This document shows, one piece after another, positions 1 through 64,000 of a stretch of DNA of 64,000 bases. The notes under the pieces were generated by a model. The model saw nothing but the letters and a program-made list of their open reading frames with translations, searched no databases and had not been told where the DNA came from. A program made the position numbers and the translations under genes. Within the stretch, counting starts at the first letter, position 1; every line of letters starts with the position of its first letter. The stretch comes from Candidatus Omnitrophota bacterium. GTDB lineage: Bacteria > Omnitrophota > Gorgyraeia > Zapsychrales > Zapsychraceae. The stretch is from NCBI GenBank assembly GCA_015233115.1, contig JADFYJ010000011.1, forward strand, positions 17,824 to 81,823. The letters run 5' to 3'.

Positions 1-468
1 AAGGTAATTTTACCGGCGTGGAAGGGATCATTCTCAGAATCATCCTGGTCTCAAGCCCTTTGCCGATTTTGGGACTTTGATTTCTTTCTTGAGAACGTAT
101 GAAAATTCAGGTATTCTTGTTTTGAAAACAAGGAGATTATCTGAGCATGTCCAGAGTAAAAATTAATTCTGAATTAAACCCGCGGGCTAAAAAATTTTCT
201 GCGATAGATTTGCCTAAGAAATTTGGGCATCTTACCTCTCACATTGCGAGCGGTGAACAGATTAATCAAGCTAAGCACGCGGCATATGGGCAAAGAATTC
301 TAAATAATCCGAGTTTTATTGTTTTAAAATAATCTTCAGCGGCCTATAGTCTATCGCCTTTGGCCTGCAAATCCTCGTTTTGCGTAAAAATCACTTGTTT
401 GTTTTTAACTTTGGCGCTAAAATGCCCTATTCTTTTAATTTCACTAATTATATAGAGAGGCGGTTTTT

Positions 469-2577
469 ATGTCTGATAGTTGCTGTGGGTGTTCCGGTGA
501 TTCGAAATCAAATAAAAATTCCAAAAATCTGGAAGGATTTTTTAATCCTAAAAGTGTCGCAGTTATTGGCGCGTCCGCTAATCCGGCCAAGATCGGATTT
601 CAGATTTTAAATAATATTGTCGTTGGAGGATATGCGGGTGAGGTGTATCCGATTAATCCAAATGACGCGGAAATTTTAGGAAAAAAAGCTTATAAAACGG
701 TTGGCGATGTGGCGGGCAAAATTGATCTGGCTATCATCACTATCCCGGCGAAATTTGTTATCGCGTCTTTGGAAGAATGCGCGAAAAAAGGCATTAAAAA
801 TGTGGCGATTATCACGTCTGGTTTTGGAGAGGTTGGCAATCATAAAGATGAAGACCGTTTGAAACAGATCGCGGATGAAAACGGCATAGCGTTTATCGGG
901 CCGAATATTCTTGGCTTATTGTATATGCCTTCAAAATTGAACGCGAGTTTCGGGCCAAGCGATGTGTTACCGGGCAAAATCGCATTTATTTCACAGAGCG
1001 GGGCTTTGGCCATAGCTTTGATGGGTTGGACCGCAAAAGAAAAAATCGGGTTGTCCGCGCTGGTAAGTCTTGGTAACAAAGCGGATATAGGCGAGAAAGA
1101 ATTGATTGAATATTTTAATAATGACAAAAATGTTGATGTGAATTTGATTTACATGGAAGGCTTGACTGATGGCCGAAAATTTTTGCAGACTAAAGTTGAG
1201 AAGCCAGTTATCGTTTTAAAAGTCGGACGTTCCGCGCGTGGAGCTAAGGCCGCAGCATCGCATACCGGTTCATTGGCAGGTTCAGATGGAGTATTTAATG
1301 CGGCATTTAAACAATTAGGCATGTTGCGCGCCAGTTCTTTTACGGAAGCATTTGGCTGGGCCAGGGCATTATCCCTTCCTATGCCTAAAGGTGATGAAAC
1401 GATAGTCATTACGAACGGCGGTGGTATTGGCGTGGCTACAACTGACGCGTGCGAAGATGCAGGTATTAAATTAATGGAAGATACGGCTTGGACAGAAGGT
1501 AAGTTCCGCTGTACTATGCCGGATTTTGGAAGTACCAAAAATCCGATTGATATTACCGGCGGAAGCGGAGTTCAAGGATACCGTGACGCGTCGAGAATCG
1601 CGTTTACAGAAGACAGAGTCAACAATGTGATCGTATTGTATTGCGAAACAGCTGTCACAGATCCGGTGGAAGTGGCTAAAGCGGTTTATGATGAATGGGA
1701 AAAATCCGGCAAGAAAAAACCGGTGACAGTCACGATGGTGGGCGGACAGCGCTCCAGCGACGGGATTGCGTATTTGAATGAACGCCACATTCCAGCTTAT
1801 GATAATGTGGAAGAGGCAGTTTCCGGTTTGAAAGTTTTATACACTTGGAAACGTATTAAAGAGCAGAAAAAAGATAATCCTTCCGTTGAAAAAGCTCCCC
1901 AGCAAGCGATTGATCTAATTAATAAAGTTAAAGCTGAAGGCCGTACAGTTATGTTAGAGCACGAAGCGCGTCAAGTTATGGAATTATGCGGCGTGCCTAC
2001 ACCTCCTTGGGGTTTTGCCGTGAGCGAAGATGACGCGGTCAAACAGGCCAACAGCAAGAATTTGTATCCCATCGCGATGAAGATCGCGTCTGTTGATATT
2101 ATTCATAAAACCGATATGGGTGGTGTGGTTTTAAATATCCGCGACGAACAGGATTTGCGAGCCAAATACCGCGCGATGATGGAACATTTGAAAAAAGTAG
2201 CGCCGACCGCTAAGCTGGACGGTGTCAATTTGATCAAAATGGTCAAAGGTATTGAATGTATTGTGGGCTTAAGCCAGGATCCGCAGTTTGGTCCGATCAT
2301 TATGTTCGGATTGGGCGGGGTTTTTGTGGAAGCGTTAAAAGATGTATCTTTCCGCGTGGTGCCGTTTGGCCCGGTGGAAGCGGAACGGATGATCGGCGAG
2401 ATCAAAGCGAAAAAAATTCTCGACGGTTTCCGCGGGATGAAAGCGCATAAGGAAAGTTTGATCGGCACCATGTGCGCGATTCAGAAATTAGCGCCTTATG
2501 TGAAAGAGATCGATGTTAACCCGATCATGACCAGCGCGGAGGGAAGTTACGCGGTGGATGCTAGAATAATTCTGTAA
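469..2577 (+). CDS. acetate--CoA ligase (ADP-forming), fused alpha/beta subunits (NDP-forming acyl-CoA synthetase)
   Basis: 702 aa. The N-terminal region has a CoA-binding Rossmann motif (KSVAVIGASANPAKIG) followed by a succinyl-CoA-synthetase-alpha-like domain. The C-terminal region is an ATP-grasp beta domain. An RBS lies upstream. Confidence 0.85.
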   Translation: MSDSCCGCSGDSKSNKNSKNLEGFFNPKSVAVIGASANPAKIGFQILNNIVVGGYAGEVYPINPNDAEILGKKAYKTVGDVAGKIDLAIITIPAKFVIASLEECAKKGIKNVAIITSGFGEVGNHKDEDRLKQIADENGIAFIGPNILGLLYMPSKLNASFGPSDVLPGKIAFISQSGALAIALMGWTAKEKIGLSALVSLGNKADIGEKELIEYFNNDKNVDVNLIYMEGLTDGRKFLQTKVEKPVIVLKVGRSARGAKAAASHTGSLAGSDGVFNAAFKQLGMLRASSFTEAFGWARALSLPMPKGDETIVITNGGGIGVATTDACEDAGIKLMEDTAWTEGKFRCTMPDFGSTKNPIDITGGSGVQGYRDASRIAFTEDRVNNVIVLYCETAVTDPVEVAKAVYDEWEKSGKKKPVTVTMVGGQRSSDGIAYLNERHIPAYDNVEEAVSGLKVLYTWKRIKEQKKDNPSVEKAPQQAIDLINKVKAEGRTVMLEHEARQVMELCGVPTPPWGFAVSEDDAVKQANSKNLYPIAMKIASVDIIHKTDMGGVVLNIRDEQDLRAKYRAMMEHLKKVAPTAKLDGVNLIKMVKGIECIVGLSQDPQFGPIIMFGLGGVFVEALKDVSFRVVPFGPVEAERMIGEIKAKKILDGFRGMKAHKESLIGTMCAIQKLAPYVKEIDVNPIMTSAEGSYAVDARIIL

Positions 2578-2608
2578 AAGTGGTAAAGGTGATAAAGGTG
2601 AGGTTGTA
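2578..2608. repeat. tandem heptamer array, GGTAAAG family
   Basis: The sequence ggtaaaggtgataaaggtgaggttgtag lies directly after the ACS stop codon. The same family recurs at 60375-60412. Confidence 0.7.
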
Positions 2609-2652
2609 GTAGGGGCGATCTCCTGATCGCCCGAATCAAAATTGGCGCTTTT
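2609..2652 (+). repeat. REP-like hairpin-terminator element (GTAGGGGCGATCTCCTGATCGCCCG + AACAAAATTATCGCTTTT tail), direct copy
   Basis: An 8-bp GC stem GGGCGATC/GATCGCCC with loop TCCT, followed by a conserved tail and a T-run. It belongs to a family of about 10 copies in this window. Confidence 0.8.
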
Positions 2653-2675
2653 GGGGTTGTTAAAATGATTTTAAA

Positions 2676-2709
2676 GCATTGATGCGGGCGATCAGGAGAT
2701 CGCCCCTAC
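2676..2709 (-). repeat. REP-like hairpin element, inverted copy
   Basis: The sequence gcattgatgcgggcgatcaggagatcgcccctac is the reverse complement of the family consensus. With the 2609-2652 copy it forms an inverted pair. Confidence 0.75.
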
Positions 2710-2755
2710 GAAAAAAACGTTGTTTTTTAAATAACGTATCATAGGAGAAAAAATC

Positions 2756-4372
2756 GTGGCAGAAATGAATAAAGAAAATATAAAACAAACTCAGCCTGTG
2801 CCTGGAACAACTGCGGTTAAAAGAAAGCTTATCAGGATGGTTGTTCCGGCATATGCCGCGTTTAACATTTATTCGGCTGTCGCGAATAAAACAACGGCTT
2901 TAGGTCCGGTGGCTTTGGCGACTGTGATCAACAAGATGGATGAATGGGACGTAGAGATCATTGATGAAAATAATCTGCGTCTTTACGGCCCTAAAGGATT
3001 TCCCCGGGGAGCTGACCACGAGTTTATTCAAAAAATCAGACCAGCGGATATGGTGGGCCTTTATGGCGGCTTAACCAGCACCATTCCTCGTTTATATGAA
3101 ATCGCGAAATTTTATAAAAGTCAGGGCGTATTTGTCATGGCCGGCGGCCAGCATTTTGCGGATGACAATATTGAAGAAGCGTTACGCTCCAATATTGACT
3201 TGGTTTGCACCGGCGAAGGCGAAGATACGGTGAGAGAATTTTTGACCGCGTATGCCCAGAATAAAGATTACAAAAATATTAAAGGTTTGGCTTTTCTTCA
3301 GAATAATAAATTAGTCATTAATCCGGAACGCGAACAGATTCAGGATCTGGACCGCTTACCTCTGCCAGATTTTTCTTTGGTGCGTTATGCCAAGATCACG
3401 CTGTATCCGATCGGACGTATCCGCGGTTGCGGTATGGATTGCGAATTTTGCACAGTTAAAGGAAAGCCGCGCTGCGCTTCACCGGAACATTTCATGGAAA
3501 ACATCCGTCATCTGGTCGAGACCCGTGACGCGAAACATTTCTTTATGGTGGATGACTTATTCGGTCAATACCGTAATGAGACGATCCGTTTTTGCAACAT
3601 GTTAAGGGATTATCAATTATCTATTGGCAAGCGTTTGGATTTTACAGCCCAGATTCGTTTGGATAAGGCGAAGGATACGGAATTATTAACGGCCATGCGT
3701 GAAGCCGCTATTAACGCGGTGGCTATTGGTTTTGAATCGCCGATTGAGGAAGAATTGATCGCGATGAAAAAACAAATCCGTCCGCAGGATATGGTGAATT
3801 TAGCGCGTATCTATCATAAATTCGGTTTTCTCGTCCACGGGATGTTTATTTTCGGTTATCCTCCGAAAGAAGGCGTGGAAAAGACGAATATGTCCATGGA
3901 GGAACGCGTTAAACGGTTTAAGAAATTTTTTAGAGATGCCAAGATCGATACTGTGCAAGTTTTACTGCCAGTGCCTTTACCTGGAACAGAGTTACGAGAC
4001 CGGTTAGTGAAACAGGGCCGGGTTTATCCTTTGGAACAGATTGGCTGGGAATATTATGACGGTAATTTTCCGATTTTTGAACCGGATCCGCCTATTACAG
4101 CAGAAGAATTACATTTGGCTGTGCGTAAAATCATGGGTCATTTTTATCAATATAAGTCAGTGCTCTGGGTGATTCTGCATACTTTCTCACTGCCGCATAT
4201 TGTATTTTTCTTCCACCATTTTAAAAAAGGCTGGGCGAGCTGGAAACGCCGCTGGAAGCATAGTTTATTGCGTATGGGCGGATGGGGTATTTTGTCCAAC
4301 TGGATCGCTGAATTCAACAAAAATCCGTTTTCGGAAAAATTGACTAAAGCCAAACAAGCACTAAAAAAGTAA
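2756..4372 (+). CDS. B12-binding domain radical SAM protein
   Basis: 538 aa. It has an N-terminal cobalamin-binding-like domain and a CxxxCxxC motif (GCGMDCEFC). GTG start is 8 nt after AGGAG. Confidence 0.75.
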   Translation: MAEMNKENIKQTQPVPGTTAVKRKLIRMVVPAYAAFNIYSAVANKTTALGPVALATVINKMDEWDVEIIDENNLRLYGPKGFPRGADHEFIQKIRPADMVGLYGGLTSTIPRLYEIAKFYKSQGVFVMAGGQHFADDNIEEALRSNIDLVCTGEGEDTVREFLTAYAQNKDYKNIKGLAFLQNNKLVINPEREQIQDLDRLPLPDFSLVRYAKITLYPIGRIRGCGMDCEFCTVKGKPRCASPEHFMENIRHLVETRDAKHFFMVDDLFGQYRNETIRFCNMLRDYQLSIGKRLDFTAQIRLDKAKDTELLTAMREAAINAVAIGFESPIEEELIAMKKQIRPQDMVNLARIYHKFGFLVHGMFIFGYPPKEGVEKTNMSMEERVKRFKKFFRDAKIDTVQVLLPVPLPGTELRDRLVKQGRVYPLEQIGWEYYDGNFPIFEPDPPITAEELHLAVRKIMGHFYQYKSVLWVILHTFSLPHIVFFFHHFKKGWASWKRRWKHSLLRMGGWGILSNWIAEFNKNPFSEKLTKAKQALKK

Positions 4373-4393
4373 CAGAGTAACCGAGTAACACAG
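4368..4393. repeat. tandem heptamer array, AGTAACA family
   Basis: The sequence agtaacagagtaaccgagtaacacag overlaps the stop codon of the radical SAM gene. Confidence 0.65.
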
Positions 4394-4396
4394 AAA

Positions 4397-4433
4397 AAGC
4401 GATTGATGCGGGCGATCGGGAGATCGCCCCTAC
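4397..4433 (-). repeat. REP-like hairpin element, inverted copy
   Basis: The sequence aagcgattgatgcgggcgatcgggagatcgcccctac. Confidence 0.75.
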
Positions 4434-4514
4434 AAAAGCGATAAAATATATTTGTTTTTTTCACCGCTTGCGGGTGTTCCTGGTGTTATGTTGGACATTG
4501 GTTTTTGTTTTTTT

Positions 4515-4560
4515 GTAGGGGCGATCTCCTGATCGCCCGTAAACAAAATTATCGGTTTTT
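4515..4560 (+). repeat. REP-like hairpin-terminator element, direct copy
   Basis: The sequence gtaggggcgatctcctgatcgcccgtaaacaaaattatcggttttt. Confidence 0.8.
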
Positions 4561-4627
4561 GTTTTATAAATTTTAAATTTTTTTTATCGGGAGGGTTTGT
4601 GCCCTCTCCAACAAGAAGGGATTTTGT

Positions 4628-7600
4628 ATGAGTGAGAATGTCAAAAAGATGGTAACTTTGGATGGGAACGAAGCGGTCGCAATGATCGCGCACAAATTGA
4701 GCGAAGTCATCGCGATTTATCCGATTACTCCGTCTTCCTCGATGGGGGAATGGGCGGACCAATGGACAGCGCAGAATCGCGTTAATCTTTGGGGGACTAT
4801 ACCTTTAGTGCAGGAAATGCAAAGCGAAGCTGGCGCTGCCGGGGCTGTTCACGGCGCGTTACAAACTGGTTCTTTGACGACCACGTTTACGGCTTCACAA
4901 GGTTTATTGCTCATGATTCCTAACATGTTTAAAATTGCCGGCGAGTTGACTCCGACGGTATTTCATGTTACTGCTCGTTCTTTAGCTACACAGGCTCTTT
5001 CGATTTTTGGCGACCATTCTGACGTTATGGCAACCCGTTCAACCGGTTTCGCGTTTTTAGTTTCTAATTCTGTTCAAGAAGCAATGGACATGGCTTTGAT
5101 CGCGCATGCCGCGACCTTAGAAGCCCGCGTTCCGATTATGCATTTTTTTGATGGTTTCCGTACTTCTCATGAAGTAGCTAAGATTGAGATTATTTCCGAC
5201 GATGTGATCCGTCAAATGATCAATGATGATTTTGTGACCCAACATCGTCAACGCGCTTTATCTCCGGATCATCCAGTATTACGTGGAACCGCGCAAAATC
5301 CTGACGTATATTTCCAGGGCCGCGAAACAGTAAATAAATATTACGACGCGTGCCCGGCGATTGTTCAGAAATACATGGATAAATTCGCGAAATTAACCGG
5401 ACGTCAATATTCCTTATATGAATATTACGGCGATCAAAACGCGGAAAATGTAGCTGTCATTATGGCTTCCGGCGCAGAAGCTTGCCAGGAAGCAATTGAT
5501 GTTTTGCGTCAAAAGGGTGAAAAGATTGGTGTGTTAAAAGTCAGATTATATCGTCCTTTCGCGATTGAGTCTTTCGTTAATGCGTTACCGAAAACGGTTA
5601 AGAAAATAGCGGTCATGGATCGCACGAAAGAACCGGGCGCTAATGGCGATCCGCTTTATTTAGATGTGATCAATGCTCTATATGAATTACGTAAAACCGG
5701 TAAAACCGCACTGGATCCTTTGGTTATTGGCGGTCGTTATGGTCTTTCGTCTAAAGAATTCACACCAGCTATGGTTAAGGCTATTTTTGATGAATTAAAG
5801 AAGGCTCAGCCGAAACATCATTTTACCGTCGGCATCAATGATGATGTCACGCATACCAGTTTAACGGTGGACGCTTCTTTTATTACTGAAGATCCTAAAG
5901 GTGTGCAGGCGATATTCTATGGTTTAGGTTCTGATGGTACTGTCGGAGCGAACAAGAATTCCATCAAAATTATCGGTGAAGAAACTCCGAATTTCGCGCA
6001 AGGTTATTTCGTGTATGATTCGAAAAAAGCCGGATCTGTCACAGTATCTCACTTGCGTTTCGGGCCGAATCCGATTCATTCCACTTATTTAGTATCAGCG
6101 GCGAATTTTGTGGCTTGCCATCAATTTTCGTTCCTGGAAAAATATGATTTGTTAAGTAAGACCAAAGAAGGCGGCGTGTTCCTTTTGAACAGCCCGTATC
6201 CAGCTGATAAGGTCTGGGATAAATTGCCGCTCGAAGTTCAACAACAAATCATCACCAAAAAATTGAAATTTTATGTCATTGATGGTTATGACGTCGCAGG
6301 CAAAACCGGCATGGGCGTGCGTATCAACACGATTATGCAAACCTGCTTCTTCGCGATTTCCGGCGTGCTTCCCAAAGATGAAGCGATTGCCGCCATTAAA
6401 TACGCGATCAAAAAAGAATATAGTAAAAAAGGGGAAGAGGTTGTTCAGAAGAATTATAACGCTGTTGATCAAACTCTTGAGAATTTACATGAAGTGAAAG
6501 TCCCGGCTACAGCGACCAGCACGATTGTGAAACCTCCGATCGTATCAGACAAAGCTCCGGCTTTTGTCAAAGATGTCTTGGCCGAAATTTTGCTTGGCCG
6601 CGGTGATGATATTCCAGTCAGTAAAATGCCGATTGACGGCACATTCCCTACGGGAACTGCGCAGTGGGAAAAACGTAATATCGCGCTGGAAATTCCGGTA
6701 TGGGATCCGCAAGTGTGTATTCAGTGCGGTAAATGTTCAGCCGTCTGTCCTCACGCGGTTATCCGTATGAAGGTGTATGATCCGAAATGTTTACAAGGCG
6801 CGCCTGTGACCTTCAAATCCATAGATTCCAAAGTGAAAGAATGGGAAGGCAAAAAATGCACGATCCAAGTTGCTGTCGAAGATTGTACCGGATGCGGGGC
6901 ATGCGTGTTTACTTGTCCGGCGAAAAACAAAGCGGATGAAACTAAAAAAGCGATTAACATGTCTCCCCAGATTCCGTTGCGCGAAACTGGAAAAGCGGAT
7001 TGGGAATTTTTCTTAGGGTTACCGGAATTAGATCGTAATTTAGTCAATAAATCTATGATCCGCACGATGGAAGTATTACAACCGTTATTCGAGTTCTCCG
7101 GCGCTTGCGCGGGTTGCGGGGAAACTCCGTATATCAAAATGGTTACCCAGTTATTCGGCGACCGTATGATTATCGGTAACGCAACCGGTTGTTCTTCCAT
7201 TTATGGCGGAAATTTACCGACGACACCATATACAAAAAATAACGAAGGCCGTGGTCCGGCATGGTCAAACTCCTTGTTCGAAGATTGCGCCGAATTTTCA
7301 CTCGGTTTCCGTTTATCCGTTGATAAACAATCGCAATATGCCGCGGAATTATTGAAAAAATTATCCGCCAAACTGGGCGATACTTTAACCACCGCGATTT
7401 TAACCGCGACTCAAAAAGATGAAGCGCAGATTTTTGAACAGCGTAAACGCGTGGCAGAAATGAAGCAAAAATTGCAGGGCGATTCTTCTGCGGAAGCCAA
7501 GCAGTTAATGGGTGTCGCGGATATGTTAGTCAAAAAGAGCGTATGGGCGTTCGGCGGCGACGGTTGGGCGTATGACATTGGTTACGGCGGTTTGGACCAT

Positions 7601-8179
7601 GTTATCGCTTCAGGTAAGAACGTCAACATTTTGGTTATGGATACTGAAGTCTATTCCAATACCGGCGGACAAGCTTCGAAATCAACTCCTCGCGGTGCTG
7701 TGGCAAAATTTGCTGCAGACGGAAAATGGACCGGGAAAAAAGATCTGGGCTTAATGGCGATTGCTTATGGCAACGTATATGTGGCGCAAGTTGCTATGGG
7801 AGCTAATGACGCGCAGACTGTTAAGGCGTTTACAGAGGCGGAAGCTTATGACGGTCCGTCCTTGATTTTAGCGTATTCTCATTGTATCGCGCATGGTATT
7901 AACATGACGACTGCCATGCAAGAACAAAAAAACGCGGTTTTATCCGGCCACTGGTTATTATACCGTTATAATCCTGAATTGGCAGCGCAAGGCAAGAATC
8001 CGTTAACAATTGATTCTCAAGCGCCGAAAATGTCATTCGCGGATTACGCCTACGGCGAAACCCGTTATAAGATGTTAATCAAACAGAATCCCGAACGCGC
8101 GAAACAATTAATCGAGTTAGCGCAAAAAGATACTGACCGTCAAATCAAGTTCTATCAGGGTTTGGCAGGGCAACAATAA
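4628..8179 (+). CDS. nifJ: pyruvate:ferredoxin (flavodoxin) oxidoreductase, single-chain homodimeric type
   Basis: 1183 aa with an N-terminus MSENVKKMVTLDGNEAVA. It has two ferredoxin-type CxxCxxCxxxCP motifs, a TPP-binding GDG motif and the typical NifJ/YdbK domain order. Confidence 0.92.
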   Translation: MSENVKKMVTLDGNEAVAMIAHKLSEVIAIYPITPSSSMGEWADQWTAQNRVNLWGTIPLVQEMQSEAGAAGAVHGALQTGSLTTTFTASQGLLLMIPNMFKIAGELTPTVFHVTARSLATQALSIFGDHSDVMATRSTGFAFLVSNSVQEAMDMALIAHAATLEARVPIMHFFDGFRTSHEVAKIEIISDDVIRQMINDDFVTQHRQRALSPDHPVLRGTAQNPDVYFQGRETVNKYYDACPAIVQKYMDKFAKLTGRQYSLYEYYGDQNAENVAVIMASGAEACQEAIDVLRQKGEKIGVLKVRLYRPFAIESFVNALPKTVKKIAVMDRTKEPGANGDPLYLDVINALYELRKTGKTALDPLVIGGRYGLSSKEFTPAMVKAIFDELKKAQPKHHFTVGINDDVTHTSLTVDASFITEDPKGVQAIFYGLGSDGTVGANKNSIKIIGEETPNFAQGYFVYDSKKAGSVTVSHLRFGPNPIHSTYLVSAANFVACHQFSFLEKYDLLSKTKEGGVFLLNSPYPADKVWDKLPLEVQQQIITKKLKFYVIDGYDVAGKTGMGVRINTIMQTCFFAISGVLPKDEAIAAIKYAIKKEYSKKGEEVVQKNYNAVDQTLENLHEVKVPATATSTIVKPPIVSDKAPAFVKDVLAEILLGRGDDIPVSKMPIDGTFPTGTAQWEKRNIALEIPVWDPQVCIQCGKCSAVCPHAVIRMKVYDPKCLQGAPVTFKSIDSKVKEWEGKKCTIQVAVEDCTGCGACVFTCPAKNKADETKKAINMSPQIPLRETGKADWEFFLGLPELDRNLVNKSMIRTMEVLQPLFEFSGACAGCGETPYIKMVTQLFGDRMIIGNATGCSSIYGGNLPTTPYTKNNEGRGPAWSNSLFEDCAEFSLGFRLSVDKQSQYAAELLKKLSAKLGDTLTTAILTATQKDEAQIFEQRKRVAEMKQKLQGDSSAEAKQLMGVADMLVKKSVWAFGGDGWAYDIGYGGLDHVIASGKNVNILVMDTEVYSNTGGQASKSTPRGAVAKFAADGKWTGKKDLGLMAIAYGNVYVAQVAMGANDAQTVKAFTEAEAYDGPSLILAYSHCIAHGINMTTAMQEQKNAVLSGHWLLYRYNPELAAQGKNPLTIDSQAPKMSFADYAYGETRYKMLIKQNPERAKQLIELAQKDTDRQIKFYQGLAGQQ

Positions 8180-8196
8180 TAAGGTCAAAAGCATTC

Positions 8197-8240
8197 GTAG
8201 GGGCGATCTCCTGATCGCCCGCAACAAAATTATCGCTTTT
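8197..8240 (+). repeat. REP-like hairpin-terminator element, direct copy
   Basis: The sequence gtaggggcgatctcctgatcgcccgcaacaaaattatcgctttt directly follows the PFOR gene. Confidence 0.8.
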
Positions 8241-8248
8241 AAATATAA

Positions 8249-8289
8249 CGGCAGGTGTTGGATGAAAATTCAACATCTGCCGTTTTTTT
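8249..8289 (+). terminator. rho-independent terminator
   Basis: The 12-bp hairpin cggcaggtgttg...caacatctgccg is followed by TTTTTTT. Confidence 0.75.
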
Positions 8290-8345
8290 GTGCATTTATA
8301 TGTTTCAATTTGTGCATAATTATTTGTTGTTTTGTGCATAATAAT
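8287..8345 (+). promoter_or_regulatory. three direct repeats TTTGTGCAT(A/T)(A/T) in the promoter region of the ATPase gene
   Basis: TTGTGCAT occurs at about 8288, 8309 and 8332 in an AT-rich region. This is a candidate operator or promoter array. Confidence 0.3.
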
Positions 8346-8374
8346 GTGCTATGCTTGTGTTCAAGGAGAAGGTC

Positions 8375-9595
8375 ATGAAATATATTACACGCTGGATGGA
8401 AGAAAAGATTGCCCGGACTCTGGAGGTGAATCCCGTTGTTGTTTTGACAGGTCCGAGACAAGTGGGTAAAAGTACCTTATTAGAGCATGCTGATTTTCTA
8501 AAAAGTTGGCGGTATTTGACCTTAGATGATTCGGACGTCTTAGAACAAGCCCAAGAGGATCCTAAAAGTTTACTTTGGGAAAATAGGCCCACTATTATTG
8601 ATGAGGTTCAAAGATGTCCGGAGCTTTTGTTAACGGTTAAGTATTTGGTAGACAAAACCAACAGAAAAAGAAACTTCATTTTATCCGGGTCAGGCAACAT
8701 TTCTTTACGCAAATCTCCCCGAGAAACTTTGGCGGGAAGAGTTAATTATCTGCATTTATCCGGTTTTGGTGCGAGAGAATTATGGGGGTTAGCCCCGCAT
8801 GGAATCTTAAGCCAAGTCTGGGAGGGCAAAGAAATTAAATTTGTGGAAATCCCTTTCCAGCCAGACATGACCCAAGTTGTTTGGCGGGGTAGTTTGCCTG
8901 GAGTCGTTTTGGCTTCTAGTGATAAAATAGCTTTGGAACGGGGAAAAAGTTATATTGATACGTATATTAGCCGGGATATTCAAGATCTGGTGAAGATACG
9001 GCATCCGCAAAATTTTCGTCGGTTAATGGAAGTTTTGGCACAAGCTACTGGATGGGAAAGTGTGCAGGAAGAATTATCTAAAGCCTGTGGAGAGACCAGA
9101 ACTAATGTCAGCCGGTATATAAGTCTTCTGCAAAATACGAATCTTTTATATGAATTAAGGGGGTACACATCTAAAGGGGAGAGAGCGTATAAACAGTCTA
9201 AATATTATTGGTTTGATTCCGGCGCGGCATGTTTATTAGCCGGCATTAATTCGCATGCAGAGTTTAACAAATTAAATATAAAGGGGCGTTATTTTGAAAA
9301 TTTTATTTTTCAACAAATTTATACCTGGGCGTCTTTAGAAACGGTTAGGCCTGAGATTTATTATTGGAAACCAAAGTCGGGAAGTGCGGAGGTTGATTTT
9401 GTAGTGCGCTCGACTGGTCAAGCAATAGGGGTGGAGGTAAAGTCATCGGATAAAATAGACTTTGGAAACACAAAATCAATGAGGGAGTTTCTGAAGACCC
9501 ATCCAGAAGTGAGTAAGGGTATTATCGTATATACAGGACGAAAAATTTTTCCTGTGGCCACAAATATATATGCAGTTCCTTGGGCCATGCTTTAG
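8375..9595 (+). CDS. AAA-family ATPase (DUF4143-type ATP-binding protein)
   Basis: It has a Walker A motif (LTGPRQVGKSTLL) and a C-terminal DUF4143-like region. AAGGAG lies 6 nt before ATG 8375, and an ORF extension to 8351 is also possible. Confidence 0.75.
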   Translation: MKYITRWMEEKIARTLEVNPVVVLTGPRQVGKSTLLEHADFLKSWRYLTLDDSDVLEQAQEDPKSLLWENRPTIIDEVQRCPELLLTVKYLVDKTNRKRNFILSGSGNISLRKSPRETLAGRVNYLHLSGFGARELWGLAPHGILSQVWEGKEIKFVEIPFQPDMTQVVWRGSLPGVVLASSDKIALERGKSYIDTYISRDIQDLVKIRHPQNFRRLMEVLAQATGWESVQEELSKACGETRTNVSRYISLLQNTNLLYELRGYTSKGERAYKQSKYYWFDSGAACLLAGINSHAEFNKLNIKGRYFENFIFQQIYTWASLETVRPEIYYWKPKSGSAEVDFVVRSTGQAIGVEVKSSDKIDFGNTKSMREFLKTHPEVSKGIIVYTGRKIFPVATNIYAVPWAML

Positions 9596-9744
9596 TCATC
9601 TTGAGGCCATTCCTCTCGCCCTTGGCCTGCCTCTTTTCAATCGGTGCCTATTTCTTAAAGTAACCGCTTTCTCAAAATCACCCTTCATATATTGCTTTCC
9701 TTTAATATATACCTAATACTTTATATAGGTGAGAAGGGGGCAAT

Positions 9745-12700
9745 ATGAGTAAATATAGGACTTCAAACAGTCTATTTGTGCGTAAATTAATAAGTATATT
9801 TCTTATATTTACCTTTATATTCTCTTCAATAAATATTCCGCAATATGCTTATGCTCAAACCGCGCCGCTCATGCCCGTTCCCGGAACTATGGTCGGGTTA
9901 ACTCCGCCGTTTAATCCGCCGGTTCTTAAAGGTATTAAAGTCTATCCAGACAACCCGCTTCGATTTGATTTCATTTTGGATAACGGCTTCGCCCTTATCC
10001 AAAATGACCCTGAGCGACCAGCGGGAGTCGAAGGGTTACAACAAGAAGCGAAAAAGCTTATCAAATATTTTCTAGCCTCACTGACTGTTCCCGAAAACGA
10101 TTTATGGGTCAACCTGTCACCGTACGAAAAAGGCCGCATTGTCCCCAAAGAGTTCGGCCAAACCGAAATGGGCCGGGATCTCTTGGCGCAAGATTATCTT
10201 TTGAAACAAATCACCGCGTCCCTAATGTATCCCGAAAATGAAATCGGCCGAGAATTTTGGGATAAGATATACAAAAAACTGTATTCCTCTCCCCTTCGGG
10301 GAGAGGGAAGGGTGAGGGGTTTAGATATTCCTATCGATACGTTCAATAAGGTTTGGATCGTCCCAGAAAAAGCCGTAGTCTTTGAAAATGGTTCGACTGG
10401 CTCACCATGGAACGCAGCTTATGTCGTTGAAAGTAAATTAAAAGTCATGCTCGAATCAGATTATCTTGCCGCGTCGAAAAATATTGCGTCCTCGTTCGTA
10501 GGGGAGGGTCCCCGCCCCTCCCGCATACAAGAATCCGCCAAACAAATCATCCGCGAAGTCATTATTCCCGCGATCGAAAAAGAAGTGAATACCGGTAAAA
10601 ACTTTGCCCAGCTCCGTCAAGTCTACAACTCTTTGATCCTTGCTGCCTGGTACAAAAAGAAAATCAAAGAAAGCTTATTAAGCAAAATTTATGTCGATAA
10701 AAACAAAATTACCGGCGTAAACATTGATGATCCTAAAGCTGCGGAAAAAATCTGGGCGCAGTACGTCGAGTCATTTAAAAAAGGCGTTTATAACTACATT
10801 AAAGAAGAATACGATCCAAATACACAGCAAATCATTCCGAAAAAATATTTTTCCGGCGGGTTTGATGCCGCTCAATTATTTGGCAACAAAATAAATTCTG
10901 CCCTAACAATAACGAAAGTATTGCCTTCCAATAAAGCAAATGAAGAGAAGCAGCGTAATAGTGTGGTTTCAGTCAATATGGATCCGGTTAATTTTTGGGG
11001 TAAGATTCAAAAACGACTAACTCCTTTCATATTTGCCGCTTCGTTGTTGACTACATCTTACAGCGCGCTTGGAGTTCAATTTTTTAATCATGAACTAGAA
11101 GGGCATGGTAAAGAGACATCAATTGCTTTAGTGCAAAAAGGTGACAGCTTCATTTCCATTGCCCAAGCCATATGTAAAAAAGCCAAAAAATCTTTTACTG
11201 AAGAGCAGATCAAAAGAGTAGCCGACGCCATTAAAGAGGATAATGCGAAAAATTTAAAAGGAGAAAATCTGTCTCCCGGAGAAAATTTAAACATCAATAA
11301 AGCTGAAGGATTGGTTTGGTCCATTGATCTCTTGAATAATTCCCAAATCGTGGCCACATCCAAGATTGCTATTGCAGGGAATCAGCCGATTGATGTTTAT
11401 TTCATTCGACCGGCAGATAAAAAGGAATTTAATAATTTTGTTGCGTTTGCGTCGATTGAAACCGGGCAGCTTTTTATGGATGTTGATCAGTTTGTTGAGC
11501 AATTGAATGTGTTTAAAAAAATTATAAAAAATCCCCGTTCTGTTTGGGCGAAGTTATATCAAGGGAAAAGTGATCAGTATATATTTGAACATTACATGGC
11601 GGAAATGATTTACCATGAATATGTTCACACCTTGACAACGCCTATCATCCGTTCAAAAAAATTTGATTCTCAAACAAAGGAGTTTAAGGAATACCTGCAA
11701 GATGATTCCCATGACATTTATCGGGTGGCAGAAGAAGTGTCTGCCTATTTAGCTCAAGCGTCTGTGAGCGAAGAACCGGCCATGGCATTGACGGGATTGG
11801 TAGATAAAATTGATTCGCAACAATTCGGAACAGATGATTATGCTGCGGCTGGTTTTGTTTTGATGCGCCAAATCATGACCCCATTAGGATATGAACAATA
11901 TTTATTAAACACCATGAAGCAGCAACAAGGACGGGAAATAACCGCAGACGAAAAAAAAGGTTTGCATGAAGCTTATGAATCGGGTTCGTATGCGATGAAC
12001 GAATATAGGGGTGTATTAGCAAAATTTTTGCTTCAAAATCCAAAAGATCAATTACGGCAATCAACACACGCTTCATTCAAAAATATATTCGGAATCGATT
12101 TGCCTGGCTTTACTCAATTTACAATTCCGAGACAAGTTATAGAGGATTATTCAACAAGAGGAGCAGAACATAAATTAATAGATGCTGGCGACGTTATTAA
12201 AGATCAGGCGATGATTGCGGGAAAATTAAAATCTAAAATTATTCGTGCCTTGGCGGTTTCGTTAATGGCATATTATTTTACGGGATCTGTTAAGGGTGCA
12301 GAGTTTACGGATATTTCTTTTCCTTATGGATATAAAACAACAGTGGCAAAAGCGCAGACAGGGGATACACCCGAATCAGTGGTGAGAAGATTTGTTGATT
12401 TGCAGGTTGTGGCACAGAAAAAGTATATGCCTTTAGGGGATACGGTTTGGGATGAATTTGTTAGTAAGTATGGTTTGATTGATAATTATGGAGTACTACA
12501 AGAAAAATTTATAGCGTTGAAAGATTTTAACGAGTTTAAGTCGGTTATTGGTGCAATGAATGAGGAATATGCAAAGAAAATATATGATTATTTAAAGTTA
12601 ATTCAGGAACATATCTATAAACTCAGCCCAGATGAAATTGCCCAGATAACCAGTAAAATTAGTAAAAATTTACAGAGAAAAATAGCAAACGGTAAATTTG

Positions 12701-15700
12701 TTCCAGGCGAAATTGTTGATTTGAAATCAGCAACCGAGGAGTTGCGTTTTATTTCAACGCTCAAAAGCGATGATATCGTGGGCAGCACAACTGTTACTAT
12801 CAATAAGAATCCAGTAGAAATTTATTTTGTGAATAAAGATACCGGGGTTAGGTTGGCGTATACGTCAGAAAACAGGGTGTTTATGAATTTAGGAAGTTTT
12901 CGGGCAATTCCTGGTGAAACAAAAGAGATTATAGCCGAAGCCACGAAGGAAAGTATTTCACAATTACAGGTACGAACTTTTCCGGCAGGTATTAAAGACA
13001 GTGAGATTTTCTTTTCTAAACTTAGAGAACTATTGGCTCATGAGTTTGCGCATACGTTGACTACAGCTTTAGTGGAAAGTGGCGCAGTTAAAATATACCC
13101 AGCGCCAGTTTCGGATAATGAATACATGGCAACCATGGAAGTGTCAGGGATTTTGGGTCAAATCGCGGGTAGCGACCATCCGGTTAAAACATTTGCAGAA
13201 TTCAAAGGTGCGGCACAAAGTCTTTTTTTCGAAGGCGGGCAACAATATATTATTGCTTCGCAAACGATTAGTGACCGTATGCTTGAGCTTTTGCATTTTG
13301 GTGATTATGTGCTTAAACGGGAAAATGAAAAACGCGATAAGTCAGAAAAGGAACCGTCTAAACCATTAACTGCGGATGATTTCTCGAATTTGAAGAAAGA
13401 GGCGGTTACTCAAATTATGACAGATCTTAAACAATCGGGTTATATTAATGCCGAAGGTAAAATTTTACAATGTCCTCTTTTGGGTGATGCCAGGGAATTT
13501 AAAATTAATGGTAAATATTCCGATAAAGAACGTGAAATGATTTATGACCGCTTACTGCGCTCATATGATCTTAATTCGTGGGGTGTGTCGGAGGATTTAA
13601 AAGATGGTGCTGTTTTTAAGGAGGATGCAATCGAATTTTTTCTAAAGTTAAATCCGGACGCCGTGCGTCAGGCGGCTCGCGATGTTCATAAAGCCATATT
13701 TGGCGTTGACCTGTCCACAGATCCTGTGACAATTCCTGATTTTGTGAAAGAGTATAGCATTAAGAAATATTTTCCTGCTGAAGAAACGACAAAAAGCCAT
13801 AAAGATCAAGCAATGATTGTAGGGCAATTAAAGTACAAAATTATTCGGGCCTTGGCGGTTTCGTTAATGGCATATTATTTTACGGGCGCTGTTAAGGGCG
13901 CAGAATACACAGATATTTCATTTCCTTATGGATATAAAACAACGGTAGCAAAGACTCAGCAAGGGGATACACCTGAATCAGTTGTTAAGAGGTTTATTGA
14001 TTTACAAGTGGTAGCACAAAAAAAGTTGATGCCCTTGGGAGATACGGTATGGGATGATTTCGTTAAGTATGGGTTTATTGATAATTTTGGCGTGCTTCAA
14101 GAAAAATTTTTGGCATTAAAAAATTTTGAAGATTTTAAAAAAGTTATCGGCCCAATGAAAGAGGAATATGCAAAGAAAATATATGATTACTTAAAGTTAG
14201 TTCAAGAGCATATCATTAAACTCAGCCCGGATGAAATTGCTCAATTAACAAGTAAAATTAGTAAAAATTCGGTGGTAAAAATAAAACATGGAAAATTTAG
14301 TCCTGACGAAATCGTTGATTTGAAATCCGCAACTGAGGAACTCAGTTTTATATTACAGCTTAAAAGCGACGATATTGTCGGGAGCACAACAGTTTCGATC
14401 AATAAGAAGCCGGTAGAAATTTATTTTGTGAACAAGGACACCGGTGTTCATTTGGCATATACTTCGGAAAACAGGGTCTTTATGAATTTAGGAGGTTTTC
14501 GGTCTGCGACAACTGACACAAAACAGATTATAGCTCAAGCCAAAAAAAATAGTATTAGTCAATTAGATGTACGCGCTTTTCCTGTAGGAACAACAGATAG
14601 CGACATTTTCTTTTCTAAGCTCAAAGAACTATTGGCTCATGAGTTTGCGCATACGTTGACTACAGCTTTAGTGGAAAGCGGCGCAGTTAAAATATACCCA
14701 GCGCCAGTTTCGGATAATGAATACATGGCAACCATGGAAGTGTCAGGGATTTTGGGTCAAATCGCGGGAAGCGACCATCCGGTTAAAACATTTGCAGAAT
14801 TCAAAGGTGCGGCACAAAGTCTTTTTTTCGAAGGCGGACAGCAATATATTATTGCGTCACGCACGATTAGTGAGAGGATGCTTGAATTGTTGCATTTTGA
14901 TGAGTATGTGCTAAAACGCGAACACGAAAAACAAGATAAGGTGAAAAAGGAGCCGTCGAAACCATTGAAAGCGGATGATTTTTTTGGTTTTGAAAAAGAG
15001 GCCGTCCCGAAAATTATGGCGGATCTTCAAGGTATGGGGTATATCGATAATAAAGGAAATATTTTACAATGTCCGCTTTTGGGTAATGCTAAAGATTTTA
15101 AAATCAAAGGTCATTATTCTGCTGAAGAACGTGAAATGATTTATCGATATTTATTAAGGGCATTTGATCATCATATGTTAGGTGTCTTGCTGCAGTTACA
15201 AGATGGAATCGCTTCAGACGAGGATGAAGTTGAATTTTTTCTGGGTTTAAATCCGGATGCCGTGCGTCAGGCGGCTCGCGATGTTCATAAAGCCATATTT
15301 GGCGTTGACTTGCCCACGAATCCTGTGACAATTCCGGATTTTGTAAAAGAGTATAGCATTAAGAAATATTTTCCTGCTGAAGAAAAGACAAACAGCCATA
15401 AAGATCAGGCGATGACAAATGAAGAAACAGCTGCAACTAACATGAATCAAAATATCGAGCAAGAGCCTATACCAGTCTTTGGCATGTCTCCATGGCGAAG
15501 GGATAACATAAGCTTCAAACAAATTACTGATGTTGGCCGGTTGAATGCTGCAGGTGTACGAAAATTAATCGGGTATATCGATTCACTCCCTGCTCCCGAA
15601 GTTGAGCAAATCATTAAATATTATATGGCTAAGGGTTTTGGTGTTAAGGCATATAAAAACGGAGAGATTTCTATCAATGGAGGGGCGGTATTTGTTTGGG

Positions 15701-16095
15701 ATCGTGTTAATCTGCAAAAGCTGATTAATCAGAATTTAGGCATTTTGAAAGCAGCCGGAATACCCAGTGATAAGGACGGCGGGATATCTGCGGATGATTT
15801 AGCTGACTATATTGCAAAACATAACGTATCTTCTGAAAAATATCCTGAAGCCTATGCCACCGTTGGAATAGCTTTTGCTGATTCTCGTTTTAATCAGCAG
15901 GCATTGGCTTTTAATAAAGGCGGTATTGACTTGAATCCTGTAGACAAAACCTTGCAAATTCAAAGCAACGGCGATGTCATTAAATTCAACATCGACCCTG
16001 CCATGCTGGAACAGTTAAAAAATGCTTCCGGTTTTTCGCCTATCATTATCAATATTACGCCGCTGAAGGATTTAAAAATGTTTTTGGGGATATGA
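9745..16095 (+). CDS. giant secreted modular protein (2116 aa), paralogue of 40775..45784, with three HExxH modules
   Basis: The signal peptide ends in PQYAYAQ. An N-terminal domain of about 330 aa and the C-terminal 50 aa are conserved with the second giant ORF. The central part is a tandem of modules of about 535 aa each, carrying HEYVH, HEFAH and HEFAH. Confidence 0.8.
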   Translation: MSKYRTSNSLFVRKLISIFLIFTFIFSSINIPQYAYAQTAPLMPVPGTMVGLTPPFNPPVLKGIKVYPDNPLRFDFILDNGFALIQNDPERPAGVEGLQQEAKKLIKYFLASLTVPENDLWVNLSPYEKGRIVPKEFGQTEMGRDLLAQDYLLKQITASLMYPENEIGREFWDKIYKKLYSSPLRGEGRVRGLDIPIDTFNKVWIVPEKAVVFENGSTGSPWNAAYVVESKLKVMLESDYLAASKNIASSFVGEGPRPSRIQESAKQIIREVIIPAIEKEVNTGKNFAQLRQVYNSLILAAWYKKKIKESLLSKIYVDKNKITGVNIDDPKAAEKIWAQYVESFKKGVYNYIKEEYDPNTQQIIPKKYFSGGFDAAQLFGNKINSALTITKVLPSNKANEEKQRNSVVSVNMDPVNFWGKIQKRLTPFIFAASLLTTSYSALGVQFFNHELEGHGKETSIALVQKGDSFISIAQAICKKAKKSFTEEQIKRVADAIKEDNAKNLKGENLSPGENLNINKAEGLVWSIDLLNNSQIVATSKIAIAGNQPIDVYFIRPADKKEFNNFVAFASIETGQLFMDVDQFVEQLNVFKKIIKNPRSVWAKLYQGKSDQYIFEHYMAEMIYHEYVHTLTTPIIRSKKFDSQTKEFKEYLQDDSHDIYRVAEEVSAYLAQASVSEEPAMALTGLVDKIDSQQFGTDDYAAAGFVLMRQIMTPLGYEQYLLNTMKQQQGREITADEKKGLHEAYESGSYAMNEYRGVLAKFLLQNPKDQLRQSTHASFKNIFGIDLPGFTQFTIPRQVIEDYSTRGAEHKLIDAGDVIKDQAMIAGKLKSKIIRALAVSLMAYYFTGSVKGAEFTDISFPYGYKTTVAKAQTGDTPESVVRRFVDLQVVAQKKYMPLGDTVWDEFVSKYGLIDNYGVLQEKFIALKDFNEFKSVIGAMNEEYAKKIYDYLKLIQEHIYKLSPDEIAQITSKISKNLQRKIANGKFVPGEIVDLKSATEELRFISTLKSDDIVGSTTVTINKNPVEIYFVNKDTGVRLAYTSENRVFMNLGSFRAIPGETKEIIAEATKESISQLQVRTFPAGIKDSEIFFSKLRELLAHEFAHTLTTALVESGAVKIYPAPVSDNEYMATMEVSGILGQIAGSDHPVKTFAEFKGAAQSLFFEGGQQYIIASQTISDRMLELLHFGDYVLKRENEKRDKSEKEPSKPLTADDFSNLKKEAVTQIMTDLKQSGYINAEGKILQCPLLGDAREFKINGKYSDKEREMIYDRLLRSYDLNSWGVSEDLKDGAVFKEDAIEFFLKLNPDAVRQAARDVHKAIFGVDLSTDPVTIPDFVKEYSIKKYFPAEETTKSHKDQAMIVGQLKYKIIRALAVSLMAYYFTGAVKGAEYTDISFPYGYKTTVAKTQQGDTPESVVKRFIDLQVVAQKKLMPLGDTVWDDFVKYGFIDNFGVLQEKFLALKNFEDFKKVIGPMKEEYAKKIYDYLKLVQEHIIKLSPDEIAQLTSKISKNSVVKIKHGKFSPDEIVDLKSATEELSFILQLKSDDIVGSTTVSINKKPVEIYFVNKDTGVHLAYTSENRVFMNLGGFRSATTDTKQIIAQAKKNSISQLDVRAFPVGTTDSDIFFSKLKELLAHEFAHTLTTALVESGAVKIYPAPVSDNEYMATMEVSGILGQIAGSDHPVKTFAEFKGAAQSLFFEGGQQYIIASRTISERMLELLHFDEYVLKREHEKQDKVKKEPSKPLKADDFFGFEKEAVPKIMADLQGMGYIDNKGNILQCPLLGNAKDFKIKGHYSAEEREMIYRYLLRAFDHHMLGVLLQLQDGIASDEDEVEFFLGLNPDAVRQAARDVHKAIFGVDLPTNPVTIPDFVKEYSIKKYFPAEEKTNSHKDQAMTNEETAATNMNQNIEQEPIPVFGMSPWRRDNISFKQITDVGRLNAAGVRKLIGYIDSLPAPEVEQIIKYYMAKGFGVKAYKNGEISINGGAVFVWDRVNLQKLINQNLGILKAAGIPSDKDGGISADDLADYIAKHNVSSEKYPEAYATVGIAFADSRFNQQALAFNKGGIDLNPVDKTLQIQSNGDVIKFNIDPAMLEQLKNASGFSPIIINITPLKDLKMFLGI
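12037..15420 (+). repeat. intragenic tandem duplication of about 1.6 kb (two full units plus a partial third) inside the giant gene
   Basis: Units at 12037-13650 and 13651-15249 with a partial third from 15250. The segment 13026-13262 against 14626-14862 is nearly identical at nucleotide level, while the flanks are only protein-level similar. Confidence 0.8.
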
Positions 16096-16227
16096 CCCAG
16101 GGAACACTGCGGCGGTGGACCAGCGGCCACTGATGTGATATTCTATTTGTACCATGAAAAACAATCTTGACATATTCAAATTTTATGGTGTATTTATGGC
16201 GGAGTAAACTCCAAAAAGGAAGCAAAA

Positions 16228-18375
16228 ATGGAGATTAGATGGCTTTCCCCGTTTTTTCTGGGTTTGATATCAACCCTCGCCCAAATTATGCTTTTGCGTG
16301 AATTGAATGGGGTGTTTGGCGGGAATGAGATTGGATACGCGTTTGTGCTCGGGAGTTGGTTATTATGGGTGGCTCTTGGCGCTGCGGCTATTAGGTTATT
16401 AGGCTACCGAGTAAAAAATGTAAAAGTTTTACTGTTTATTGGGTTTTTGCTGTTTATTGGGTTTTTGCTGTTTGCAATCCTGATTCCTTCCTTAATTTTT
16501 TTATCCCGTTATCTTAAATTGTTTTTTAATATTCATCCCGGAGAATTAGTGGGTTTGCCGTGGATGATGGGTGTTTCTATCCTTGTGACCGCGCCGCTTA
16601 GTTTTTTAACCGGAGCGATGTTCGCGGTATGCTGTCTACCTTATAGAAAACAAAACTCGCGGAATAATGACTATGTCACTAAAATTTATTACGCTGAATC
16701 TTTAGGGTCGGCTTCAGGAGGAGCTTTATTTTCTTTTGTCATGGTATATTTCTTATCCAATTTGTGGATAGGGTTGGGGCTGGGAGCTTTGGATGCCAAA
16801 TCTAAACAAGCACAATGGTCACCCTTGAAGGTTGCGGCATATACAGATTCTTTGTACGGGCAGTTGACTCTTACTGAATCCAAGGGAGAATACAGTTTAT
16901 ATGAAAACGGTGGGCACAGTTTTACGACCGGGGATTTTTTATCGTCGGAAGAGATGACGCACTATGCCATGCTTTGGCACCCTAATCCTAAAAGAGTTTT
17001 GTTGATAGGAGGGGGAATGGGTGGGGCGTTAGAAGAGATTTTAAAATACAGATCAGCCCAAATCGACTATGTTGAGCTTGATCCAAAAATAATGAGTTTA
17101 AGCGGAGCTAATTTACCGACGCGGTATACCAAAGTTTTGAATGACCCGCGGACCCGCGTGATTAATATGGACGGACGGCGTTTTGTCAAAACCGCGCAGA
17201 TGAATGTTATGACCAAGTCTCCTTATGATGTGATCATTATTGGTGTCGGCGATCCGCATACTTTATTGCAGAACCGTTATTACACTAAAGAATTTTTTGC
17301 TGAGGCGAAACGGGTGCTTAATCAAGACGGGGTGATTAGTTTTTCCGCTCAGTCTGCGGCAGATTATCTGAGTAAGGAAAACCGTCAATCTTTACAATCG
17401 TTTTATTCCACCTTAAAAACTTCATTTAAAAATATTAAATCTTTGCCTGGAGACAGGCATATTTTTGTCGCGTCCAACCGGAATGACTTTGGGTCATGGA
17501 CAGCCGCGTTTTTTGAACAGCAGATCAAACAACGGGGGATTAATACACAATTTGTTTCTAAGGCGTATTTGCCCGCGCGGTTTGATCCATACCGTATAGC
17601 TGAAGTGGAAAAAATCTTGTCTGTTCCCGGGTGGATTAATACCGATGAAAGACCAACCGCTTTTTTATTAGATACCTCTTTGTGGGCCAGTCATTTTAAT
17701 ACTGGATTCGGTGAGTGGTTTGGCCGTCTTGCCAATATTTCTTTTCTTTTCGTTATAGGTTTTATTGTCATCTTGTTTTTGTTTTTTGCTGTTTGGTCGC
17801 GCTTCAAAAAAAATGTTGCCATGGGTACGGCAATTTTTGTAACGGGATTTTGGGGTATGGTTTATCAGATTTTGATCATTCTGGCGTTTCAAAGTATTTT
17901 CGGCTATGTATATCAGAAAATAGGTTTGATCATTGCGTTATTTATGCTTGGATTAGCCGGAGGAAGTTGGATAGCACAAAAACAGTCCCATAATAATGAT
18001 CAAAAGAGGATTCAGAAAATATTCAACAGTTCACAAGTTTGGGGCATGTTTTATTGTTTGTTTTTACCATTTATTTTTTTAGTGTTTCGTGATACTGTGT
18101 TGAAAGGTTTTCAAGTGGATATTTTGTTCTTCGTATTTATGAGTTTGCCTTTTTTAGCCGGAGGGATGGTCGGGTGGCAGTATGGCCTGGCTGTTATGTT
18201 ATTGGGAAATGAAAGCAGGTCTGCCACAGGTTTATACGCGTTGGATGTGCTTGGCGCAGCCTTAGGCGCTTTTTTAGCGGGGATATTTTTAGTGCCGGTT
18301 TTCGGTATCAGTCAGGTGTCATTGTTGTGCGGATTTTTGAATTTTGCTGTATTTTTAATCTTTGTGCTTTTTTAG
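16228..18375 (+). CDS. polytopic membrane protein fused to a spermidine-synthase-like (SpeE-fold) domain
   Basis: 715 aa with many TM helices. A central domain has an aminopropyltransferase-like fold (LIGGGMGGALEEI...VELDP). An internal 18-nt tandem repeat encodes LLFIGFLLFIGF. Confidence 0.6.
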   Translation: MEIRWLSPFFLGLISTLAQIMLLRELNGVFGGNEIGYAFVLGSWLLWVALGAAAIRLLGYRVKNVKVLLFIGFLLFIGFLLFAILIPSLIFLSRYLKLFFNIHPGELVGLPWMMGVSILVTAPLSFLTGAMFAVCCLPYRKQNSRNNDYVTKIYYAESLGSASGGALFSFVMVYFLSNLWIGLGLGALDAKSKQAQWSPLKVAAYTDSLYGQLTLTESKGEYSLYENGGHSFTTGDFLSSEEMTHYAMLWHPNPKRVLLIGGGMGGALEEILKYRSAQIDYVELDPKIMSLSGANLPTRYTKVLNDPRTRVINMDGRRFVKTAQMNVMTKSPYDVIIIGVGDPHTLLQNRYYTKEFFAEAKRVLNQDGVISFSAQSAADYLSKENRQSLQSFYSTLKTSFKNIKSLPGDRHIFVASNRNDFGSWTAAFFEQQIKQRGINTQFVSKAYLPARFDPYRIAEVEKILSVPGWINTDERPTAFLLDTSLWASHFNTGFGEWFGRLANISFLFVIGFIVILFLFFAVWSRFKKNVAMGTAIFVTGFWGMVYQILIILAFQSIFGYVYQKIGLIIALFMLGLAGGSWIAQKQSHNNDQKRIQKIFNSSQVWGMFYCLFLPFIFLVFRDTVLKGFQVDILFFVFMSLPFLAGGMVGWQYGLAVMLLGNESRSATGLYALDVLGAALGAFLAGIFLVPVFGISQVSLLCGFLNFAVFLIFVLF

Positions 18376-18386
18376 TTTTTTTGTTT

Positions 18387-18432
18387 TACTCTGTTACTTT
18401 GTTACTTTGTTACTCGGTTACTCTGTCACTTT
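18387..18432. repeat. tandem heptamer array, AGTAACA family (reverse orientation)
   Basis: The sequence tactctgttactttgttactttgttactcggttactctgtcac. Confidence 0.7.
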
Positions 18433-18448
18433 TACAAAAGGAGTTTGC

Positions 18449-18868
18449 ATGCCCACGAAAGTTAATCGCAATAAATTTTTCCGTTTAAACCAATACCAGT
18501 TATCAATTATTTTAGTTACATTTGTTCCTATGTTAGTGATGGCGGTGACTGTGACTTTTTTAGTGCGTAATATGCATATGCAGGCGATTGTGAATTTGAT
18601 TTATGGATCATCAACGGATATGGTGCATTTTATTGAACAGGCGGCTTTTGTTTTGTTAGCAACGGTTTGGACGTTATTTGTTATTAGTATGGTTATTGCG
18701 TTTTCAGTATCCAATAGGCTGGTAGGAGGGTTTGAGCGGATTTTACGTGAATTAGACAGCGTGATTGAACATAAATATCCCAACAAAATTGTAGCGCGTA
18801 AAAAAGATAAATTAGCCAGCGAATTGGTCAGCCGAATTAATATGTTGATTGAAAAAATCCCGAATTAA
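18449..18868 (+). CDS. small membrane protein (hypothetical)
   Basis: AAAGGAG lies 6 nt before ATG 18449 (MPTKVNRNK...). It has two TM helices. The ORF-track start at 18362 reads through the heptamer array. Confidence 0.55.
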   Translation: MPTKVNRNKFFRLNQYQLSIILVTFVPMLVMAVTVTFLVRNMHMQAIVNLIYGSSTDMVHFIEQAAFVLLATVWTLFVISMVIAFSVSNRLVGGFERILRELDSVIEHKYPNKIVARKKDKLASELVSRINMLIEKIPN

Positions 18869-18990
18869 GCGCGCGGTTGGGACGGTTTCGCATTTAAATC
18901 GAATCCCTTCGCTCAAACAACCTTGGCGCGGCGCCAAGGAAACTCGCTCTGGGGATTCAATTTAAATGCAGACCTATTTATTGGCACGCG
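18869..18990 (+). repeat. structured element of about 122 nt, copy 1 (family of 4)
   Basis: It starts at the stop codon of the preceding gene and has long inverted arms (ggtttcgcatttaaatcgaatccc / ggggattcaatttaaatgcagacc). A central 8-bp hairpin is ccttggcg-cgg-cgccaagg. The element is bounded by the GCGCGCGGTT / GCACGCG direct motif. Confidence 0.8.
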
Positions 18991-18998
18991 TTTTTATT

Positions 18999-19075
18999 GT
19001 AGCGGCGATCTTCTGCTTGCCTTGCCGTAGTTTTAAAGCAGGCAGGATCGCCTGTAACAAAATAATCGTTTTTGT
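18999..19075 (+). repeat. REP-like hairpin element, expanded or degenerate copy
   Basis: The sequence gtagcggcgatc..[33-nt insertion]..tcgcctgtaacaaaataatcgttttt. Confidence 0.5.
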
Positions 19076-19094
19076 TTTTTAAATTTCAGAAAGT

Positions 19095-19262
19095 TTATCC
19101 CGCCAGCGAATCGTTTTGGGAATAATAGCGCGCAGTTTGGAGCGGTTTGGTTTCTTCCGTTTTGCCGACTGAAAGACCTTTGAATATTTTATCAAACGGA
19201 ATCAAAATCGCGGCAAGAGCCAGCCCCATTAATTTCAAAAAATCTTTTCTGGAAAGCTTCAT
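19095..19262 (-). CDS. small ORF (55 aa) with a Tat-like (SRKDFLK) signal peptide, possibly a remnant
   Basis: MKLSRKDFLKLMGLALAAILIPF... lies immediately downstream of the radical SAM gene on the minus strand. It is below the 60-aa cutoff of the ORF track. Confidence 0.3.
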   Translation of the reverse strand: MKLSRKDFLKLMGLALAAILIPFDKIFKGLSVGKTEETKPLQTARYYSQNDSLAG

Positions 19263-19339
19263 TTTTATGTCTTGTTTTTAAATATTGATAAGAAAAATAC
19301 AAATAGTTGTCATCCCCGAGGTTTAAATCGGGGATCCAT

Positions 19340-20308
19340 TTACTTCCACACACCAGGAATCACTTCTCCACAAAAGCCACATATTCCACTTTTTAAATTA
19401 TAACGCAAAATCTGATATCCATCACGTTCAATAATTACGTTTTTGCATTGTGGACAATAGGTGTTATTCCCTGGATGGCCTGGGACATTACCGATATAAA
19501 CATAATGCAGGCCTTTATTTTTAGCTATGTCCCAAGCTCGAGTCATAGTTTCAACTGGAGTCGGGGGTAAATTGGCTAATTTGTGCATAGGCCAGAATTT
19601 TGAAAAATGCAGAGGCACATCCGGCCCTAATTCATTCATGACCCAGGAACACAATAAATCCAGGTCTTTTTCTGCATCATTCCACGTTGGCACGATGAGG
19701 TTGACCAGCTCCATCCAAACTTTGCTTTTGTGGATAGTTTTAATGCTATCCAGAACAGGCTGTAAAGTTGCCTCCGCCATTTTTTGGTAAAATTTATCGG
19801 TGATCCCTTTGAAGTCAACTTTGATGGCATCCACGTAAGGGAAGAGATCTAGGAGTGGCTGTTGTTCAATATATCCGGCAGTAATAAAAACACTGCGTAC
19901 CTTATTTTGTTTGGCGAGTTTGGAGGTGTCATACGCGTATTCATAAAATATGACTGGATCAGAATAAGTAAACGCGATGCTTTGGCATCCAGTGCGGATG
20001 GCTTCATCAACGACGGCTTGAGGGGGCAGATCAGAGCTCTCTACTTCTTCAGGTTTGCGTTGTGAAATTTCCCAGTTTTGGCAATATTGACAATGTAGAT
20101 TGCACCCGGCTGTGGCGAGAGAAAACGCTTTGCTTCCGGGCAGAAAATGGAAAAGGGGTTTCTTTTCAATGGGATCCACATGCACAGCGCAAGGATTGCC
20201 ATAGACCAGAGTTTTTAATTCTCCGTCCAGATTCATGCGGGCTAGGCAGTTGCCTCGTTCTCCAGGATTCATCCGGCAATGCCGGGGACAAAGATGACAT
20301 TCAATCAT
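19340..20308 (-). CDS. AmmeMemoRadiSam-system-type radical SAM enzyme (PflA-like activase family)
   Basis: It has an N-terminal CxxCxxxC zinc-ribbon-like cluster, the DPIEKKPLFHF motif and the radical SAM motif CNLHCQYCQN. No AmmeMemo or AMMECR1 partner genes are in the window. Confidence 0.75.
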   Translation of the reverse strand: MIECHLCPRHCRMNPGERGNCLARMNLDGELKTLVYGNPCAVHVDPIEKKPLFHFLPGSKAFSLATAGCNLHCQYCQNWEISQRKPEEVESSDLPPQAVVDEAIRTGCQSIAFTYSDPVIFYEYAYDTSKLAKQNKVRSVFITAGYIEQQPLLDLFPYVDAIKVDFKGITDKFYQKMAEATLQPVLDSIKTIHKSKVWMELVNLIVPTWNDAEKDLDLLCSWVMNELGPDVPLHFSKFWPMHKLANLPPTPVETMTRAWDIAKNKGLHYVYIGNVPGHPGNNTYCPQCKNVIIERDGYQILRYNLKSGICGFCGEVIPGVWK

Positions 20309-20315
20309 AATTTAT

Positions 20316-20518
20316 GGCATGTAGTATGTGGTATGTCGTATGTAGTGAAACGACTGATTTAAAAAATTTAAATATATATAACAAAAGCGAATAATCATAA
20401 AAAATAATATGGTTATCTTTTCACTTTAAAAATTTTAAATAACTAATCTGATTTTTGCTCTTTTTTATTTGGTTTTGTTTTTTTTACCACATACGACATA
20501 CTATATACTACATACTGC
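20316..20518. repeat. inverted pair of GTATGTR heptamer arrays (20316-20347 and 20486-20518) bracketing a 138-nt AT-rich spacer
   Basis: The left arm is ggcatgtagtatgtggtatgtcgtatgtagtg. The right arm is accacatacgacatactatatactacatactgc, the reverse complement. Confidence 0.8.
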
Positions 20519-21833
20519 TTTTCCAATATTTCGCTGTTTGCGGTTTTATGCCATGTTGTTTCAAATTATTTTCTATTTTATCACTATCCAGTTTTTGTAC
20601 CATAATCACTTGGTGCTGATTTTGCGAAATGATGCGGATATTCGCGTTTATGGTCAGAAGAATAAAGACTATTGTGACACTGTAGAATAACCAGAACAGC
20701 CACAACTTTTGTTTTTGTTGATTGTTTATATTCTTTTTCGCCGCAGATAAGCGTTTTGCAACAGTCCCTTGAATAAGATCTTGAAATGCTCCGAAGGGGC
20801 AGAAGATTCTGCACCAAAATCTATAAATAAAAAATGACGCGATCAATAAAATTCCCACGAAAAGCATGCTCCATAAGAATTTATGTCCCGCGAATAGAAG
20901 AATATAAGGTTCCACTGTGACGACATCAGTATTACGGTACAAAAATATGAGGATAATAATGCTTAATAAAATCAAATATTTTGTTAATGAGGATTTTGGG
21001 GCGATCGGGAAAGGCCGGATGCGTAATTTTAAGCGGGCGGCATTGGCCATATCCTGCACTGCCAGAAACGGGCATATACTGGCGCAATAAACATTTTTGT
21101 AAAAAAGCAAAGTCAGAATATTTAAACTGATCAACATCCACCAAAGGGGATTATCGGAAAAATTGGGCAAATGTCCAAGGCCGATGTTTCCTAAAGTGAT
21201 GATAGAAAGCATGGAGCCTTTTAATATTCCGAGATAAAAAAGCGCTATTATCATGGTTGTCCATCTGAGGAACTGACTGGCGCGTACAACAGCCGAAATA
21301 GCGAGTATATACAATAGCAGGGGAATGGCCAGTTCCACAGCAGAAGCCGTATGATGTGTTTTATGCACTGCTGCCGCGGGGTTCATGGTTTGTTGAATTT
21401 TTTGAATGCCTTGGTCTATGGAGGACGTAAAGGCTCGGCTTGAGATGGTGGCATGGGTCATGGCATCAATGTCGTGACCGATTTCAAAGTGATCTCCGTT
21501 TGATTTTCCGATAAACTGGGCAAAAAATTTATTAAGTTGGTATCCCACATAAGAATAGGTTTCTTTATGGTCCAGCATTTTGACTTCAAGAATTTTATAA
21601 TTTTTGTCTAGGGTGACGTGAATGCGGAAATGTCCTCCGTAGCCTTGAATATCTGGGTTCATTTCATCCGTATAAAAGGAAAATCCCGTAAGATTTTTTT
21701 GTGAATCGAAAAGTTTGGTAAAAGGTTGGAGTGAGGGGGAAAACGTGTGTATTTTTTTAAAGGGATACAATATGGAGAAGCCAGTTACAAAAATGAGAAG
21801 GATTATAATTGGCCGAATAAAAGTTTTATACAT
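20508..21833 (-). CDS. NosR/NirI/NapH-like membrane protein with FMN-binding domain and two CxxxCP iron-sulfur motifs
   Basis: It has an N-terminal TM helix and an FMN_bind-like region (GYGGHFRIHV). The TM domain carries CASICPF and CRIFCPF. Confidence 0.55.
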   Translation of the reverse strand: MYKTFIRPIIILLIFVTGFSILYPFKKIHTFSPSLQPFTKLFDSQKNLTGFSFYTDEMNPDIQGYGGHFRIHVTLDKNYKILEVKMLDHKETYSYVGYQLNKFFAQFIGKSNGDHFEIGHDIDAMTHATISSRAFTSSIDQGIQKIQQTMNPAAAVHKTHHTASAVELAIPLLLYILAISAVVRASQFLRWTTMIIALFYLGILKGSMLSIITLGNIGLGHLPNFSDNPLWWMLISLNILTLLFYKNVYCASICPFLAVQDMANAARLKLRIRPFPIAPKSSLTKYLILLSIIILIFLYRNTDVVTVEPYILLFAGHKFLWSMLFVGILLIASFFIYRFWCRIFCPFGAFQDLIQGTVAKRLSAAKKNINNQQKQKLWLFWLFYSVTIVFILLTINANIRIISQNQHQVIMVQKLDSDKIENNLKQHGIKPQTAKYWKSSM

Positions 21834-21909
21834 AATTGTCAGTTTTCGATAAAGGTTTATGTATAATGTAGAAGAAAAAAAATTATAGGTAAAGTAATAT
21901 TTTCAGACC

Positions 21910-23961
21910 ATGACAAATTTTCTCCATAAAATTAATTTCTCGCCGATAATCCAGCCCGTTATTTTTTTTCTGCTTTGTTTTTCGCTTTGGATTTTCTTAA
22001 TGAAGCCTTTTTGCTTTGAGACCCTAAAATGGGGAGAAGAGGCATCGGTTTACCGTGACCATACGCAGGAATTCGTACAGTCATTAAGTCAGGGAGTATA
22101 TCCATTATGGACCAGGACTTACGCGTCCGGCGTTCCTAATGAGTTTTTTTTAAGAAGGATCGGCGATTTTAATCCGGTCTATGTTGCCATGGCAATTTTA
22201 GTTAAAGCAGGTATGCCGTTTAAAATGATTTATACCGGATTTTTATGTTTGTATTATTTTCTGGGTGTTATTGGTTTTTATATGTTCGCCCGATTGATTT
22301 TTCATGATCGATCATGGGCCATGATCGCGGCTGCGGGATTATTATTTTCTTCCTGGAGTTTTACGCTGGCGTATACCTATATGCTGCTTATTTTTACTCC
22401 GGGCGTATGGTTTTTTTATTTCTTTTTTTTATTTTGGAAAAGTCCGGCTAAAAATTCTTTGCTGGGGTGTGTTTTTTGCGCGATGATTCTTTTGACGACT
22501 TATATTCCGATTTATTTTTTATTAATTGCTTTGGCTGTTTGTGTTTTTACTGTGCTTTTTTATGGGAAAGAATACGGACTGTACATAGCTAATGGATTTC
22601 ATTATTTGAAACACCATTTTGTTTTGACGATTGTTTGCGCGGCAGCTTTAGTTTTTTCCGTGATCCCTTTGTTTAATTTATTTGAATCCGGCAAGCGGGG
22701 AGAGATTGTCATGCCTTATCGGAGTGAAAAATTGGCGGGGGATAATGGGTTTAAAGTTGGAACAAAAATATATAAAGAGGACGGGGTATTTACTTATTTA
22801 CGCCCATATCAAGTCATTCATAAAAAACAAGATTTAAAATTGGACTTATTTTATATTTCTCCTTTTTTTTATTTAGTTTTTATTTTAGGTTCATTCGTCC
22901 GTCTTAATAAGCGGATGTTGATTCTTTTTCTGATAGGGTTGATTTTTTTTATTTTCGGATCCACCGAAGCTTTTTCTTTGCGGCAATTTTTAACTCAGTA
23001 TATTCCGGTTTTAAGTTATTTTCGTAATCTCCGGTTTTTTGTCTGGCTGATTATTTTACCTATCATGATTTTACTGGCTGTTGAACAATTAAAAGTTTTG
23101 TGGCAGGAGATTCAGGACAGCGATCTCATACAGGCTAAGAAGTGGCTGTGGAAAATTTCTTTGGTGCATGTTTTGTTTGTGATTTTGCTGGTTGCGGTGC
23201 GGATTGATTTATGGTCAGTATATCTACTGGTCATTCTAAACTGGTTTTTTTGGTATGGGACCGTTGCAAAACGCCGATTGGATTATTATCAATTTTTTTT
23301 ATCGACTATTATAATCGCGGCGATTTTTTTGCATGCGGGGGAGTTGTTTACTCGGGTTTGGGCCGTGGAAAAACGGGAACAAAAAGTATCACAAGAATTA
23401 GGAAAGGTGACTGCTTTGCTTGCTCCGGCAGAGCTTTCCCAAAAAGCTTCGCCGATATTATATATTTCAACAGCTTATTTTAGCGCGTTTTATGTTTTGA
23501 CGGAGCCGCAAGTCAGGGATAAATATTTAAATGATCTTATTGCTGTGTATGACCGAACCTCCAGCTCAGGAAAATCCGCCAATGTTTTCGGCGATACAAA
23601 ATTGGAGAACGCCATTTTATCTTCAGATGTAAAGGGTGGTTTTCAACTATTCAAAACGGATGCGAATAGTTTTGATATTAAAACTCAATTCCAGGGCCCA
23701 CGGCTGTTAGTCATCAATGACGCTTATTTTCCGGGGTGGAAAGTATTTGTTAAAGGAGTTGAACAGCCGTTGCTGCGGGCGAATTACGCGTTTAAAGGGG
23801 TGTTTTTACCTGCCGGTGAAAACGAGGTCATTTTTAAATATCTTCCTGGGAAAGATATTGTGGTAAAAATTGTGAATTTTATATTTTTTTATGGAATCTT
23901 TTTCGTGTTATGCGCCAGAATAATTTTTTTCAGAGAGGACCGGGAAGATGTTAGGCTCTGA
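21910..23961 (+). CDS. large polytopic membrane protein, YfhO-like (putative glycosyltransferase)
   Basis: 683 aa with at least 12 TM helices and a C-terminal soluble beta-rich domain. It is transcribed divergently from the NosR-like gene. Confidence 0.4.
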   Translation: MTNFLHKINFSPIIQPVIFFLLCFSLWIFLMKPFCFETLKWGEEASVYRDHTQEFVQSLSQGVYPLWTRTYASGVPNEFFLRRIGDFNPVYVAMAILVKAGMPFKMIYTGFLCLYYFLGVIGFYMFARLIFHDRSWAMIAAAGLLFSSWSFTLAYTYMLLIFTPGVWFFYFFFLFWKSPAKNSLLGCVFCAMILLTTYIPIYFLLIALAVCVFTVLFYGKEYGLYIANGFHYLKHHFVLTIVCAAALVFSVIPLFNLFESGKRGEIVMPYRSEKLAGDNGFKVGTKIYKEDGVFTYLRPYQVIHKKQDLKLDLFYISPFFYLVFILGSFVRLNKRMLILFLIGLIFFIFGSTEAFSLRQFLTQYIPVLSYFRNLRFFVWLIILPIMILLAVEQLKVLWQEIQDSDLIQAKKWLWKISLVHVLFVILLVAVRIDLWSVYLLVILNWFFWYGTVAKRRLDYYQFFLSTIIIAAIFLHAGELFTRVWAVEKREQKVSQELGKVTALLAPAELSQKASPILYISTAYFSAFYVLTEPQVRDKYLNDLIAVYDRTSSSGKSANVFGDTKLENAILSSDVKGGFQLFKTDANSFDIKTQFQGPRLLVINDAYFPGWKVFVKGVEQPLLRANYAFKGVFLPAGENEVIFKYLPGKDIVVKIVNFIFFYGIFFVLCARIIFFREDREDVRL

Positions 23962-24886
23962 GGTAAAGTCTCCCAAATTGATGGGTAGCGTTTTGGCGCG
24001 GAAACCGCGGGGTTGGACGCTTTATTTAGCCTTGGCTATTTTTTTATTTTTATTCATGGACTGGAAAGGCGCCATGAACCAAGTTGATATCAAAATAATG
24101 AATGATTTAATACCGAGTTTTTATTATTTGAGAAATTATAAAGTTAGTGACGGAGAATTTGATCCGAATTATTTGTGGGTGTACATCCGGTATTACAATC
24201 AATTGAATAATATTATCAACTCCACGGATATTTCCAATATTTTGGGATATTTATATTTTTGGGATAAAGATTATAAAAAAGCGGAACAGTTTTATCAAAA
24301 AGCGATTAAGCAGGATCCAAAATTTTTTCTCCCGCAATTTAATTTGGCGGAATTGTATTACGATCGGGGAGATTATGTTAAGGCTTTGCCTTTGTTTAAA
24401 AAATGTTTATCTTTAGACCAGCGGCATGTTTTGATGAGATTAGGAAATTCCAAAGTTTATCAACAAATTTTTTATGGAACGGAAGCATGGGAAAAATTTT
24501 TAGTCCGGCGCGTTGATGAGGGATATGTATTAACTTATGAGCGGATCATTCAATGCTTCATTCAGCAGAAAGATTTTAATTCCGCGTTGAGATTTATTGA
24601 TAAAGCTGTATCAAAGGGTATGGAAAAATCGTTATTTTTTATTTATTATAAGGGAGTGGTTTTATTCAATTTGAATCGTTATAATGAAGCACTGGAGTGT
24701 TTTAAACATGTCTTGCAGCAAGATCCAAAGCATAAAGAATCGATGTTGGCGATTGCCCGGATTGCCGCGTTAATGGGTCAAAAAGAAGTAGAAACTGTAT
24801 ATGTACATCAAGCTTGGATGCTTCATCAATTGAAACAAGAGGATGATACAATCAGCAAATTGGGAAATGAACAAAGGATTTTTTAG
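23948..24886 (+). CDS. TPR repeat protein
   Basis: It has an N-terminal TM helix and TPR-like repeats (AEQFYQKAIKQDPKFFLPQFNLAELYYDRGDYVKALPLFKKCL). Confidence 0.6.
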   Translation: MLGSEVKSPKLMGSVLARKPRGWTLYLALAIFLFLFMDWKGAMNQVDIKIMNDLIPSFYYLRNYKVSDGEFDPNYLWVYIRYYNQLNNIINSTDISNILGYLYFWDKDYKKAEQFYQKAIKQDPKFFLPQFNLAELYYDRGDYVKALPLFKKCLSLDQRHVLMRLGNSKVYQQIFYGTEAWEKFLVRRVDEGYVLTYERIIQCFIQQKDFNSALRFIDKAVSKGMEKSLFFIYYKGVVLFNLNRYNEALECFKHVLQQDPKHKESMLAIARIAALMGQKEVETVYVHQAWMLHQLKQEDDTISKLGNEQRIF

Positions 24887-24900
24887 CCTAAAGAAGGTAA

Positions 24901-24923
24901 TAGGCGATAGGCTATAGGCAATG
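24901..24923. repeat. tandem heptamer array, ATAGGCN family
   Basis: The sequence taggcgataggctataggcaatg. A reverse-complement relative lies at about 340-365. Confidence 0.5.
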
Positions 24924-24946
24924 GTGTTAATATGATTGACGCTGTC

Positions 24947-24990
24947 GTAGGGGCGATCTCCTGATCGCCCGAAACAAAATTATCGCTTTT
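24947..24990 (+). repeat. REP-like hairpin-terminator element, direct copy
   Basis: The sequence gtaggggcgatctcctgatcgcccgaaacaaaattatcgctttt. Confidence 0.8.
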
Positions 24991-25026
24991 TTATTTTTAA
25001 AAAATTTAAATTAATTAGGTCTATAT

Positions 25027-25698
25027 ATGAAAAATTTGCGTGTGGTTTTGGGGATAATTCTTTTGATTGGCATAGGTTTTTGGGGATACCATGTTTTTAA
25101 AAGTTTTGCGGGCCGGGAAGACCTGTTAAAAACCATTATTAGCCGGTTAGAGGCAGATTCGCGAATTGCGGAAGTATTAGTGACGAGTGTGAAATATGAT
25201 GAAGTTCAGAAGAAAAATTTTACGACGATAAAATTTTTAGAATACGGGACCAGCGGGCAGGCGCTTGAACCTAAATATTATACTTTTTCTGGAAATATTA
25301 TTCAGTTTCAATCTCTCGTGATCAGGTTTAAAAATATTCATATACAGGAAGCGCATAAATTTAAAGATAAGAGCGCGTATATTTTTTGGAAAGTATTTAT
25401 GCTGGATGGCAAGAATACTCAAGAATTTGAAATTAATCCTGCCCGGCAGATTCCGGCTGGGTATAAAGTCACCCGCGACGCTTCTCCGTATGAAGGCGCT
25501 TTATGGGAAAAATTTTGGGATTATGCGTTGGATTCAAAAAAGTCGGATGAGGCGGGGATTAAAAACGCACAGATTGAAGCTCCGGGCACCATGTTTGTTC
25601 CGGGAAATTTATATAGTATTAAGATTGAGCATAACGGCGGAATGAGGATTGACGCTAGTCCTTTGCCAGGCATATTACGCGGCGAAAAAATTCCTTAA
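25027..25698 (+). CDS. hypothetical protein with N-terminal TM anchor
   Basis: 223 aa with no recognisable motif. Confidence 0.5.
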   Translation: MKNLRVVLGIILLIGIGFWGYHVFKSFAGREDLLKTIISRLEADSRIAEVLVTSVKYDEVQKKNFTTIKFLEYGTSGQALEPKYYTFSGNIIQFQSLVIRFKNIHIQEAHKFKDKSAYIFWKVFMLDGKNTQEFEINPARQIPAGYKVTRDASPYEGALWEKFWDYALDSKKSDEAGIKNAQIEAPGTMFVPGNLYSIKIEHNGGMRIDASPLPGILRGEKIP

Positions 25699-25757
25699 CC
25701 ATTCAATAATTTAAGATTTTTCTTGTTTTTTGCATCAGGGGTAAATAGAATAACGCA

Positions 25758-26138
25758 ATGACTCCCAAAGACATACGTAAAAAAATATTAGTGGTGGATG
25801 ATGATCGGATCGTTCTAAGAATTTTAGAATCTCGTCTGGTTGAAAATGGTTACGCGGTGACAGTCAGCGAACAAGCGGCAGAATGTCTGCAAATAGCGTT
25901 TAAGAAAAGACCGGATTTAATTATTTTGGATGTCATGATGCCAATTATTAATGGCTATAATTTTTGTAAGTTAGTCAAATCTGAAATAAAAAATCCTTCT
26001 ATTCCTATCATTTTTTTAACCTCCCGAGTTGAAGCGGAAGATAAATTGATCGGGTATGAAATGGGCGCGGATGCGTATTTAACCAAACCAGTTGAAATGA
26101 CCGCGTTATTGGCGAAGATTAAGGAATTAATAGGTTAG
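25758..26138 (+). CDS. stand-alone response regulator receiver (CheY-like)
   Basis: The sequence ILVVDDD...DLIILDVMMP...LTSR...GADAYLTKP carries the acid pocket and the conserved D and K residues. Confidence 0.8.
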   Translation: MTPKDIRKKILVVDDDRIVLRILESRLVENGYAVTVSEQAAECLQIAFKKRPDLIILDVMMPIINGYNFCKLVKSEIKNPSIPIIFLTSRVEAEDKLIGYEMGADAYLTKPVEMTALLAKIKELIG

Positions 26139-26150
26139 CGGGATAGAAAA

Positions 26151-26172
26151 GTCAGAAGTCAGAAGTCAGAAG
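26151..26172. repeat. tandem heptamer array, GTCAGAA family
   Basis: The sequence gtcagaagtcagaagtcagaag. The same family occurs at 52562 and 52704. Confidence 0.65.
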
Positions 26173-26267
26173 AAAAAGATGATTGATGAGAAAAATTTAT
26201 AATTTTTTTTATAATTTGTTGCGTTTTTATACAAAGTTGTTTTTTTAATTTTAATTGTTTTGCCACA

Positions 26268-26284
26268 GGCTACATACTACATGC
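26268..26284. repeat. short heptamer array, GTATGTR family (reverse orientation)
   Basis: The sequence ggctacatactacatgc lies upstream of mlaE. Confidence 0.4.
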
Positions 26285-26309
26285 TTGAGGCATCATATCT
26301 GGTGAGCTT

Positions 26310-27107
26310 ATGATTAATTTTTTGGAAAATATTGGACAATCACTTAAAGATTGGATCACAGTTTTTGTTGATATAACCAAGCTGTTTTTTGAAACTGTTT
26401 ATTGGGCAGTATTTGGAATATTTCATCATAAACCGGTCAATTTTAAAACTGTTTTTGAGCAGATGGTTTATATGGGCGTGCAGTCGGTTATGATTGTATT
26501 TTTTGTGACCTTTTTTACCGGCGTAGTTATTGCGATGCAATTAGCTCCGCAATTTCAAAAAATGGGAGCGGTTTTTTATGTATCAAGTATGGTATCCATC
26601 GCGATTTGTCGTGAATTGGGTCCGGTTTTGACGGCTTTAGTCATAGCCGGGCGTATAGGCGCGGCTATTACAGCTGAAGTCGGTTCCATGAAAGTTAATG
26701 AACAAATTGAAGCATTGGAAACAATGGGAATCAATCCAGTGCGGTATTTGGCGGTGCCAAAATTTTTAGCGCTTTTAGTTATGCTTCCGTGTTTAACGGT
26801 TTTGGGCGACGCTTCAGGTATGTTTGGCGGCTATGTGGTGGGAACCACCAGCTTGCATATTAATCCGGGCATGTATATACAAACCACGTTTAAGTTTTTA
26901 TCTCTGAAAGATATTTACACTGGCGTTTCCAAGCCTTTTGTGTTTGCTGCGATCATTTCTATGGTCGGGATATATCAGGGTTTTAAAACCAGAGGCGGAG
27001 CAGTCGGAGTGGGTAAAGCGACCACGACCAGCGTAGTGACCAGTTTTATTTTTATTATTATCGCGGATTGTGTTTTAACAGGGATTTATTTTTTTGTGAA
27101 GTTCTGA
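26310..27107 (+). CDS. mlaE: MlaE-family ABC transporter permease
   Basis: It carries the conserved block GPVLTALVIAGRIGAAITAEVGSMKVNEQIEALETMGINP. Confidence 0.85.
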   Translation: MINFLENIGQSLKDWITVFVDITKLFFETVYWAVFGIFHHKPVNFKTVFEQMVYMGVQSVMIVFFVTFFTGVVIAMQLAPQFQKMGAVFYVSSMVSIAICRELGPVLTALVIAGRIGAAITAEVGSMKVNEQIEALETMGINPVRYLAVPKFLALLVMLPCLTVLGDASGMFGGYVVGTTSLHINPGMYIQTTFKFLSLKDIYTGVSKPFVFAAIISMVGIYQGFKTRGGAVGVGKATTTSVVTSFIFIIIADCVLTGIYFFVKF

Positions 27108-27137
27108 TTTTGAGAATCCGTAGGATTCTCAAAATCA
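27108..27137 (+). promoter_or_regulatory. perfect 11-bp inverted repeat between mlaE and mlaF
   Basis: The sequence ttttgagaatcc-gtag-ggattctcaaaa is followed by a second GC hairpin (accccgaaggcttcagctctgaggggt). Confidence 0.5.
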
Positions 27138-27178
27138 CCCCGAAGGCTTCAGCTCTGAGGGGTTACCTTATAAGGCTA

Positions 27179-27976
27179 ATGCTTATGCAAGAAACAAATC
27201 AAAAATTTATATCGGTTCGGAATTTGATCAAAAAATTCGAAGGCCGAATTGTTTTGGATAATATCAATTTTGATATCCGTCAAGGCGAAATATTTGTCAT
27301 CGTCGGAGGCTCAGGCAGCGGGAAAAGTACGCTTTTGAGAACCATGACGGGAGCTATCAAGCCGGATCAGGGGGAAGTTTATTATAATGGAAAAGATATT
27401 CATTCTTTAAATGAAGAAGAAATGGATAAATTTAGAAAACGTTTTGGGATGAGTTTTCAGAATTCCGCTTTGTTAGATTTTTTAACAGTGGAAGAAAATG
27501 TCAGTTTGCCTATTTACGAACATACCCGCTTGGATGCCAAATTGATTGGTATCATCGCTCAGATGAAGTTAAAACTTGTAGGATTGCATGGATTTGAAAA
27601 TTTTCAAGTTAGTCAGCTTTCTGGGGGGATGAGAAAAAGGGTCGGCCTGGCGCGCGCTATTGCTATGGATCCGGAAATTGTGTTTTATGATGAGCCGACC
27701 GCGGGACTGGATCCGGTGGTTTGCGCGGTGGTTGATCAGCTGATTCTGGATTTAACTAAAAAATTAAATTTAACTTCCGTGGTCGTAACGCATAATATGG
27801 AAAGTGTGTTTCGCATAGCGGATCGTATTGCCATGCTCTATAAGGGTAAAATGCTGCAAGTCGGAACAAAGGATGAGATTAAAAATTCTAAAGATCCGAT
27901 TATTCAACAGTTTATTAAAGGTGAGATTGAAGGCCCGATTCATTTGAATGAAGATGTTATAAAAGACAGTATGTAG
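27179..27976 (+). CDS. mlaF: MlaF-family ABC transporter ATP-binding protein
   Basis: It has Walker A (GGSGSGKST), the signature LSGGMRKR and Walker B. I take the start at ATG 27179 (MLMQETNQ), because the ORF-track start 27068 would overlap mlaE. Confidence 0.85.
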   Translation: MLMQETNQKFISVRNLIKKFEGRIVLDNINFDIRQGEIFVIVGGSGSGKSTLLRTMTGAIKPDQGEVYYNGKDIHSLNEEEMDKFRKRFGMSFQNSALLDFLTVEENVSLPIYEHTRLDAKLIGIIAQMKLKLVGLHGFENFQVSQLSGGMRKRVGLARAIAMDPEIVFYDEPTAGLDPVVCAVVDQLILDLTKKLNLTSVVVTHNMESVFRIADRIAMLYKGKMLQVGTKDEIKNSKDPIIQQFIKGEIEGPIHLNEDVIKDSM

Positions 27977-27982
27977 CATGTG
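27957..27982. repeat. heptamer array, GTATGTR family, overlapping the mlaF stop codon
   Basis: In the sequence agtatgtagcatgtggtatgtgg, the TAG stop lies inside a repeat unit. Confidence 0.6.
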
Positions 27983-28039
27983 GTATGTGGTAAAAGCGAA
28001 TGGTTTGAAAAACGTACAATATATTCAGGAGAATGGGAT

Positions 28040-28744
28040 ATGAAATTGAATAACGAAATAAAAATTGGTGTCATGGTGACGGTTGTGGTGTTGATCCTTT
28101 TTGGATTGACCATAAAGTCAGGAAAATTCAATTTCTCGAGTAAAGGGTATAATGTGCTGGTTGATTTTAATAATGTTGACGGGGTGAATCTTAATTCTCC
28201 GGTTATGCTGAATGGATTTGAAGTGGGCTTGGTGCAGGATATTAAGATTAAAGAAGAGGGTGGAAAAACTAAAATCGAATTAATTTTATGGCTTAAGGAC
28301 GCGGTCAAAATTCATAGAAATACCAAGGCTATTGTTAAGTTGATGGGTTTTATGGGCGAAAAATATGTCGGGTTGATCGCGGGTAACGAAGGACCGTATC
28401 TGCAGAATGGCGATATGCTCGTTGGCCAGGATCCGACGAATTTCGAAGATTTAGTTAAAAATGGAACAGAAATTTCTTTGCAGGTTAAAGAAATTACGCA
28501 AAGGATCAATCAGCTCTTGGCGGATAATGGCACTAAAATAAATAGCATAATGACCAACGCGAATGACACGGTCAAAAATGTATCATCCATTTCCGCGAAT
28601 TTGGATCAGCGGCTGAAAGTTAATGAACAGAATGTGGATGTCATTTTAGGCAGTATGCGGGGTGTTGCTGTTAATTTGGAAGAAATGAGCTCGGATTTGA
28701 AGAAAAATCCGTGGAAGATTCTTTATAAGGGCAAAGAAAAATAA
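28040..28744 (+). CDS. mlaD: MlaD-family (MCE domain) periplasmic substrate-binding protein
   Basis: It has an N-terminal TM anchor (MKLNNEIKIGVMVTVVVLILF) followed by an MCE domain. The start is at 28040, in frame with ORF 27980. Confidence 0.8.
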   Translation: MKLNNEIKIGVMVTVVVLILFGLTIKSGKFNFSSKGYNVLVDFNNVDGVNLNSPVMLNGFEVGLVQDIKIKEEGGKTKIELILWLKDAVKIHRNTKAIVKLMGFMGEKYVGLIAGNEGPYLQNGDMLVGQDPTNFEDLVKNGTEISLQVKEITQRINQLLADNGTKINSIMTNANDTVKNVSSISANLDQRLKVNEQNVDVILGSMRGVAVNLEEMSSDLKKNPWKILYKGKEK

Positions 28745-28752
28745 AGCGTACA

Positions 28753-28875
28753 GCGCGCGGGTTGGGCGGTTTGCATTTAAACCAAATCCTTCGCTCAAAC
28801 AACCTTGGCGAAGCGCCAAGGAAACTCGCTCGGGGATTCGGTTTTAACGCCAACCTTTTGTATTGGCACGCGGTT
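28753..28875 (+). repeat. structured element of about 122 nt, copy 2
   Basis: It lies immediately after the mlaD stop codon. The central hairpin is ccttggcg-aag-cgccaagg. Confidence 0.8.
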
Positions 28876-28899
28876 ATTAACAATAACTTACTCTACCCC

Positions 28900-28928
28900 T
28901 TGATTTTTACAAATGTTTTAGTTAGAAT
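28900..28928 (+). promoter_or_regulatory. sigma70-like promoter for glyQS
   Basis: TTGATT, a 17-nt spacer and TAGAAT, ending 9 nt before the ATG. Confidence 0.45.
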
Positions 28929-28937
28929 ACCTCACCT

Positions 28938-30242
28938 ATGGCAAATAATGATTTAATGGATAAAATTGTTTCCCTGTGCAAACGGCGGGGATTTATATTT
29001 CAGTCTTCAGAAATTTACGGCGGTTTAGCCAATTCATGGGACTATGGTCCACTTGGCGCGGAACTCAAACGTAATGTCAAAGACGCGTGGTGGAAAGCTG
29101 TGGTCCATAACCGGGAGGACGTGGTTGGCTTGGACTCTGGCATTATCATGCACCCTAAGATTTGGGATGCGTCTGGTCATACTCAGAACTTTAATGATGT
29201 CCTGGTTGACTGTCGCAAATGTAAAGGTCGTTTCCGGGTTGATCATATTAAGGGAAAGTGTCCTAATTGTGGGTCGCATGATTTTACAGAAGGACGCGCT
29301 TTTAATTTGATGTTCAAAACTCAATTGGGTCCGGTCGACGATGGGTCTAATACTGCTTATCTCCGTCCTGAAACTGCGCAAGGGATCTTTGTTAATTTTA
29401 TTAACGTTGTAGATGCCACTCACCGAAAATTACCTTTTGGAATTGCCCAGATCGGAAAATCTTTCCGCAATGAAGTCACTGCCGGTAATTTTACTTTCCG
29501 GATGCGTGAATTTGAACAAATGGAAATTGAATATTTTACCGATCCCGAAAAAGCTGATGAATGTTTTGCGAATTGGATTAAGGAACGATTTCAGTGGTAT
29601 GTAGATTTAGGAATGAAAAAAGAAAATTTGCGTTTAAGGCCGCATGGTGCTGATGAATTAGCGCATTATGCGAAAGGCTGTCAGGATGTGGAATACTTAT
29701 TTCCTTTTGGCTGGTCTGAGATTGAAGGCATTGCGCATCGCGGAGATTTTGATTTGAAACAACACACTCAATTTTCCGGGCAAGATTTGCAATTTCATGA
29801 TCAGGTAAATAACCGTAGATTTTTCCCATATGTCATCGAACCCTCCGGCGGTGTAGATCGAGGGTTATTGGCCTTTTTGGTCGACGCGTATCATGAAGAA
29901 CAGGTGAAAGAGGATACCCGGGTCGTTTTAAAATTAAGCCGGGCTCTGGCGCCTATTAAAGTCGCGTTTTTACCATTGTTAAAGAAAAACGGCGATATTG
30001 TGGCTTTAGCTAAAAAACTGAAAAAAGATCTTCAAAATCATTTTATGTGCGTGTACGATGATTCTGCGGCCATTGGAAAATTATATAGAAGACAGGATGA
30101 AGTCGGGACATTATACTGCGTAACTGTCGACGTGCAGTCATTGGAAGATCATCAGGTCACTGTGCGTGACCGCGATACCATGCAACAGGAGCGGATCAGC
30201 TTGGATTCGCTGAAAGATTATTTATTAAAAAAAATTTTGTAA
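28938..30242 (+). CDS. glyQS: glycine--tRNA ligase, homodimeric class II type
   Basis: The N-terminus is IVSLCKRRGFIFQSSEIYGG. Class II motifs and a C-terminal anticodon-binding domain are present. Confidence 0.88.
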   Translation: MANNDLMDKIVSLCKRRGFIFQSSEIYGGLANSWDYGPLGAELKRNVKDAWWKAVVHNREDVVGLDSGIIMHPKIWDASGHTQNFNDVLVDCRKCKGRFRVDHIKGKCPNCGSHDFTEGRAFNLMFKTQLGPVDDGSNTAYLRPETAQGIFVNFINVVDATHRKLPFGIAQIGKSFRNEVTAGNFTFRMREFEQMEIEYFTDPEKADECFANWIKERFQWYVDLGMKKENLRLRPHGADELAHYAKGCQDVEYLFPFGWSEIEGIAHRGDFDLKQHTQFSGQDLQFHDQVNNRRFFPYVIEPSGGVDRGLLAFLVDAYHEEQVKEDTRVVLKLSRALAPIKVAFLPLLKKNGDIVALAKKLKKDLQNHFMCVYDDSAAIGKLYRRQDEVGTLYCVTVDVQSLEDHQVTVRDRDTMQQERISLDSLKDYLLKKIL

Positions 30243-30281
30243 ATGAACGTCTAAAAGCAAAATCGTTTTTTATAAAAATCA

Positions 30282-30322
30282 ATAACCATGAACCAAAAAC
30301 CAAAAACCATCAACCAACAAAA
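30282..30322. repeat. tandem heptamer array, TGGTTTT/TGGTTGA family (reverse orientation)
   Basis: The sequence ataaccatgaaccaaaaaccaaaaaccatcaaccaacaaaa lies upstream of ppdK. Confidence 0.7.
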
Positions 30323-30349
30323 ATTATTTTATAACAGAAAGAGGGTTTT

Positions 30350-33028
30350 ATGAAGTACGTGTATTATTTTGGGGGCGGCACTGCTGAAGGCCGCGGAGAC
30401 ATGAAAGAACTTCTCGGCGGAAAAGGCGCTAATCTGGCGGATATGTCCTCGATTGGTATTCCGGTTCCTCCTGGTTTTACCATTTCCACAGAAGTTTGCG
30501 GTTATTATTATACTCACGGCAATGTTAAGCCGCCAGAGTTGGCTCAGCAGATTGAAGAGAACATCACCAAGCTGGAACATGAGCTTGGTAAAAAATTCGG
30601 CGATAAAGAAAATCCGCTTTTAGTTTCCGTCCGCAGCGGCGCTGCTGTTTCCATGCCGGGTATGATGGATACAGTTTTAAATTTAGGGATTAATGATGAT
30701 GTCGTTATCGGTTTGATTGCTAAAACCGGAAATGAACGTATGGCGTGGGATTCATACCGCCGTTTCATTAATATGTTCGGTGATGTGTGTATGGGCGTTC
30801 ATCATGATCATTTCGAAGAAGCGATGACTAAGATTAAAAATAAGTATAAGAGGAAGGTTGATACAGATTTAACCGTGGCTGAATTAAAAGAAGTGGTGGC
30901 CGCTTATAAGCAAGTTTATAAAAAGAACGTAGGGAGTGAGTTCCCAACTGACGCCCGCGTCCAATTGGAACATTCTATTAATGCTGTCATCAATTCCTGG
31001 AATTCTGACCGCGCGATTGCTTACCGTCAAATTAATAAAGTCCAAGAATTAAAAGGGACAGCCGTCAACGTTCAAGCGATGGTATTCGGAAACATGGGTG
31101 AAACATCCGGGACTGGTGTAGCCTTTACCCGCAACCCTGCCGATGGTACCAATGAATTTTACGGTGAATATTTAATCAATGCGCAAGGCGAAGACGTGGT
31201 CGCAGGTATCCGTACTCCGCTACCAATCTCTGCGTTGAAAAAAGAAATGCCGGCTATTTATGACCAATTAAATGAGATCCGCCTCAAGTTAGAACGTCAT
31301 TACAAAGATATGCAGGATGTAGAGTTTACTATTCAAGAAGGTAAATTGTACATGTTGCAAACCCGTAATGGTAAACGTACTGGTTTAGCTGCGGTAAAAG
31401 TGGCTGTAGATTTAGTTAACGAAGGTATGATCGACGAGAAAACTGCCATCAAACGTATCGACGGCAATCATTTGAACCAATTACTTTTCCCGATTTTCGA
31501 TTTGAAAGCGAAAGCCGCCGCGGTAGCCGCTAAGAAGACTTTAGCTAAAGGTCTTCCTGCTGGTCCGGGAGCTGCTTCAGGCCATGTGGTTTTCTCAGCT
31601 GAAGATGCTGTGAAATGGGCGAAAAAAGGTAAAAAAGTCATTTTAGTCCGCCGCGAAACTTCTCCGGAAGACGTAAGCGGTATGTGGGCAGCAGTCGCGA
31701 TTTTAACATCTACCGGAGGTATGACTTCTCACGCGGCTGTCGTGGCTCGCGGTTGGGGAAAATGCTGCGTAGTAGGCTGTAGTGCTTTGGATATTGATTA
31801 CAAAAAAAGGTTAATGAAAGTCGGAAACAAGACCGTCAAAGAAGGCGATTATATTTCTATTGAGGGCGCTACCGGCGAAATTATTTTGGGAGATATTAAA
31901 ACTGCCGAATCCCCGGTTATTTCCGGCGTGGTCAAAGGAAATAAAGCCGCTTTAAAACATCCGATTTGTCAGATGTTCATGGCTGTGATGGCTTGGTCAG
32001 ATAAATTCCGTCAAATTGGTGTTCGTACGAACGCGGATACTCCGAATGATGCGATTATCGCCCGTGCTTTAGGCGCGCAAGGTATTGGACTTTGTCGTAC
32101 AGAACATATGTTCTTTGAAGGCGACCGTATTTGGGCTAAACGCGAAATGATTCTCGCGGATAACGTGGCTGATCGTGAAAAAGCTTTGAAGAAGTTATTA
32201 CCTTTACAGCGTAAGGATTTCGAAGGTATATTCAAGGCCATGGACGGATATGCAGTAACTATTCGTTTATTAGATCCGCCATTACATGAGTTCTTACCTC
32301 ACGATGCTAAAGGCCAGGCGGAAATGGCAAAACGTTTAAAGACGACTGTCGCTAATGTTAAAGCTAAAGTTGACAGCTTACATGAGATGAACCCGATGTT
32401 AGGTCATCGCGGCTGCCGTTTATCGATTACTTATCCGGAAATTTGCACCATGCAAACTACGGCTATTATCGAAGCAGCTTGTAATATGTCCGCTAAAGGC
32501 GTGAAAGTTTATCCGGAAATTATGGTTCCTTTGATTGGAACTAAAGAAGAGTTTGATATTCTCGATGTTTTGATCCGTAAAACCGCCGAAGAAATTATGG
32601 CTAAAAAAGGTCAAAAAATCGCTTATAAAGTTGGAACCATGATTGAAATTCCTCGCGCAGCTTTGATTGCTGATAAAGTGGCTCAAACCGCGGAATTTTT
32701 CTCATTTGGAACCAATGATTTAACTCAAATGACTTTCGGTTACAGCCGTGACGATATCGCGACTTTCTTACCGGATTATTTGAATAAGAAAATTCTGAGA
32801 GACGATCCTTTCGCGACGATTGACCAGGTCGGTGTTGGTCAATTAGTTAAGATGGGTGTTGAACGCGGCCGCTCTACAAAGCCAGATTTAAAATGCGGCG
32901 TATGCGGCGAGCATGGCGGCGATCAAGAATCAGTCAAATTTTTTGCCAAGGCTGGTTTGAACTACGTGAGCTGTTCACCGTTCCGTGTTCCGATTGCCCG
33001 TTTAGCTGGCGCGCAGGCAGCAATATAA
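30350..33028 (+). CDS. ppdK: pyruvate, phosphate dikinase
   Basis: 892 aa. The N-terminus is MKYVYYFGGG...LLGGKGANLADM. The central phosphohistidine domain (GGMTSHAAVVARGWGKCCVVGC) and a C-terminal PEP-utilising TIM barrel are present. Confidence 0.93.
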   Translation: MKYVYYFGGGTAEGRGDMKELLGGKGANLADMSSIGIPVPPGFTISTEVCGYYYTHGNVKPPELAQQIEENITKLEHELGKKFGDKENPLLVSVRSGAAVSMPGMMDTVLNLGINDDVVIGLIAKTGNERMAWDSYRRFINMFGDVCMGVHHDHFEEAMTKIKNKYKRKVDTDLTVAELKEVVAAYKQVYKKNVGSEFPTDARVQLEHSINAVINSWNSDRAIAYRQINKVQELKGTAVNVQAMVFGNMGETSGTGVAFTRNPADGTNEFYGEYLINAQGEDVVAGIRTPLPISALKKEMPAIYDQLNEIRLKLERHYKDMQDVEFTIQEGKLYMLQTRNGKRTGLAAVKVAVDLVNEGMIDEKTAIKRIDGNHLNQLLFPIFDLKAKAAAVAAKKTLAKGLPAGPGAASGHVVFSAEDAVKWAKKGKKVILVRRETSPEDVSGMWAAVAILTSTGGMTSHAAVVARGWGKCCVVGCSALDIDYKKRLMKVGNKTVKEGDYISIEGATGEIILGDIKTAESPVISGVVKGNKAALKHPICQMFMAVMAWSDKFRQIGVRTNADTPNDAIIARALGAQGIGLCRTEHMFFEGDRIWAKREMILADNVADREKALKKLLPLQRKDFEGIFKAMDGYAVTIRLLDPPLHEFLPHDAKGQAEMAKRLKTTVANVKAKVDSLHEMNPMLGHRGCRLSITYPEICTMQTTAIIEAACNMSAKGVKVYPEIMVPLIGTKEEFDILDVLIRKTAEEIMAKKGQKIAYKVGTMIEIPRAALIADKVAQTAEFFSFGTNDLTQMTFGYSRDDIATFLPDYLNKKILRDDPFATIDQVGVGQLVKMGVERGRSTKPDLKCGVCGEHGGDQESVKFFAKAGLNYVSCSPFRVPIARLAGAQAAI

Positions 33029-33034
33029 AAAAAC

Positions 33035-33350
33035 GTAACAGTATGACAGTGTAACAATGTGACAGTGAAAAAGCGGTTGATGGGAAAACGATTGATGTAA
33101 AGAAAAGCGAATGATAAAAAAGACTTTTGGTAAAAAATCTTTTAAACAATGACCAAAAGTTTAAATATTTGAATATTTACTGGTGATCATTTTTAATTCG
33201 AAATTTGTTTTTTGTCAGCCATTTTTTCACTGTTTCATTGTTGCCTGTTCATTTATTTTTTTGTTAACCAATGTTTGTCATTTGTGTTTTACCTGTTGTT
33301 TTTTTGTTTTTTGCATTGTCACATTGTTCCACTGTTACATTGTCACATTT
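33035..33350. repeat. inverted pair of GTAACAG/GTGACAG heptamer arrays (33035-33068 and a degenerate reverse-complement tract ending 33314-33350) spanning the ppdK-sigma intergenic region
   Basis: The left arm is gtaacagtatgacagtgtaacaatgtgacagtg. The right arm is attgtcacattgttccactgttacattgtcacatt. Confidence 0.7.
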
Positions 33351-33366
33351 ACTTTTAGGATAAATA

Positions 33367-34182
33367 ATGGATCCCGTAAAAGCTTACCTTAAAGATGTTC
33401 GTCCCATACAGCTCTTAACTGCAGAGCAGGAGATTGAACTATCTAATCGGGTGCATAAGGGTGATCAAGAAGCCCGGAATATTATGATCCGGGCTAATTT
33501 GCGTTTGGTCATCAGCATTGCCAAGCGTTATATTAATTTGGGTGTTCCGTTAAGTGATTTGATTGAGGAAGGCAACATCGGCCTCATGAAAAGCGTAGAG
33601 AAATTTGATCCTGCTAGAGGATATCGTTTTTCGACTTATGCGGCATGGTGGATTAAACAAGGCATATCCCGGGGCATCATTGATCAAGGAAAGATGATTC
33701 GCGTTCCGGTTTATATGAATGAAGAAATCCTCAAGTATAAAAAAGCTATCGAAAAATTAACTCATAAGTTGAAACGAGAGCCCTCTCAAGCGGAAATTGC
33801 CAAAAAATTAAAAATTTCAGTTGATCGGGTTCGTGAATTAGATATGTCTATTGCTAAAATGTCCAGTTTGGACGCGCCAATCGGAGAAGATGGTGAAGGG
33901 CAAGTTATTGATATTATTGAAGATGAGAATGTAGCTGCTCCAGATGAAGAATTAGAAACATTTTTGAATAAAGAGCGAACCGTTGAGTTTTTAGAGACTT
34001 TAACTGATCGGGAAAAGAAAATTTTAGATTTGCGGTTTGGTTTAACTGACGGTGAGCAGAGAACTTTGGCGGAAATCGCGAAAATTATGGGAGTTTCCCG
34101 TGAGCGGGTACGCCAGATTGAGGCCGCGACTCTGAAAAAAATTAAAGGAATTGTCGAAGATCAGCGGAAAGAAGAAGAATAG
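33367..34182 (+). CDS. RNA polymerase sigma factor, sigma-70 (RpoD/SigA) family, short form lacking region 1.1
   Basis: Region 2 (DLIEEGNIGLMKSVEKFDPARGYRFSTYAAWWIKQ) and a region 4 HTH (RTLAEIAKIMGVSRERVRQIEAATLKKIK) are present. Confidence 0.85.
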   Translation: MDPVKAYLKDVRPIQLLTAEQEIELSNRVHKGDQEARNIMIRANLRLVISIAKRYINLGVPLSDLIEEGNIGLMKSVEKFDPARGYRFSTYAAWWIKQGISRGIIDQGKMIRVPVYMNEEILKYKKAIEKLTHKLKREPSQAEIAKKLKISVDRVRELDMSIAKMSSLDAPIGEDGEGQVIDIIEDENVAAPDEELETFLNKERTVEFLETLTDREKKILDLRFGLTDGEQRTLAEIAKIMGVSRERVRQIEAATLKKIKGIVEDQRKEEE

Positions 34183-34193
34183 ACCCTGAACCA

Positions 34194-34262
34194 CATGGGG
34201 TTCAGGGCCATGAACCCACCGTGGTTCATGGAAAAGCGATGGTTCGACAAGTTCACCACAAG
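34194..34262 (+). promoter_or_regulatory. array of three consecutive stem-loops downstream of the sigma factor gene
   Basis: The first is CCCTGAACC-acatgg-GGTTCAGGG. The second is CCATGAACC-caccgt-GGTTCATGG, a compensatory variant of the first. The third is TCACCA-caagt-TGGTGA. Confidence 0.55.
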
Positions 34263-34276
34263 TTGGTGAGAAAAAC

Positions 34277-34307
34277 GTAGGGGCAATCATGAATTGCCCT
34301 TTTTTTG
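34277..34307 (+). terminator. rho-independent terminator (diverged REP-like hairpin)
   Basis: The sequence gtaGGGGCAATcatgaATTGCCCttttttt. Confidence 0.75.
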
Positions 34308-34331
34308 TAAATTAACACAAAGGAGTTGATT

Positions 34332-34865
34332 ATGCCAAAGAATGTGACGCAGAAGAATTTACCTTCTTATATTCGCGATATTCCGGATTTTCCTAAAAAG
34401 GGAATTATTTTTAAGGATATTACTACTCTTTTAAAGGATCAGGCTGCATTTAAAAAGGTCATTGACCTTTTAGCTAAAAAATATAAAAATACTAAAATTG
34501 ATTATGTGGTAGCGGTTGAATCGCGTGGTTTTATCTTTGGAGCGCCTTTGGCTTATAAATTGGGCGTTGGGTTTATTCCAGTCAGGAAAAAGGGCAAGCT
34601 TCCCTATAAGACTAAAAGCGTCACCTATGAGCTGGAGTACGGTTCTGATACCTTGGAAATACACGAAGATGCGGTAAAAGCCGGAGTTAGAGTGTTGTTG
34701 GTAGATGATCTTTTAGCCACAGGCGGAACGATCAAAGCCGTAGTGGACCTTCTTAAAGAACAAAAAGCCAAAGTAGTTGGACTGGCTTTCTTAGTAGAAT
34801 TAGGCTTCCTAAACGGCAGAAATAAGCTTAAAGGCCTGCCGATTGAAGCGCTGATTCGATATTAA
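34332..34865 (+). CDS. apt: adenine phosphoribosyltransferase
   Basis: It has a PRPP-binding motif (VLLVDDLLATGGT). AGGAG lies 7 nt before ATG 34332. Confidence 0.9.
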   Translation: MPKNVTQKNLPSYIRDIPDFPKKGIIFKDITTLLKDQAAFKKVIDLLAKKYKNTKIDYVVAVESRGFIFGAPLAYKLGVGFIPVRKKGKLPYKTKSVTYELEYGSDTLEIHEDAVKAGVRVLLVDDLLATGGTIKAVVDLLKEQKAKVVGLAFLVELGFLNGRNKLKGLPIEALIRY

Positions 34866-34873
34866 AAATAATA

Positions 34874-34999
34874 GAGTAACAGAGTAACAAAGTAACAATG
34901 TGACAGAGTGAAAAGCTTTAAAAACCAACCAAAAGCATTTTTTTGTTTTAGATTTTTGTTTTTTCTCTGTTACTTTGTTACTTTGTCACTCTGTCACTT
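34874..34999. repeat. inverted pair of AGTAACA heptamer arrays (34874-34910 and 34964-34999) between apt and tRNA-Arg
   Basis: The left arm is agagtaacagagtaacaaagtaacaatgtgacagagtg. The right arm is tctctgttactttgttactttgtcactctgtcac. Confidence 0.8.
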
Positions 35000-35007
35000 T
35001 TTTCGTT

Positions 35008-35080
35008 GCGCCTATAGCTCATATGGATAGAGCGCGGCCCTCCTAAGGCTGATAGGGTGGTTCGAGTCCACCTAGGCGCA
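35008..35080 (+). tRNA. tRNA-Arg (anticodon CCT)
   Basis: A 73-nt cloverleaf. The acceptor stem is GCGCCTA/TAGGCGC, the anticodon loop is CUCCUAA and the T arm is GGTGG-TTCGAGT-CCACC. No CCA is encoded. Confidence 0.9.
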
Positions 35081-35182
35081 TTTTTTATCCGAATTTCATG
35101 ATAATTTAGTAAAATTTTAATATTTAGCGATTGTTCGACGTGCGGATGGGCCTTTAGGCCAACAAATTTTTAAAAAAATCTT

Positions 35183-35211
35183 TGACATAAATGGGCTTGT
35201 ATGTAAAAATA
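35183..35211 (+). promoter_or_regulatory. candidate sigma70 promoter (TTGACA, 17-nt spacer, AAAAAT/ATATAC) with a leader of about 185 nt upstream of the OMP gene
   Basis: It was identified as a sequence motif only. Confidence 0.3.
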
Positions 35212-35396
35212 TACCCATCTAAGAATTTACTAAACCCAGTGGTGATTTCAATCTGACAAAGAAAGGGGGGATGTTAAACTTGAATGTCAGAAATCATCGA
35301 GAAAAACTGGTTGGGAAAGTAAGTGTCTAGGCCAGTTATATATCCTAGTTTCATATAGATACATAAATTATTCATACTTTTTGGGAGGAGATTAAA

Positions 35397-36767
35397 ATGA
35401 GAAAATTTTTATTAGCTTTGGCAGTGGTTGCGGTTGCAGCTATGCCGGCATTTGCTAGCGTTCAGAATTTGAAAGTTAGCGGAAACATCGATTCATCTTA
35501 TGTTTCAAGAACAAATTTTGATTTTGGTGTTGGAAGTAACCAAGGGAATTTAAAACAAAGCTTTTTCATGACCCAAGCTGATGTTAAGTTTGACGCAGAT
35601 CTTACTGACAATGTCAGCACGACTGTTGATTTAATCAATGAAAGAGTTTGGGGACAAGATCAAACAGCAGAAAACGGACAAGTAGATGTCAATTTAGCAT
35701 ATGTCACATTACGTGAAATGCTTTATTCTCCGTTAACTGTAGTGGTTGGTCGTCAACAATTTTCTTTTGGAAACAATTTGATCGTGTCTTCAGGTGGAAC
35801 AAATATTGCAAACGATAGCGGTATCAGAAATGTGGCTAATGATCTTTCTAAGCAACATGGTTTTGATGCCATCCGCGCGATTTTGGATTATAATCCTTTA
35901 ACAATCCAAGTTTTTGCGGCTAAAATTACCAAGAATAATGCTAGCGTTACCGCTTATTCTGAAAATAATGATTTAGATAGGGATCTCTTCGGCACGGATG
36001 CAACTTATGCCTTCGGAGATAAGATGAATTCACAAGTAGAAGGTTATTTCTTTGGGTTAAATGATAAAACGGGTAATGGAAATGCAGGTTCCAAGACTAA
36101 TGGAACTTATACACCTGGTATCCGCGTGAGTATGAATCCTATTGAAAGATTGAATGTGCAAGCAGAATATGCACACCAATTCGGCACATATTCAACTGGT
36201 ACAAATGATAACAGAACTCGTAATGCTAACGCAGCACAGTTCTTAGCCAGCTATAAAATTCCAGTTTTGGAAAAGTATGCGCCTGTAGCTAAATACGCCT
36301 TTACTTATGTTTCAGGAGACGTAAATGGTACTTCAGGTTCAACAGCTAATTATTATACTGGTTGGAATGCTATGTTTGAAGATCAAGGTTACCTCAATGG
36401 ATATTCTAAAATTTACAATGCCATGTTTGGTTTGTCTAATTTAGTTATTCATGAAGTTTCATTTGAAGCAAAACCGATGCAGGATATTACTACGTCTGTC
36501 GGTTGGTCAGGATTATGGTTATCTACACCGTATGATTCTTTGGCTGGATCATTTAGAACCATGTCAGGAACTTACGCAACGTATAACATGAATCCTAATA
36601 AGTCATTTTTAGGAAATGAATTCGATGGTACCATAACCTATGCTTACACAGAAGATGTTAAGATTGGTTCTACTATCGGCATGTTCGTTCCTGGAAAAGC
36701 ATTTGCTAATGCTAACAACGATGACAATGCTGTACAAGCAATGGTTAACATGAACGTTGCTTTCTAA
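35397..36767 (+). CDS. outer-membrane beta-barrel protein (porin-like)
   Basis: It has a signal peptide (MRKFLLALAVVAVAAMPAFA) and alternating amphipathic beta-strand composition that is aromatic-rich. The C-terminus ends in ...NVAF. GGGAGGAG RBS is present. Confidence 0.7.
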   Translation: MRKFLLALAVVAVAAMPAFASVQNLKVSGNIDSSYVSRTNFDFGVGSNQGNLKQSFFMTQADVKFDADLTDNVSTTVDLINERVWGQDQTAENGQVDVNLAYVTLREMLYSPLTVVVGRQQFSFGNNLIVSSGGTNIANDSGIRNVANDLSKQHGFDAIRAILDYNPLTIQVFAAKITKNNASVTAYSENNDLDRDLFGTDATYAFGDKMNSQVEGYFFGLNDKTGNGNAGSKTNGTYTPGIRVSMNPIERLNVQAEYAHQFGTYSTGTNDNRTRNANAAQFLASYKIPVLEKYAPVAKYAFTYVSGDVNGTSGSTANYYTGWNAMFEDQGYLNGYSKIYNAMFGLSNLVIHEVSFEAKPMQDITTSVGWSGLWLSTPYDSLAGSFRTMSGTYATYNMNPNKSFLGNEFDGTITYAYTEDVKIGSTIGMFVPGKAFANANNDDNAVQAMVNMNVAF

Positions 36768-36790
36768 TTCGTTGAATTAGAATAAGTTTT

Positions 36791-36823
36791 AACCCTGTAC
36801 CGCCCTGGTACAGGGTTTTTTAT
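36791..36823 (+). terminator. rho-independent terminator
   Basis: The sequence AACCCTGTACC-gcc-CTGGTACAGGGTT is followed by TTTTTAT. Confidence 0.85.
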
Positions 36824-37039
36824 TTATCGTATATTTTTCCTCGTCCCTGCCTGCTGGTAGTCCGGAATCTTCCAAATTTTTAAAAAAATAATTCAGATTT
36901 TTATTTTCAATATAAAAGAATTTGTTATTATACTTTTAACACTTCATAAGCTCTGAGACATAAATTCTAGTTCGTGTCGCTGTTTAAAAAAGTGGGGGCT
37001 CTTGCACATTTCTTTCATTCGTAATTTTAGGAGTTATGT

Positions 37040-37630
37040 ATGGATAAAGATGAGATTTATGATCATCTGGCGCAGGTGTATTTGGGGAAGCGAAAGAATT
37101 CTGCGCAGAACAATCGTCGACAAAAACGTGAATTTGGCGCGTGGCTTTTAATAAATATTCTCATTACGGTATTGATATTTTCCGGTGTGTTTTATGGCTT
37201 GACAGCGTTTTTGGCCAACCGGGATCTTAAAAGCAATGTGGTTTATTTTTTGCATAACGGCTCGATTCGTCTGGCCTATGATTTTACTAATCCCGTCGTG
37301 CCGAGTCAGATATTCACGCTTAATGTGCGGGGGGTCGACGCCAACAAATTTGGAAGTTTAAAATTTTCGGTTCGGGCGAAAGAAGGCCGTCCGGGGATTG
37401 TAAAAGTTGTAGTGCACAACGAGCGCGGTGAAGAGGCTTACTATTACGTCCAAAGTGTCGGTGCTAAATGGCAGGAAGAAACTATTCCGTTAAGTCAGTT
37501 CCGTACCATTTCTGATTGGTCGACGCTGAAAAATGTTTCCTTTGTGCTGGAATCATGGAATGTCGACGATAAAAGAGGGTCAGTATTAATTGATAATTTA
37601 TGTTTTTCTGATGCAAATAATAATTCGTAA
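37040..37630 (+). CDS. membrane-anchored protein with C-terminal beta-sandwich (carbohydrate-binding-module-like) domain
   Basis: It has a basic cytoplasmic N-terminus, one TM helix and then a CBM-like domain ending VLIDNLCFSD. Confidence 0.4.
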   Translation: MDKDEIYDHLAQVYLGKRKNSAQNNRRQKREFGAWLLINILITVLIFSGVFYGLTAFLANRDLKSNVVYFLHNGSIRLAYDFTNPVVPSQIFTLNVRGVDANKFGSLKFSVRAKEGRPGIVKVVVHNERGEEAYYYVQSVGAKWQEETIPLSQFRTISDWSTLKNVSFVLESWNVDDKRGSVLIDNLCFSDANNNS

Positions 37631-37661
37631 TTTATGATAATTCATTAATCAGGGGGGAATA

Positions 37662-38744
37662 ATGAAAATCATTTCGATAGCAAATCAAAAGGGTGGGTGT
37701 GGTAAAACGACCACAGCCATAAATCTCGCTTCAGCACTTAGTGATAACGGCAAAAAAGTTTTGCTGCTTGATCTGGATCCGCAGGCGCATGCTTCACTGG
37801 GTTTAAACATTCAAAGCCGCGACAGCATTTATAATGTCATTTCGAATTTGACGCCGCGAAAAATGGCGCTCCGCGATATTATTCAGAGTGTGGAGGGAAA
37901 GTTTGACATTGTTCCGTCAAATATTTTAGTGGGAACGCTTGAGCAAGAATTAGCGGATGAAATCGGCCGTGAGCTCAAACTCAAAGAAGTGTTGAATTCG
38001 ATCAAAGATGAATATGATTATATTTTAATTGACTGCGCACCGAGTTTAGGAATTCTGACGGTCAATTCGATCCGGGCGAGCGATGAACTCATTCTTCCTG
38101 TTGAGACCAGCCGTTTCGCGATGCAGGGTGTTGAGCATTTGACGGATATTGTCAATTTGATCAAGGAACGCCTTAATCATTCGGTGGATTGCAAAATTTT
38201 GATTACGATGTTTGATTCCCGCTTGCGTCATTCTTTCTCGATGTTGAAAATTTTCCGCGATAAATATCAGGAAATGTTGTTTGACACGATAGTTCACACG
38301 AATGTGAAATTAAAGGAATCCGCTGTGGTGGGGCAGACTGTTGTGACATTTGATAAATATTGCCGCGGGGCCAAAGATTATCAGGCACTGGCAAAAGAAA
38401 TGATTATGTTGTCAGGCCAGTCCAAAGGCCCGGAAGTGTTCTCCAGCCACATGCGCGAAGTGATCCGCCGTGAAATGCAGGATTGTTTGATGGCGAAATT
38501 TAGAGTTGAAGCGCCAGGGGCCAAGACCGTTTATTTAACCGGCAGTTTTAATGACTGGACGATTGACGAGAATTTTAGAATGCGCAAGGAAAACGGGGAA
38601 TGGGATATCCAAGTACCGTTAAAACCAGGCCGTTATAAATATCAATTCGTGGTTGATGGCGTATGGAAAGCAGATCCGATTAATGTTCAGCAGGAACGCA
38701 ATTCGTTCGGGGATGTCAATTCCGTCGTAGAAATAAATGGTTAG
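37662..38744 (+). CDS. ParA/MinD-family ATPase fused to a C-terminal AMPK-beta/CBM48-type glycogen-binding domain
   Basis: It has a deviant Walker A (ANQKGGCGKTTTAINLA) and a ParA fold. The C-terminal roughly 90 aa (TVYLTGSFNDWTIDENFRMRKENGEWDIQVPLKPGRYKYQFVVDGVW) match the CBM48 or E-set glycogen-binding domain. Confidence 0.75.
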   Translation: MKIISIANQKGGCGKTTTAINLASALSDNGKKVLLLDLDPQAHASLGLNIQSRDSIYNVISNLTPRKMALRDIIQSVEGKFDIVPSNILVGTLEQELADEIGRELKLKEVLNSIKDEYDYILIDCAPSLGILTVNSIRASDELILPVETSRFAMQGVEHLTDIVNLIKERLNHSVDCKILITMFDSRLRHSFSMLKIFRDKYQEMLFDTIVHTNVKLKESAVVGQTVVTFDKYCRGAKDYQALAKEMIMLSGQSKGPEVFSSHMREVIRREMQDCLMAKFRVEAPGAKTVYLTGSFNDWTIDENFRMRKENGEWDIQVPLKPGRYKYQFVVDGVWKADPINVQQERNSFGDVNSVVEING

Positions 38745-38754
38745 GGGATGATTT

Positions 38755-39072
38755 ATGAGCCAGTTTGATGAACAGCAGATTGTTGACGGAAAAGTAATGG
38801 CTGTGCTTGCTTATTTGACCGTCTTATGTATTATTCCGTTATTGTTTCAAAAAAATAATGAGTTTGTTTTATATCATGGAAAACAGGGATTAGTCATTTT
38901 TGTCGCAGAAGTGGGAATTTTTATTCTGCATATTTTGTTAGGAGTATTGATTTTAAAGATCGGAATGTTTTTGATGCTATTGTTCTCCTTTGTAGGCATC
39001 ATCGCCGTCCTACAAGGCCGCCAGATCAATTTGCCGGTCATTTCAGAGATAGCGGAGAAGATTGTATTATAA
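38755..39072 (+). CDS. DUF4870-family small membrane protein
   Basis: It carries the motif AYLTVLCIIPLLFQKNNEFVLYHGKQGLVIF. Confidence 0.55.
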   Translation: MSQFDEQQIVDGKVMAVLAYLTVLCIIPLLFQKNNEFVLYHGKQGLVIFVAEVGIFILHILLGVLILKIGMFLMLLFSFVGIIAVLQGRQINLPVISEIAEKIVL

Positions 39073-39075
39073 AAT

Positions 39076-39113
39076 TGGTTGATGGTTTTTGGTTGATGGT
39101 TTTTGGTTATTGA
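39076..39113. repeat. tandem heptamer array, TGGTTTT/TGGTTGA family
   Basis: The sequence ttggttgatggtttttggttgatggtttttggttattg. It is the left arm of an inverted pair around the 39133 gene. Confidence 0.8.
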
Positions 39114-39132
39114 ATGGTGAAGGAAATTTTAA

Positions 39133-39489
39133 ATGTTTAGTTTTGAAAAATTGGAAGTTTGGCAGGAATCTTTAAAGTTAGTTTTAGAGATAAATAAACT
39201 GACCAAGATTTTTCCTAAAGAAGAAATGTTTGCGTTAAGTAGTCAAATGAAACGTGCTGTATTGTCGATTTCTTTAAATATTGCAGAGGGTTCGGGTCGA
39301 TCTACAAAGTTAGATTTTAAAAGGTTTGTTCAAATAGCTATCGGTTCAACTAATGAAACAGTTACGTGTTTATTTGTAGCAAAGAATCAAAAATATATTG
39401 ATGAAATTATTTTTTCACAATTTTATTTAAAATTAGAGTCAATTTCGAAGATGTTGTATTCGATGGAAAAATATTTAAAAGTCAATTAA
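39133..39489 (+). CDS. four-helix-bundle protein (23S rRNA intervening-sequence protein family, TIGR02436-like)
   Basis: 118 aa with the family-typical LEVWQESLKLVLEINKLTKIFPKEEMFALSSQMKRAVLSISLNIAEGSGR. Confidence 0.75.
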   Translation: MFSFEKLEVWQESLKLVLEINKLTKIFPKEEMFALSSQMKRAVLSISLNIAEGSGRSTKLDFKRFVQIAIGSTNETVTCLFVAKNQKYIDEIIFSQFYLKLESISKMLYSMEKYLKVN

Positions 39490-39490
39490 A

Positions 39491-39523
39491 TCAACAAAAA
39501 CCAACAACCAAAAACCATCAACC
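39491..39523. repeat. tandem heptamer array (reverse complement of 39076-39113), right arm of the inverted pair
   Basis: The sequence tcaacaaaaaccaacaaccaaaaaccatcaacc. Confidence 0.8.
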
Positions 39524-39528
39524 GATAT

Positions 39529-39711
39529 ATGAAATCTTTTCGTCGTCATCAAGAATTAGGTCAAAATCTTATTGAATATACTATGGTTTTTATTTTGGCA
39601 GTTCTCGTATTGATTGTTTTTTTGCGGCCTAAAGGACTATTTGTCAATCAGGTCAATAAATCCTTGGATCAGGCCGTCTCGTTTATTGGTCAAGAATTAA
39701 AGAAAAAATAG
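39529..39711 (+). CDS. Flp-family type IVb pilin-like small protein
   Basis: 60 aa. The G-x4-IEYT motif is followed by a hydrophobic helix (GQNLIEYTMVFILAVLVLIV). Confidence 0.5.
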   Translation: MKSFRRHQELGQNLIEYTMVFILAVLVLIVFLRPKGLFVNQVNKSLDQAVSFIGQELKKK

Positions 39712-39713
39712 GC

Positions 39714-40139
39714 ATGAAAAGTCTCGACAGTAATCAAAAAAATTTGACCCGCCGTTATCTCAGCTGGTGTTACAAGACCACAAAAGAAGATCTGGACCGA
39801 ATTGACCGCTATTTTACTCAATTGACAGTCGATGATTTTATTTTAAATAAACTGCGCGGTTCCAAAGAATTCAAAGTATCTGCGAACAAAGATTTTGCAA
39901 AATTAGTTAATGATTTCGGAGATTACCGGAATAAGAAAGAAGAGCGGGTTTTAGCGCAAAAATTTGAAAATCAAGCCCGTAAAGTTTTACAGCCGCAGTA
40001 TTTATACCTCCAAAAACGCTTTCAAGCCATTGAAGCCGCGATCGTTCATTTTTTAGGCGATAAAGAATTGAAAAAGATAATTGATGCTTATGAACGAGAA
40101 ATGACGACACGGATACTTCAATCAAGGGAACACAAATAA
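39714..40139 (+). CDS. hypothetical protein
   Basis: 141 aa and helical. Its start overlaps the previous stop codon. Confidence 0.5.
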   Translation: MKSLDSNQKNLTRRYLSWCYKTTKEDLDRIDRYFTQLTVDDFILNKLRGSKEFKVSANKDFAKLVNDFGDYRNKKEERVLAQKFENQARKVLQPQYLYLQKRFQAIEAAIVHFLGDKELKKIIDAYEREMTTRILQSREHK

Positions 40140-40143
40140 AGCG

Positions 40144-40240
40144 GTTAATGGTTGTTGGTTTTTAGTTTTTGGAAAAAAATCATAAAAAATATTTTTGAAT
40201 TAACAACCAAAAACCATCAACCAAAAACTATCAACCAAAC
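40144..40240. repeat. inverted pair of TGGTTTT-family heptamer arrays (40144-40172 and 40202-40240)
   Basis: The left arm is gttaatggttgttggtttttagtttttgg. The right arm is aacaaccaaaaaccatcaaccaaaaactatcaaccaaac. Confidence 0.8.
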
Positions 40241-40245
40241 TAATT

Positions 40246-40488
40246 TTATTTCAAATGACTTCGATACGCGTCCATTTTGCGTTCCTGGGCAGCTCTGGCG
40301 CGCTCTTCTTGCCTGCGGGTTTGTTCAATAAAATCTGCTTGTTGTTTGTCTATGGTCTCGATCTTTTCGCTATTACTCTGCGGGATATCTTTAAACCCTT
40401 TACGAATTAGCTGTGACGCGCCTTGAAAAACTAAAAGCGCGACCACTACGCATATAATTGTCATGCTTAGCCATTCAAAATCTTCCAT
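40246..40488 (-). CDS. small membrane protein (hypothetical)
   Basis: 80 aa with one TM helix and a charged helical tail. Confidence 0.4.
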   Translation of the reverse strand: MEDFEWLSMTIICVVVALLVFQGASQLIRKGFKDIPQSNSEKIETIDKQQADFIEQTRRQEERARAAQERKMDAYRSHLK

Positions 40489-40662
40489 ACGTACCTCACC
40501 GGTTATTTATTATATTTAACCATTTTTTTTAACTTTAGGGAAAAATATTTTGTTTTTTGAGGATTTTTTTTCCACGCTGTATTCTCCGACGGAAATCGGG
40601 TGAGAGGTAAGGCGGTGCGGTTCATTGACAAAATGCTTTTATGTGGCACACTTTAGACACTA

Positions 40663-40720
40663 TTTTTTAAATAGTAAATAGCAAATAGCAAATAGCAAAT
40701 AGTAAATAACAAATAACAAA
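40663..40720. repeat. tandem heptamer array, AAATAGC/AAATAAC family, upstream of giant gene 2
   Basis: The sequence agtaaatagcaaatagcaaatagcaaatagtaaataacaaataacaaaacc. Confidence 0.75.
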
Positions 40721-40774
40721 ACCAAAAATCAAAAACCACATTCATATAATCATTTTTCAACGGAGATTCAACTC

Positions 40775-43700
40775 ATGTTTTCTGCAAAAAAAGTTATTTC
40801 ATCTGTTTTACTGGTCGTTATTTCTTTAACCTTTACAGTGCCGCCGCAATATGCGCAAGCACAATTTGTATTGACGCCAAGCATTCCTGCGCCAACAAGT
40901 TACGTTCCTGTTATAATCAAGGGCGTAAATCTTAATCCGCAGAATCCGCTCAAGTTCGATTTTATTATCGACCGAGGAACTTCCTCCGCTGATTTGCCTT
41001 TGGCAAATCAAAGCGCGGAGGCTGCGTTTCGTTCCGAATCGCAGAAACTAATCCGCTACTTTTTAGCTTCTTTAACTATCCCCCAAAAAGATATGTGGGT
41101 TAACCTTTCGCCGAATGAGCCAGACAGAATTGTGCCACAAACTTTTGGTAACACAGAAATGGGCCGCGATTTATTAGCGCAAGATTTTATGCTGAAACAA
41201 CTGACAGCCAGTCTCATGAGCCCGGATGGAGAAGTGGGACGAAAGTTTTGGGATAAAGTCTACGCCAAAATTTACGAAACTCCCTCTCCCCTTCGGGGAG
41301 AGGGTAGGGTGAGGGGTTTAGAAATCCCCACCGACATTTTTAACAAAGTCTGGATTGTCCCATCTAAAGCCAAAATTTATGAACATGAAAAAGGTGCGTT
41401 TATTACAGATACAGCGTTTAAAGTCATGACAGAGCGCGACTATGTCGCGCAGACACAAGACACAGGACACAAGTCACAAGAAGGACAAGATGCTGTGACC
41501 TTACAAATAGTCAAAGATGTTATCATCCCCGCTATTGAACAAGAAGTCAACCATGGCAAAACTTTTGCTAACTTGCGCCAGATCTATAATTCTCTTATCT
41601 TAGCCATGTGGTACAAAGAAAAAGTTAAGAAAAGCGTGCTCGGCCAGGCTTACTCTAATAAAGAGAAGACTTCTGGTCTAGAAGTCGCCTCAAATGAAAA
41701 ACAAAAGATCTACCAACAATATCTCGACGCTTTCCGTAAAGGCGCGAGTAATGCGATTAAAGAAGAATATGATCCCAATACCCAACAAATTGTAGCCCGG
41801 AAATATTTCTCTGGCGGTATTCAAGCAGATCAGGCACAAATTTCATTAGCTACAAAAGAGGAAATGGACGCGGCTATGAAAGCTGCCATTGCCACGGAGA
41901 ATGTTGCGACGGTAATTCAGTTTGCAGGAGCCAAAGCCCCTGACGCGGCGATGACCAGCGAAATTGTTAAAGAAATAGTTAAAAGTTTTGTTGAAGATTT
42001 TAAAAGAAAGCGTCTACCTGGTGGTTTTAATTTTTCTGTTGATGCCCAACAAAGCGGAGAAGATGTTATAGTTACAATTGAACAAACTACCAGGTCTCTG
42101 CCCCCGATACTAATTCAAGATTTTTATCACTATGTTAGCTGGTTGACAAATAAATTTACTTCTCCAATTAAATTGACACCGATGGATAGTCTGAGTGCGT
42201 ATATGCGTAAATTTAAAATTTCCGACGCGGCGATGATGTCTGTAGAGAAATACAATCGGGTGATAAAAGATGCTGAGCAAGCTTGGGGAGGAGAATTGGA
42301 GCGAGCGGATCAATTGGTTGAGTTTTTGAAAAATCGATTTAATCCTGAAAAAGCTTTGGAATCAGGAGCGATTTTTATTCCCAGGGCTGTGGTGCAGAAT
42401 GAAGCGCGGATGGGTTTAACGCCTATTGGGATTAAACTGTTAAAAAGTTTAGGCATTAAAAATGAAATTTATGTCGAAGCTGCAGCAGGAATAAATCGGC
42501 AGAGTGGCAAGGTTTATTTCACGGATGCGTATTACATAAATGCTGGAGCAAAAATTTTGTCCCATGATGAATTTTATAAACGGGCGGAACAAGCAGATAA
42601 AAAAGTTGTGGTGAGCATTAAGGAACCGCAAGAATCAGAATACAAATTATTAAAAAACGCGCTGTTATTTACTTATTTGCATTTGGCGGATAGCCCTAAG
42701 TTGACTCAGGATTTGTTAAATTTATTAGCAACTGGTGTGGCGTATGAAACTATTGCTTTTAAAACGCCAGAGGGGATAACCAGAACTCCGGTGTTAGCTC
42801 CTGCCAGTATTGCCGCTGGGTGGGTCAGCGCGGCCCGTACTGCCGCATTTTTTGGGGGGATAATTAATGACGAAAGACAGCGTATATTTGCAGAATCATT
42901 ACAGTATTATGCCACTTCTGAAAATTTCCCTCTTAACTTGCGGAAAAGTTTAGAAGGAATAACTGTAACTGTTCTGGGCGGCGGAGTTGCCGGAGAAAGC
43001 GCAGCCATAACTCTCGCGAAAATGGGAGCAAAGGTTTATATCACAGAAGTTAATCCTAAAAGGATCCTGGAGTTAGAAAAGATAATCACTTCACAAGGAT
43101 TAGGATTAGCGATTACAGTTTTAAAAAGAGATCTTTCTGTTCCACGGGTCTTTGACCAATTTCGAACAGAATTGTTAGAATCATCCGCGATAATTGGCGC
43201 CGTTCTTATCCCCGGAGCCAAGGCGCCGAAAGAGATAGATGAATCAACATATGAAGCGCTGGTCAAAGGAGGAAAATTTAAATTTTTTGCTGATATAGCG
43301 ATTGATCAAGGCGGAAATAACGTCAGAAGTGTCGCGCGTAAATATCAAGATGGCTGGCCTATGGATGAAAATCGAGTCGGACAATTTACTGTGACAAACA
43401 TGCCCAGCGTTGTTCCTTTGCAGGTTTCATTTGGTTTGGAACGAGCCAAATTAGCGTATTTAGTAGCGCTTTTGATGGGCACACCAGAAGCGGTCAAGGC
43501 GTTTCCCGAATTAGAGCAGGGTGTGAACATCCGTAATGGCCAGATCACGAATAAGCCGGTCGGGGAAGCGGTTAGAATGGATGCTGTTTCATTAAAAGAA
43601 GCAGATGAAGCAATCGCGACAGTTGATGCGGCGATGACCGTAGACCCGTTTAATCTTACTACAAAAAATGTGGCGGAATGGGATAATATTCAACGGGCGA

Positions 43701-45784
43701 TAACTGATGATGTTATTTCTAACCGGGTCATTCCTTTAATTAAAGGCAGTTATTTGAAGGGGGTAGAAAAAAATCAGTTAATAAACACAATTCAAAAACT
43801 ACGGGAAATATCTTCGGTTGATTTTGAAAAAAGCAAAAAAGATAACCCGCTTCATCACAGTTTTATAGTTCTGGATATTGTGTTACAGATTGCTTTTGGA
43901 AAAAAATTATTCTATCCGGAAATTAAAAAACTGGCAGCTTTAGCCATTCTGCATGATTTAGGTTATGGCGCGTTAGAAGAAAGCAAAGGTCGTATCAGTA
44001 GTGGTAAGATTAAACAAATGATTAAGGATTATGAGCTTCAAAAGGATAGTTTATCCAAGGAACTGAGGGAGGAAAAAGTAGCGGCAATAAAAAAAGCCAT
44101 TCAAGGTGCTATTGATGCTAGAAATGAGCATATGGAAAAAGGCGTTTTTATAGCTCAAATATTGTTAGAGAAATTTAATAAAGAAGATTCTGATCCGGAC
44201 GATAAGTTTAGTCCTGAAGATATTAAGGAGATATGTGCGTTAGTCGGGATGCATGATAATCCTGGTATTGCTAAGACGTATGAAACTGAAGAATATAAAC
44301 CATATATATCTGGATCAGCTGATAAATTACTTATTGGTAAAGATAAGCAACTAGCGCTTATTTTTCGTGAAGCAGACAGATTGTGGATGCTTTCCTATGA
44401 AGGATTAATAAAGGATTTAATGGATAGTTTGCTTAAAGGTGACAACCCTCTCTCTGTTGAGAAACAGCTCGTCAATAATATCGCTGTATTTAGTGATGAA
44501 CGAAAGTCATACGATGCGACAGGTAAAGATTATGGCAATTTTAAAGGCGATACTTTCATTAGAACTGACACAGGTTATAAAATATATAAAGATTTTATCC
44601 AGGCATGGCAAAAGATAATCAAAGATCATGCTGCTTTAGTGAAGGCTTTTAAAATCCAAAGGTTTGATTTTAATAGAGCGACCGATACTGCGATGACTGC
44701 ATTTGAAGAGAAGAGACAGACTTTTAGAGATAATTTATTAGCTATAGTGCAAAAGGGCTGTCAACCTAGTGGACTCTCCATATTGAGAAAGCAAATAACA
44801 GAGTTTATCATTTTAGAACAAGATTCGCCGTATCTCTCCAGATTTTTATATAATTTTTTAAATGATCTAGTTGAATTGCATCAGTCTTTAAATGCTGACA
44901 AAGCCGATGCTTTATATTCCTTATTTCACAATTTAAATGACTGGGTGGCAGGAATAAAAACTAGTAATGGAGCCATCTTAATAGATTATTGGGTTGAGAC
45001 AGAAAACGGAAAAATGAAATTAGAAAAAAATAAATCATGGATCTATTCTCGCGATATAGTGATTAGGGATACGATTTTCTTAATTTTGTTACGTAATTTA
45101 TTGATCAACATGCCAATGACTGCAGATTTTAAAGAAACAAGTGCCGGAAAAATTCCTGATATGAAATCGGTTCTGGAAGTCGATAAAAATTTTAAGATGC
45201 AGCTTAATTTGCTTAAAGGAATTAATCCTCAAAAATTAAGCAGTCTTAAGAAAAATTTTGCAGGAGCCATATCGTCAATAAAGGCATGGTCAGAGGTTTC
45301 TGAAGTATGGGATAACGTTGAAGGCGTTGTCTCAATCGTCTCGTCTCCTTGTCAAGAATCCGCGAAACAATTGAATGATTTTTATGCAAGCATTCCCGAC
45401 AAGGCGATGACAGTGGATGAGGAAAATAAAACAGACGGTGGTATCGACTTAAACGCCGCGCAGTTTTCCGTTGGAGTTGATAAACAGGGAAAAGGGTTTG
45501 AATATAATGTGGATCCGGCTATGTTACAGCAATTCATCAACGCGCCGGGGGTTAACGCGATTATTACCAATATTCAGCCGATTACCAATTTGCCGGTGTT
45601 TTTGGGGTTGGCAGTGGGGAAACCCCGTAAAATCGCTTATGCGATCACGGGGTCGGAAAAAACTGATCAAGTCGCGCTTCAGCTTTCTTTATTGGATGTC
45701 ATGGATAGCTTGACGATAAGGTTCGGGTATGATACATTTATTTTGAAAAATAAGGAGGTCGATTGCCAACAATTTTGGTCGTAG
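40775..45784 (+). CDS. giant secreted modular protein (1669 aa), paralogue of 9745..16095, with alanine-dehydrogenase/PNT-like and HD phosphohydrolase domains
   Basis: The signal peptide ends in PQYAQAQ. The N-terminal domain and the C-terminal 50 aa are shared with giant gene 1. The centre has AlaDH-like blocks (FTYLHLA, GVAYETIAF, LGGGVAGESAA) and HD motifs (LHDLGYG, GMHDNPG). Confidence 0.8.
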   Translation: MFSAKKVISSVLLVVISLTFTVPPQYAQAQFVLTPSIPAPTSYVPVIIKGVNLNPQNPLKFDFIIDRGTSSADLPLANQSAEAAFRSESQKLIRYFLASLTIPQKDMWVNLSPNEPDRIVPQTFGNTEMGRDLLAQDFMLKQLTASLMSPDGEVGRKFWDKVYAKIYETPSPLRGEGRVRGLEIPTDIFNKVWIVPSKAKIYEHEKGAFITDTAFKVMTERDYVAQTQDTGHKSQEGQDAVTLQIVKDVIIPAIEQEVNHGKTFANLRQIYNSLILAMWYKEKVKKSVLGQAYSNKEKTSGLEVASNEKQKIYQQYLDAFRKGASNAIKEEYDPNTQQIVARKYFSGGIQADQAQISLATKEEMDAAMKAAIATENVATVIQFAGAKAPDAAMTSEIVKEIVKSFVEDFKRKRLPGGFNFSVDAQQSGEDVIVTIEQTTRSLPPILIQDFYHYVSWLTNKFTSPIKLTPMDSLSAYMRKFKISDAAMMSVEKYNRVIKDAEQAWGGELERADQLVEFLKNRFNPEKALESGAIFIPRAVVQNEARMGLTPIGIKLLKSLGIKNEIYVEAAAGINRQSGKVYFTDAYYINAGAKILSHDEFYKRAEQADKKVVVSIKEPQESEYKLLKNALLFTYLHLADSPKLTQDLLNLLATGVAYETIAFKTPEGITRTPVLAPASIAAGWVSAARTAAFFGGIINDERQRIFAESLQYYATSENFPLNLRKSLEGITVTVLGGGVAGESAAITLAKMGAKVYITEVNPKRILELEKIITSQGLGLAITVLKRDLSVPRVFDQFRTELLESSAIIGAVLIPGAKAPKEIDESTYEALVKGGKFKFFADIAIDQGGNNVRSVARKYQDGWPMDENRVGQFTVTNMPSVVPLQVSFGLERAKLAYLVALLMGTPEAVKAFPELEQGVNIRNGQITNKPVGEAVRMDAVSLKEADEAIATVDAAMTVDPFNLTTKNVAEWDNIQRAITDDVISNRVIPLIKGSYLKGVEKNQLINTIQKLREISSVDFEKSKKDNPLHHSFIVLDIVLQIAFGKKLFYPEIKKLAALAILHDLGYGALEESKGRISSGKIKQMIKDYELQKDSLSKELREEKVAAIKKAIQGAIDARNEHMEKGVFIAQILLEKFNKEDSDPDDKFSPEDIKEICALVGMHDNPGIAKTYETEEYKPYISGSADKLLIGKDKQLALIFREADRLWMLSYEGLIKDLMDSLLKGDNPLSVEKQLVNNIAVFSDERKSYDATGKDYGNFKGDTFIRTDTGYKIYKDFIQAWQKIIKDHAALVKAFKIQRFDFNRATDTAMTAFEEKRQTFRDNLLAIVQKGCQPSGLSILRKQITEFIILEQDSPYLSRFLYNFLNDLVELHQSLNADKADALYSLFHNLNDWVAGIKTSNGAILIDYWVETENGKMKLEKNKSWIYSRDIVIRDTIFLILLRNLLINMPMTADFKETSAGKIPDMKSVLEVDKNFKMQLNLLKGINPQKLSSLKKNFAGAISSIKAWSEVSEVWDNVEGVVSIVSSPCQESAKQLNDFYASIPDKAMTVDEENKTDGGIDLNAAQFSVGVDKQGKGFEYNVDPAMLQQFINAPGVNAIITNIQPITNLPVFLGLAVGKPRKIAYAITGSEKTDQVALQLSLLDVMDSLTIRFGYDTFILKNKEVDCQQFWS
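41452..41490. repeat. in-frame heptamer array (ACACAAG family) inside giant gene 2
   Basis: The sequence cagacacaagacacaggacacaagtcacaagaaggacaag encodes TQDTGHKSQEGQD in a linker. Confidence 0.6.
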
Positions 45785-45999
45785 GGCCTTATAGATTCTT
45801 TTTTTATTCAAGTGATGCGAATGAACCGATTCACGTTCATGTTCAGTCTGAAGACTCATCGGCAAAAGTTTGGGTTAAACCTTTACGACTACAATCATCC
45901 AAAGGGTTTAATCAGCGGCAGATAAGTGAAATTTTGAAAATTGTTGAAAGGCATATCCCTCTTTTTGAAAGGAAATGGCATGAATATTTTAAGTTTTGA
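45763..45999 (+). CDS. DUF4160 family protein
   Basis: The sequence MPTILVVGPYRFFFYSSDANEPIHVHV... overlaps the giant gene by 22 nt. Confidence 0.6.
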   Translation: MPTILVVGPYRFFFYSSDANEPIHVHVQSEDSSAKVWVKPLRLQSSKGFNQRQISEILKIVERHIPLFERKWHEYFKF

Positions 46000-46276
46000 G
46001 CATGAATGTCTTGCTACAAAGCTGTCTTTTTCCGAGGATTCTTTCACGGTTTATCTAAATGATGGACGCCATCTCACCATCCCATTAGCTTGGTATCCGA
46101 GGCTCCTCGCAGGAACTAAACAGGAACGTGAAAATTATGCACTGATTGGAGGCGGTGAAGGCGTTCATTGGTCTAAATTGGATGAGGATATACTTATCGA
46201 AGGGCTCTTAGCTGGACATCATTCTAAAGAAAACCAGAGTTCGCTCAAAAAATGGCTTCAAAAACGAAAAAAATGA
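45980..46276 (+). CDS. DUF2442 family protein
   Basis: The sequence MNILSFEHECLATKLSF... has an AAAGGAAA RBS and overlaps DUF4160 by 20 nt. This is the usual DUF4160-DUF2442 pair. Confidence 0.6.
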   Translation: MNILSFEHECLATKLSFSEDSFTVYLNDGRHLTIPLAWYPRLLAGTKQERENYALIGGGEGVHWSKLDEDILIEGLLAGHHSKENQSSLKKWLQKRKK

Positions 46277-46452
46277 ATGTTCGTGTCAGTGATATCGTGA
46301 GGATGTCTTTGAGAAAGTTTTTTACTTTGCTTCGGTTTAAGCATCTGCATAAAAAGACTGTTCGTTTTTCTCGTCAAGCAGGTTATATTTCTGAAACTGA
46401 TATTTTTAAACTGCAATGAAAATCGTTTTTGATTTCGATCCGGAATTTACAA

Positions 46453-46481
46453 TTGACTATTATATATACGGATAGTATAAT
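46453..46481 (+). promoter_or_regulatory. sigma70 consensus promoter for rpsO-pnp
   Basis: TTGACT, a 17-nt spacer and TATAAT, followed by a leader of about 185 nt. Confidence 0.65.
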
Positions 46482-46666
46482 GCGAACCTAACTGAGGGTT
46501 TGTCGCTGCATTTTAGACACTTGAAAAACGCTTATCTATGGCCTTTTCTCGTTTCCAGCAGGACTGCGCTGTACTTACATTAATTATTTGTAATCAAGGG
46601 ATTACGAAAAGGCAGAGCGGTTAAGATAGCCCACTGATAAACAAATGGTTGAAACAGGAGGAAAAC

Positions 46667-46936
46667 GTGGTTTTACAAAAGGATCAAAAACAGCAGGTTA
46701 TTGACGCTTACAAAACGCACACCAATGACACAGGGTCAGCCGTCGTGCAAATCGCACTTCTTTCGAGCCGGATTGAATATTTGGCGGATCACTTCAAGGC
46801 TCACAAAAAAGATTTCAATTCGCGTCGGGGATTGTTAAAAATGATCAGTCAGAGACGGCGCCTTTTGAGTTATCTTAAGAAAACAGATGCTCAGAAGTAT
46901 CAAGAGACAATTGATAAGTTAAACTTACGGAAATAG
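46667..46936 (+). CDS. rpsO: 30S ribosomal protein S15
   Basis: It carries the motifs [50 protein letters not shown] start is 5 nt after AGGAGG, and the ORF track extends to a TTG at 46649. Confidence 0.88.
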
Positions 46937-46953
46937 GAAAAAGCGAGGTTTGG

Positions 46954-49059
46954 ATGAGTATATCACGTATGGAAATCCCGTTCGGCGGGAAAACCATTAT
47001 TGTTGAAACTGGCAAAGTGGCTAAACAGGCAACGAGTTCTGTTTTTCTGACTTGCGGCGGTACGACAATTTTGGTGGCGATTTGTATGGCGAAGAAACCG
47101 TCAGCGGGAAGTGATTTTTTTCCCATGGCTGTTGAATATCAGGAAAAAGCGTACGCGGCAGGAAAGATCCCGGGAGGATTTTTCAAACGCGAAGGCCGTC
47201 CAACCCAGAAAGAAATTCTTTCTGCCCGTTTAGTTGACCGTCCGATCCGTCCGTTATTTCCGGAAGGATTTTTAAATGAAGTTATTATTTCTTGCAACGT
47301 GCTTAGCAGCGACGGAGAAAATGATCCGGATGTGTTAGCTATTTTAGGAACATCAGTCGCTTTGCATATATCAGAAATTCCTTTTGAGGGCCCGGTTGGC
47401 GCGATCCGCGTTTGTAAAGTGGACGGACAATTAGTGGTTAATCCGGTTTATGCAGACCGAGACAAGAGTCCTTTCGAATTAGTGGTGGTCAGCACGGACA
47501 AAGGCATTGTCATGATTGAAGGCGAAGCTAAAGAAGTGCCGGAAGCTGAGATCCTGGAAGGATTACGTTTCGCGCATGAACAAGTGCAGGTTTTGGTTGA
47601 AGCACAGAATAAATTCCGCAAACAATGCGGTAAAGAAAAAGCTGACGTTGAATTGTTCCAGCCTCATCCTGATTTGAAAAAGAAGATTCATGATATGGCT
47701 TTAGGGCCGATTCAGGAAGCTTATAAGATCAATGACAAAATCGCGCGTGAACAGGCTGTCATCGCTGTAGCAGACGATGTTTTAAAGAATCTGGAAGCTT
47801 TCCAGGAATTCAAGATTAATGACCGCGAAGTGACGGAAGGTCAGATCAAGATGATCATGGAGGCTGTCGAATATGCCGCAGTCCGTGAAGCAGTTTTTGA
47901 AAAACAAAAACGTGCTGATGGCCGTGGGCTTAAAGAAATCCGGGATATTTCCGGGGAGATCGGTGTATTACCCCGCACTCATGGGTCAAGTATATTCACC
48001 CGTGGTCAAACCCAGAGCTTGGCTGTTGTGACGCTGGGCACCAAACGCGATGAGCAGATGGTTGAAGGCTTACAAGGCGTGGAATACAATGATTTTATGC
48101 TGCACTATAATTTTCCTCCCTTTAGCGTAGGTGAAGCTAAAATGAGCCGCGGCCCTGGCCGTCGGGAGATTGGACACGGCGCTTTAGCCGCTAAATCGAT
48201 TAAAGGTGTTTTACCAACTAAAGAAGTATTTCCTTATACAATCCGTATTGTTTCGGAAATTTTGGAATCCAATGGTTCATCATCTATGGCGAGCGTTTGC
48301 GCTGGTTGTTTAAGTTTGATGGATGCTGGTGTTCCGATTAAAAGTCCGGTCGCGGGTATTTCCATTGGTTTGATCATGGGAGAAAAAGGAAAATATTCTT
48401 TGTTGACCGACATCATGGGATTGGAAGATCATTTTGGGGATATGGATTTTAAAGTCGCGGGTTCAGCCGAAGGTGTGACCGCCATCCAATTAGACCTCAA
48501 GATCAAAGGTGTCAGCGTTGAGCTGTTAACAGCCGCGGTGGCTCAATCACGTGAAGCCCGGATGTTTATTCTGGAAAAAATGAGCAAGATTATTAAAGCT
48601 CCTAAAGGCGATATTAGTGAATTTGCTCCGCGTATTTTGATCACGTCAGTTCCGCAGGATAAAATCGGCGAAGTGATCGGACCCGGAGGAAAAACCATTA
48701 AACGTATCATCGAAGAAACAGGTATTGAAACCATTGATATCGATGATGACGGTAGTGTGCATATCGTAAGTATGACAAAAGAAAGCGGCGAGAAAGCTTT
48801 AGCTTTCATCCGCGGTATGTCAGAACTACCTGAAGTCGGCAAAATTTACGACGCGAGAGTCGTGAAAGTGGCTAATTTTGGCGCATTCTGCGAGTTTATG
48901 CCTGGCCGTCAAGGTTTAGTGCATGTGTCAGAATTCTCGAAAACGTTTGTTAAGGATATCGAATCTTTGGTTAAGGTGGGCGATACCTTTAAAGTGAAAC
49001 TAACCGAGATTGACAAAATGAATAGAATGAACTTAAGCAAAAAACAAGCTGAAGAATAA
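46954..49059 (+). CDS. pnp: polyribonucleotide nucleotidyltransferase (PNPase)
   Basis: 701 aa with two RNase PH domains followed by KH and S1 domains. Confidence 0.93.
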   Translation: MSISRMEIPFGGKTIIVETGKVAKQATSSVFLTCGGTTILVAICMAKKPSAGSDFFPMAVEYQEKAYAAGKIPGGFFKREGRPTQKEILSARLVDRPIRPLFPEGFLNEVIISCNVLSSDGENDPDVLAILGTSVALHISEIPFEGPVGAIRVCKVDGQLVVNPVYADRDKSPFELVVVSTDKGIVMIEGEAKEVPEAEILEGLRFAHEQVQVLVEAQNKFRKQCGKEKADVELFQPHPDLKKKIHDMALGPIQEAYKINDKIAREQAVIAVADDVLKNLEAFQEFKINDREVTEGQIKMIMEAVEYAAVREAVFEKQKRADGRGLKEIRDISGEIGVLPRTHGSSIFTRGQTQSLAVVTLGTKRDEQMVEGLQGVEYNDFMLHYNFPPFSVGEAKMSRGPGRREIGHGALAAKSIKGVLPTKEVFPYTIRIVSEILESNGSSSMASVCAGCLSLMDAGVPIKSPVAGISIGLIMGEKGKYSLLTDIMGLEDHFGDMDFKVAGSAEGVTAIQLDLKIKGVSVELLTAAVAQSREARMFILEKMSKIIKAPKGDISEFAPRILITSVPQDKIGEVIGPGGKTIKRIIEETGIETIDIDDDGSVHIVSMTKESGEKALAFIRGMSELPEVGKIYDARVVKVANFGAFCEFMPGRQGLVHVSEFSKTFVKDIESLVKVGDTFKVKLTEIDKMNRMNLSKKQAEE

Positions 49060-49088
49060 TTATAAGGTGTCTGATCTCGTAAAATAAA

Positions 49089-49168
49089 TTGGTGGTTGGT
49101 GGTTTTTAGTTGTTGGTTGTTGAATATTTCGTTTTATCCAAAAACCATAAACCAAAAACTATCAACCG
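49089..49168. repeat. inverted pair of TGGTTTT-family heptamer arrays (49089-49122 and 49138-49168) downstream of pnp
   Basis: The left arm is ttggtggttggtggtttttagttgttggttgttg. The right arm is ccaaaaaccataaaccaaaaactatcaaccgtc. Confidence 0.8.
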
Positions 49169-49209
49169 TCAATAATTTCACAGTCGAGATCTGACACCAT
49201 TTTTTTATT

Positions 49210-51480
49210 ATGAAAGAAGAACACCTCAACGAAATCAAGGCCGTTGCCATTTTGGCCGTCAGCGTAATTATTTTCGCCAGTCTTTTTTCATACACTCCTG
49301 ACGACTTGATTTGGTATACTTCAACGCCTAATATTCCAGCGCATAATCTGGTTAATATTACCGGCGCGTATTTGGCCGGAATTTTGTTTTTCGCTTTTGG
49401 GTATACTTCGTATTTTTTCGGATTTTATCTCCTCTACATCAGTTGGAATAAATTTTGTTCCCGCAAAATCAGATTTTCCCTGGCTAAAATCATCAGCTTG
49501 ATCGTCTTATGCTGCGTCATAAGCAGTTTTTTTGCCTTGAGCAAAGAGCGGATCGCGAGTGACGCTTTTCAACGCGGCGGCTTTATCGGCATGATGACGG
49601 CCAGATTTTTAATGAATTATTTCGGATTTGGTGCTTATGTGATTTTGTTGACCCTGGGCGTGCTATCTTTAATTTTGACGGGAGAATTTTTAGTCACGCC
49701 GTTTTTCCAAAAAGTGTCCGCTGAAATGGGGAACGTCTTTGCGTCGCTGAAAGAAAAAATGCAAAACACGGAGAAGCCCCAAAAGGCTGACAAAGCTGGC
49801 ATTCCCGAAAAACAAAGTGAAAAACCCAAAATTGATTTGGCGGCGCAGATTCAAAAGAAATTTGAAAATGAAGGCGCGGGAAATGTCCGTCCTTTGAAAG
49901 AGGATAAAACCAAAACACCAAATCCGCCGGCGGATGTGAAAACGAAGAACGAAAAATCTGAGCAGTTAAATATAAAAATTGTTGAAAACAAGCGTGACGC
50001 GGTTGCAGAAAAAGAAGCAAAGACGCCTAAAGTTTATGGGACATATCGTTTGCCTCCGTTGGATCTTCTCGAAAGCGCACCGCAAATTCCGAATAGTAAA
50101 ATTCAAAGTGACATTGTGGACGGCGCGAAAACTTTGGAAACATCTTTGGCGAATTTTGGGGTTAACGCGAAAGTGGTCGATGTGGAGAGAGGCCCCGCCA
50201 TAACGCGCTATGAATTAGAACCAGCGCCGGGCGTAAAAGTGCAGAAATTCACGGCTTTAGCGGACGATATCGCTTTGGTCATGAAAGTGGCAGCCGTGCG
50301 TGTGGTTGCGCCGATTCCCGGAAAAAACCGGGTCGGGATCGAAGTTCCGAATACGACCACCGCATCTGTTTTCCTTAAAGATGTTTTAATGACTAAAGAG
50401 TTTCAAAACGCGAAATCAAAATTGACGATTGCGTTAGGAAAGGATTTAGGCGGCCAGCCGATTGTTGCGGATTTAGCAACTATGCCGCATTTGTTGATCG
50501 CGGGTACGACTGGATCAGGTAAAAGCGTTTGCGTGAACGGAATTGTCATGTCGATTTTGTGTAATGCTACGCCGGATGAGGTAAAATTTGTCATGGTTGA
50601 TCCGAAGATGGTGGAAATGGCTATATATAACGAAGTGCCCCATATGTTGTGTCCGACGGTGACGGATACAAAAAAAGCGGGTAATGTTCTCAATTGGGTC
50701 GTGGGCGAAATGGAAAGCCGGTATAAAAAATTAGCCAAGGATAATGTAAAAAATATTCTGCAATATAATGAAAAACCCGGAAACCATATGCATTATATTG
50801 TGCTGATTGTCGATGAATTAGCGGATTTGATGATGGTGTCAGCCAAGACCGTGGAAAGTTCAATTACCCGTATAGCTCAGCTGGCGCGGGCGGTCGGCAT
50901 CCATGTCATTTTGGCCACTCAACGTCCATCCGTCGATGTTATTACCGGGGTCATTAAAGCGAATTTTCCAGCGAGAATTTCTTTTAAAGTCGCGTCGAAA
51001 GTCGATTCCCGCACAGTTTTAGACATGAACGGTGCTGAAGCCTTGTTAGGCCGGGGTGATATGTTATTTATTAAACCTGGGGACGCGAAACCGGTTCGCG
51101 GACAAGGCAACTATGTCAAAGATGAAGAGATCCGCAAGGTCATTGATTATATTAAACCCCAGCGAGCTCCGGAATTTGATGAGACGATTTTGACTCAGCA
51201 GAAAAGCGCGTCGGCCGGTGATGGCGAAGCTAAAGATGAATATTTTGATGAGGCGGTTAAACTGGTCATGGAAACCAATCAGGCGTCAGTTTCAATTTTA
51301 CAGCGCCGGATGAAATTGGGTTATACGAGAGCGGCACGCTTGATTGACATGATGGAACAGGAGGGAGTAGTTGGCCCTTATTGCGGCAGTAAACCGCGCG
51401 ACATTCTGGTGGACCGGGAACAGTGGCTTTTAGATCATATGAACCCTAATTCTGATTTAGAAATAAAAGAATTAGGGTAG
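49210..51480 (+). CDS. ftsK: DNA translocase FtsK
   Basis: It has N-terminal TM helices and a low-complexity linker. The C-terminal motor has Walker A (GTTGSGKS) and a gamma domain. Confidence 0.9.
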   Translation: MKEEHLNEIKAVAILAVSVIIFASLFSYTPDDLIWYTSTPNIPAHNLVNITGAYLAGILFFAFGYTSYFFGFYLLYISWNKFCSRKIRFSLAKIISLIVLCCVISSFFALSKERIASDAFQRGGFIGMMTARFLMNYFGFGAYVILLTLGVLSLILTGEFLVTPFFQKVSAEMGNVFASLKEKMQNTEKPQKADKAGIPEKQSEKPKIDLAAQIQKKFENEGAGNVRPLKEDKTKTPNPPADVKTKNEKSEQLNIKIVENKRDAVAEKEAKTPKVYGTYRLPPLDLLESAPQIPNSKIQSDIVDGAKTLETSLANFGVNAKVVDVERGPAITRYELEPAPGVKVQKFTALADDIALVMKVAAVRVVAPIPGKNRVGIEVPNTTTASVFLKDVLMTKEFQNAKSKLTIALGKDLGGQPIVADLATMPHLLIAGTTGSGKSVCVNGIVMSILCNATPDEVKFVMVDPKMVEMAIYNEVPHMLCPTVTDTKKAGNVLNWVVGEMESRYKKLAKDNVKNILQYNEKPGNHMHYIVLIVDELADLMMVSAKTVESSITRIAQLARAVGIHVILATQRPSVDVITGVIKANFPARISFKVASKVDSRTVLDMNGAEALLGRGDMLFIKPGDAKPVRGQGNYVKDEEIRKVIDYIKPQRAPEFDETILTQQKSASAGDGEAKDEYFDEAVKLVMETNQASVSILQRRMKLGYTRAARLIDMMEQEGVVGPYCGSKPRDILVDREQWLLDHMNPNSDLEIKELG

Positions 51481-51486
51481 TATTTC

Positions 51487-51618
51487 GTACATAGTATGTG
51501 GTATGTGGTATGTAGTATGTAGTGAATTTTTCACCTATTGGGTGGAATAATTATTACATTTTTAAGAAATGATTTTTTAAAAACATTGAGCTACATACGA
51601 CATGCGACATACGACGCA
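51487..51618. repeat. inverted pair of GTATGTR heptamer arrays (51487-51524 and 51590-51618)
   Basis: The left arm is gtacatagtatgtggtatgtggtatgtagtatgtagtg. The right arm is ctacatacgacatgcgacatacgacgcac. Confidence 0.8.
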
Positions 51619-51691
51619 CTCCCAATTACGAATATTAATTCGGAATTGGGTATGAATATTTCAACGGAAACAGACGGACAAGAGAACGATA

Positions 51692-52555
51692 ATGCCTGAC
51701 GAAGTAATAAAATCATCTGATGAAAATGACAAAGCTTTGGGACAATTCTTGAAGAAATCCCGCTTGACCAAAGGGGTGACTTTAGATACTGTCCAGGAAG
51801 CGACGAAAATTCCTTTGGATATTTTAAAGGCCATTGAAGAGGGATACAAAACCCGCGCTGTCTCGCCTTTTTATTTCCGTCAATTTTATAAAATGTACGC
51901 GAAATATTTAAATGAAGATATTTCCAGTTTTATGCCTACAGAAGAACGAAAACCGATTCCGAAAATGGATCATAAGGTTGATGATGAATTTAATTTAAAA
52001 TCATGGATGTCGGATGGAACCAAACGGGAACTGATCAAATTGGCTTTAATCGGCCTGGGCGCTATCATCGGCCTGGTTTTTATTTTTAAATTTTTAATGT
52101 ATGTGGGCCATATGATCACGCAGCATAAGCCGGCCGCGAAAGTTGAAATGGTCAGAGAGCCGCGCAGGGTTCCGGTTCAAGAGGAGACTTCGAAAGAAAA
52201 ACATTTGGCCGCCGCGGAAAAGCTGCGGTTAGCTGAAGAAGGTGAAGAAAAACATGTCAGTAAGAAAAAAGCCGCTCCTCAACAAAGCAATATTATGAAA
52301 AATATCACGCTGGTGGTACGGGCCAAACAAAAGGCCTGGCTCGAAGCTAAAGTTGATGGATCTGTGGTTTATCAAGGTAACCTGCGTTTGGGCGGAACAG
52401 CAGCTTGGGTGGCGGATGACAAAATTGAAATTTCCGGAAATATCAGTTCCCTGGATTTTGAATTTAATGGCAATAAAGTAGGCCCTCTCAGCCGTGAAGA
52501 ACGCAAAGCCAAAAAAGTCGTAGTGACCAGGGAAGGATTGTCAGTAACGAAATAA
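51692..52555 (+). CDS. RodZ-like protein (XRE-type HTH, TM helix, C-terminal DUF4115-like domain)
   Basis: It has an N-terminal HTH (LGQFLKKSRLTKGVTLDTVQEATKIPLDILKAIEEG), a single TM helix, a charged linker and a conserved C-terminal domain. Confidence 0.5.
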   Translation: MPDEVIKSSDENDKALGQFLKKSRLTKGVTLDTVQEATKIPLDILKAIEEGYKTRAVSPFYFRQFYKMYAKYLNEDISSFMPTEERKPIPKMDHKVDDEFNLKSWMSDGTKRELIKLALIGLGAIIGLVFIFKFLMYVGHMITQHKPAAKVEMVREPRRVPVQEETSKEKHLAAAEKLRLAEEGEEKHVSKKKAAPQQSNIMKNITLVVRAKQKAWLEAKVDGSVVYQGNLRLGGTAAWVADDKIEISGNISSLDFEFNGNKVGPLSREERKAKKVVVTREGLSVTK

Positions 52556-52561
52556 TATAAG

Positions 52562-52734
52562 GTCAGAAGTCAGAAGTCAGAAGTCAGAAGAAAAAATCAA
52601 AAAAATTAAAATATAATAATATTATTTTTATATGGAAATGAACTGCAATCTTTCGGCATAAAAAGCAAAAAACATCGCTTTTCCAACAATCGTTTTTTGT
52701 TTAACTTCTGACCTTCTGACGTCTGACTTCTGAC
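52562..52734. repeat. inverted pair of GTCAGAA heptamer arrays (52562-52590 and 52704-52734) bracketing the rimO upstream region
   Basis: The left arm is gtcagaagtcagaagtcagaagtcagaag. The right arm is acttctgaccttctgacgtctgacttctgac. Confidence 0.85.
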
Positions 52735-52743
52735 ATTTTAATT

Positions 52744-54039
52744 ATGATTTCCAAAATCTATCAAGACACAATTCAACGTACTGAAAAAGTCGGGTTGATC
52801 AACTTGGGCTGTGCCCGTAATTTGGTTGATGGCCAGACGATATTAGGCGGATTGAAAAAAGCCGGTTATCAGATCGTTGAACCGGATGCGGCTGATGTCG
52901 TTATCATTAATACCTGCGGTTTTATTCAAGACGCTAAGCAAGAATCGATTGATACGATTTTAGACGTTCTGGAATTAAAGAAACAGGGCAAAGTGAAAAA
53001 AGTAATTGTGGCCGGGTGTCTTACGGAACGGTATAAAAATGAATTGGCTGAAGAATTTAAGGGTGAAGTCGATGCTTTTGTTGGCGTACAACAGTTGAAT
53101 GAAACCGATTTTATGGATCAGATGTTATTAACGCCGGATTATTCCGCGTATGTAAAAATTTGTGAGAGCTGCTATAACCTTTGCCATTTTTGTATCATTC
53201 CTAAGATTAAGGGAAAATTTATGTCCCGTTCCATGGAGGATATTGTCCAAGAAGTGCGAAATCTGGATCAAAAGGGTGTTAAAGAGATCAATGTGATCGG
53301 CCAGGACATTACCGCGTACGGCATGGATCTTTACGGCCAAAAGAAATTGGCTGAATTGTTAATCCAAATTGACAAAGCCTGTCCAAATATCCGGTGGATT
53401 CGGCTGCTTTACACGTATCCTTCACACATTACCGACGAGCTTTTAAATGTCATGGCAGAACATAAGAGGGTTTGTAAATATATTGATCTTCCTTTACAGC
53501 ATGTCAGTGATAAAATACTAAAGAATATGAACCGTAAGATTACGCGTCAGGAAACGGAAGATTTGGTTAGAAAGATTCGGGCTAAGGTTCCACACGCGGT
53601 GATCCGTACCACATTTATTGTGGGTTTACCCGGCGAGACTGAACAGGAATTTAACGAGTTGTGCGCTTTTGTGAAAGAATTTAAATTCGAACGGATGGGC
53701 GTATTTGCATATTCTCCCGAAGAAGGAACGACTGCGTATGATATGCCGGAACAGGTTCCGGATGAGGTTAAAACCCAACGTTTGGATAAGCTGATGGCTT
53801 TGCAGCAGGATATTTCTAAAGAAGTAATGCGGCAATTTGTCGGCCAGACAGTGGAAGTGCTCATTGAAGAACCGCAAGACCAAGAGGGAAAATTTTATTT
53901 AGGCCGCAGCCCATATGATGCGCCTGAAGTGGATGGTAATGTTCACGTGTATTCGACAAAAGCTTTAAAACCCGGGGATTTTGTTACAGTGCGTATTACT
54001 GACGCGACGGAATATGATTTAGCGGGAGAAACGGCATGA
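52744..54039 (+). CDS. rimO: ribosomal protein S12 methylthiotransferase RimO (MiaB-family radical SAM)
   Basis: It has the N-terminal MTTase domain (GLINLGCARNLVDGQ), the radical SAM motif CYNLCHFC and a C-terminal TRAM domain. Confidence 0.75.
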   Translation: MISKIYQDTIQRTEKVGLINLGCARNLVDGQTILGGLKKAGYQIVEPDAADVVIINTCGFIQDAKQESIDTILDVLELKKQGKVKKVIVAGCLTERYKNELAEEFKGEVDAFVGVQQLNETDFMDQMLLTPDYSAYVKICESCYNLCHFCIIPKIKGKFMSRSMEDIVQEVRNLDQKGVKEINVIGQDITAYGMDLYGQKKLAELLIQIDKACPNIRWIRLLYTYPSHITDELLNVMAEHKRVCKYIDLPLQHVSDKILKNMNRKITRQETEDLVRKIRAKVPHAVIRTTFIVGLPGETEQEFNELCAFVKEFKFERMGVFAYSPEEGTTAYDMPEQVPDEVKTQRLDKLMALQQDISKEVMRQFVGQTVEVLIEEPQDQEGKFYLGRSPYDAPEVDGNVHVYSTKALKPGDFVTVRITDATEYDLAGETA

Positions 54040-54617
54040 ATTTACCAAATATTTTAACCCTTTTGCGTTTTTTTTTGACGGGCATATTTATTTTCTTTGC
54101 CTGTCAAAATAGTTTGTCGTCAGCTTTTTTTGCTTTATTAGCGTTTAGCGCGGCTGCGCTGACAGATTATTTTGACGGGTATTACGCGCGGAAACATAAT
54201 CTGATTACTGATTTTGGAAAATTAATGGACCCGATCGCGGATAAATTTTTAATGCTTTCGGCATTCGGCATTTTCGCGGTTCAACAAATTTTTCCAATGT
54301 GGATGTTTGTGGTCATTGCCATCCGGGAGATTGGGATTACGGTATGGCGCATTATCGCGGCACACCGGGGCATTACGTTAGCCGCGGAAAAAACCGGAAA
54401 AATTAAAACAGTCTGTCAGATTGCGGTCGCGATATTTATTTTATTTGTGCATATTCTTGTCAGGGCAGGGATGTTCCCTCAAAGAAACGCGGATTTAATG
54501 GCGGTCTTGATATGTTTGATTTGGGTTTGGATGGGTCTGGTGGTTGTTTTGACTGTATGGTCGGGGGCGGAAGTTTTGAGGAAGTCAAATGAAAAAGTCG
54601 TAGGGGCGATCACCTGA
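54036..54617 (+). CDS. pgsA: CDP-diacylglycerol--glycerol-3-phosphate 3-phosphatidyltransferase
   Basis: It carries the CDP-alcohol phosphatidyltransferase motif (DYFDGYYARK...GKLMDPIADK). ATGA overlap with rimO. Confidence 0.8.
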   Translation: MNLPNILTLLRFFLTGIFIFFACQNSLSSAFFALLAFSAAALTDYFDGYYARKHNLITDFGKLMDPIADKFLMLSAFGIFAVQQIFPMWMFVVIAIREIGITVWRIIAAHRGITLAAEKTGKIKTVCQIAVAIFILFVHILVRAGMFPQRNADLMAVLICLIWVWMGLVVVLTVWSGAEVLRKSNEKVVGAIT

Positions 54618-54644
54618 TCGCCCGTAACAAAATTATCGCTTTTA
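54600..54644 (+). repeat. REP-like hairpin-terminator element, direct copy (loop variant CACC)
   Basis: The sequence gtaggggcgatcacctgatcgcccgtaacaaaattatcgctttt. Confidence 0.8.
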
Positions 54645-54678
54645 AAGTGTTTACTTGGTTACTTGGTTACTTTAAATT

Positions 54679-54800
54679 GCGCGCGGTAGGGCGGTTTGCA
54701 TTTAAACCAAATCCTTCGCTCAAACAACCTTGGCGAAGCGCCAAGGAAACTCGCTCTGGGATTCGGTTTAAACACAAACCTTGTGTTTGGGCACGCGGTT
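54679..54800 (+). repeat. structured element of about 122 nt, copy 3
   Basis: The sequence gcgcgcggtagggcggtttgcatttaaaccaaatccttcgctcaaacaaccttggcgaagcgccaagg...gggcacgcggtt. Confidence 0.8.
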
Positions 54801-54847
54801 AGAGGTTTGATTAGTTTATAACATTCATGTTAGGATAAAATAAAGCT

Positions 54848-55303
54848 ATGCCAGATAAACTTATTCGATTAATTTCTACTTTTTTTTATACAGGATATTT
54901 TCCAGTCGGGTCCGGGACATTTGCCAGTTTTATCGCTATGCTGCTGGCTTTATCTTTGAGCAGTCATTTGATTGCATATGTCGCGGTTGGTACAATATTC
55001 ACCATTTTAGGATTCGTTTACAGCGGGCGCATGGAATTTCTCGAGGGAAAAAAAGATCCGGGGTGTGTGGTCATTGATGAAGTGGCTGGCATATTCTTGA
55101 CATTTTTTTTGTTACCGTTAAAATATCCAGTAATTATTACCGCGTTTTTCTTATTTCGGGCTATGGATATGTTTAAATTATATCCGGCCAATAAATTTGA
55201 GCAGTTAGGCGGAGGATTAGGCATCATGATGGATGACGTCTTCGCCGGGTTTTATGCTAATATAGTCATGCAGATTGCCATTCGTTTGGCGCATATAAAT
55301 TAA
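54848..55303 (+). CDS. pgpA: phosphatidylglycerophosphatase A
   Basis: The N-terminus LISTFFYTGYFPVGSGTFASF is typical of PgpA. Confidence 0.8.
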   Translation: MPDKLIRLISTFFYTGYFPVGSGTFASFIAMLLALSLSSHLIAYVAVGTIFTILGFVYSGRMEFLEGKKDPGCVVIDEVAGIFLTFFLLPLKYPVIITAFFLFRAMDMFKLYPANKFEQLGGGLGIMMDDVFAGFYANIVMQIAIRLAHIN

Positions 55304-55314
55304 AGGAGAATAAA

Positions 55315-56088
55315 ATGAAAACTTCAAATCCGGTTTTTTCAGAGAAAGCTTTAGAGCGCGCAGCGTCTTTTACAGACAGTCAACCCATGACGGTTCAAGG
55401 CACGGTGAACAAAACTTTTGTTCTTTTGGCCCTTTTGTCCGCGGCCGCGATTTTTGTTTGGCAAAAGGCTATGGCTTTGGTCGTGCCTGGACAGACATTG
55501 GCATATTCCACGGCTGTATCATCTGTAGGGCTTTATGTTATGGGTGGTGCTATTGCTGGATTTGTTCTGGGTTTGATCACAATGTTCAAGACCACCTGGG
55601 CTAAAGTAACGGTTCCGTTGTATGCTGTGGCTGAAGGTTTATTTCTCGGCGGACTTTCCGCGATTTTTGAACTGCAATATCCCGGAATTGTTTTAAATGC
55701 TGTGGGACTAACTTTCGCGACTTTATTATGTTTGCTGACTGCTTACCGGACTGGCATGGTCAAAGTGACGGACAAATTCCGCGCCGGAATTGTCGCGGCT
55801 ACTGGCGCGATCTGTGTGGTGTATTTGATTAGTTGGATTGCGAGTTTTTTTCATGCGCAGATTCCGGGAATTTTTGGCCATGGTGCAGTTGGTATTGGTT
55901 TTAGTTTAGTCGTCGTCGTGATCGCCGCTTTAAATTTAGTTTTGGACTTTGATTTTATTGAACGCGGAGCAGAACAAGGCATGCCGCAATACATGGAATG
56001 GTACGGTGCTTTTGGTTTAATGGTGACCTTGGTTTGGCTCTATCTGGAAATTTTAAGATTGTTAGCGAAATTAAGAAGTCGTGATTAA
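55315..56088 (+). CDS. Bax inhibitor-1/YccA family membrane protein
   Basis: It has 7 TM helices and a BI-1-like C-terminal region. Confidence 0.65.
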   Translation: MKTSNPVFSEKALERAASFTDSQPMTVQGTVNKTFVLLALLSAAAIFVWQKAMALVVPGQTLAYSTAVSSVGLYVMGGAIAGFVLGLITMFKTTWAKVTVPLYAVAEGLFLGGLSAIFELQYPGIVLNAVGLTFATLLCLLTAYRTGMVKVTDKFRAGIVAATGAICVVYLISWIASFFHAQIPGIFGHGAVGIGFSLVVVVIAALNLVLDFDFIERGAEQGMPQYMEWYGAFGLMVTLVWLYLEILRLLAKLRSRD

Positions 56089-56095
56089 GAGAAAA

Positions 56096-56137
56096 AGTAC
56101 AAAGTAGAGAGTACAAAGTAGAGAGTACAGAGTAGAG
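56096..56137. repeat. three tandem copies of a 14-mer (AGTACAAAGTAGAG)
   Basis: The sequence agtacaaagtagagagtacaaagtagagagtacagagtagag. Confidence 0.75.
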
Positions 56138-56207
56138 TTTAGATGATAGGGAAAAATTATAAGCTAGATAATAACGACCCGGCAGGAAAATTCCAGCCGG
56201 GTTTTTT

Positions 56208-56672
56208 CTATAAGAATTCTTTTAAAAGTACAAGTGCCTGTTTCGCTGCTTGTTTTTTGATTTCCAAGCGGCTTCCTTTAAACTTACATTTCAGGCAAAG
56301 TGTGCCATAATCCATGGATAGGGCGATAAAGGTGAGTCCAACAGGTTTGGTTTTTGTGCCTCCGGTTGGTCCAGCGATACCGGTTATGGCTAAACCAAAG
56401 TCTGTTTTAAATAGATTTCTGACGTTTTGGGCCATGATAGTCGCGGTTTCTTCGCTGACTGCGCCGTGTTTTTTAATGATTTTAACTGGCACTTTCAGGA
56501 TTTTGATTTTGGCTTCATTGCTGTAAGCAATAATAGAGCATTTTAAAAAAGCAGAACTGCCCGAAATATTGGTCAAAAGATTCGTGACCAATCCTCCGGT
56601 ACAGGACTCCGCCAGACTTAAGGTTTTTTTCGTATCTATAAGAATTTCAGCAACTTTTCGATCTAAGAACAT
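56208..56672 (-). CDS. CinA C-terminal domain protein (PncC-type nicotinamide-nucleotide amidohydrolase)
   Basis: It carries the motif LSLAESCTGGLVTNLLTNISGSS. Confidence 0.8.
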   Translation of the reverse strand: MFLDRKVAEILIDTKKTLSLAESCTGGLVTNLLTNISGSSAFLKCSIIAYSNEAKIKILKVPVKIIKKHGAVSEETATIMAQNVRNLFKTDFGLAITGIAGPTGGTKTKPVGLTFIALSMDYGTLCLKCKFKGSRLEIKKQAAKQALVLLKEFL

Positions 56673-56758
56673 GAAGCTATTATATGAAGGGACAAAAGCC
56701 TTGACAAGGGCTAATATTTAAAATATATTACAACATCATTTTAGAAATAAGCTTATAA

Positions 56759-56971
56759 GTGTATGTAGTATATGGCATGTAGTATGTAGTGAAAAAATTT
56801 AAAAATGCCAAATCAAAAATGATAGGATTAAGTCGCGATCCGTATTAAGGTAGAACAAATAAAAAAACTAAAACATTACAAGTGATTGCAAATCGCAATT
56901 ATATTGCTTTTGGTTTTTTATTATAAATTTTCGCTTTTACTACATACAACATACTACGGGCTACATACTAA
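56759..56971. repeat. inverted pair of GTATGTR heptamer arrays (56759-56791 and 56938-56971) enclosing the ribBA promoter region
   Basis: The left arm is gtgtatgtagtatatggcatgtagtatgtagtg. The right arm is tttactacatacaacatactacgggctacatacta. Confidence 0.8.
56876..56904 (+). promoter_or_regulatory. candidate ribBA promoter (TTACAA, 17-nt spacer, TTATAT) with the embedded palindrome ATTGCAAATCGCAAT
   Basis: The palindrome at 56885-56899 overlaps the promoter spacer. No FMN riboswitch is recognisable here. Confidence 0.4.
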
Positions 56972-56998
56972 CAAAATTTATTAATTAGTGAGGGAAAA

Positions 56999-58198
56999 AT
57001 GTTTAATACTATTGAAGATGTTTTGCAGGATCTCCGTGAAGGAAAAATGGTTGTGGTCATGGATGACGAAGGCCGCGAGAATGAAGGCGATGTTTTATGC
57101 GCGGCGCAGTTTATTACTCCGGAAAAGATCAATTTTATGGCGCGTTATGCCCGCGGGTTGGTTTGTATTCCTATGACTGAAGACCGTTTAAATGAATTAG
57201 ATCTTCATCCCATGAAAGTGAATTTACACAGCCGGCATCAACGATGTGATACTGGCTGGGCGATATCTGTGGATGCGGCTCATGGTATAACAACTGGGAT
57301 TTCAGCTGGCGATCGGGCTTATACTACTCAGGTGTTAATTGATCCTAAATCTAAATCCGGCGACTTGATTACTCCCGGCCATTTGTTTCCATTACGCGCG
57401 GTTAAAGGCGGGGTTATGGTTCGCGCTGGACATACTGAAGCATCAGTTGACTTGACCCGTTTGGCTGGACTATATCCTGCCGGGGTTATTTGCGAGATTA
57501 TGAATGATGACGGAACAATGGCCCGCACGGAACAATTAACCCAGTTTGCTAAAAAACATCATTTAAAGATCTGTACGATTGATAGTCTGATTGAATATTT
57601 ACAGCAAAAAGAAAAGTTGATTGAGCGTATTGCTGAAACCAATATGCCGACCAGACATGGCGATTTCAAATTGTATGCTTATGAAACCACAGTTGACGAT
57701 TTGGTGCATATGGCATTAGTGATGGGTAATATTAATGATCATAAACCTGTGTTAGTCCGCGTTCAATCTGAATGTTTGACTGGCGACGTATTTGGTTCAT
57801 TGCGTTGTGATTGCAACGGCCAGTTGGAACATGCTTTTGAAGCGATTGCCAAAGAGGGCCGGGGCATTTTGTTATACATGAGACAAGAAGGCCGCGGAAT
57901 TGGATTAGCCAATAAATTGCGCGCGTATCATTTGCAGGATAATGGGATGGATACTGTGGAAGCTAATGAAGCTTTAGGGTTTGGCCCGGATTTACGAAAA
58001 TATGGTATGGGCGCGCAGATTTTGGCGGATTTAGGCGTAAAAGATTTGCGTTTATTGACTAATAATCCTCGTAAGATTGTTGGGTTAGAAGGTTTTGGTC
58101 TCAAAGTGGTGGAACGCGTCAGTTTACAGGTTCCGACTCACAAAGCCAATGAAAAATACATGAAGACCAAAAAAGAAAAATTGGGGCATATTCTATAA
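56999..58198 (+). CDS. ribBA: bifunctional 3,4-dihydroxy-2-butanone-4-phosphate synthase / GTP cyclohydrolase II
   Basis: 399 aa. It has an N-terminal DHBP synthase region (RENEGDVLCAAQFITPEKINFMA) and a C-terminal GTP cyclohydrolase II region (CDCNGQLE). Confidence 0.92.
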   Translation: MFNTIEDVLQDLREGKMVVVMDDEGRENEGDVLCAAQFITPEKINFMARYARGLVCIPMTEDRLNELDLHPMKVNLHSRHQRCDTGWAISVDAAHGITTGISAGDRAYTTQVLIDPKSKSGDLITPGHLFPLRAVKGGVMVRAGHTEASVDLTRLAGLYPAGVICEIMNDDGTMARTEQLTQFAKKHHLKICTIDSLIEYLQQKEKLIERIAETNMPTRHGDFKLYAYETTVDDLVHMALVMGNINDHKPVLVRVQSECLTGDVFGSLRCDCNGQLEHAFEAIAKEGRGILLYMRQEGRGIGLANKLRAYHLQDNGMDTVEANEALGFGPDLRKYGMGAQILADLGVKDLRLLTNNPRKIVGLEGFGLKVVERVSLQVPTHKANEKYMKTKKEKLGHIL

Positions 58199-58207
58199 AC
58201 AGTTATA

Positions 58208-58330
58208 GCGCGCGGTTGGGACGGTTTGCATTAAAACCAAATCCCTCGCTCAAACAGCAGCTCCGAAGCGGAGCTGAACTCGCTCTAGGATTCGGTTTTA
58301 ACGCCAACCTTAGTTTTTTTACGCGCGGTT
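58208..58330 (+). repeat. structured element of about 122 nt, copy 4 (covariant central hairpin)
   Basis: It has the same arms as copies 1 to 3. The central hairpin is replaced by cagctccg-aag-cggagctg, a different stem sequence with the same geometry. Confidence 0.8.
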
Positions 58331-58336
58331 TTTCTC

Positions 58337-58380
58337 GTAGGGGCGATCACCTGATCGCCCGCAACAAAATTATCGCTTTT
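58337..58380 (+). repeat. REP-like hairpin-terminator element, direct copy
   Basis: The sequence gtaggggcgatcacctgatcgcccgcaacaaaattatcgctttt. Confidence 0.8.
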
Positions 58381-58407
58381 TTGTTAAGAGAAAATTAATT
58401 TTAAATT

Positions 58408-58890
58408 ATGCAAACAATACAGTCAAAAAATAGCGGTAAAGGTTTTAGGATTGGGATAGTCGTATCTCGATTTAATGAGCATATTACGAATCGATTGCTG
58501 GATGGTTGTTTGGATGAATTAACGAAGCTGGGTGTGAAGAAGAATGATGTGACTGTGGTATGGGTTCCGGGTGCGTTTGAGATTCCTTTGGTGAGTGTTG
58601 AGTTAGCTAAGAAAAAAAATATTGATGCGGTGATATGTTTAGGTGCTATTGTTAAAGGGGAAACTCTGCATTATGATTTAGTCGCGAATGAGAGCGCGAG
58701 AGGCATTGCGCAGGCATCACTGATGACTGGCAAGCCTGTGATCTTTGAAGTATTGGCGGCAGATACCATGTTATTGGTTGAGAAGCGCGCGCAAGTTAAA
58801 GGTGACAACAAGGGCCGCGATGCAGCCAAGGCGGCAGTTGAGATGATTGATGTTATGAAAAAGATAAAAAATGCCGTATGTAGTATGTAG
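58408..58890 (+). CDS. ribH: 6,7-dimethyl-8-ribityllumazine synthase
   Basis: It carries the motif GFRIGIVVSRFNEHITNRLLDG...VWVPGAFEIP. The last codons and the stop run into the heptamer array. Confidence 0.9.
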   Translation: MQTIQSKNSGKGFRIGIVVSRFNEHITNRLLDGCLDELTKLGVKKNDVTVVWVPGAFEIPLVSVELAKKKNIDAVICLGAIVKGETLHYDLVANESARGIAQASLMTGKPVIFEVLAADTMLLVEKRAQVKGDNKGRDAAKAAVEMIDVMKKIKNAVCSM

Positions 58891-59112
58891 CATGTGGTAT
58901 GTGGATGAAGCGATTGGTGAAAAAACGTAGTGGATTTATAAATATTCTTTTTTCGAAAAAAGCAATTAAATGGAACAAGACATCGATAAAAAAATTTAAA
59001 TTAAACATATTAACAATCAGTTTTTGATTTTATGGATTTTTTTTGTGTCTTTTGTTTTTTTTAGACCAAATTAATTTTTTTACTACATACGACATACCAC
59101 ATACTACATACT
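58876..59112. repeat. inverted pair of GTATGTR heptamer arrays (58876-58905 and 59082-59112) bracketing the ribH-nusB intergenic region
   Basis: The left arm is gtatgtagtatgtagcatgtggtatgtgg. The right arm is actacatacgacataccacatactacatact. Confidence 0.8.
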
Positions 59113-59129
59113 TTTAGGACAAAACAAAC

Positions 59130-59558
59130 ATGCGAAAACGAAGTTTAGCCCGGGAACATGCTTTAAAAATTATGTATCAGGCCGAAATTAACCGTCGTCC
59201 GATGAGTGTATCGACTGGTATTTATTGGGGAGAAAATTTAGAAGAAAAAGATCATACGATTATAGATTTTTGTGACCGCTTGATCAATGGCATTGAACAG
59301 AATGTCGATAAAATCGACGCGGAAATTTCCAAGTATACAGAAAACTGGCAATTGAAGCGTATGGCTGTGATTGACCGGAATGTTTTACGCTTGGGCGTGT
59401 ATGAAATTTTAATGACCTCGGATATCCCTCCTAAAGTGACGATAAACGAAGCCGTGGAATTAGCCAAAAAATATGGCGATATGGAATCCGGCAAATTCGT
59501 AAACGGGATCTTGGATAAGATCCACAAAACTGAAAACATGAGCCACAAGACCATATGA
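59130..59558 (+). CDS. nusB: transcription antitermination factor NusB
   Basis: It carries the motifs REHALKIMYQAEIN...AVIDRNVLRLGVYEIL. Confidence 0.85.
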   Translation: MRKRSLAREHALKIMYQAEINRRPMSVSTGIYWGENLEEKDHTIIDFCDRLINGIEQNVDKIDAEISKYTENWQLKRMAVIDRNVLRLGVYEILMTSDIPPKVTINEAVELAKKYGDMESGKFVNGILDKIHKTENMSHKTI

Positions 59559-60379
59559 GCCGGTTTGCAGATCTTCATCTCCATACAAATTATTCAGACA
59601 GTACCTTCTCTCCTGAAGAAGTCGTTAATCAAGCGAAAACCGCGGGTATAGAGTGCATTGCTATCACGGATCATGATACAGTTGAGGCGGTTGCTTTAGC
59701 ATCTGAAGCGGGACAAAAATGCGGTATTGAAATTTTGCCTGGAATTGAATTATCGTCGGAAATTAATGGCAGGGAAGTCCATATTTTAGGATATCTTTTT
59801 GACTACCAGTCAGATTATGTTTTGAATTTTTTTAATTTAATGCAAAAAGAACGTTTGTCGCGCATGAAAAAAATGATCCTTAAGTTAAAAGAATTAGGAA
59901 TCAATAATATAGAATTTGAGGAAGTGTGCGCATTGACGAAAACGAATGCTGTGGGCCGGGCGCATTTGGCGCGTTTATTGTTAAAGAAGGGCTGGGTGAA
60001 GTATATTGGTGAGGCGTTTGAGAAATATTTGGCTGAAGGCAAACCGGTTTACTATCCTAAATATAAAATGACACCGTATGAAGCCATTGACATGATCAGA
60101 AAAGCGGGCGGTGTTCCGGTATTGGCACATCCGGCTGTAACAAGAACGGATGAATTGATCCCCAGTTTTGTGGAAGCAGGCCTTAAAGGTATTGAAGTTT
60201 TTTATCCCATGGTTCCCAAAGCCGGCATTGATTATTATAATGGTTTAGCAACCAAGTACGGGCTGATCGCGACAGGCGGATCAGATACGCATGGCACTAT
60301 CAAGCCGGATATTTATATCGGCATTATTAAATTGCCATATGAAAAAGTGGAACAGATGAAAGCGATTGTAAAGGGGTAA
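59555..60379 (+). CDS. PHP-domain phosphoesterase (TrpH/YciV-like)
   Basis: The N-terminal motif FADLHLHTNYSD and downstream His/Asp PHP motifs are present. ATGA overlap with nusB. Confidence 0.75.
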   Translation: MSRFADLHLHTNYSDSTFSPEEVVNQAKTAGIECIAITDHDTVEAVALASEAGQKCGIEILPGIELSSEINGREVHILGYLFDYQSDYVLNFFNLMQKERLSRMKKMILKLKELGINNIEFEEVCALTKTNAVGRAHLARLLLKKGWVKYIGEAFEKYLAEGKPVYYPKYKMTPYEAIDMIRKAGGVPVLAHPAVTRTDELIPSFVEAGLKGIEVFYPMVPKAGIDYYNGLATKYGLIATGGSDTHGTIKPDIYIGIIKLPYEKVEQMKAIVKG

Positions 60380-60412
60380 AGGGGTAAAGGTGGTAAAGGT
60401 GATAAAGGAAAA
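60375..60412. repeat. tandem heptamer array, GGTAAAG family
   Basis: The sequence aaaggggtaaaggggtaaaggtggtaaaggtgataaagg overlaps the PHP stop codon and the annotated ribD start. Confidence 0.7.
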
Positions 60413-61535
60413 CACGATTGATGGAAAAGCGACGGGTTTAAACATGAACGATGAACTATTTATGCAACGAGCGCTGGAATTGGCATTACAGGGCAAAGGG
60501 TATACTTCGCCTAATCCGATGGTCGGGGCGGTGATTGTAAAGAATAATAAGGTCATAGCAGAAGGATTTCATGCCCGTTGCGGGGAAGATCACGCGGAAA
60601 CTGCGGCTTTGAAAAAATGTAAAGGGAACGTGGCTAAAGGCGCTACTTTGTATGTGAACTTAGAGCCATGTTTTCATGAAGGCCGGACTCCGCCTTGCGT
60701 GGACGCGGTCATAGCGGCAGGTATCAAAGAAGTTGTTATCGCTATGAAAGACCCTAACCCTTTGACTAATGGCAAATCAATCCGAAAACTCAATAACGCA
60801 GGCATTACGACTCGGGTGGGAATTTTGGGGGATCAAGCGGGCCGTTTGAATGAAGCGTTTGTGAAATTTATTAAAGAAGGCATGCCGTTTGTGGTCGCGA
60901 AAGTGGCGCAGACGATTGATGGGAAAATAGCGACCACAGCGCGGGATTCCATGTGGATCACTTCTGAAAAAACCCGCGAAATGAGCCGCACCGTGCGCGC
61001 TGAATTTGACGCGATTTTAGTCGGCGTCAATACCATGATGGTGGATGATCCGCGGCTTGAACCTCAGGACGCCAAAAAAGTTTTAAAGAAAATCATCGTG
61101 GATACCCGTCTCAGGGTGCCGCTTATTTCTAAGATTTTTAAAAAACCTGAGCAATGCATCGTGGCTACGACCAACAAGGCTGCCCTCAGCCAAATCTCTT
61201 TATTAAAGCACAAAGGGATTGAGGTGATAGTCTGTCCGGTGAGGAATAATAAAGTTGATTTGAAATGGCTTTTCAAAGAATTAGCGAAAGAAAACATCAC
61301 GAGCATTTTGATCGAGGGCGGTTCTGAAGTAATCGGCAGCGCGCTGAAAGAAGGGCTGGTCGATAAAATGCATATTTATATTGCTCCGAAAATTGTGGGC
61401 GATCAAAAAGCGCTCAGTTCTGTGACGGGCATGAATATTTCAAAAATAGAAGAGGCCTTGCAATTAAAAGATTTACAGGTATTATATTTTCATCCAGATA
61501 TAAGGATTGAAGGTTATGTTCTCAGGAATAGTTGA
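60390..61535 (+). CDS. ribD: bifunctional diaminohydroxyphosphoribosylaminopyrimidine deaminase / 5-amino-6-(5-phosphoribosylamino)uracil reductase
   Basis: It has the deaminase zinc motifs (HAE...PCxxC) and a C-terminal reductase domain. The true start may be ATG 60444 (MNDELFMQRALELA). The first 18 codons of the 60390 ORF are the heptamer array. Confidence 0.88.
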   Translation: MVKVIKENTIDGKATGLNMNDELFMQRALELALQGKGYTSPNPMVGAVIVKNNKVIAEGFHARCGEDHAETAALKKCKGNVAKGATLYVNLEPCFHEGRTPPCVDAVIAAGIKEVVIAMKDPNPLTNGKSIRKLNNAGITTRVGILGDQAGRLNEAFVKFIKEGMPFVVAKVAQTIDGKIATTARDSMWITSEKTREMSRTVRAEFDAILVGVNTMMVDDPRLEPQDAKKVLKKIIVDTRLRVPLISKIFKKPEQCIVATTNKAALSQISLLKHKGIEVIVCPVRNNKVDLKWLFKELAKENITSILIEGGSEVIGSALKEGLVDKMHIYIAPKIVGDQKALSSVTGMNISKIEEALQLKDLQVLYFHPDIRIEGYVLRNS

Positions 61536-62199
61536 AGAAACAGGGATTGTTCAGAAAATTGATCAAAAGCCGAATTTGCACACGCTTTTTATTAAAGGCC
61601 GCAAAGTGCTGGAAGATGCCAATGCCGGTGATAGTATTTGCGTGAGCGGCGTGTGTTTGACTGTGACCAAGCGGATTAGTGATGTGCTGGTTTTTGATAT
61701 CATGTTAGAGACAATCCGTAAGACCACCTTAGGCGTCTTGAAACCGGGCAGCCGGGTGAATTTGGAGCGCGCCTTGAAGATGGAAAGCCGGATCAGCGGT
61801 CATTTTGTAAGCGGTCACGTGGACCAGATGGAAACGATCAAGGATGTGGTTACTGGTGAGAATTACACCGAATTAAGAATTACAGTCAGTCCATCATTAA
61901 AAAAATATATCGTGCCAAAAGGGTCAGTTTGTTTAGACGGCGTGAGTTTAACCGTCGGTGATGTACGAAAAAATGATTTCTCCGTGTATTTAATCCCTTT
62001 CACGCTGGACGTGACCACTTTGGGGTTGAACAAAAAAGGGGATTCCATTAATATTGAGACTGATATTTTAGCCAAATATGTGCTGGCAGCCCAAGCAGGT
62101 AAAAATGTATCGCCGTATTCGGCAGTTAAAAAGGTCACAAAGTCACAAGGGCACAAGGTCACAAAGGGAAATAAAGATAAGAAAAAAAACAAATTTTAG
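61507..62199 (+). CDS. ribE: riboflavin synthase alpha chain
   Basis: The sequence MFSGIVEETG... is present, and the domain with the C-terminal half is duplicated. The C-terminal 25 aa (KKVTKSQGHKVTKGNKDKKKNKF) are encoded by a heptamer array. Confidence 0.88.
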   Translation: MKVMFSGIVEETGIVQKIDQKPNLHTLFIKGRKVLEDANAGDSICVSGVCLTVTKRISDVLVFDIMLETIRKTTLGVLKPGSRVNLERALKMESRISGHFVSGHVDQMETIKDVVTGENYTELRITVSPSLKKYIVPKGSVCLDGVSLTVGDVRKNDFSVYLIPFTLDVTTLGLNKKGDSINIETDILAKYVLAAQAGKNVSPYSAVKKVTKSQGHKVTKGNKDKKKNKF

Positions 62200-62288
62200 A
62201 AAGCTGGTTTATTTTAAATTTTTTATTTTATGTTAAGTTTTTAATTTTTGTCTTTTTGTGACCTTGTGACTTTGTGTCCTTGCGACCT
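62133..62288. repeat. inverted pair of GTCACAA heptamer arrays (62133-62167 inside the ribE 3' end and 62257-62288)
   Basis: The left arm is ggtcacaaagtcacaagggcacaaggtcacaaagg. The right arm is tgtgaccttgtgactttgtgtccttgcgacc. Confidence 0.8.
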
Positions 62289-62310
62289 AACAGACAGAAA
62301 GGGTAAATTA

Positions 62311-62751
62311 ATGCAATTAAATGTAATGGAAATACAAAAAGTGATTCCGCACCGGTTTCCTTTTTTAATGATTGACCGGGTTATTGAGCTGATACCCAAT
62401 GAAAAATTGGTGGCGATTAAAAATGTGACCGTCAATGAACATCAATTCGTGGGACATTTTCCAAACGAAAAAGTCATGCCTGGCGTATTGATGATTGAAG
62501 CTATGGCGCAAGCGGGTTGTGTATATTTTCATTACAGCAAAAATCCGGAACAAAAAGAATTGATTTATTATTTGGCTAAAACAGAAGCTAAATTTCATAG
62601 TGTGGTGGTTCCGGGCGATCAATTACGGATTGAAATTACTCCAGTTAAATTAATTGCCCGAGCCGGATTTATTCAAGCTAAAGCTTATGTAGGCGATAAA
62701 CTCGCTGTTGAAGCACAGATTGGATTTGGGATTAAAGAAGTTAGTAAGTAA
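62311..62751 (+). CDS. fabZ: 3-hydroxyacyl-ACP dehydratase FabZ
   Basis: It has the hot-dog fold motifs (IPHRFPFLMIDRV...GHFPNEKVMPGVL). The start is at ATG 62311 after AAAGGG, and the ORF-track start 62248 reads through the array. Confidence 0.88.
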   Translation: MQLNVMEIQKVIPHRFPFLMIDRVIELIPNEKLVAIKNVTVNEHQFVGHFPNEKVMPGVLMIEAMAQAGCVYFHYSKNPEQKELIYYLAKTEAKFHSVVVPGDQLRIEITPVKLIARAGFIQAKAYVGDKLAVEAQIGFGIKEVSK

Positions 62752-62836
62752 AGTATTATCTTGCCTAATTATTTGACGAAAAGTTTGTGTTCTGATAGAC
62801 TAGGTCGTCATTTATTGTTAACTTAAAAATATTTGT

Positions 62837-62913
62837 CGGGGAGTAGCGCAGCTGGCTAGCGCGCATCGTTCGGGACGATGAGGTCGAGGGTTCAAATCCC
62901 TCCTCCCCGACCA
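62837..62913 (+). tRNA. tRNA-Pro (anticodon CGG)
   Basis: A 77-nt cloverleaf with C1-G72, typical of bacterial tRNA-Pro. The anticodon loop is UUCGGGA, the T arm is GAGGG-TTCAAAT-CCCTC and CCA is encoded. Confidence 0.92.
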
Positions 62914-62931
62914 TTTTATAAAGAGCCCACT

Positions 62932-63309
62932 ATGGAAGATCAACCAATCCCATCTAAACATGTTATGGATCCCCGCCAAGAGAGAAATTGGGCGGTCGGT
63001 ATCCATTTGTCGCAATTGGCCTTATGCGCAGGCATCTTATTCGGCAATCTTATCATCCCTTTAGTCATTTGGCTCATCAAGAAAAATGAAAGCCCTTTAA
63101 TTGACCATGAGGGAAAAAAAGTTTTAAATTTTCAAATTTCCATGATGATTTATTTTATTGTGACTGGGCTGACATGTTTTATTTTGATCGGATTTATTTT
63201 AGTTCCGGTCCTTTTTATTTTAGATGTAATTTTTATTATTATTGGCTCCGTGAATACCAGTAATGGCATAGATCACAAATATCCGTTTACTATTGAATTT
63301 ATTCGATGA
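62932..63309 (+). CDS. DUF4870-family small membrane protein
   Basis: It carries the motif [51 protein letters not shown]. The start is at ATG 62932, and the longer ORF overlaps the tRNA. Confidence 0.6.
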
Positions 63310-63572
63310 TTGCCCATATTATTTATACCGGCCAGGTGCAGGGGGTGGGATTTCGCTACACGGCGCAGAATATCGCCAGGCAACACGGGATAAAAGGCTG
63401 GGTAAAGAACTTGCCTGGCGGGCCGGTGGAAGTTTATGCGGACGGGACACAGCGGAAATTAGACGAGTTTTGCGCTGAGCTGGAAGATTTTTTCCGGGAT
63501 AATATTTCAGATAAACAAATTTCATATATAGACGAGAAAAGCCAGTTCGGAGATTTTAGAATTGGTTATTGA
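63306..63572 (+). CDS. acyP: acylphosphatase
   Basis: It has the signature VQGVGFRYT, and the WVKNLPGG(P)VEV block is present. Confidence 0.85.
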   Translation: MIAHIIYTGQVQGVGFRYTAQNIARQHGIKGWVKNLPGGPVEVYADGTQRKLDEFCAELEDFFRDNISDKQISYIDEKSQFGDFRIGY

Positions 63573-63575
63573 GGT

Positions 63576-64000
63576 ATGGATAAATCAACGGCACAGAAAA
63601 AAATAGCTGAGCTCGCTCAAATTATTGAGGAGCACAATGACCGTTATTACGTTCTTTCTGAACCAACTATTTCTGATAAAGAATATGATGATCTGTTAAG
63701 AGAATTAGCCGAGCTGGAAAAGAAGTATCCGGAATTAAAAGATGCTAATTCACCAACGAGCCGAGTGGGTGTAAAGATTTCGTCTGATGTGCCGACGGTT
63801 AGGCATAGGGTGAAAATGTATTCGTTGGATAATACGTATTCGACGGATGATATTCTGCAATGGCATAAGAGGGTGGAATCGGGTTTAAAGGATCAAAAGT
63901 TTGAATATGTGGTTGAGCTGAAAATTGATGGGGTGAGCGCGTCTTTGCTTTATGAACACGGCCGTTTAGTTTTGGGCGCGACCCGCGGCGATGGGGTGAC
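63576..64000 (+). CDS. ligA: NAD-dependent DNA ligase, N-terminal fragment (continues beyond the window)
   Basis: It has the Ia domain and the adenylation motif (KIDGVSASLLYE with the KxDG lysine). Confidence 0.85.
   Translation, partial: MDKSTAQKKIAELAQIIEEHNDRYYVLSEPTISDKEYDDLLRELAELEKKYPELKDANSPTSRVGVKISSDVPTVRHRVKMYSLDNTYSTDDILQWHKRVESGLKDQKFEYVVELKIDGVSASLLYEHGRLVLGATRGDGV

What the first reader, a model, noticed from the sequence alone, without database searches (positions are those of the whole stretch)
2578..62288. Intergenic regions bracketed by inverted pairs of 7-nt tandem-repeat arrays
At least eleven intergenic regions carry the same arrangement. It is a tandem array of 3 to 6 heptamer units, then an AT-rich spacer of 30 to 250 nt that contains the promoter or RBS of the next gene, then the reverse complement of the array. 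The families are reused along the window. GTATGTR occurs at 20316/20486, 51487/51590, 56759/56938 and 58876/59082, with singles at 26268 and 27957. AGTAACA or GTGACAG occurs at 33035/33314 and 34874/34964, with singles at 4368 and 18387. TGGTTTT or TGGTTGA occurs at 39076/39491, 40144/40202 and 49089/49138, with a single at 30282. GTCAGAA occurs at 52562/52704 with a single at 26151. GTCACAA occurs at 62133/62257. Further single arrays use GGTAAAG, AAATAGC, ATAGGCN and a 14-mer. The spacers are all different, so these are not copies of one MITE. The arms are the conserved part. In a read-through transcript each pair would form a long imperfect stem around the intercistronic region, which resembles the RNase III processing stems that flank rRNAs. 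Alternatively the arrays could be repeated binding sites for a DNA- or RNA-binding protein. A 7-nt periodicity with inverted symmetry at this density is not a standard annotated feature class.
Basis: seen in the sequence. Interest (0 to 1): 0.85.

Follow-up and report, generated by a model that had tools for sequence, protein, structure and literature searches.

The report
Heptamer-array hairpin insertions between genes
Eleven gene junctions in this uncultured Omnitrophota genome carry insertions whose two ends are mirror-image runs of 7- or 8-base repeats, the same design as the "intervening sequences" that ribonuclease III cuts out of 23S ribosomal RNA; this ties together several bacterial repeat classes whose function is unknown.

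Summary
The window has 38 short-period tandem arrays and 11 inverted pairs. Dinucleotide shuffles give 2.3 arrays and no pairs. Eight pairs have period 7 and three have period 8.

That link is general. Of 80 IVP genes from unrelated metagenomes, 46 have period-7 or period-8 arrays on both sides, and 53 have complementary flanks above every control. The same holds for most of the cyanobacterial plasmid copies examined and for a true 23S rRNA helix-45 intervening sequence in Azospirillum.

A syntenic relative (FtsK 82% identical) has tiny or overlapping junctions where the window has pairs. The pairs are therefore insertions, some inside operons such as ftsK-rodZ-miaB and ribH-nusB.

My best reading is that they are IVS-type foldback elements, one with its gene and ten without. 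Their arms should form 21-46 bp RNA stems, which RNase III cuts in Coxiella. Cutting was not tested here.

Heptamer arrays and inverted pairs are already published for cyanobacteria (STRR) and Xanthomonas. This is a new variant in a new phylum. I did not find the IVP link in the literature I could search.

The parts
39074..39526 (+). Full element P39. Arm 1 is 39074-39115 (TGGTTGA/TGGTTTT, period 7). The IVP gene is 39133-39489 (118 aa, PF05635). Arm 2 is 39485-39526. It sits between a 105-aa gene (stop at 39072) and a 60-aa gene (start at 39529).
   Evidence: Arms are 42 nt and 88% complementary. Pfam 23S_rRNA_IVP, E 3e-36. PDB 2GSC, E 1.5e-16. The element is absent from relative L081, where the same junction is 19 nt.
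20315..20516 (.). Pair P20, GTATGTR family, period 7. Arms 20315-20350 and 20482-20516. It lies between two minus-strand genes.
   Evidence: Fold z -7.9, 33 arm-arm pairs.
33026..33357 (.). Pair P33, GTRACAG family, period 8. Arms 33026-33072 and 33309-33357. It lies between the pyruvate phosphate dikinase gene and a sigma-factor gene. An extra arm-2-like array sits at 33220-33242.
34866..35003 (.). Pair P34, GTRACAG family, period 8. Arms 34866-34914 and 34959-35003. It lies between a phosphoribosyltransferase gene (stop at 34865) and tRNA-Arg(CCT) at 35007-35081.
   Evidence: 44 arm-arm pairs, z -7.6. In L081 the tRNA follows the stop codon by about 7 nt.
40143..40240 (.). Pair P40, TGGTTKW family, period 7. 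Arms 40143-40172 and 40198-40240. It lies between convergent genes.
49088..49170 (.). Pair P49, TGGTTKW family, period 7. Arms 49088-49126 and 49135-49170. It lies between the PNPase and FtsK genes.
   Evidence: L081 has an unrelated 64-nt junction here.
51484..51620 (.). Pair P51, GTATGTR family, period 7. Arms 51484-51523 and 51591-51620. It lies between ftsK and rodZ.
   Evidence: In L081 ftsK and rodZ overlap.
52556..52740 (.). Pair P52, GTCAGAA family, period 7. Arms 52556-52590 and 52705-52740. It runs from 1 nt after the rodZ stop codon to 3 nt before the miaB start codon.
   Evidence: z -8.5. The L081 junction is 15 nt.
56757..56972 (.). Pair P56, GTATGTR family, period 7. Arms 56757-56794 and 56935-56972. 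It lies upstream of ribBA, in a divergent intergenic region.
   Evidence: (I11, I12). Arm 2 is too degenerate for TRF to report.
58872..59116 (.). Pair P58, GTATGTR family, period 7. Arms 58872-58904 and 59081-59116. It lies between ribH and nusB. The array supplies the last 7 codons and the stop codon of ribH.
   Evidence: The L081 junction is 3 nt. The RibH C-terminal extension is shown.
62131..62288 (.). Pair P62, GTCACAAR family, period 8. Arms 62131-62166 and 62255-62288.
   Evidence: 46 arm-arm pairs, z -7.7.
26149..26284 (.). Heterologous pair. A GTCAGAA array at 26149-26172 faces a YACATAC array at 26270-26284.
2575..60408 (.). Unpaired intergenic arrays. 5'-arm type: 2575-2601 (period 9), 4368-4390 (8), 24900-24919 (7), 27969-27992 (7), 56094-56137 (7/14), 60368-60408 (9). 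3'-arm type: 18386-18432 (8), 30274-30317 (7), 40669-40738 (7), 54651-54672 (8).

Best explanation
The paired arrays are the two ends of small foldback insertion elements. These are of the same kind as the S23p/IVP-type intervening sequences (IVS) of 23S rRNA. One copy (39074-39526) still carries the four-helix-bundle IVP gene. The other ten have only a short, unrelated AT-rich loop.

The elements have been inserted exactly between the stop codon of one gene and the start of the next, often inside operons. When the operon is transcribed, the G-rich 5' arm and the C-rich 3' arm pair into an imperfect stem of 21-46 bp. This loops the insert out and brings the stop and start codons next to each other. 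The stem is a natural substrate for RNase III, which cuts such stems in rRNA. Either way the insertion is tolerated.

Shown here: the anatomy, the insertion status, the cross-phylum link between IVP genes and inverted heptamer arrays, and the predicted stems.

Inferred: RNase III cleavage in this organism, and the common origin of the gene-less pairs with the gene-bearing one.

Unknown: how the elements spread, and why their arms are tandem 7- or 8-mers.
For: 1. IVP genes and arrays go together.
- The gene inside P39 is PF05635.
- Its closest homologues on seven unrelated contigs all abut inverted heptamer arrays. They sit inside operons such as gatC-[IVP]-gatA and next to hem genes.
- Of 80 IVP loci from metagenomes, 55 have an array upstream, 65 downstream and 46 on both sides. 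Flank complementarity reaches 30 or more in 53 of 80, against a control mean near 15.5 and a control maximum of 27.
- The strict detector finds 40 pairs that enclose the gene.
- The periods of these arrays are 7 (103 arrays) or 8 (12 arrays), never 6, 9 or 10. Their median length is 30 nt.

2. Cultured organisms show the same. Examples are Nostoc punctiforme, Anabaena 90 (cas6-[IVP]-cas4), Picosynechococcus (cmr2-[IVP]-cmr3) and Calothrix. In Azospirillum lipoferum the element lies inside a 23S rRNA gene (RF02541, 2537 bits).

3. [quoted passage not shown]

4. The pairs are insertions. The syntenic relative L081 lacks P34, P39, P49, P51, P52 and P58. Its junctions there are 3-19 nt or overlapping.

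5. Both arms of every pair belong to the same family. Within-family scores are about 22 and cross-family scores 5.5. P39 shares its family with the gene-less pairs P40 and P49.

6. Gene-less pairs of the same family as the local IVP element occur in other IVP-bearing loci.

7. All 11 pairs fold into arm-arm stems, z -4.3 to -8.5.
Against: - The ten gene-less spacers hold no trace of an IVP gene (tblastn, profile search).
- No target-site duplication was seen, and the window encodes no transposase.
- There is no pair-specific covariation and no G.U over A.C bias, so selection on an RNA stem is not demonstrated.
- About a dozen arrays are unpaired and one pair is heterologous. A simple 'element with two ends' model does not explain these.
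- About a quarter of the IVP loci show weak or no arrays. In Pseudanabaena the flanking arrays are direct repeats, not inverted.
- Loss in L081, rather than gain in the window lineage, cannot be formally excluded from a single relative.
Confidence: 0.55

Rival explanations
1. The arrays are primarily repeated binding sites for a protein, on DNA or on RNA. The obvious candidate is the IVP pentamer itself. The inverted arrangement would then reflect symmetric binding, and stem formation would be incidental.
For: - The arrays keep a narrow size: the peak is 4-5 units and the median 30 nt, with an interquartile range of 27-33 nt. That fits a homopentamer (2GSC; PMC4990558).
- Period 7 or 8 is conserved across phyla while the unit sequence varies.
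- The arms have a consistent polarity, G-rich at the 5' end and C-rich at the 3' end. This holds for 10 of 11 window pairs, and for 40 of 51 upstream and 50 of 60 downstream arrays next to IVP genes.
- Unpaired arrays exist.
- A Nostoc preprint reports regulatory effects of heptamer repeats with an unidentified binding partner.
Against: - At least five unrelated unit families coexist in 64 kb, but the window has only one IVP gene.
- What is conserved within each junction is complementarity between the arms.
- No binding data exist for IVP proteins outside diversity-generating retroelements.
Confidence: 0.2
2. The arrays are functionless products of replication slippage at sequences prone to form hairpins. 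They are homogenised by recombination and are merely tolerated at gene ends.
For: - Heptamers are the simple repeats reported as over-represented in bacteria, possibly through polymerase slippage (PMC4692102).
- Copy number varies among Coxiella strains.
- There is no pair-specific covariation and no wobble bias.
Against: - Slippage does not explain why both arms of all 11 pairs share a family.
- It does not explain why the same inner boundary, GTATGTAGTGAAAA, is kept in a relative that is about 18% diverged at the protein level.
- It does not explain why whole units of 100-450 nt appear at junctions that are 3-19 nt in that relative.
- It does not explain why one protein family is enclosed in 40 or more independent loci.
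Confidence: 0.15
3. Each pair is an insulator cassette. A long bidirectional terminator hairpin ends the upstream transcript, and a promoter in the AT-rich spacer restarts transcription for the next gene.
For: - A-runs precede arm 1 and T-runs follow arm 2 in P33, P34, P52 and P58.
- P40 lies between convergent genes.
- A short AT motif, AAAAAATTTAAAT, recurs in several spacers.
Against: - The loops are 15-382 nt, far longer than in intrinsic terminators.
- Promoter-like sites are not enriched, and none of the strong ones lies in the spacers of P49, P51, P52, P58 or P62.
- P34 would cut tRNA-Arg off from its only apparent transcript.
- The arms enclose the supposed promoter, so the restarted RNA would lack arm 1.
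Confidence: 0.1

Closest known systems
S23p/IVP-type intervening sequences of 23S rRNA (Leptospira, Coxiella, Azospirillum; Ralph and McClelland 1993, Warrier et al. 2016)
   Same: - Terminal inverted repeats form a long stem around a PF05635 four-helix-bundle ORF.
- The arms are built from tandem heptamers: GACAGAT in Coxiella and GAGGACG/GTCTTCT in Azospirillum.
- Copies with and without the ORF both exist.
- The elements are regarded as selfish.
   Different: - The window copies lie between protein-coding genes or next to a tRNA gene, not in helix 25 or 45 of 23S rRNA.
- Ten of the eleven have no ORF.
- Several unit families coexist.
- RNase III excision has not been shown for them.
Cyanobacterial STRR (short tandemly repeated repetitive) heptamers, including the hupS-hupL hairpins
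   Same: - Intergenic tandem heptamers present in many copies.
- Some are paired and form hairpins between co-transcribed genes.
- Their function is unknown. Transcript stability and translational coupling have been proposed (PMC2670836).
   Different: - The phylum differs (Omnitrophota) and so do the unit sequences.
- Period 8 also occurs here.
- The papers I could read do not link STRR to IVP genes. Here that link is seen in Nostoc, Anabaena and Calothrix plasmids.
Xanthomonas GGGAATC heptamer arrays (Rehm et al. 2015)
   Same: - About 186 intergenic heptamer arrays per genome.
- 70-75 of them are convergent pairs that could form stem-loops.
- The type of repeat (single or paired) is conserved between species while its length varies.
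   Different: - Xanthomonas has a single G-rich family that was studied as a G-quadruplex former.
- The window arrays are not G4-prone and belong to five or more families.
- No gene content was reported for the Xanthomonas pairs.
Beggiatoaceae, cyanobacterial and Bacteroidetes TAACTGA direct repeats (MacGregor 2015)
   Same: Intergenic heptamer arrays of 2-6 units that end a few nucleotides before start codons of genes lacking Shine-Dalgarno sites. The 3' arms here sit in the same position.
   Different: Almost all of those repeats are unpaired; one inverted case is reported. Only one unit sequence is involved.
Foldback transposons and MITEs
   Same: Long terminal inverted repeats made of short tandem subrepeats, with a variable loop. 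Copies exist with and without a coding region.
   Different: - This is an analogy recalled from eukaryotic elements, not a tested relationship.
- No transposase, no target-site duplication and no shared internal sequence were found.

Membership tests
S23p/IVP-type intervening sequence (IVS) | Terminal inverted repeats that form a long stem around the element | tested here: met
   Arms are 25-49 nt and 72-97% complementary. Predicted stems are 21-46 bp, z -4.3 to -8.5.
S23p/IVP-type intervening sequence (IVS) | Encloses an ORF of the 23S_rRNA_IVP family (PF05635) | tested here: inconclusive
   Met for 39074-39526 (E 3e-36). Not met for the other ten pairs, which hold no remnant. IVS without an ORF are known.
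S23p/IVP-type intervening sequence (IVS) | Inserted in helix 25 or 45 of a 23S rRNA gene | tested here: not met
   Rfam finds only two tRNAs in the window. The pairs lie between protein-coding genes.
S23p/IVP-type intervening sequence (IVS) | Excised from the transcript by RNase III | not testable with these tools
   This needs mapping of RNA ends. It has been shown only for Coxiella and other rRNA IVS.
STRR / bacterial heptamer arrays | Tandem heptanucleotide units, intergenic, many copies per genome | tested here: met
   38 arrays in 64 kb against 2.3 in shuffles. Nearly all lie at gene boundaries. Some have period 8 or 9.
STRR / bacterial heptamer arrays | Heterocystous cyanobacterial host and the canonical units CCCCAGT, TTGGTCA and CAACAGT (units recalled from memory) | tested here: not met
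   The host is Omnitrophota. There is no HIP1 octamer. The units here are GTATGTR, GTRACAG, TGGTTKW, GTCAGAA and GTCACAA.
MITE | Copies share internal sequence and have target-site duplications | tested here: not met
   The spacers are unrelated. No direct repeat was seen flanking the arms.
Intrinsic terminator | Short G+C-rich hairpin with a small loop, followed directly by a U-run | tested here: not met
   The loops are 15-382 nt and the arms are AT-rich. The terminator scan does not call the pairs.

The most novel reading that the evidence does not exclude
IVP genes and their inverted 7/8-mer arrays would form one unrecognised, cross-phylum class of selfish element. It would unite 23S rRNA intervening sequences, cyanobacterial STRR, the Xanthomonas heptamer pairs and these Omnitrophota insertions. 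The pentameric IVP, a relative of the Avd protein that partners the reverse transcriptase of diversity-generating retroelements, would bind the array of roughly five units. It would promote spread or maintenance of the element, possibly through the RNA excised by RNase III.
Probability: 0.3. Interest if true: 0.85.

Novelty: new variant of a known kind. Interest (0 to 1): 0.62.

Why it matters
Intergenic heptamer arrays have been catalogued since 1990 in cyanobacteria, and later in Xanthomonas, Beggiatoaceae and Bacteroidetes. No function or origin has been agreed. The four-helix-bundle IVP family is large and unexplained, and it has been mistaken for a CRISPR-associated gene because it sits inside cas operons.

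The two belong together in 80 loci, in cultured cyanobacteria and in a genuine rRNA intervening sequence. This gives one concrete hypothesis for both. It can be tested in tractable organisms such as Nostoc, Anabaena and Xanthomonas.

For annotation, it explains insertions of 100-450 nt that split conserved operons. It also explains why IVP genes so often sit on very short contigs.

Tried and rejected
- **Cyanobacterial origin.** Suggested by a GATCGCC-rich palindrome. Rejected: no HIP1 octamer and the proteins are from Omnitrophota.
- **RNA-strand selection through wobble pairs.** G.U 18 against A.C 15, so no signal.
- **Pair-specific compensatory change.** Within-pair score 22.7 against cross-pair 22.2, so no signal.
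- **Period 7/8 units acting as stops in all three reading frames.** 29 of 51 arrays do this, against 66% expected from permuted units. The window arms rarely stop all frames. Rejected.
- **Gene-less spacers as decayed IVP genes.** No hit by tblastn or by profile search.
- **Promoters in the spacers.** No enrichment.
- **Look-ups of the window's own contig by exact protein.** Both failed.
- **First IVP alignment.** It was too diverse for the locus scan.
- **Last homologue search.** I meant to query the pyruvate:ferredoxin oxidoreductase gene (4628-8179) but entered the AAA_14/DUF4143 ATPase at 8351-9595, which looks promiscuous. The search did not extend synteny with L081. It only gave two further Omnitrophota loci, neither with arrays.
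- **Literature searches for a published IVP-heptamer link.** They found only the Coxiella note on heptamers.


Full report
**What is in the sequence.**
Tandem Repeats Finder lists dozens of short-period arrays. The inverted-repeat scan pairs them up. I wrote a detector using TRF periods 7, 8, 9 and their multiples, at least two G/C per unit, and a reverse-complement partner within 600 nt. It finds 38 arrays and 10 distinct pairs. An eleventh pair (56757/56935) has a degenerate second arm and is seen only. Forty dinucleotide-preserving shuffles give a mean of 2.3 arrays and never a pair.

- Three pairs (P33, P34, P62) and several single arrays have period 8, and two single arrays have period 9.
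- The gaps between arms are 15-382 nt.
- One array (26149, GTCAGAA) faces an arm of another family (26270, YACATAC).
- About ten intergenic arrays have no partner.

Aligned arms are 85% complementary.

**Where the window comes from.**
The genes are housekeeping genes of an anaerobe: pyruvate:ferredoxin oxidoreductase, pyruvate phosphate dikinase, PNPase, FtsK, RodZ, MiaB, RibBA and NusB. PNPase and FtsK place the window in Candidatus Omnitrophota. The FtsK protein is identical to one from an NCBI MAG contig of 89.8 kb.

Pair 39074/39485 does not enclose a spacer. It encloses a 118-aa ORF (39133-39489) of Pfam family 23S_rRNA_IVP, E 3e-36. This ORF matches the solved pentameric four-helix-bundle protein XCC0516 (2GSC, E 1.5e-16).

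**The pairs are insertions.**
The closest genome I could reach is L081 (GCA_015233195.1). Its FtsK is 82% identical and its other proteins are 52-92% identical, and it is collinear with the window from the dikinase gene to ribD. Where the window has pairs, L081 has almost nothing:

| Junction | L081 | Window |
|---|---|---|
| ftsK / rodZ | genes overlap | 211 nt |
| rodZ / miaB | 15 nt | 188 nt |
| ribH / nusB | 3 nt | 239 nt |
| 105-aa gene / 61-aa gene | 19 nt | 456 nt, including the IVP gene |
| stop codon / tRNA-Arg | about 7 nt | 141 nt |

In ribH the array supplies the last seven codons and the stop codon.

The arms abut the coding regions.
- Arm 1 starts 1-4 nt after the stop codon in P34, P39, P51 and P52, and overlaps the stop codon in P33.
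- Arm 2 ends 3-13 nt before the next start codon, or before the tRNA, in P33, P34, P39, P52 and P58.

L081 has one short GTATGTA array followed by the same inner boundary, GTGAAAAA..AAAGCGAAT. The family is therefore older than the split between the two genomes, but it has expanded only in the window lineage. Eighty PNPase loci from other genomes and two further Omnitrophota loci lack pairs.

**The link between IVP genes and arrays is general.**
- The nearest IVP homologues sit on unrelated metagenome contigs of 36-48% G+C. All of them abut inverted heptamer arrays, for example GTTAATG/TTAACCA, ATAGCTG or GGTTGAT/ATAAACC, and GTCGATG/ATCGACC.
- They sit inside conserved operons such as gatC-[IVP]-gatA and hemB-[IVP]. 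One identical protein occurs in two contexts with different outer units.
- A scan of JGI metagenomes returned 80 further loci. An array lies upstream in 55, downstream in 65 and on both sides in 46.
- The alignment of the upstream flank against the reverse complement of the downstream flank scores 30 or more in 53 of 80 loci. Controls in the same loci average about 15.5 and never exceed 27.
- The strict detector finds 40 pairs that enclose the gene. It also finds gene-less pairs of the same family elsewhere in five of the loci.
- The flanking arrays have period 7 (103) or 8 (12), never 6, 9 or 10. They peak at 4-5 units, with a median of 30 nt.

In the plasmid collection, 25 records hold an IVP relative, mostly from Nostocales.
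- I read the flanks of eight. Four cyanobacterial copies have inverted arrays: Nostoc punctiforme (TCAGGAG x7.6/CTCCTGA), Anabaena 90 (between cas6 and cas4), Picosynechococcus (8-mers, between cmr2 and cmr3) and Calothrix.
- Two Nostoc PCC 7120 copies have only a downstream array.
- Pseudanabaena has direct rather than inverted flanking arrays.
- The Azospirillum lipoferum hit lies inside a 23S rRNA gene (RF02541, 2537 bits). It is flanked by GAGGACG x3.9 and GTCTTCT x4.1. The classical rRNA intervening sequence therefore has the same design.

**What is already published.**
- **Coxiella IVS:** a selfish element in helix 45 with an S23p ORF and a 28-bp terminal stem. [quoted passage not shown] Tandem GACAGAT heptamers vary in number among strains (PMC4990558).
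- **Cyanobacterial STRR:** 7-bp repeats that can form hairpins between genes such as hupS and hupL. Their function is unknown (PMC2670836).
- **Xanthomonas:** about 186 GGGAATC arrays per genome, 70-75 of them as convergent pairs (PMC4692102).
- **Beggiatoaceae, cyanobacteria and Bacteroidetes:** TAACTGA arrays just upstream of start codons (PMC4679880).
- **IVP genes in cas loci:** noticed and read as possibly CRISPR-related (PMC3936711).

None of the papers I could search connects IVP genes with flanking heptamer arrays as a general rule. Most subscription-journal papers were not searchable.

**How it most likely works.**
All eleven pairs are predicted to fold into arm-arm stems of 21-46 bp, with z-scores from -4.3 to -8.5. 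The values are similar on the opposite strand. In a read-through transcript the stem would loop out the insert and place the stop codon of one gene next to the start codon of the next. Such a stem is long enough for RNase III. The relative's junctions are overlapping or tiny, which implies co-transcription, so some such neutralising mechanism is needed. This step is inferred, not shown.

**Tests that gave no support for selection on an RNA stem.**
- G.U and A.C mismatches are balanced, 18 against 15.
- Partner arms are no more complementary than non-partner arms of the same family, 22.7 against 22.2. Arms of different families score 5.5.

Matching at the family level in all eleven pairs fits elements that spread as units from a few master sequences. 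It does not fit stems maintained one by one.

**Other negative results.**
- The spacers are unrelated to each other.
- They hold no IVP remnants.
- Sigma-70-like promoters are not enriched overall, and none of the strong ones lies in spacers P49, P51, P52, P58 or P62.
- The idea that period 7/8 exists to place stop codons in all three frames failed against a permuted-unit control.

**Unexplained.**
- The 5' arm is G-rich and C-poor and the 3' arm is the reverse. This holds in 10 of 11 window pairs and in about 80% of the arrays next to IVP genes.
- It is not known why the unit is 7 or 8 nt, how the arrays arise, or what IVP does.
- The narrow size of about 4-5 units and the pentameric protein invite a binding model, which I rank second.

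**Verdict.**
The RNase III idea is supported by homology with rRNA intervening sequences but was not tested here. The promoter idea is not supported. The feature class is not new, but this is a new variant of it: in mRNA junctions, mostly gene-less, with several unit families, in a new phylum. The general association between IVP genes and these arrays appears to be unreported in the literature I could search.

Noticed in passing
window 2613-2632, 2686-2705, 4410-4429, 4519-4538, 8201-8220, 24951-24970, 54604-54623, 58341-58360: A second repeat class: GTAGGGGCGATC-NNNN-GATCGCCC hairpins, often followed by AAACAAAATTATCGCTTTT. There are eight copies against 0.02 expected. Two inverted doublets (2604-2714 and 4409-4539) look like REP/REPIN elements, with a GTAG head plus a palindrome. 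Three copies sit next to unpaired heptamer arrays. The relative L081 has GTAGGGGC-headed hairpins with a different stem, and a Y1_Tnp gene at L081:16869-17525.
   Followed up: partly
window 8351-9595: An AAA_14/DUF4143 ATPase gene. It has homologues about 70-80% identical on more than 100 contigs, most of them very short, labelled Omnitrophota, Planctomycetota and Chlamydiota. It is probably a mobile gene. A REP-like hairpin lies just upstream at 8201.
   Followed up: partly
window 40669-46276: A block of about 5.5 kb that is absent from the syntenic relative L081. It holds a 1669-aa protein (40775-45784) with an alanine dehydrogenase/PntA-like domain, and a 111-aa ORF. It is preceded by the longest array in the window (AAATAGC x7.4, then AAAACCA x3).
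   Followed up: no
window 20358, 24996, 58989, 62209 (rc), 43275 (rc), 4568: A 13-16 nt AT motif (AAAAAATTTAAAT) recurs exactly in several spacers that are otherwise unrelated. It could be a promoter element or a site for a nucleoid protein.
   Followed up: no
window, all 11 pairs; L097-L176: The arms have a fixed polarity. The 5' arm is G-rich and C-poor, and the 3' arm is C-rich and G-poor. This holds in 10 of 11 window pairs and in about 80% of the arrays flanking IVP genes. Because the arms are inverted repeats, it holds on either strand.
   Followed up: partly
window 1-64000: Nearly all genes are on the + strand and the GC skew is positive in all but one 2-kb bin (40001-42000, slightly negative). 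The 105-aa protein at 38755-39072 has an orthologue in L081 with a weak MamF_MmsF hit.
   Followed up: no
L084 and L085/L086: The identical IVP protein (P0129) occurs in two contexts around a hem operon. The inner heptamers and the downstream arm are identical, but the outer upstream units differ (ATAGCTG against GGTTGAT). This suggests that the outer units turn over or derive from the target site.
   Followed up: partly
L093, L094, L095: IVP elements sit inside cas operons of cultured cyanobacteria: cas6-[IVP]-cas4 and cmr2-[IVP]-cmr3. This may explain why the family was earlier proposed to be CRISPR-associated.
   Followed up: partly

Follow-up and report, generated by a model that had tools for sequence, protein, structure and literature searches.

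A large Omnitrophota protein family with constant ends, variable cargo and a short motif at module boundaries

MARTX toxins are exported by a T1SS without a Sec signal and combine glycine-rich repeat arms with an InsP6-activated CPD (Peptidase_C80). Their conserved ends flank a variable effector array, with short processing sites between the effectors. In the CdiA/Rhs toxins, a VENN or DPxGL motif borders the variable C-terminal toxin, and the cognate immunity gene follows. The cargo of the T9SS consists of diverse proteins that carry a Sec signal peptide and a conserved C-terminal sorting domain (CTD). LapA-type RTX adhesins contain an N-terminal retention module and a C-terminal T1SS signal, and are released by a protease at a short Ala-containing motif.

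Bacteria of the Omnitrophota occur everywhere, are ultra-small and uncultivated, and apparently depend on a host. The huge multi-enzyme proteins that they encode pose a puzzle: by which route they are exported, whether they are cut and why cytoplasmic enzymes bear signal peptides. Large multi-enzyme proteins with signal peptides have been described in this phylum (10.1101/2023.11.21.568195; 10.64898/2026.06.07.730766; PMC12419801), so the general kind of protein treated here is not new. The giants among them are the 'Archaeovorins' or 'multi-enzyme metabolic cluster' proteins (West-Roberts et al. 2023, 10.1101/2023.11.21.568195; Nielsen & Lui 2026, 10.64898/2026.06.07.730766). In the portions of these reports covered here, 48% of the giant Omnitrophota proteins of at least 10 kaa bear a signal peptide and 46% are predicted to be TM-only, with their bulk in the cytoplasm (Nielsen & Lui 2026, 10.64898/2026.06.07.730766). 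The giants are suspected to be cleaved, the cut sites lacking (West-Roberts et al. 2023, 10.1101/2023.11.21.568195), and a surface coat has been proposed for giant relatives (PMC10066038).

Two genes with common ends and unlike centres

The window analysed is a stretch of 64 kb of Omnitrophota DNA. ORF translation located in it the two genes named in a preliminary description, G1 (9745 to 16095, 2116 aa) and G2 (40775 to 45784, 1669 aa). A common signal peptide, N-terminal domain and C-terminal block had been reported for the pair, and this was borne out by pairwise BLASTP for an N-domain of ~340 aa and a C-block of ~60 aa. Residues 13-377 of G1 and 5-353 of G2 were 50% identical (E=8e-106), and the C-blocks (G1 2059-2116, G2 1555-1612) were 45% identical (E=5e-12). 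Beyond these two parts, no segment pair scored below E=3.9. The centres are therefore unrelated, as had been claimed. The term 'giant' is apt only in a relative sense, the lengths being 2.1 and 1.7 kaa. The N-domain and C-block of G1 and G2 had no relative in Pfam, NCBIfam, PADLOC, PHROGs or the PDB sequences, in agreement with the view that the family is unannotated and that its termini are not a known ordinary domain. Judged by alignment and profile search, G1 and G2 are two paralogues of one very large Omnitrophota family. Scanning the 64-kb window with the N-domain and C-block profiles gave no third member, and the exact G2 sequence had no record in the public assemblies collection.

The signal peptides were MSKYRTSNSLFVRKLISIFLIFTFIFSSINIPQYAYA ahead of Q in G1 and MFSAKKVISSVLLVVISLTFTVPPQYAQA ahead of Q in G2. 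Read by eye, both have a basic n-region ahead of a hydrophobic core and then an A-x-A site, and the cleavage sites are predicted. The layout of G1 was as follows:

9745..16095, + strand: G1, 2116 aa, with signal peptide, N-domain, four cargo modules and C-block (N-domain profile E=3.5e-191; C-block profile E=1.6e-29)
9745..9855, + strand: Sec-type signal peptide, aa 1-37, predicted cut between AYA and Q (read from sequence; family consensus ends A-Q)
9856..10860, + strand: N-domain, ending in invariant PKKYFSGG (BLASTP, family profile)
11017..12201, + strand: module A, divergent HExxH, HEYVH at 11614-11628 (module comparison)
12202..12213, + strand: D-Q-A-M boundary motif, aa 820-823 (motif scan)
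12211..13803, + strand: module B, HExxH, HEFAH at 13039-13053 (module comparison)
13804..13815, + strand: D-Q-A-M boundary motif, aa 1354-1357 (motif scan)
13813..15402, + strand: module C, tandem copy of module B, HEFAH at 14638-14652 (80% identical to B)
15403..15414, + strand: D-Q-A-M boundary motif, aa 1887-1890 (motif scan)
15412..15909, + strand: module D, ~165 aa, without family match (sequence, Pfam scan)
15910..16092, + strand: C-terminal block GGIDLN...IKFNIDPAML...PIIINITP...FLGI, protein end (BLASTP, C-block profile)

Module A opened with a basic and hydrophobic segment, and module B has the motif Met as its first residue, as part of a segment that resembles a signal peptide. The three repeated HExxH modules that had been noticed in G1 were recovered. 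Modules B and C, 80% identical, represent a 1.6-kb tandem duplication at the DNA level, and no other repeat was found in G1 or G2. Module A is a copy with 22% identity (E=4e-12), with HE[YF][VA]HTLTT and a downstream EVS motif kept. A metalloprotease-like nature, also proposed, is in keeping with the HExxH and EVS motifs, but the sole peptidase-side model to match G1 was eCIS_core (Pfam), at a borderline 22.5 bits against a cutoff of 22. No relative of the HExxH modules was found in the PDB, and no homologue of module B among 5.8 billion proteins. The G1 cargo was accordingly labelled as three putative zincin-like modules solely from the motifs and the borderline eCIS_core match. For G2, the following layout was obtained:

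40775..45784, + strand: G2, family member, 1669 aa (BLASTP against G1, family profiles)
40775..40861, + strand: Sec-type signal peptide, aa 1-29, predicted cut between AQA and Q (read from sequence)
40862..41818, + strand: N-domain, ending in RKYFSGG (BLASTP, family profile)
41867..41953, + strand: linker with two D-A-A-M motifs, aa 365-368 and 390-393 (motif scan)
41951..42223, + strand: module 1, ~90 aa, without assigned family (sequence, Pfam scan)
42224..42235, + strand: D-A-A-M boundary motif, aa 484-487 (motif scan)
42233..43624, + strand: module 2, alanine-dehydrogenase-like NAD enzyme, catalytic motifs kept (Pfam, NCBIfam, alignment)
43625..43636, + strand: D-A-A-M boundary motif, aa 951-954 (motif scan)
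43634..44683, + strand: module 3, HD-like, weak assignment (motifs LHH, LHD, MHD, EADR)
44684..44695, + strand: D-T-A-M boundary motif, aa 1304-1307 (motif scan)
44693..45397, + strand: module 4, ~235 aa, without assigned family (Pfam scan)
45398..45409, + strand: D-K-A-M motif directly ahead of the C-block, aa 1542-1545 (motif scan)
45428..45610, + strand: C-terminal block GGIDLN...DPAML...AIITNIQP...FLGL (BLASTP, C-block profile)
45611..45781, + strand: tail 3' of the C-block, 57 aa, atypical (family norm 0-15 aa; tail comparison)

The AlaDH/PNT-like NAD module previously assigned to G2 proved solid, with AlaDh_PNT_N at E=1.6e-20 and AlaDh_PNT_C at E=2.4e-29 (Pfam). In the alignment to 8hyh and solved alanine dehydrogenases, the strictly conserved substrate and NAD motifs were all kept (ENR, KEP, YLHLA, D-x-AIDQGG and the GGGVxG NAD loop). 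The module scored 154.4 bits with TIGR00518 (alaDH equivalog), below the cutoff of 391.85, and falls into a small clade of its own, sharing 49-57% identity with P0268-P0271 and ~35% with canonical enzymes. The HD phosphohydrolase assignment is weak: the motifs are present in module 3 (LHH1027, LHD1060, MHD1160 and EADR), but the Pfam HD score reached only 14 bits, the cutoff being 22. No sequence relative of module 3 was found in the PDB. The G2 cargo is thus putatively an intact-looking alanine dehydrogenase and an HD-like module.

A family with constant termini and variable cargo

Searches for further family members gave 1441 protein matches and at least 595 genomic loci for the N-domain, and 5018 cluster representatives for the C-block; the cargo was catalogued. 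The names of the 1441 homologues were only those of Omnitrophica/Omnitrophota hypothetical proteins, the exceptions being two records that are probably mis-binned and unclassified entries from metagenomes. All of the 79 loci retained came from MAGs titled Omnitrophota/Omnitrophica or with the binchicken label 'uncultured Planctomycetales', and at least seven family copies were present in one MAG. The preliminary description did not include how large the family is or that it is confined to a single phylum.

The N-domain (~340 aa) ends in PRKYFSGG in the family and was 42-88% identical across 81 members. An AF2 model of the G1 N-domain (pLDDT 78.9, pTM 0.78) had no fold match in the PDB. The C-block, with the consensus GGIDL..IKF.IDPAML.QLQNAPGF.PVIINIQP...L..FLG, lay at the extreme C-terminus in all of the best 150 of the 5018 representatives. 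It is followed by 0-15 aa across the family, the 57 aa of G2 being an exception. Weak residue preferences, without a clear motif, were observed in this extreme C-terminal tail. Modelled alone, the C-block reached a pLDDT of 65 and a pTM of 0.32, values too low to support a comparison of folds. Both constant parts were found on 61 ORF segments, and the cases with only a C-block were all truncations at locus edges or split genes. The N-domain and C-block were found to occur only together, as obligately coupled parts. Every member was found to be composed of a predicted signal peptide, a conserved N-domain, a variable cargo region and a terminal C-block, and the layout of N-domain and terminal C-block recurred in complete members. 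These measured 0.4-3.5 kaa in the loci, and four proteins continued past the retrieved stretch of 3.7 kaa. In the minimal member, P0032, the N-domain is joined straight to the C-block (0 aa of cargo).

Between the constant parts, the cargo ranged from 0 to more than 3000 aa. In 47 members, 59 Pfam families were detected, among them methyltransferases, HATPase_c, Pkinase, PP2C, GNAT and PPDK_N, as well as HEAT and TPR scaffolds. Only 15 of 3240 protein pairs had any cargo segment in common, often at different offsets in the members concerned. By these comparisons, the cargo was shown to be made up of modules without relation to one another, which undergo duplication, shuffling and replacement. 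The proposal of constant termini around a swappable centre, made on two proteins, therefore applies to the family in general, with N-domains 42-88% identical and common cargo in so few pairs. That the cargo is of cytoplasmic type likewise holds for much of it (kinases, phosphatases, methyltransferases, GNAT, HATPase, alanine dehydrogenase).

The preliminary description had ascribed to G1 and G2 the logic of MARTX-type or polymorphic effector proteins. The likeness stands as far as the architecture is concerned. As in MARTX, constant ends enclose a variable centre with short sites between the modules, and as in CdiA/Rhs, a short motif lies at the border of exchangeable modules in an expanded, recombining family. 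Literal membership in polymorphic-toxin or MARTX-type systems would also be in line with these demarcation motifs and constant ends, but is extremely improbable. Unlike MARTX, G1 and G2 contain no RTX or A/B/C repeats (Pfam, NCBIfam) and no Peptidase_C80 at E≤0.1, and a Sec-type signal peptide is present in G1, G2 and the family consensus. Unlike in CdiA/Rhs, the variable part is internal, several modules occur per protein and the C-terminus is the most conserved region. Clustering of the 79 loci gave no recurrent downstream (immunity) gene, and no TPS, LXG, PAAR or Rhs trafficking domain was found in G1 or G2. The cargo of the family does not consist of typical toxin domains.

The D-x-A-M motif at module boundaries

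The motif D-x-A-M, a feature newly recognised here and absent from the preliminary description, occurred 11 times in G1 and G2 and not once in the 35 other ORFs of the window. In the whole family, 146 copies were observed versus 11.5 expected (12.6-fold enrichment), a rate of 1.30 per kaa in the family and 0.13 per kaa in the neighbouring ORFs. Its specificity lies in the residues D, A and M; the Met is invariant, and the flanks are polar and unconserved. Copies were located at the boundaries of repeat units and Pfam domains; one follows the N-domain in 46/81 members and one stands just before the C-block in 21/55. Duplication units in G1 and L004 span exactly from motif to motif. Some members lack D-x-A-M (e.g. 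L013, L037 and L079), and many have few or none. By its distribution, D-x-A-M was shown to be a family-specific marker of module boundaries. A G bias at the third positions of the x and Ala codons was also noted and is unexplained.

Translation starts at the motif ATG were rejected. No Shine-Dalgarno-like purine-rich signal lies upstream of the internal motif ATGs, which makes internal initiation unlikely; such a signal is present at the true gene starts of the window. The view that a DNA recombination site gives rise to the motif as a side effect was rejected as well, on the grounds that there is no nucleotide conservation beyond the nine coding bases.

Classical signal-peptide-like segments followed 8/129 motif Mets versus 35/2205 other internal Mets (Fisher p=0.002). 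In a subset of modules, the motif Met is the first residue of a complete Sec- or Tat-like signal peptide; in L009 this is a twin-arginine signal (DRAM-SSDMGRRQFLSK). These observations would suit polyprotein precursors that are cut or otherwise separated between Ala and Met before export, the modules being handled singly and the N-domain and C-block representing first and last products instead of handles. The invariant Met with its unconserved polar flanks, the motif-to-motif duplication units and the suspicion of cleavage voiced for the giants in the part of that report covered here (West-Roberts et al. 2023, 10.1101/2023.11.21.568195) point the same way. Nevertheless, the strict coupling and conservation of the N-domain and C-block are hard to explain for unrelated end products, the family has no dedicated protease associated with it, the internal ATGs lack a Shine-Dalgarno-like signal and many members contain few or no motifs. 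Such precursors are consequently regarded as unlikely. It is similarly doubtful that D-x-A-M is a genuine processing code, in which case the exported Omnitrophota proteome would be composed in part of bacterial polyproteins, with the N-domain and C-block escorting a string of cysteine-free effector modules from the cell. A protease, or the N-domain itself, would then cut between Ala and Met, leaving modules that start with Met, some of them with their own Sec/Tat signals. If true, the code may extend to the 10-150 kaa giants of the phylum.

Probable export and possible role of the family

Cysteine made up 0.10% of the cargo and 0.06% of the N-domain in the 81 members, compared with 1.18% in cytoplasmic-type neighbours and 0.49% in signal-peptide-bearing ones, and 34/81 members had no Cys after residue 40. 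The family value is ~10- to 12-fold below that of cytoplasmic-type neighbours, cytoplasm-type cargo included; this depletion is the second family-wide feature newly recognised here. It can be argued from this that the whole chain leaves the cytoplasm, and the depletion supports true export of the family proteins. Cys loss in the G2 alanine dehydrogenase was considered as an additional export clue but gave no information, since the sampled canonical enzymes contain no Cys either. A topology with several membrane passes, like that of the giant proteins, was rejected, since only 9 internal strongly hydrophobic segments were detected in the 81 proteins.

If the N-terminal hydrophobic segment were an uncleaved anchor, the N-domain and cargo would remain in the cytoplasm, where the cofactor needs of the cargo could be met, as for the 46% of giants predicted to be TM-only (Nielsen & Lui 2026, 10.64898/2026.06.07.730766, in the part covered). 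The basic residues before the hydrophobic core and the A-x-A followed by Q after it, however, place the chain outside, and Cys lies twelve-fold below the cytoplasmic neighbours and also below other signal-peptide proteins. Cytoplasmic, membrane-tethered proteins are therefore very unlikely.

MlaEFD genes within the window indicate an outer membrane, and the remaining neighbourhood of G1 and G2 consists of housekeeping genes. Neighbour clustering of the 79 loci detected no secretion machinery, protease or other conserved accessory gene beside the family, the sole recurring neighbours being further paralogues. A bAvd-like ORF was observed upstream of G2. A diversity-generating retroelement near G2 was rejected, given that no template/variable repeat pair was found, and no reverse transcriptase in the window ORFs (Pfam).

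The termini had no Pfam or NCBIfam match to a T1SS- or T9SS-like secretion signal. As in T9SS cargo, the family combines an N-terminal Sec-type signal peptide with a constant C-terminal element, and this combination suggests a two-step export. Unlike the cargo of that system, the family gave no match to Por_Secre_tail/TIGR04183 and the C-block profile no PDB sequence match; the block is shorter than the CTD (~60 aa) and not predicted to fold alone, an extra N-domain is obligatory and the phylum is a different one. LapA resembles the family in its constant ends around a variable middle and differs from it in that the family has a Sec signal and no RTX repeats or T1SS features.

The closest likeness is to the Omnitrophota giants as depicted in the parts of the reports covered. 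Both have a signal peptide and unrelated cytoplasm-type domains in a chain (methyltransferase, HATPase_c, GNAT, HAD, HD, HEAT), frequent internal module duplication, poorly conserved centres and suspected proteolysis, and the domain repertoire of the family matches the 'Module 1' content of the giants (Nielsen & Lui 2026, 10.64898/2026.06.07.730766). Relative to the giants so described, the family proteins are shorter (0.4-4 kaa versus at least 10 kaa, or ORFs above 20-30 kb), mostly lack internal TM helices and have no T2SS/T4P-like or pilZ locus beside their genes (window and loci). The passages covered of the giant-protein literature make no mention of the N-domain, the C-block or D-x-A-M. 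The best reading is that the family is the small-size end of the large multi-enzyme signal-peptide proteins of the Omnitrophota.

With regard to function, we estimate a probability of about 0.5 that these are Sec-exported modular carrier proteins with constant ends and swappable cargo that acts outside the producer's cytoplasm. The signal peptide would bring the chain across the inner membrane of a diderm cell. The C-block, terminal and not folding alone, may serve as a sorting or docking signal for a second step, by analogy a functional counterpart of the T9SS CTD or the T1SS C-signal, and the N-domain may be a constant part by which this machinery takes hold of the chain or by which the chain is attached to the envelope or a target. 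The D-x-A-M linkers at the module boundaries are probably processing sites, cut to release the cargo. The cargo would act beyond the cytoplasm of the producer, most plausibly at the surface of, or within, a partner or prey cell of these host-dependent bacteria. Delivery into another cell is itself inferred: outside a cytoplasm there is no obvious source of the NAD, ATP, SAM and acetyl-CoA on which the cargo depends, so that its activity would require entry into another cell. The same cofactor dependence counts against the carrier reading, as do the lack of secretion machinery, protease or conserved gene accompanying the family, the module-internal Sec/Tat-like signals, topologically awkward for threading with the N-terminus first, and the members without D-x-A-M.

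Alternatively, nothing may be delivered, and the proteins could form enzyme or scaffold arrays in the periplasm or on the surface of the producer itself, with a role in coat, nutrients or signalling. The signal peptide, the Cys depletion and the fact that most members have no internal TM helices agree with this, as do the HEAT and TPR scaffolds, the resemblance of the G1 cargo to secreted zincin-type modules and the surface coat proposed for giant relatives (PMC10066038, in the part covered). Kinases, methyltransferases, GNAT, HATPase and an NAD dehydrogenase, on the other hand, need cofactors not known in the periplasm or outside, and a self-directed envelope role is held to be rather unlikely.

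The features of the family, taken with the carrier reading, suggest a system of export or delivery not described so far, and they mark possible cut sites within the large proteins of the Omnitrophota. The family is a tractable, kilobase-scale version of the giant-protein puzzle of this phylum and offers three handles, namely a head domain without known fold relative, an obligatory C-terminal block and a four-residue boundary motif. With these constant parts, the route of export and the sites of processing become open to direct testing, and candidate effectors can be catalogued in their thousands by a sequence signature. Should the cargo reach the inside of partner cells, a whole phylum of episymbionts or predators would have its effector repertoire in this family.

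Two paralogues and their surroundings

Both genes were found to be intact open reading frames:

9745-16095 (+), G1, 2116 aa, with three HExxH modules (A, B and C)
40775-45784 (+), G2, 1669 aa, with an alanine-dehydrogenase-like and an HD-like module

BLASTP aligned residues 13-377 of G1 with 5-353 of G2 (50% identity, E=8e-106) and residues 2059-2116 with 1555-1612 (45% identity, E=5e-12), and gave no alignment beyond these N-terminal and C-terminal regions. Both N-termini run from a basic n-region through a hydrophobic core to PQYA(Y/Q)A|Q, read by eye as a predicted classical Sec signal peptide. In G1, modules B and C, with 80% identity, make up a tandem DNA duplication of 1.6 kb; module A is a more distant copy (22% identity) that retains HE[YF][VA]HTLTT and, downstream, an EVS motif. 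The alanine-dehydrogenase-like module of G2 is well supported, with ENR, KEP, YLHLA, D-x-AIDQGG and GGGVxG of the solved enzymes all kept. The preliminary description had claimed a shared signal peptide, N-terminal domain and C-terminal block around unrelated centres, together with these modules. Since the reading frames, alignments and modules are as it stated, it was correct; of the HD phosphohydrolase also claimed for G2, an HD-like module is present, weakly supported.

An insertion in the N-terminal domain, SPLRGEGRVRGL (10286-10390 and 41283-41387), is common to both genes and missing from the family consensus. At the DNA level its 105 nt show 79% identity, whereas the remaining domain is only ~50% identical; local gene conversion between the paralogues may be responsible. 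The lowest GC skew of the window was observed in the 2-kb bins 10001-12000 (0.046) and 40001-42000 (-0.030), against 0.09-0.24 elsewhere, and both bins cover regions coding for this domain.

The window is bacterial chromosome of ~40% G+C with housekeeping and anaerobe genes (PFOR, PPDK, PNPase, FtsK, sigma-70, riboflavin synthesis and MlaEFD, an outer-membrane lipid system). G1 and G2 are its only family members. No secretion genes were seen in it, and family members in the searched loci had no recurrent neighbours except further paralogues. Other features were noted:

37662-38744 (+), ParA/MinD-type ATPase (AAA_31, CbiA) with a C-terminal glycogen-binding module (AMPK1_CBM / CBM48), an unusual fusion that might position glycogen granules
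39133-39489 (+), upstream of G2, 23S-rRNA-intervening-sequence protein, a four-helix bundle weakly resembling bAvd
45763-45999 (+), 78 aa, overlapping the G2 stop codon, which we take by eye to be DUF4160-like
45941-46276 (+), 111 aa, DUF2442 protein (Pfam E=1.8e-19), overlapping the preceding frame; the two look like a toxin-antitoxin-like pair
18341-18430, 33274-33339 and 34933-35006, intergenic tandem repeats of 8-nt period, (TTGTTACT)n, the last adjoining tRNA-Arg(CCT) at 35007-35081
30251-30334, 39480-39528 and 40179-40241, a second repeat type, AACCAAAAACCATCAACC-like
18894-18993 and 28776-28875, a 100-nt intergenic element (77% identity) holding a G+C-rich hairpin (CCTTGGCGCGGCGCCAAGG), with no Rfam match at the gathering threshold
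8195-8240, 24945-24990 and 19028-19073, a terminator-like repeat of 46 nt, in which T-rich sequence comes after a GGGCGATC...GATCGCCC hairpin; two copies share 98% identity, and the genes upstream of them are unrelated

No template/variable repeat pair was found in a direct-repeat search of 8000-47000, and no reverse transcriptase among the Pfam-scanned window ORFs.

Constant termini across the family

HMM searches with the shared termini, which the preliminary description had called for, revealed a large family. The N-domain, which has no Pfam or NCBIfam match, gave 1441 homologues, the named ones almost all "hypothetical protein" of Candidatus Omnitrophica/Omnitrophota, and at least 595 stretches when one genome of each species was scanned. 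All 79 loci retained (L001-L079) came from MAGs titled Omnitrophota/Omnitrophica or labelled binchicken "uncultured Planctomycetales". Several copies per MAG occur, with at least seven in JABDGZ01 among the 80 best stretches. The family is uncharacterised, as had been proposed, and the finding is real.

The gene plan is constant: signal peptide, N-domain of ~340 aa ending in a nearly invariant PRKYFSGG, variable cargo region and C-block with the consensus GGIDL(T/N)...IKF.(I/M)DPAML.QLQNAPGF.PVIINIQP...L..FLG. In one homologue of 438 aa (P0032) the cargo is absent and the C-block directly follows the N-domain. Six-frame searches of the loci detected the N-domain in 91 ORF segments, the C-block in 69 and both in 61. 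Every segment with the C-block only was either truncated at the edge of its locus or came shortly after an N-only segment in a different frame, the latter being split genes; N-domain and C-block are therefore obligately coupled. The C-block profile matched 5018 representatives (50% clustering), of which 1783 reached E<=1e-10; in all 150 matches listed the block ended close to the C-terminus, a few residues away at most. Tails after it have 0-15 polar residues, rarely 23 (141 members), and G1 terminates exactly at FLGI. The tail of G2, 57 aa (45611-45781, aa 1613-1669), is unusual for the family; loss of a stop codon is possible, as is an extension particular to the lineage. In L038, L027, L048 and L073, reading frames headed by the N-domain exceed 3,680 aa and stay open as far as the flank was fetched (the L038 contig has room for up to ~27 kaa), so the N-domain may head true giant genes.

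Structure prediction had also been suggested earlier. The AlphaFold2 model of the N-domain (93-sequence alignment) was of moderate confidence (pLDDT 78.9, pTM 0.78) and consisted of long helices and three beta-hairpins, with PRKYFSGG in a low-confidence stretch. Foldseek found no solved structure alike (best E 0.26), and the profile matched no PDB sequence. The C-block modelled alone was poorly defined (pLDDT 65, pTM 0.32), with a hairpin, a short helix from DPAML on and PVIINIQP in extended form; its folding probably depends on a partner. Neither terminus corresponds to a familiar domain of the SLH, lipobox, T9SS CTD or sortase-signal kind.

Cargo turnover

In the cargo of 47 complete members, 59 Pfam families were detected (E<=1e-5), including methyltransferases, HATPase_c, PPDK_N, Ser/Thr kinase, PP2C, histidine phosphatase, GNAT, AAA_17, and HEAT and TPR repeats; much of the cargo is thus of the cytoplasmic type ascribed to it. 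Outside this set, a GDPD module and five tandem PRTase-CE modules were found. Both occur in the 3535-aa protein of L004 (179-10786), which has 11 D-x-A-M motifs; its five consecutive segments bounded by this motif (1946-3455) agree in number with the five PRTase-CE matches (best at 1980-2125).

A cargo segment was common to only 15 of 3240 protein pairs, often at different offsets, which shows module shuffling; identity between the N-domains of these proteins is 42-88%. Module B of G1 had no detectable homologue among 5.8 billion proteins. The alanine-dehydrogenase module of G2 falls in a small clade of its own (49-57% identity; canonical enzymes only ~35%), one member of which, P0271, is likewise fused to a C-block. 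These observations are evidence for rapid cargo turnover, and the swappable centre between constant termini was confirmed.

The D-x-A-M motif, cysteine depletion and proposed export

Two family-wide signatures had been missed in the preliminary description. The first is D-x-A-M, with 11 copies in G1 and G2 and none in the 35 other window ORFs. Across 81 members 146 copies were observed, against 11.5 expected from composition (1.30 per kaa versus 0.13 in 248,000 residues of neighbouring ORFs). Enrichment is restricted to the D, A and M positions, and the flanks are unconserved and polar, with few hydrophobic residues. The motif marks module borders: it lies at most 15 residues past where the AlaDh_PNT_C and PP2C matches end (G2, L052) and at most 35 ahead of GDPD, PP2C and PRTase-CE starts (L004, L052), and the repeat unit of G1 has one at either end. 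In 46/81 members a copy occurs no more than 60 aa after the N-domain, and in 21/55 one occurs no more than 25 aa before the C-block; the median spacing is 289 aa.

Nucleotide conservation at the sites stopped at the motif codons, and a Shine-Dalgarno-like signal was absent. The motif is therefore a signal at the level of the peptide, and neither a start site nor a recombination site. In the sites of G1, G2 and L001-L079, typically GACGCGGCGATG, a G bias was observed at the third position of the x and Ala codons (GCG is 44% of Ala codons, against 26% background).

Of 129 motif Mets, 8 begin a complete signal-peptide-like segment, among them those of modules B and C of G1 and of a twin-arginine signal in L009; for other internal Mets the figure is 35 of 2205 (p=0.002). 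Such internal signal peptides favour one of the two main rival explanations, a polyprotein processed before export. Complete twin-arginine (Tat) signal peptides occur inside L009 (aa 435-470), beginning at the motif Met itself (DRAM-SSDMGRRQFLSKLGIAIAG...), and L071 (aa ~400).

The second signature is cysteine depletion. Cysteine amounts to 0.10% of the cargo (79,256 residues) and 0.06% of the N-domain, against 1.18% in predicted cytoplasmic neighbours and 0.49% in signal-peptide-bearing ones; past residue 40 it is absent from 34 of 81 members. The depletion reaches cargo of cytoplasm-type enzyme families too, and this is the strongest evidence that the entire chain does leave the cytoplasm.

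The MARTX-type or polymorphic effector logic proposed earlier was reduced to a functional analogy: the defining features of MARTX toxins, polymorphic toxins, T9SS cargo and LapA-type adhesins were tested and not found. The logic of constant handles and swappable cargo holds. The closest known relatives are the Omnitrophota giant proteins, with which the phylum, signal peptides, domain repertoire and frequent module duplication are common. G1 and G2 are smaller, mostly devoid of internal TM helices and without the T2SS-like and pilZ neighbourhood. For the giant proteins, the searched text of the papers describes cleavage as suspected at sites not known, and contains no description of the N-domain, C-block or D-x-A-M. 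Large multi-enzyme exported Omnitrophota proteins, read as effector batteries, are as a general kind already in the literature; what most merits further work is the D-x-A-M code together with the N-domain/C-block pair.

The mechanism proposed here starts from the architecture, coupled termini, cargo turnover, punctuation motif, cysteine depletion and diderm context (Mla genes). The chain would cross the inner membrane via Sec export, with the N-domain as a constant handle, the C-block as a putative terminal sorting or docking signal and D-x-A-M as module boundary and probable processing site. The cargo would be active outside the producer's cytoplasm; the other main rival is an envelope scaffold directed at the producer itself. 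As the cargo needs NAD, ATP, SAM and acetyl-CoA, action inside a partner or prey cell would be the most economical reading. Such action would fit the host-dependent lifestyle proposed for Omnitrophota in earlier studies (PMC10066038; 10.1101/2023.11.21.568195; PMC12419801).

Follow-up and report, generated by a model that had tools for sequence, protein, structure and literature searches.

The block studied here most closely resembles the BoxC/PIT/TMECO repeats of E. coli (Holder et al. 2015, PMC4666352), whose published pattern is CCCTCNCCC-N3-6-GGGNGAGGG-N3-GGGNGAGGG, as in type A copies such as CCCTCTCCCTGAGGGAGAGGGTTAGGGTGAGGGG. The second loop in this pattern is 3 nt long, with the sequence TTA in type A and CCG in type B. 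The E. coli repeats are strictly intergenic, typically dispersed and found in inverted pairs, and they combine four G-tracts with a mirror symmetry that allows a purine-motif triplex. Triplex and G4 formation was studied by CD and NMR on E. coli sequences; in that organism TM motifs have been linked to instability of the genome nearby, no stable triplex was found in vivo, and PIT elements tested in vivo neither acted as promoters or terminators nor blocked polymerase (PMC4666352). The same motifs have also been described as HPG1/HPG2, a G-quadruplex-hairpin-duplex switch (Kaplan et al. 2016, PMC5100583).

Two other groups of palindromic elements invite comparison. REP/GTAG-tagged palindromic repeats are mobilized by RAYT transposases (Di Nocera et al. 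2013, PMC3733652). Rickettsia palindromic elements (RPEs) are selfish palindromic DNA carried in frame within protein-coding genes (Ogata et al. 2000, 2002; summarized in PMC10969869), and in that summary they are ~100-150 bp long, confined to Rickettsia and present in many unrelated genes.

Here we analyze a 40-nt block shared by two long ORFs, G1 and G2, in a 64-kb window (the whole stretch of DNA that was analyzed). An earlier note on this DNA had taken the block mainly as a sign of selection on mRNA or DNA structure, through ribosome pausing, localization or processing, and had listed a frame-preserving inserted element as another option. The latter is supported, as the block matches a known repeat and 306 homologues are without the insert; the former is unsupported, a recent insert being sufficient. 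Probably, a dispersed repeat became lodged in frame in the HQL26 lineage, is carried as a tolerated passenger and spread to at least four paralogues by non-independent events. What looked like a nucleotide-perfect RNA hairpin common to two diverged genes is thus a known dispersed DNA repeat, and the apparent mystery is removed.

Two modular genes share the block

Copy 1 of the repeat lies in G1 (2116 aa, HQL26_06995, MBF0479215.1; 9745-16095, + strand) and copy 2 in G2 (1669 aa; 40775-45784, + strand), both members of a multi-paralogue family of large, modular proteins of secreted type. The N-terminus of G1 resembles a signal peptide; it is followed by an N-terminal domain specific to Omnitrophota (~aa 40-375), a middle with a 1.6-kb internal tandem duplication containing AHEFAH motifs, and a C-terminal domain of ~58 aa. 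In G2, N- and C-terminal domains of the G1 type enclose another middle, with AlaDH/PNT domains, and the regions common to the two proteins are the ~370-aa N-terminal domain and the ~58-aa C-terminal domain. The N-terminal domains are 50% identical as protein and 57% as DNA; a fold search with this domain against PDB gave no significant match.

Copy 1 (10286-10325, + strand; codons S181-D194 of G1) and copy 2 (41282-41322, + strand, in frame in G2) are organized alike. Each consists of a C-arm (CCTCTCCCC, 10286-10294, in copy 1; CCCTCTCCCC, 41282-41291, in copy 2), a TTC loop (10295-10297; 41292-41294), a G-arm (GGGGAGAGG(G), 10298-10307; GGGGAGAGGG, 41295-41304), a linker (AA, 10308-10309; TA, 41305-41306), a mirror G-tract (GGGTGAGGGG, 10310-10319; 41307-41316) and a common 3′ TTTAGA (10320-10325; 41317-41322). 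The identity of 39/40 nt that had been claimed between 10286-10325 and 41283-41322 is correct in number and position, with exact runs of 22 nt (10286-10307 / 41283-41304) and 17 nt (10309-10325 / 41306-41322) parted by one A/T difference. When the N-terminal domains are compared, the next longest exact match is 14 nt, and shuffling the window 100 times with dinucleotides preserved never produced the 21-mer core. Both copies encode the peptide SPLRGEGRVRGL, and the block is read as a loop of 11-12 residues.

The hairpin reported in the earlier note exists, but not with the 8-bp stem and canonical UUCG loop ascribed to it. Paired in register, the arms form a stem of 9 bp in G1 (CCTCTCCCC/GGGGAGAGG) and 10 bp in G2 around a UUC triloop, which becomes a CUUCG pentaloop once the last pair is open; a canonical C(UUCG)G tetraloop does not fit this register. 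A G-rich tract does follow the hairpin, as had been noticed, but it is more than a tail, since GGGTGAGGG mirrors the stem sequence GGGAGAGGG. With GGGTGAGGG as a third strand antiparallel to GGGAGAGGG, allowed triplets (G·G, A·A or T·A) occur at 9/9 positions. A G4 motif spans 10298-10319 in copy 1, the sense strand being the G-rich strand, and of the 3 G4 motifs in the window, 2 are those of the block copies. Three folds would be open to the repeat as single-stranded DNA, namely hairpin, intrastrand triplex of the purine-motif type, and G-quadruplex.

The block belongs to the BoxC/PIT/TMECO family

Sequence comparison identifies the block as one copy of a GC-rich repeat already known to be dispersed in bacteria, not as a feature specific to these genes. 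The order CCCTCTCCC(C), variable loop, (G)GGGAGAGGG, linker, GGGTGAGGG(G) gives it the architecture, and nearly the sequence, of BoxC/PIT/TMECO (PMC4666352). The C-arm, first loop and G-arm of G2 read CCCTCTCCC-CTTCG-GGGAGAGGG, and G1 differs by its first base, T (TCCTCTCCC). A third tract GGGNGAGGG, mirror-symmetric to the second arm, is present, as are the triplex-permitting symmetry and the four G-tracts. The second loop departs from the published 3 nt, with a linker of only 2 nt in both copies. This is a minority form, found in 27/142 motif instances in viral contigs, with TA the commonest linker among them; it is a variant of BoxC/PIT/TMECO and not an outsider.

Searches with blastn found copies in 5426/5426 E. 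coli genomes, at a median of 15 places per genome; the best E. coli match is 94.6% identical over 36-37 nt, and no annotated feature lies under the 8 matches listed. The exact 33-mer occurs at 19 loci in at least 6 phyla, its hosts being Dyella, Frateuria, Anaerolineae, Acidobacteriota, Thermodesulfobacteriota, Deltaproteobacteria, Muproteobacteria and another Omnitrophota MAG, and the exact 33-mer with the TA linker, as in copy 2, occurs at 16 loci in other phyla. Because 33-mers are identical across phyla, near-identity alone is no proof of recency. The constancy of the sequence would come from whatever keeps the repeat family uniform across bacteria.

In contrast to the intergenic repeats of E. 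coli, the copies in G1 and G2 lie inside long ORFs and are translated. The reading frame is set by the repeat itself: in the TA-linker form the other two forward frames contain TAG or TGA, and the block is read as SPLRGEGRVRG because this is the sole stop-free frame in this orientation. Distribution within the window differs as well, in that BoxC/PIT/TMECO copies are typically dispersed, whereas the two in the window and two further known copies share one homologous site. The source genome has at least four copies, those known being all at one paralogous site, and neither copy in the window is intergenic; since two other hairpin repeat families contribute 12 intergenic copies to the same 64 kb, the block is not acting in this window as an ordinary dispersed repeat. 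Inverted pairs, as in E. coli, are also seen in Omnitrophota (L015). No account of BoxC/PIT copies lying in frame turned up in a search of the literature.

The block shares with the REP elements a short GC-rich hairpin, multiple copies and at times inverted pairs, but it is without the terminal GTAG/CGTC tag, its ends being (C)CCTC... and ...GAGGGG. Likeness to RPEs, as these are summarized in PMC10969869, lies in a palindromic repeat that is inserted in frame, translated where the fold tolerates it (a loop, in an AlphaFold2 model), and lineage-specific relative to homologues. The size and sequence family are not those of RPEs: the element here is 35-40 nt, matches BoxC/TMECO and comes from a family spread across many phyla. 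RPEs in that account lie in many unrelated genes, whereas the HQL26 copies are seen in one protein family; AroA of another Omnitrophota MAG has four in-frame palindromes from two families. Protein-coding palindromes are not peculiar to Rickettsia.

Nucleotide identity ends sharply at the block edges

The earlier note had described the flanks as conserved at the protein level with synonymous change, had proposed a comparison of synonymous divergence across the aligned paralogues, and had named uniformly low divergence over a larger region as the pattern that would count against it. The description of the flanks holds, and the divergence is far from uniform. In a codon alignment of G1 and G2, identical residues use the same codon at 79/181 positions overall and at 11/12 positions in the block, and nucleotide identity is 0.97 in the block and about 0.65-0.70 in adjacent windows, so that both measures change abruptly at the edges. 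The immediate flanks of the two copies are no more similar than the domain background, and at the 5′ junctions neither length nor sequence agrees, KKLYS preceding the block in G1 and KIYETP in G2.

A conversion tract that carried flanks between G1 and G2 is ruled out by these sharp edges and differing 5′ junctions. Recent gene conversion of an ordinary segment, with no foreign element involved, is hardly credible as an explanation of the identity. Both genes reside in one genome and long near-identical stretches do occur elsewhere in the family, as between G1 and the same-genome paralogue P0001, but identity here is confined to 40 nt with flanks at background divergence, the segment stands out as an insertion against the family as a whole, and it matches a repeat of unrelated genomes. 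The block is nearly identical because a recent insert sits in anciently diverged paralogues. The insert is younger than the paralogues, so that the flanks show old divergence, and the synonymous drop follows from a young insert in old genes; a selected mRNA hairpin is not needed.

Filled and empty sites identify an in-frame insertion

Spacing between the FW and KVWI motifs on either side of the site is exactly 28 residues in 306 homologues (174 + 132) and 29-30 in three others, as against 35 in G1 (+7) and 37 in G2 (+9). All insert carriers, namely G1, G2, HQL26_07460 and MBF0478800, are encoded by the source MAG (HQL26, Ca. Omnitrophica). When a 68-aa segment was searched exhaustively with HMMER against 1.84 billion representatives, the insert-bearing matches were HQL26 P0183 (= G1), P0184 and P0186 only. 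Among 241 M metagenome records searched for GGGTGAGGG at most 31 nt upstream of the FNKVWI-coding motif, five matched, all of them false positives (microsatellite-like or unrelated). Absence of the motif from orthologues in related genomes, which the earlier note had said would speak against its reading, is what the 306 homologues display.

The family consensus at the insert loop is KYGTT. P0001 (HQL26_07965), which at 70% identity is the closest paralogue of G1, has an empty site that matches this consensus, while other insert-bearing paralogues are 45-51% identical to G1 and do not cluster on either side of the site. Ancestral insertion followed by loss is rejected on these grounds, with a consensus empty site in P0001 and carriers unclustered both upstream and downstream. 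The block is an in-frame insertion that was absent from the common ancestor of the paralogues and is specific to this genome.

In an AlphaFold2 model, the insert (S182-G192) falls between a helix (166-181) and a strand (203-215), with pLDDT of 64-66 in the insert and about 90 on either side. According to the model, the insert is tolerated, in a low-confidence loop compatible with the fold. The repeat has entered one loop of the conserved N-terminal domain, in frame, in the HQL26 lineage.

The insert is unlikely to be an RNA or peptide signal

The note's preferred type of function would require a selected cis-acting mRNA structure, a GC hairpin or RNA G-quadruplex that pauses ribosomes or marks a processing or localization site. 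By ViennaRNA, which considers hairpins only, the RNA has an MFE of -27.2 kcal/mol in copy 1 (z = -2.6) and -34.5 kcal/mol in copy 2 (z = -3.3). This strong hairpin, the G-rich sense strand, and the presence of the block at the same position in four paralogues, with another GC hairpin repeat in a fifth, are what such a structure might be expected to give. We nonetheless consider it very unlikely. Neither the 306 homologues elsewhere nor the nearest paralogue in this genome carries the insert, its sequence is that of a generic repeat that is intergenic in many phyla, PIT elements in E. coli lack promoter, terminator and polymerase-blocking activity in vivo (PMC4666352), and the copies are identical and show no covariation. 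At gathering score, Rfam matched two tRNAs only in the whole window; at E <= 10, matches in the 150 nt around the block were at chance level, the best being whalefall-1, with 17 bits where the gathering score is 37, and Antizyme_FSE reached 13.5 bits against 40 over the same 150 nt. Programmed -1 frameshifting was also considered and rejected: AAAAAAC lies 7 nt upstream of the block in G1, out of X_XXY_YYZ register, and is absent in G2. No in-frame slippery heptamer upstream of the block is common to G1 and G2, and the -1 frame of copy 2 meets TAG.

Selection might instead act on the peptide, if a basic Gly/Arg-rich loop, SPLRGEGRVRG, had been recruited for binding or cleavage and nucleotide identity were a by-product of its spread. 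The peptide is identical in four paralogues and the loop is exposed in the AlphaFold2 model. This is likewise very unlikely, as selection on the peptide would permit synonymous change, yet 11/12 codons are the same; in addition, the peptide is simply the sole open forward frame of the repeat, and an unrelated peptide, LDPRFRGNDKF, occupies the same loop in the fifth paralogue. On the passenger explanation, which we favor, the element would do nothing specific to these genes and would resemble the palindromic elements of Rickettsia.

Routes of spread among paralogues

The four copies agree in orientation, frame and 3′ junction (for the paralogues other than G1 and G2, the junctions are known as protein). 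Given four open options of frame and orientation, independent agreement of four copies has a chance of about (1/4)^3, and we infer that the repeat reached the same codon position in at least four paralogues by non-independent events. This could have happened by copying of short patches from one paralogue to another, or by insertion, specific for site and orientation, at a hot spot prone to hairpins. One observation may go against passive tolerance. The fifth paralogue, HQL26_09770, has at the same loop a different widespread hairpin repeat, of the LDPRFRGND type, which could mean position-specific selection for hairpins. Occupation of one codon position in four divergent paralogues offers a rare handle on how such repeats move, whether by site-directed insertion or patch conversion.

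A more active role can be envisaged at the DNA level. Antigenic variation of the Neisseria pilin requires a G4, and the block might similarly be a recombination or homing signal, a triplex/G4 site that acts at a single loop of the N-terminal domain, through active copying or through recombination, and drives exchange among paralogues. In keeping with this, the block is confined to homologous sites in paralogues of one genome, always in the same orientation and frame; the family is modular, with shared N- and C-terminal domains and different middles; and TM motifs are tied to instability of the surrounding genome in E. coli (PMC4666352). G1 and P0001 are mosaics, with long stretches of 95-100% identity and differences in discrete patches, of which the insert is one, and a GSTGSP insert is common to G1 and P0185 only. 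Nevertheless, we regard such a signal as distinctly unlikely. No phylogenetic discordance is seen between segments upstream and downstream of the block, G1 grouping with P0001 on both sides, and the insert carriers are unclustered; a dedicated enzyme is without support; and in E. coli cells no stable triplex was observed (PMC4666352).

A related proposal, also unlikely, is that the triplex/G4 block is a site-specific, coding-compatible micro-element or recombination signal that works, by active copying or recombination, on one loop of the N-terminal domain shared by these giant modular secreted proteins. If so, an Omnitrophota genome would have a built-in hot spot for shuffling or converting paralogues, a means of diversification driven by non-B DNA with a logic like that of the pilE G4 of Neisseria, and the second, unrelated hairpin repeat in the fifth paralogue would point to an insertion mechanism that targets hairpins.

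Other hairpins and repeats

Translated palindromes extend beyond this site. In the AroA of the other Omnitrophota MAG, an inverted motif pair corresponds to a ~22-residue gap relative to PDB 5bs5_A, and motif copies also lie within Mu-transposase and MuF-type ORFs. Long open frames flank 50/163 motif copies on either side, a measure that overestimates coding in GC-rich DNA, and only Pfam-supported cases were used. BoxC/PIT/TMECO, described as strictly intergenic, is translated here, together with at least two other palindromic families, in Omnitrophota proteins that include the housekeeping enzyme AroA. Such inserts yield spurious "conserved" peptides (SPLRGEGRVRG, LDSRLRGND) and local peaks of GC and G4, and both annotation pipelines and those who hunt for motifs should recognize them.

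For the repeat type found in the fifth paralogue, the exact pattern DPRFRGNDK had 0 matches in viral contigs, while a relaxed hairpin pattern did find matches there. Within the window, a separate and typical GTAG-tagged family, GTAG-GGGCGATC-N4-GATCGCCC, is strictly intergenic. The sequence GCGGGAATGA at 16319 was considered as a second repeat family and rejected, being ordinary coding sequence (FGGNE) without a hairpin.

A second GC hairpin, GGGGAGGG-TCCCCG-CCCCTCCC (10501-10522, + strand), had been claimed in G1 as a further structured island. It is present, encoding GEGPRPS in the hypervariable linker of the N-terminal domain, but as a structured island it is weak (z = -1.6 against shuffles). 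It is single-copy, with no counterpart in G2 or in the closest paralogue, and the polarity of its arms is opposite to that of the triplex motif, with no third tract. This hairpin may be a remnant of another inserted GC-rich element.

A GC-rich block in two paralogous genes

The two long paralogous open reading frames of the window, G1 (9745–16095; 2116 aa; HQL26_06995 by exact look-up) and G2 (40775–45784; 1669 aa, with AlaDH/PNT domains in the middle), have only two regions in common: an N-terminal domain of ~370 aa (9745–10884 and 40775–41854; 50% identity) and a C-terminal domain of ~58 aa (15919–16092 and 45437–45610; GGIDLN...FLG). Their middles are unrelated, and the arrangement resembles a modular architecture for delivering or sorting variable cargo. 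The N-terminal domain begins with a signal-peptide-like stretch, gave no fold match in the PDB, and belongs to a large, Omnitrophota-specific family with thousands of members (1409 matches at E ≤ 1e-5). G1 also contains an internal 1.6-kb tandem duplication (12198–13816 and 13800–15415; 82% nucleotide identity), both units of which contain a zincin-like AHEFAHTL motif and match eCIS_core (PF13699) weakly.

A 40-nt block lies in frame within the N-terminal domain of each gene, at 10286–10325 in G1 and 41283–41322 in G2. The coordinates and the 39/40 identity claimed in an earlier note were borne out by the sequence of both blocks, in which a single A/T difference divides stretches of 22 and 17 nt that match exactly; the N-terminal domains share no other exact match longer than 14 nt, and the 21-nt core gave 0 matches in 100 shuffles and is thus not expected by chance. 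The many synonymous differences and sharp edges that the same note described are also evident in the codon alignment: where the residues are identical, their codons agree in 11/12 cases inside the block vs 79/181 overall, and nucleotide identity in the adjoining windows is 0.64–0.70. Its canonical C(UUCG)G tetraloop was not recovered, as the 9–10-bp stem, taken in register, is capped by a UUC triloop (or a CUUCG pentaloop). The G-rich tract said to follow the stem is present, and is in fact a mirror copy of the stem's 3′ arm. The blocks account for two of just three canonical four-tract G-quadruplex motifs in the 64 kb, one per copy; the third is at 60814–60841 (+), within an open reading frame at 60390–61535.

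The block belongs to a known repeat family

Through its G-rich nonamers, the block could be traced by full-text search to a G/C-rich intrastrand triplex motif described by Holder et al. 2015 (PMC4666352), named first BoxC, then PIT and finally TMECO, with the pattern CCCTCNCCC-N3-6-GGGNGAGGG-N3-GGGNGAGGG; they count 23 occurrences in E. coli K-12 and 3610 across 262 genomes. The same sequences have been treated as a G-quadruplex/hairpin/duplex switch (Kaplan et al. 2016, PMC5100583). The window copies have the same three tracts and allowed triplets at 9/9 third-strand positions; their sole deviation is a second loop of 2 nt instead of the published N3, a length also found in 27/142 motif instances sampled from viral contigs. 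By blastn, relatives of the block are present in 5426/5426 complete E. coli genomes (median 15 per genome; ≤94.6% identity over 36–37 nt). An exact 33-mer, CTCTCCCCTTCGGGGAGAGGGWAGGGTGAGGGG, occurs at 19 loci in at least 6 phyla among species-representative genomes, many of these copies directly 3′ of a stop codon. Rfam returned nothing for the block sequence. The block is a 2-nt-linker member of a known repeat family, in a context that is unreported for it: translated, and recurring in the same loop of several paralogues.

The insertion is confined to one genome

The family consensus at the site is ...FWxRVYxxAxxKYGTTDIPVNTFNKVWI..., and the spacing from the invariant FW to KVWI is exactly 28 residues in 306 homologues and 29–30 in three more, vs 35 residues in G1 and 37 in G2, where KKLYS-SPLRGEGRVRGL-DIP takes the place of AxxKYGTT-DIP. 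One option raised in the earlier note, an inserted element that preserves the reading frame, was right. In an exhaustive HMMER search of a 68-aa segment against 1.84 billion cluster representatives, four family members outranked all others, namely P0183 (G1), P0184, P0185 and P0186, and exact look-up placed all of them in one metagenome-assembled genome, Candidatus Omnitrophica HQL26. SPLRGEGRVRG occupies the site in P0183, P0184 and P0186, and a different insert in P0185. Among 241 million metagenome records, searches for the motif ≤31 nt upstream of FNKVWI-coding sequence gave false positives only.

Within the same genome, P0001 (HQL26_07965) is a paralogue 70% identical to G1, reaching 95–100% over long stretches, and its insert site is empty, with the family consensus. 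We infer that the insert is much younger than the paralogues because this paralogue is empty and the four that carry SPLRGEGRVRG (G1, G2, P0184 and P0186) share only 45–51% pairwise identity and do not cluster together on either side of the site. A young insert would by itself suffice to explain an identical block amid diverged synonymous sites. RNA-level functions, which had been proposed for the hairpin, are unsupported and improbable, since the block is a repeat-family copy and its identity is explained in this way. Very likely, the block is an in-frame insert of BoxC/TMECO type that is specific to this lineage and owes its identity to the repeat rather than to gene-specific selection; the fuller explanation, in which this insert is also a passenger, is likely.

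Candidate routes to a common site

The copies in G1, G2, P0184 and P0186 agree in site, orientation and frame, and also at the 3′ junction (RVRG-L/F-D/E-IP). For independent random hits, given four open frame/orientation options and with the shared position uncounted, such agreement would have a probability of about (1/4)^3, and we conclude that the copies probably arose by non-independent events. Around the copies in G1 and G2, nucleotide divergence is at the background level and the 5′ junctions differ; what these genes have in common is the element itself and not a larger tract. Candidate routes are copying of short patches and insertion directed by a hairpin or by the site.

In a fifth HQL26 paralogue, P0185 (HQL26_09770), this loop holds SLDPRFRGNDKFL (residues ~109–121), a variant of the LDSRLRGND peptide encoded by another widespread hairpin repeat; its LDPRFRGNDKF is the in-frame translation of this second GC-rich repeat (consensus CTGGATTCCCGCCTGCGCGGGAATGACG), which reads LDSRLRGND or WIPACAGMT by frame. 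Repeats of this type form at least 120 stretches in viral contigs, with up to 13 copies per contig among the matches listed (loci L145–L233). G1 departs from P0001 mainly in four discrete patches, the insert among them. Another, at 10384–10410 (residues ~G214–A222, GSTGSPWNA), adds six residues to the family sequence and is found only in G1 and P0185 (GSTGSPKVT), and a third is a G1-specific replacement or insertion at 9985–10035 (residues ~F83–G99, FALIQNDPERPAGVEG; +8–9 aa vs HQL26_07965). The confinement of GSTGSP to G1 and P0185, with G1 otherwise 95–100% identical to P0001 over long stretches, points to patchy (mosaic) exchange among HQL26 paralogues. A part for the block in paralogue diversification, as a signal for recombination or homing, is improbable.

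Tolerance and in-frame precedents

In an AlphaFold2 model of G1 residues 1–380 (mean pLDDT 76), S182–G192 lies between helix 166–181 and strand 203–215, with pLDDT of 64–66 at the insert vs about 90 on either side. The peptide is always SPLRGEGRVRG because this is the sole open forward frame of the TA-linker form, the alternatives containing TAG in one case and TGA in the other.

In another Omnitrophota metagenome-assembled genome (JAUYDX010000011.1), the EPSP synthase AroA (2442–3980 of locus L015, (-)) contains four in-frame palindromic insertions. Two of them form an inverted pair of triplex motifs (LPLTLTLSPKGRGNKESRLSPSGRGKGEG), seen as a ~22-residue gap vs PDB 5bs5_A; in the remaining two, a perfect palindrome of 43 nt, GTCCAACTTCGCAAGTTGCC-TGC-GGCAACTTGCGAAGTTGGAC (peptide VQLRKLPAATCEVGQ), unrelated to the triplex motif, is repeated. 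Such protein-coding palindromes may be common in Omnitrophota. Triplex-motif copies also occur inside open reading frames that encode MuF and Mu-transposase domains. The in-frame copies parallel Rickettsia palindromic elements (PMC10969869).

Other hairpins in the window

The second GC hairpin claimed for G1, at 10501–10522, is real; it is a singleton and only weakly more stable than shuffles. It differs from BoxC/PIT/TMECO in its opposite arm polarity and lack of a third tract. It lies in a hypervariable linker where G1 also departs from P0001, and may be another inserted GC-rich fragment.

The 64-kb window holds no intergenic copy of the triplex motif, and two other hairpin repeat families contribute 12 intergenic copies and none in coding sequence. 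One is a REP-like hairpin, (c)GTAG-GGGCGATC-N4-GATCGCCC-GyAACAAAATTATCGCTTTT, with a GTAG tag and a GCGATCGC (HIP1-like) core, whose eight copies lie in both orientations (2613–2632, 2686–2705, 4410–4429, 4519–4538, 8201–8220, 24951–24970, 54604–54623 and 58341–58360). The other, a candidate MITE or small structured RNA, is a ~65-nt imperfect palindrome, AAAyCAAATCCyTCGCTCAAACAA-[CCTTGGCG-AAG-CGCCAAGG]-AAACTCGCTCtGGGATTCGGTTT, with ~25-nt conserved flanks and four copies (18921–18939, 28803–28821, 54728–54746 and 58258–58276). At 58258 the flanks are kept around a central stem of different but compensated sequence (CAGCTCCG-AAG-CGGAGCTG).
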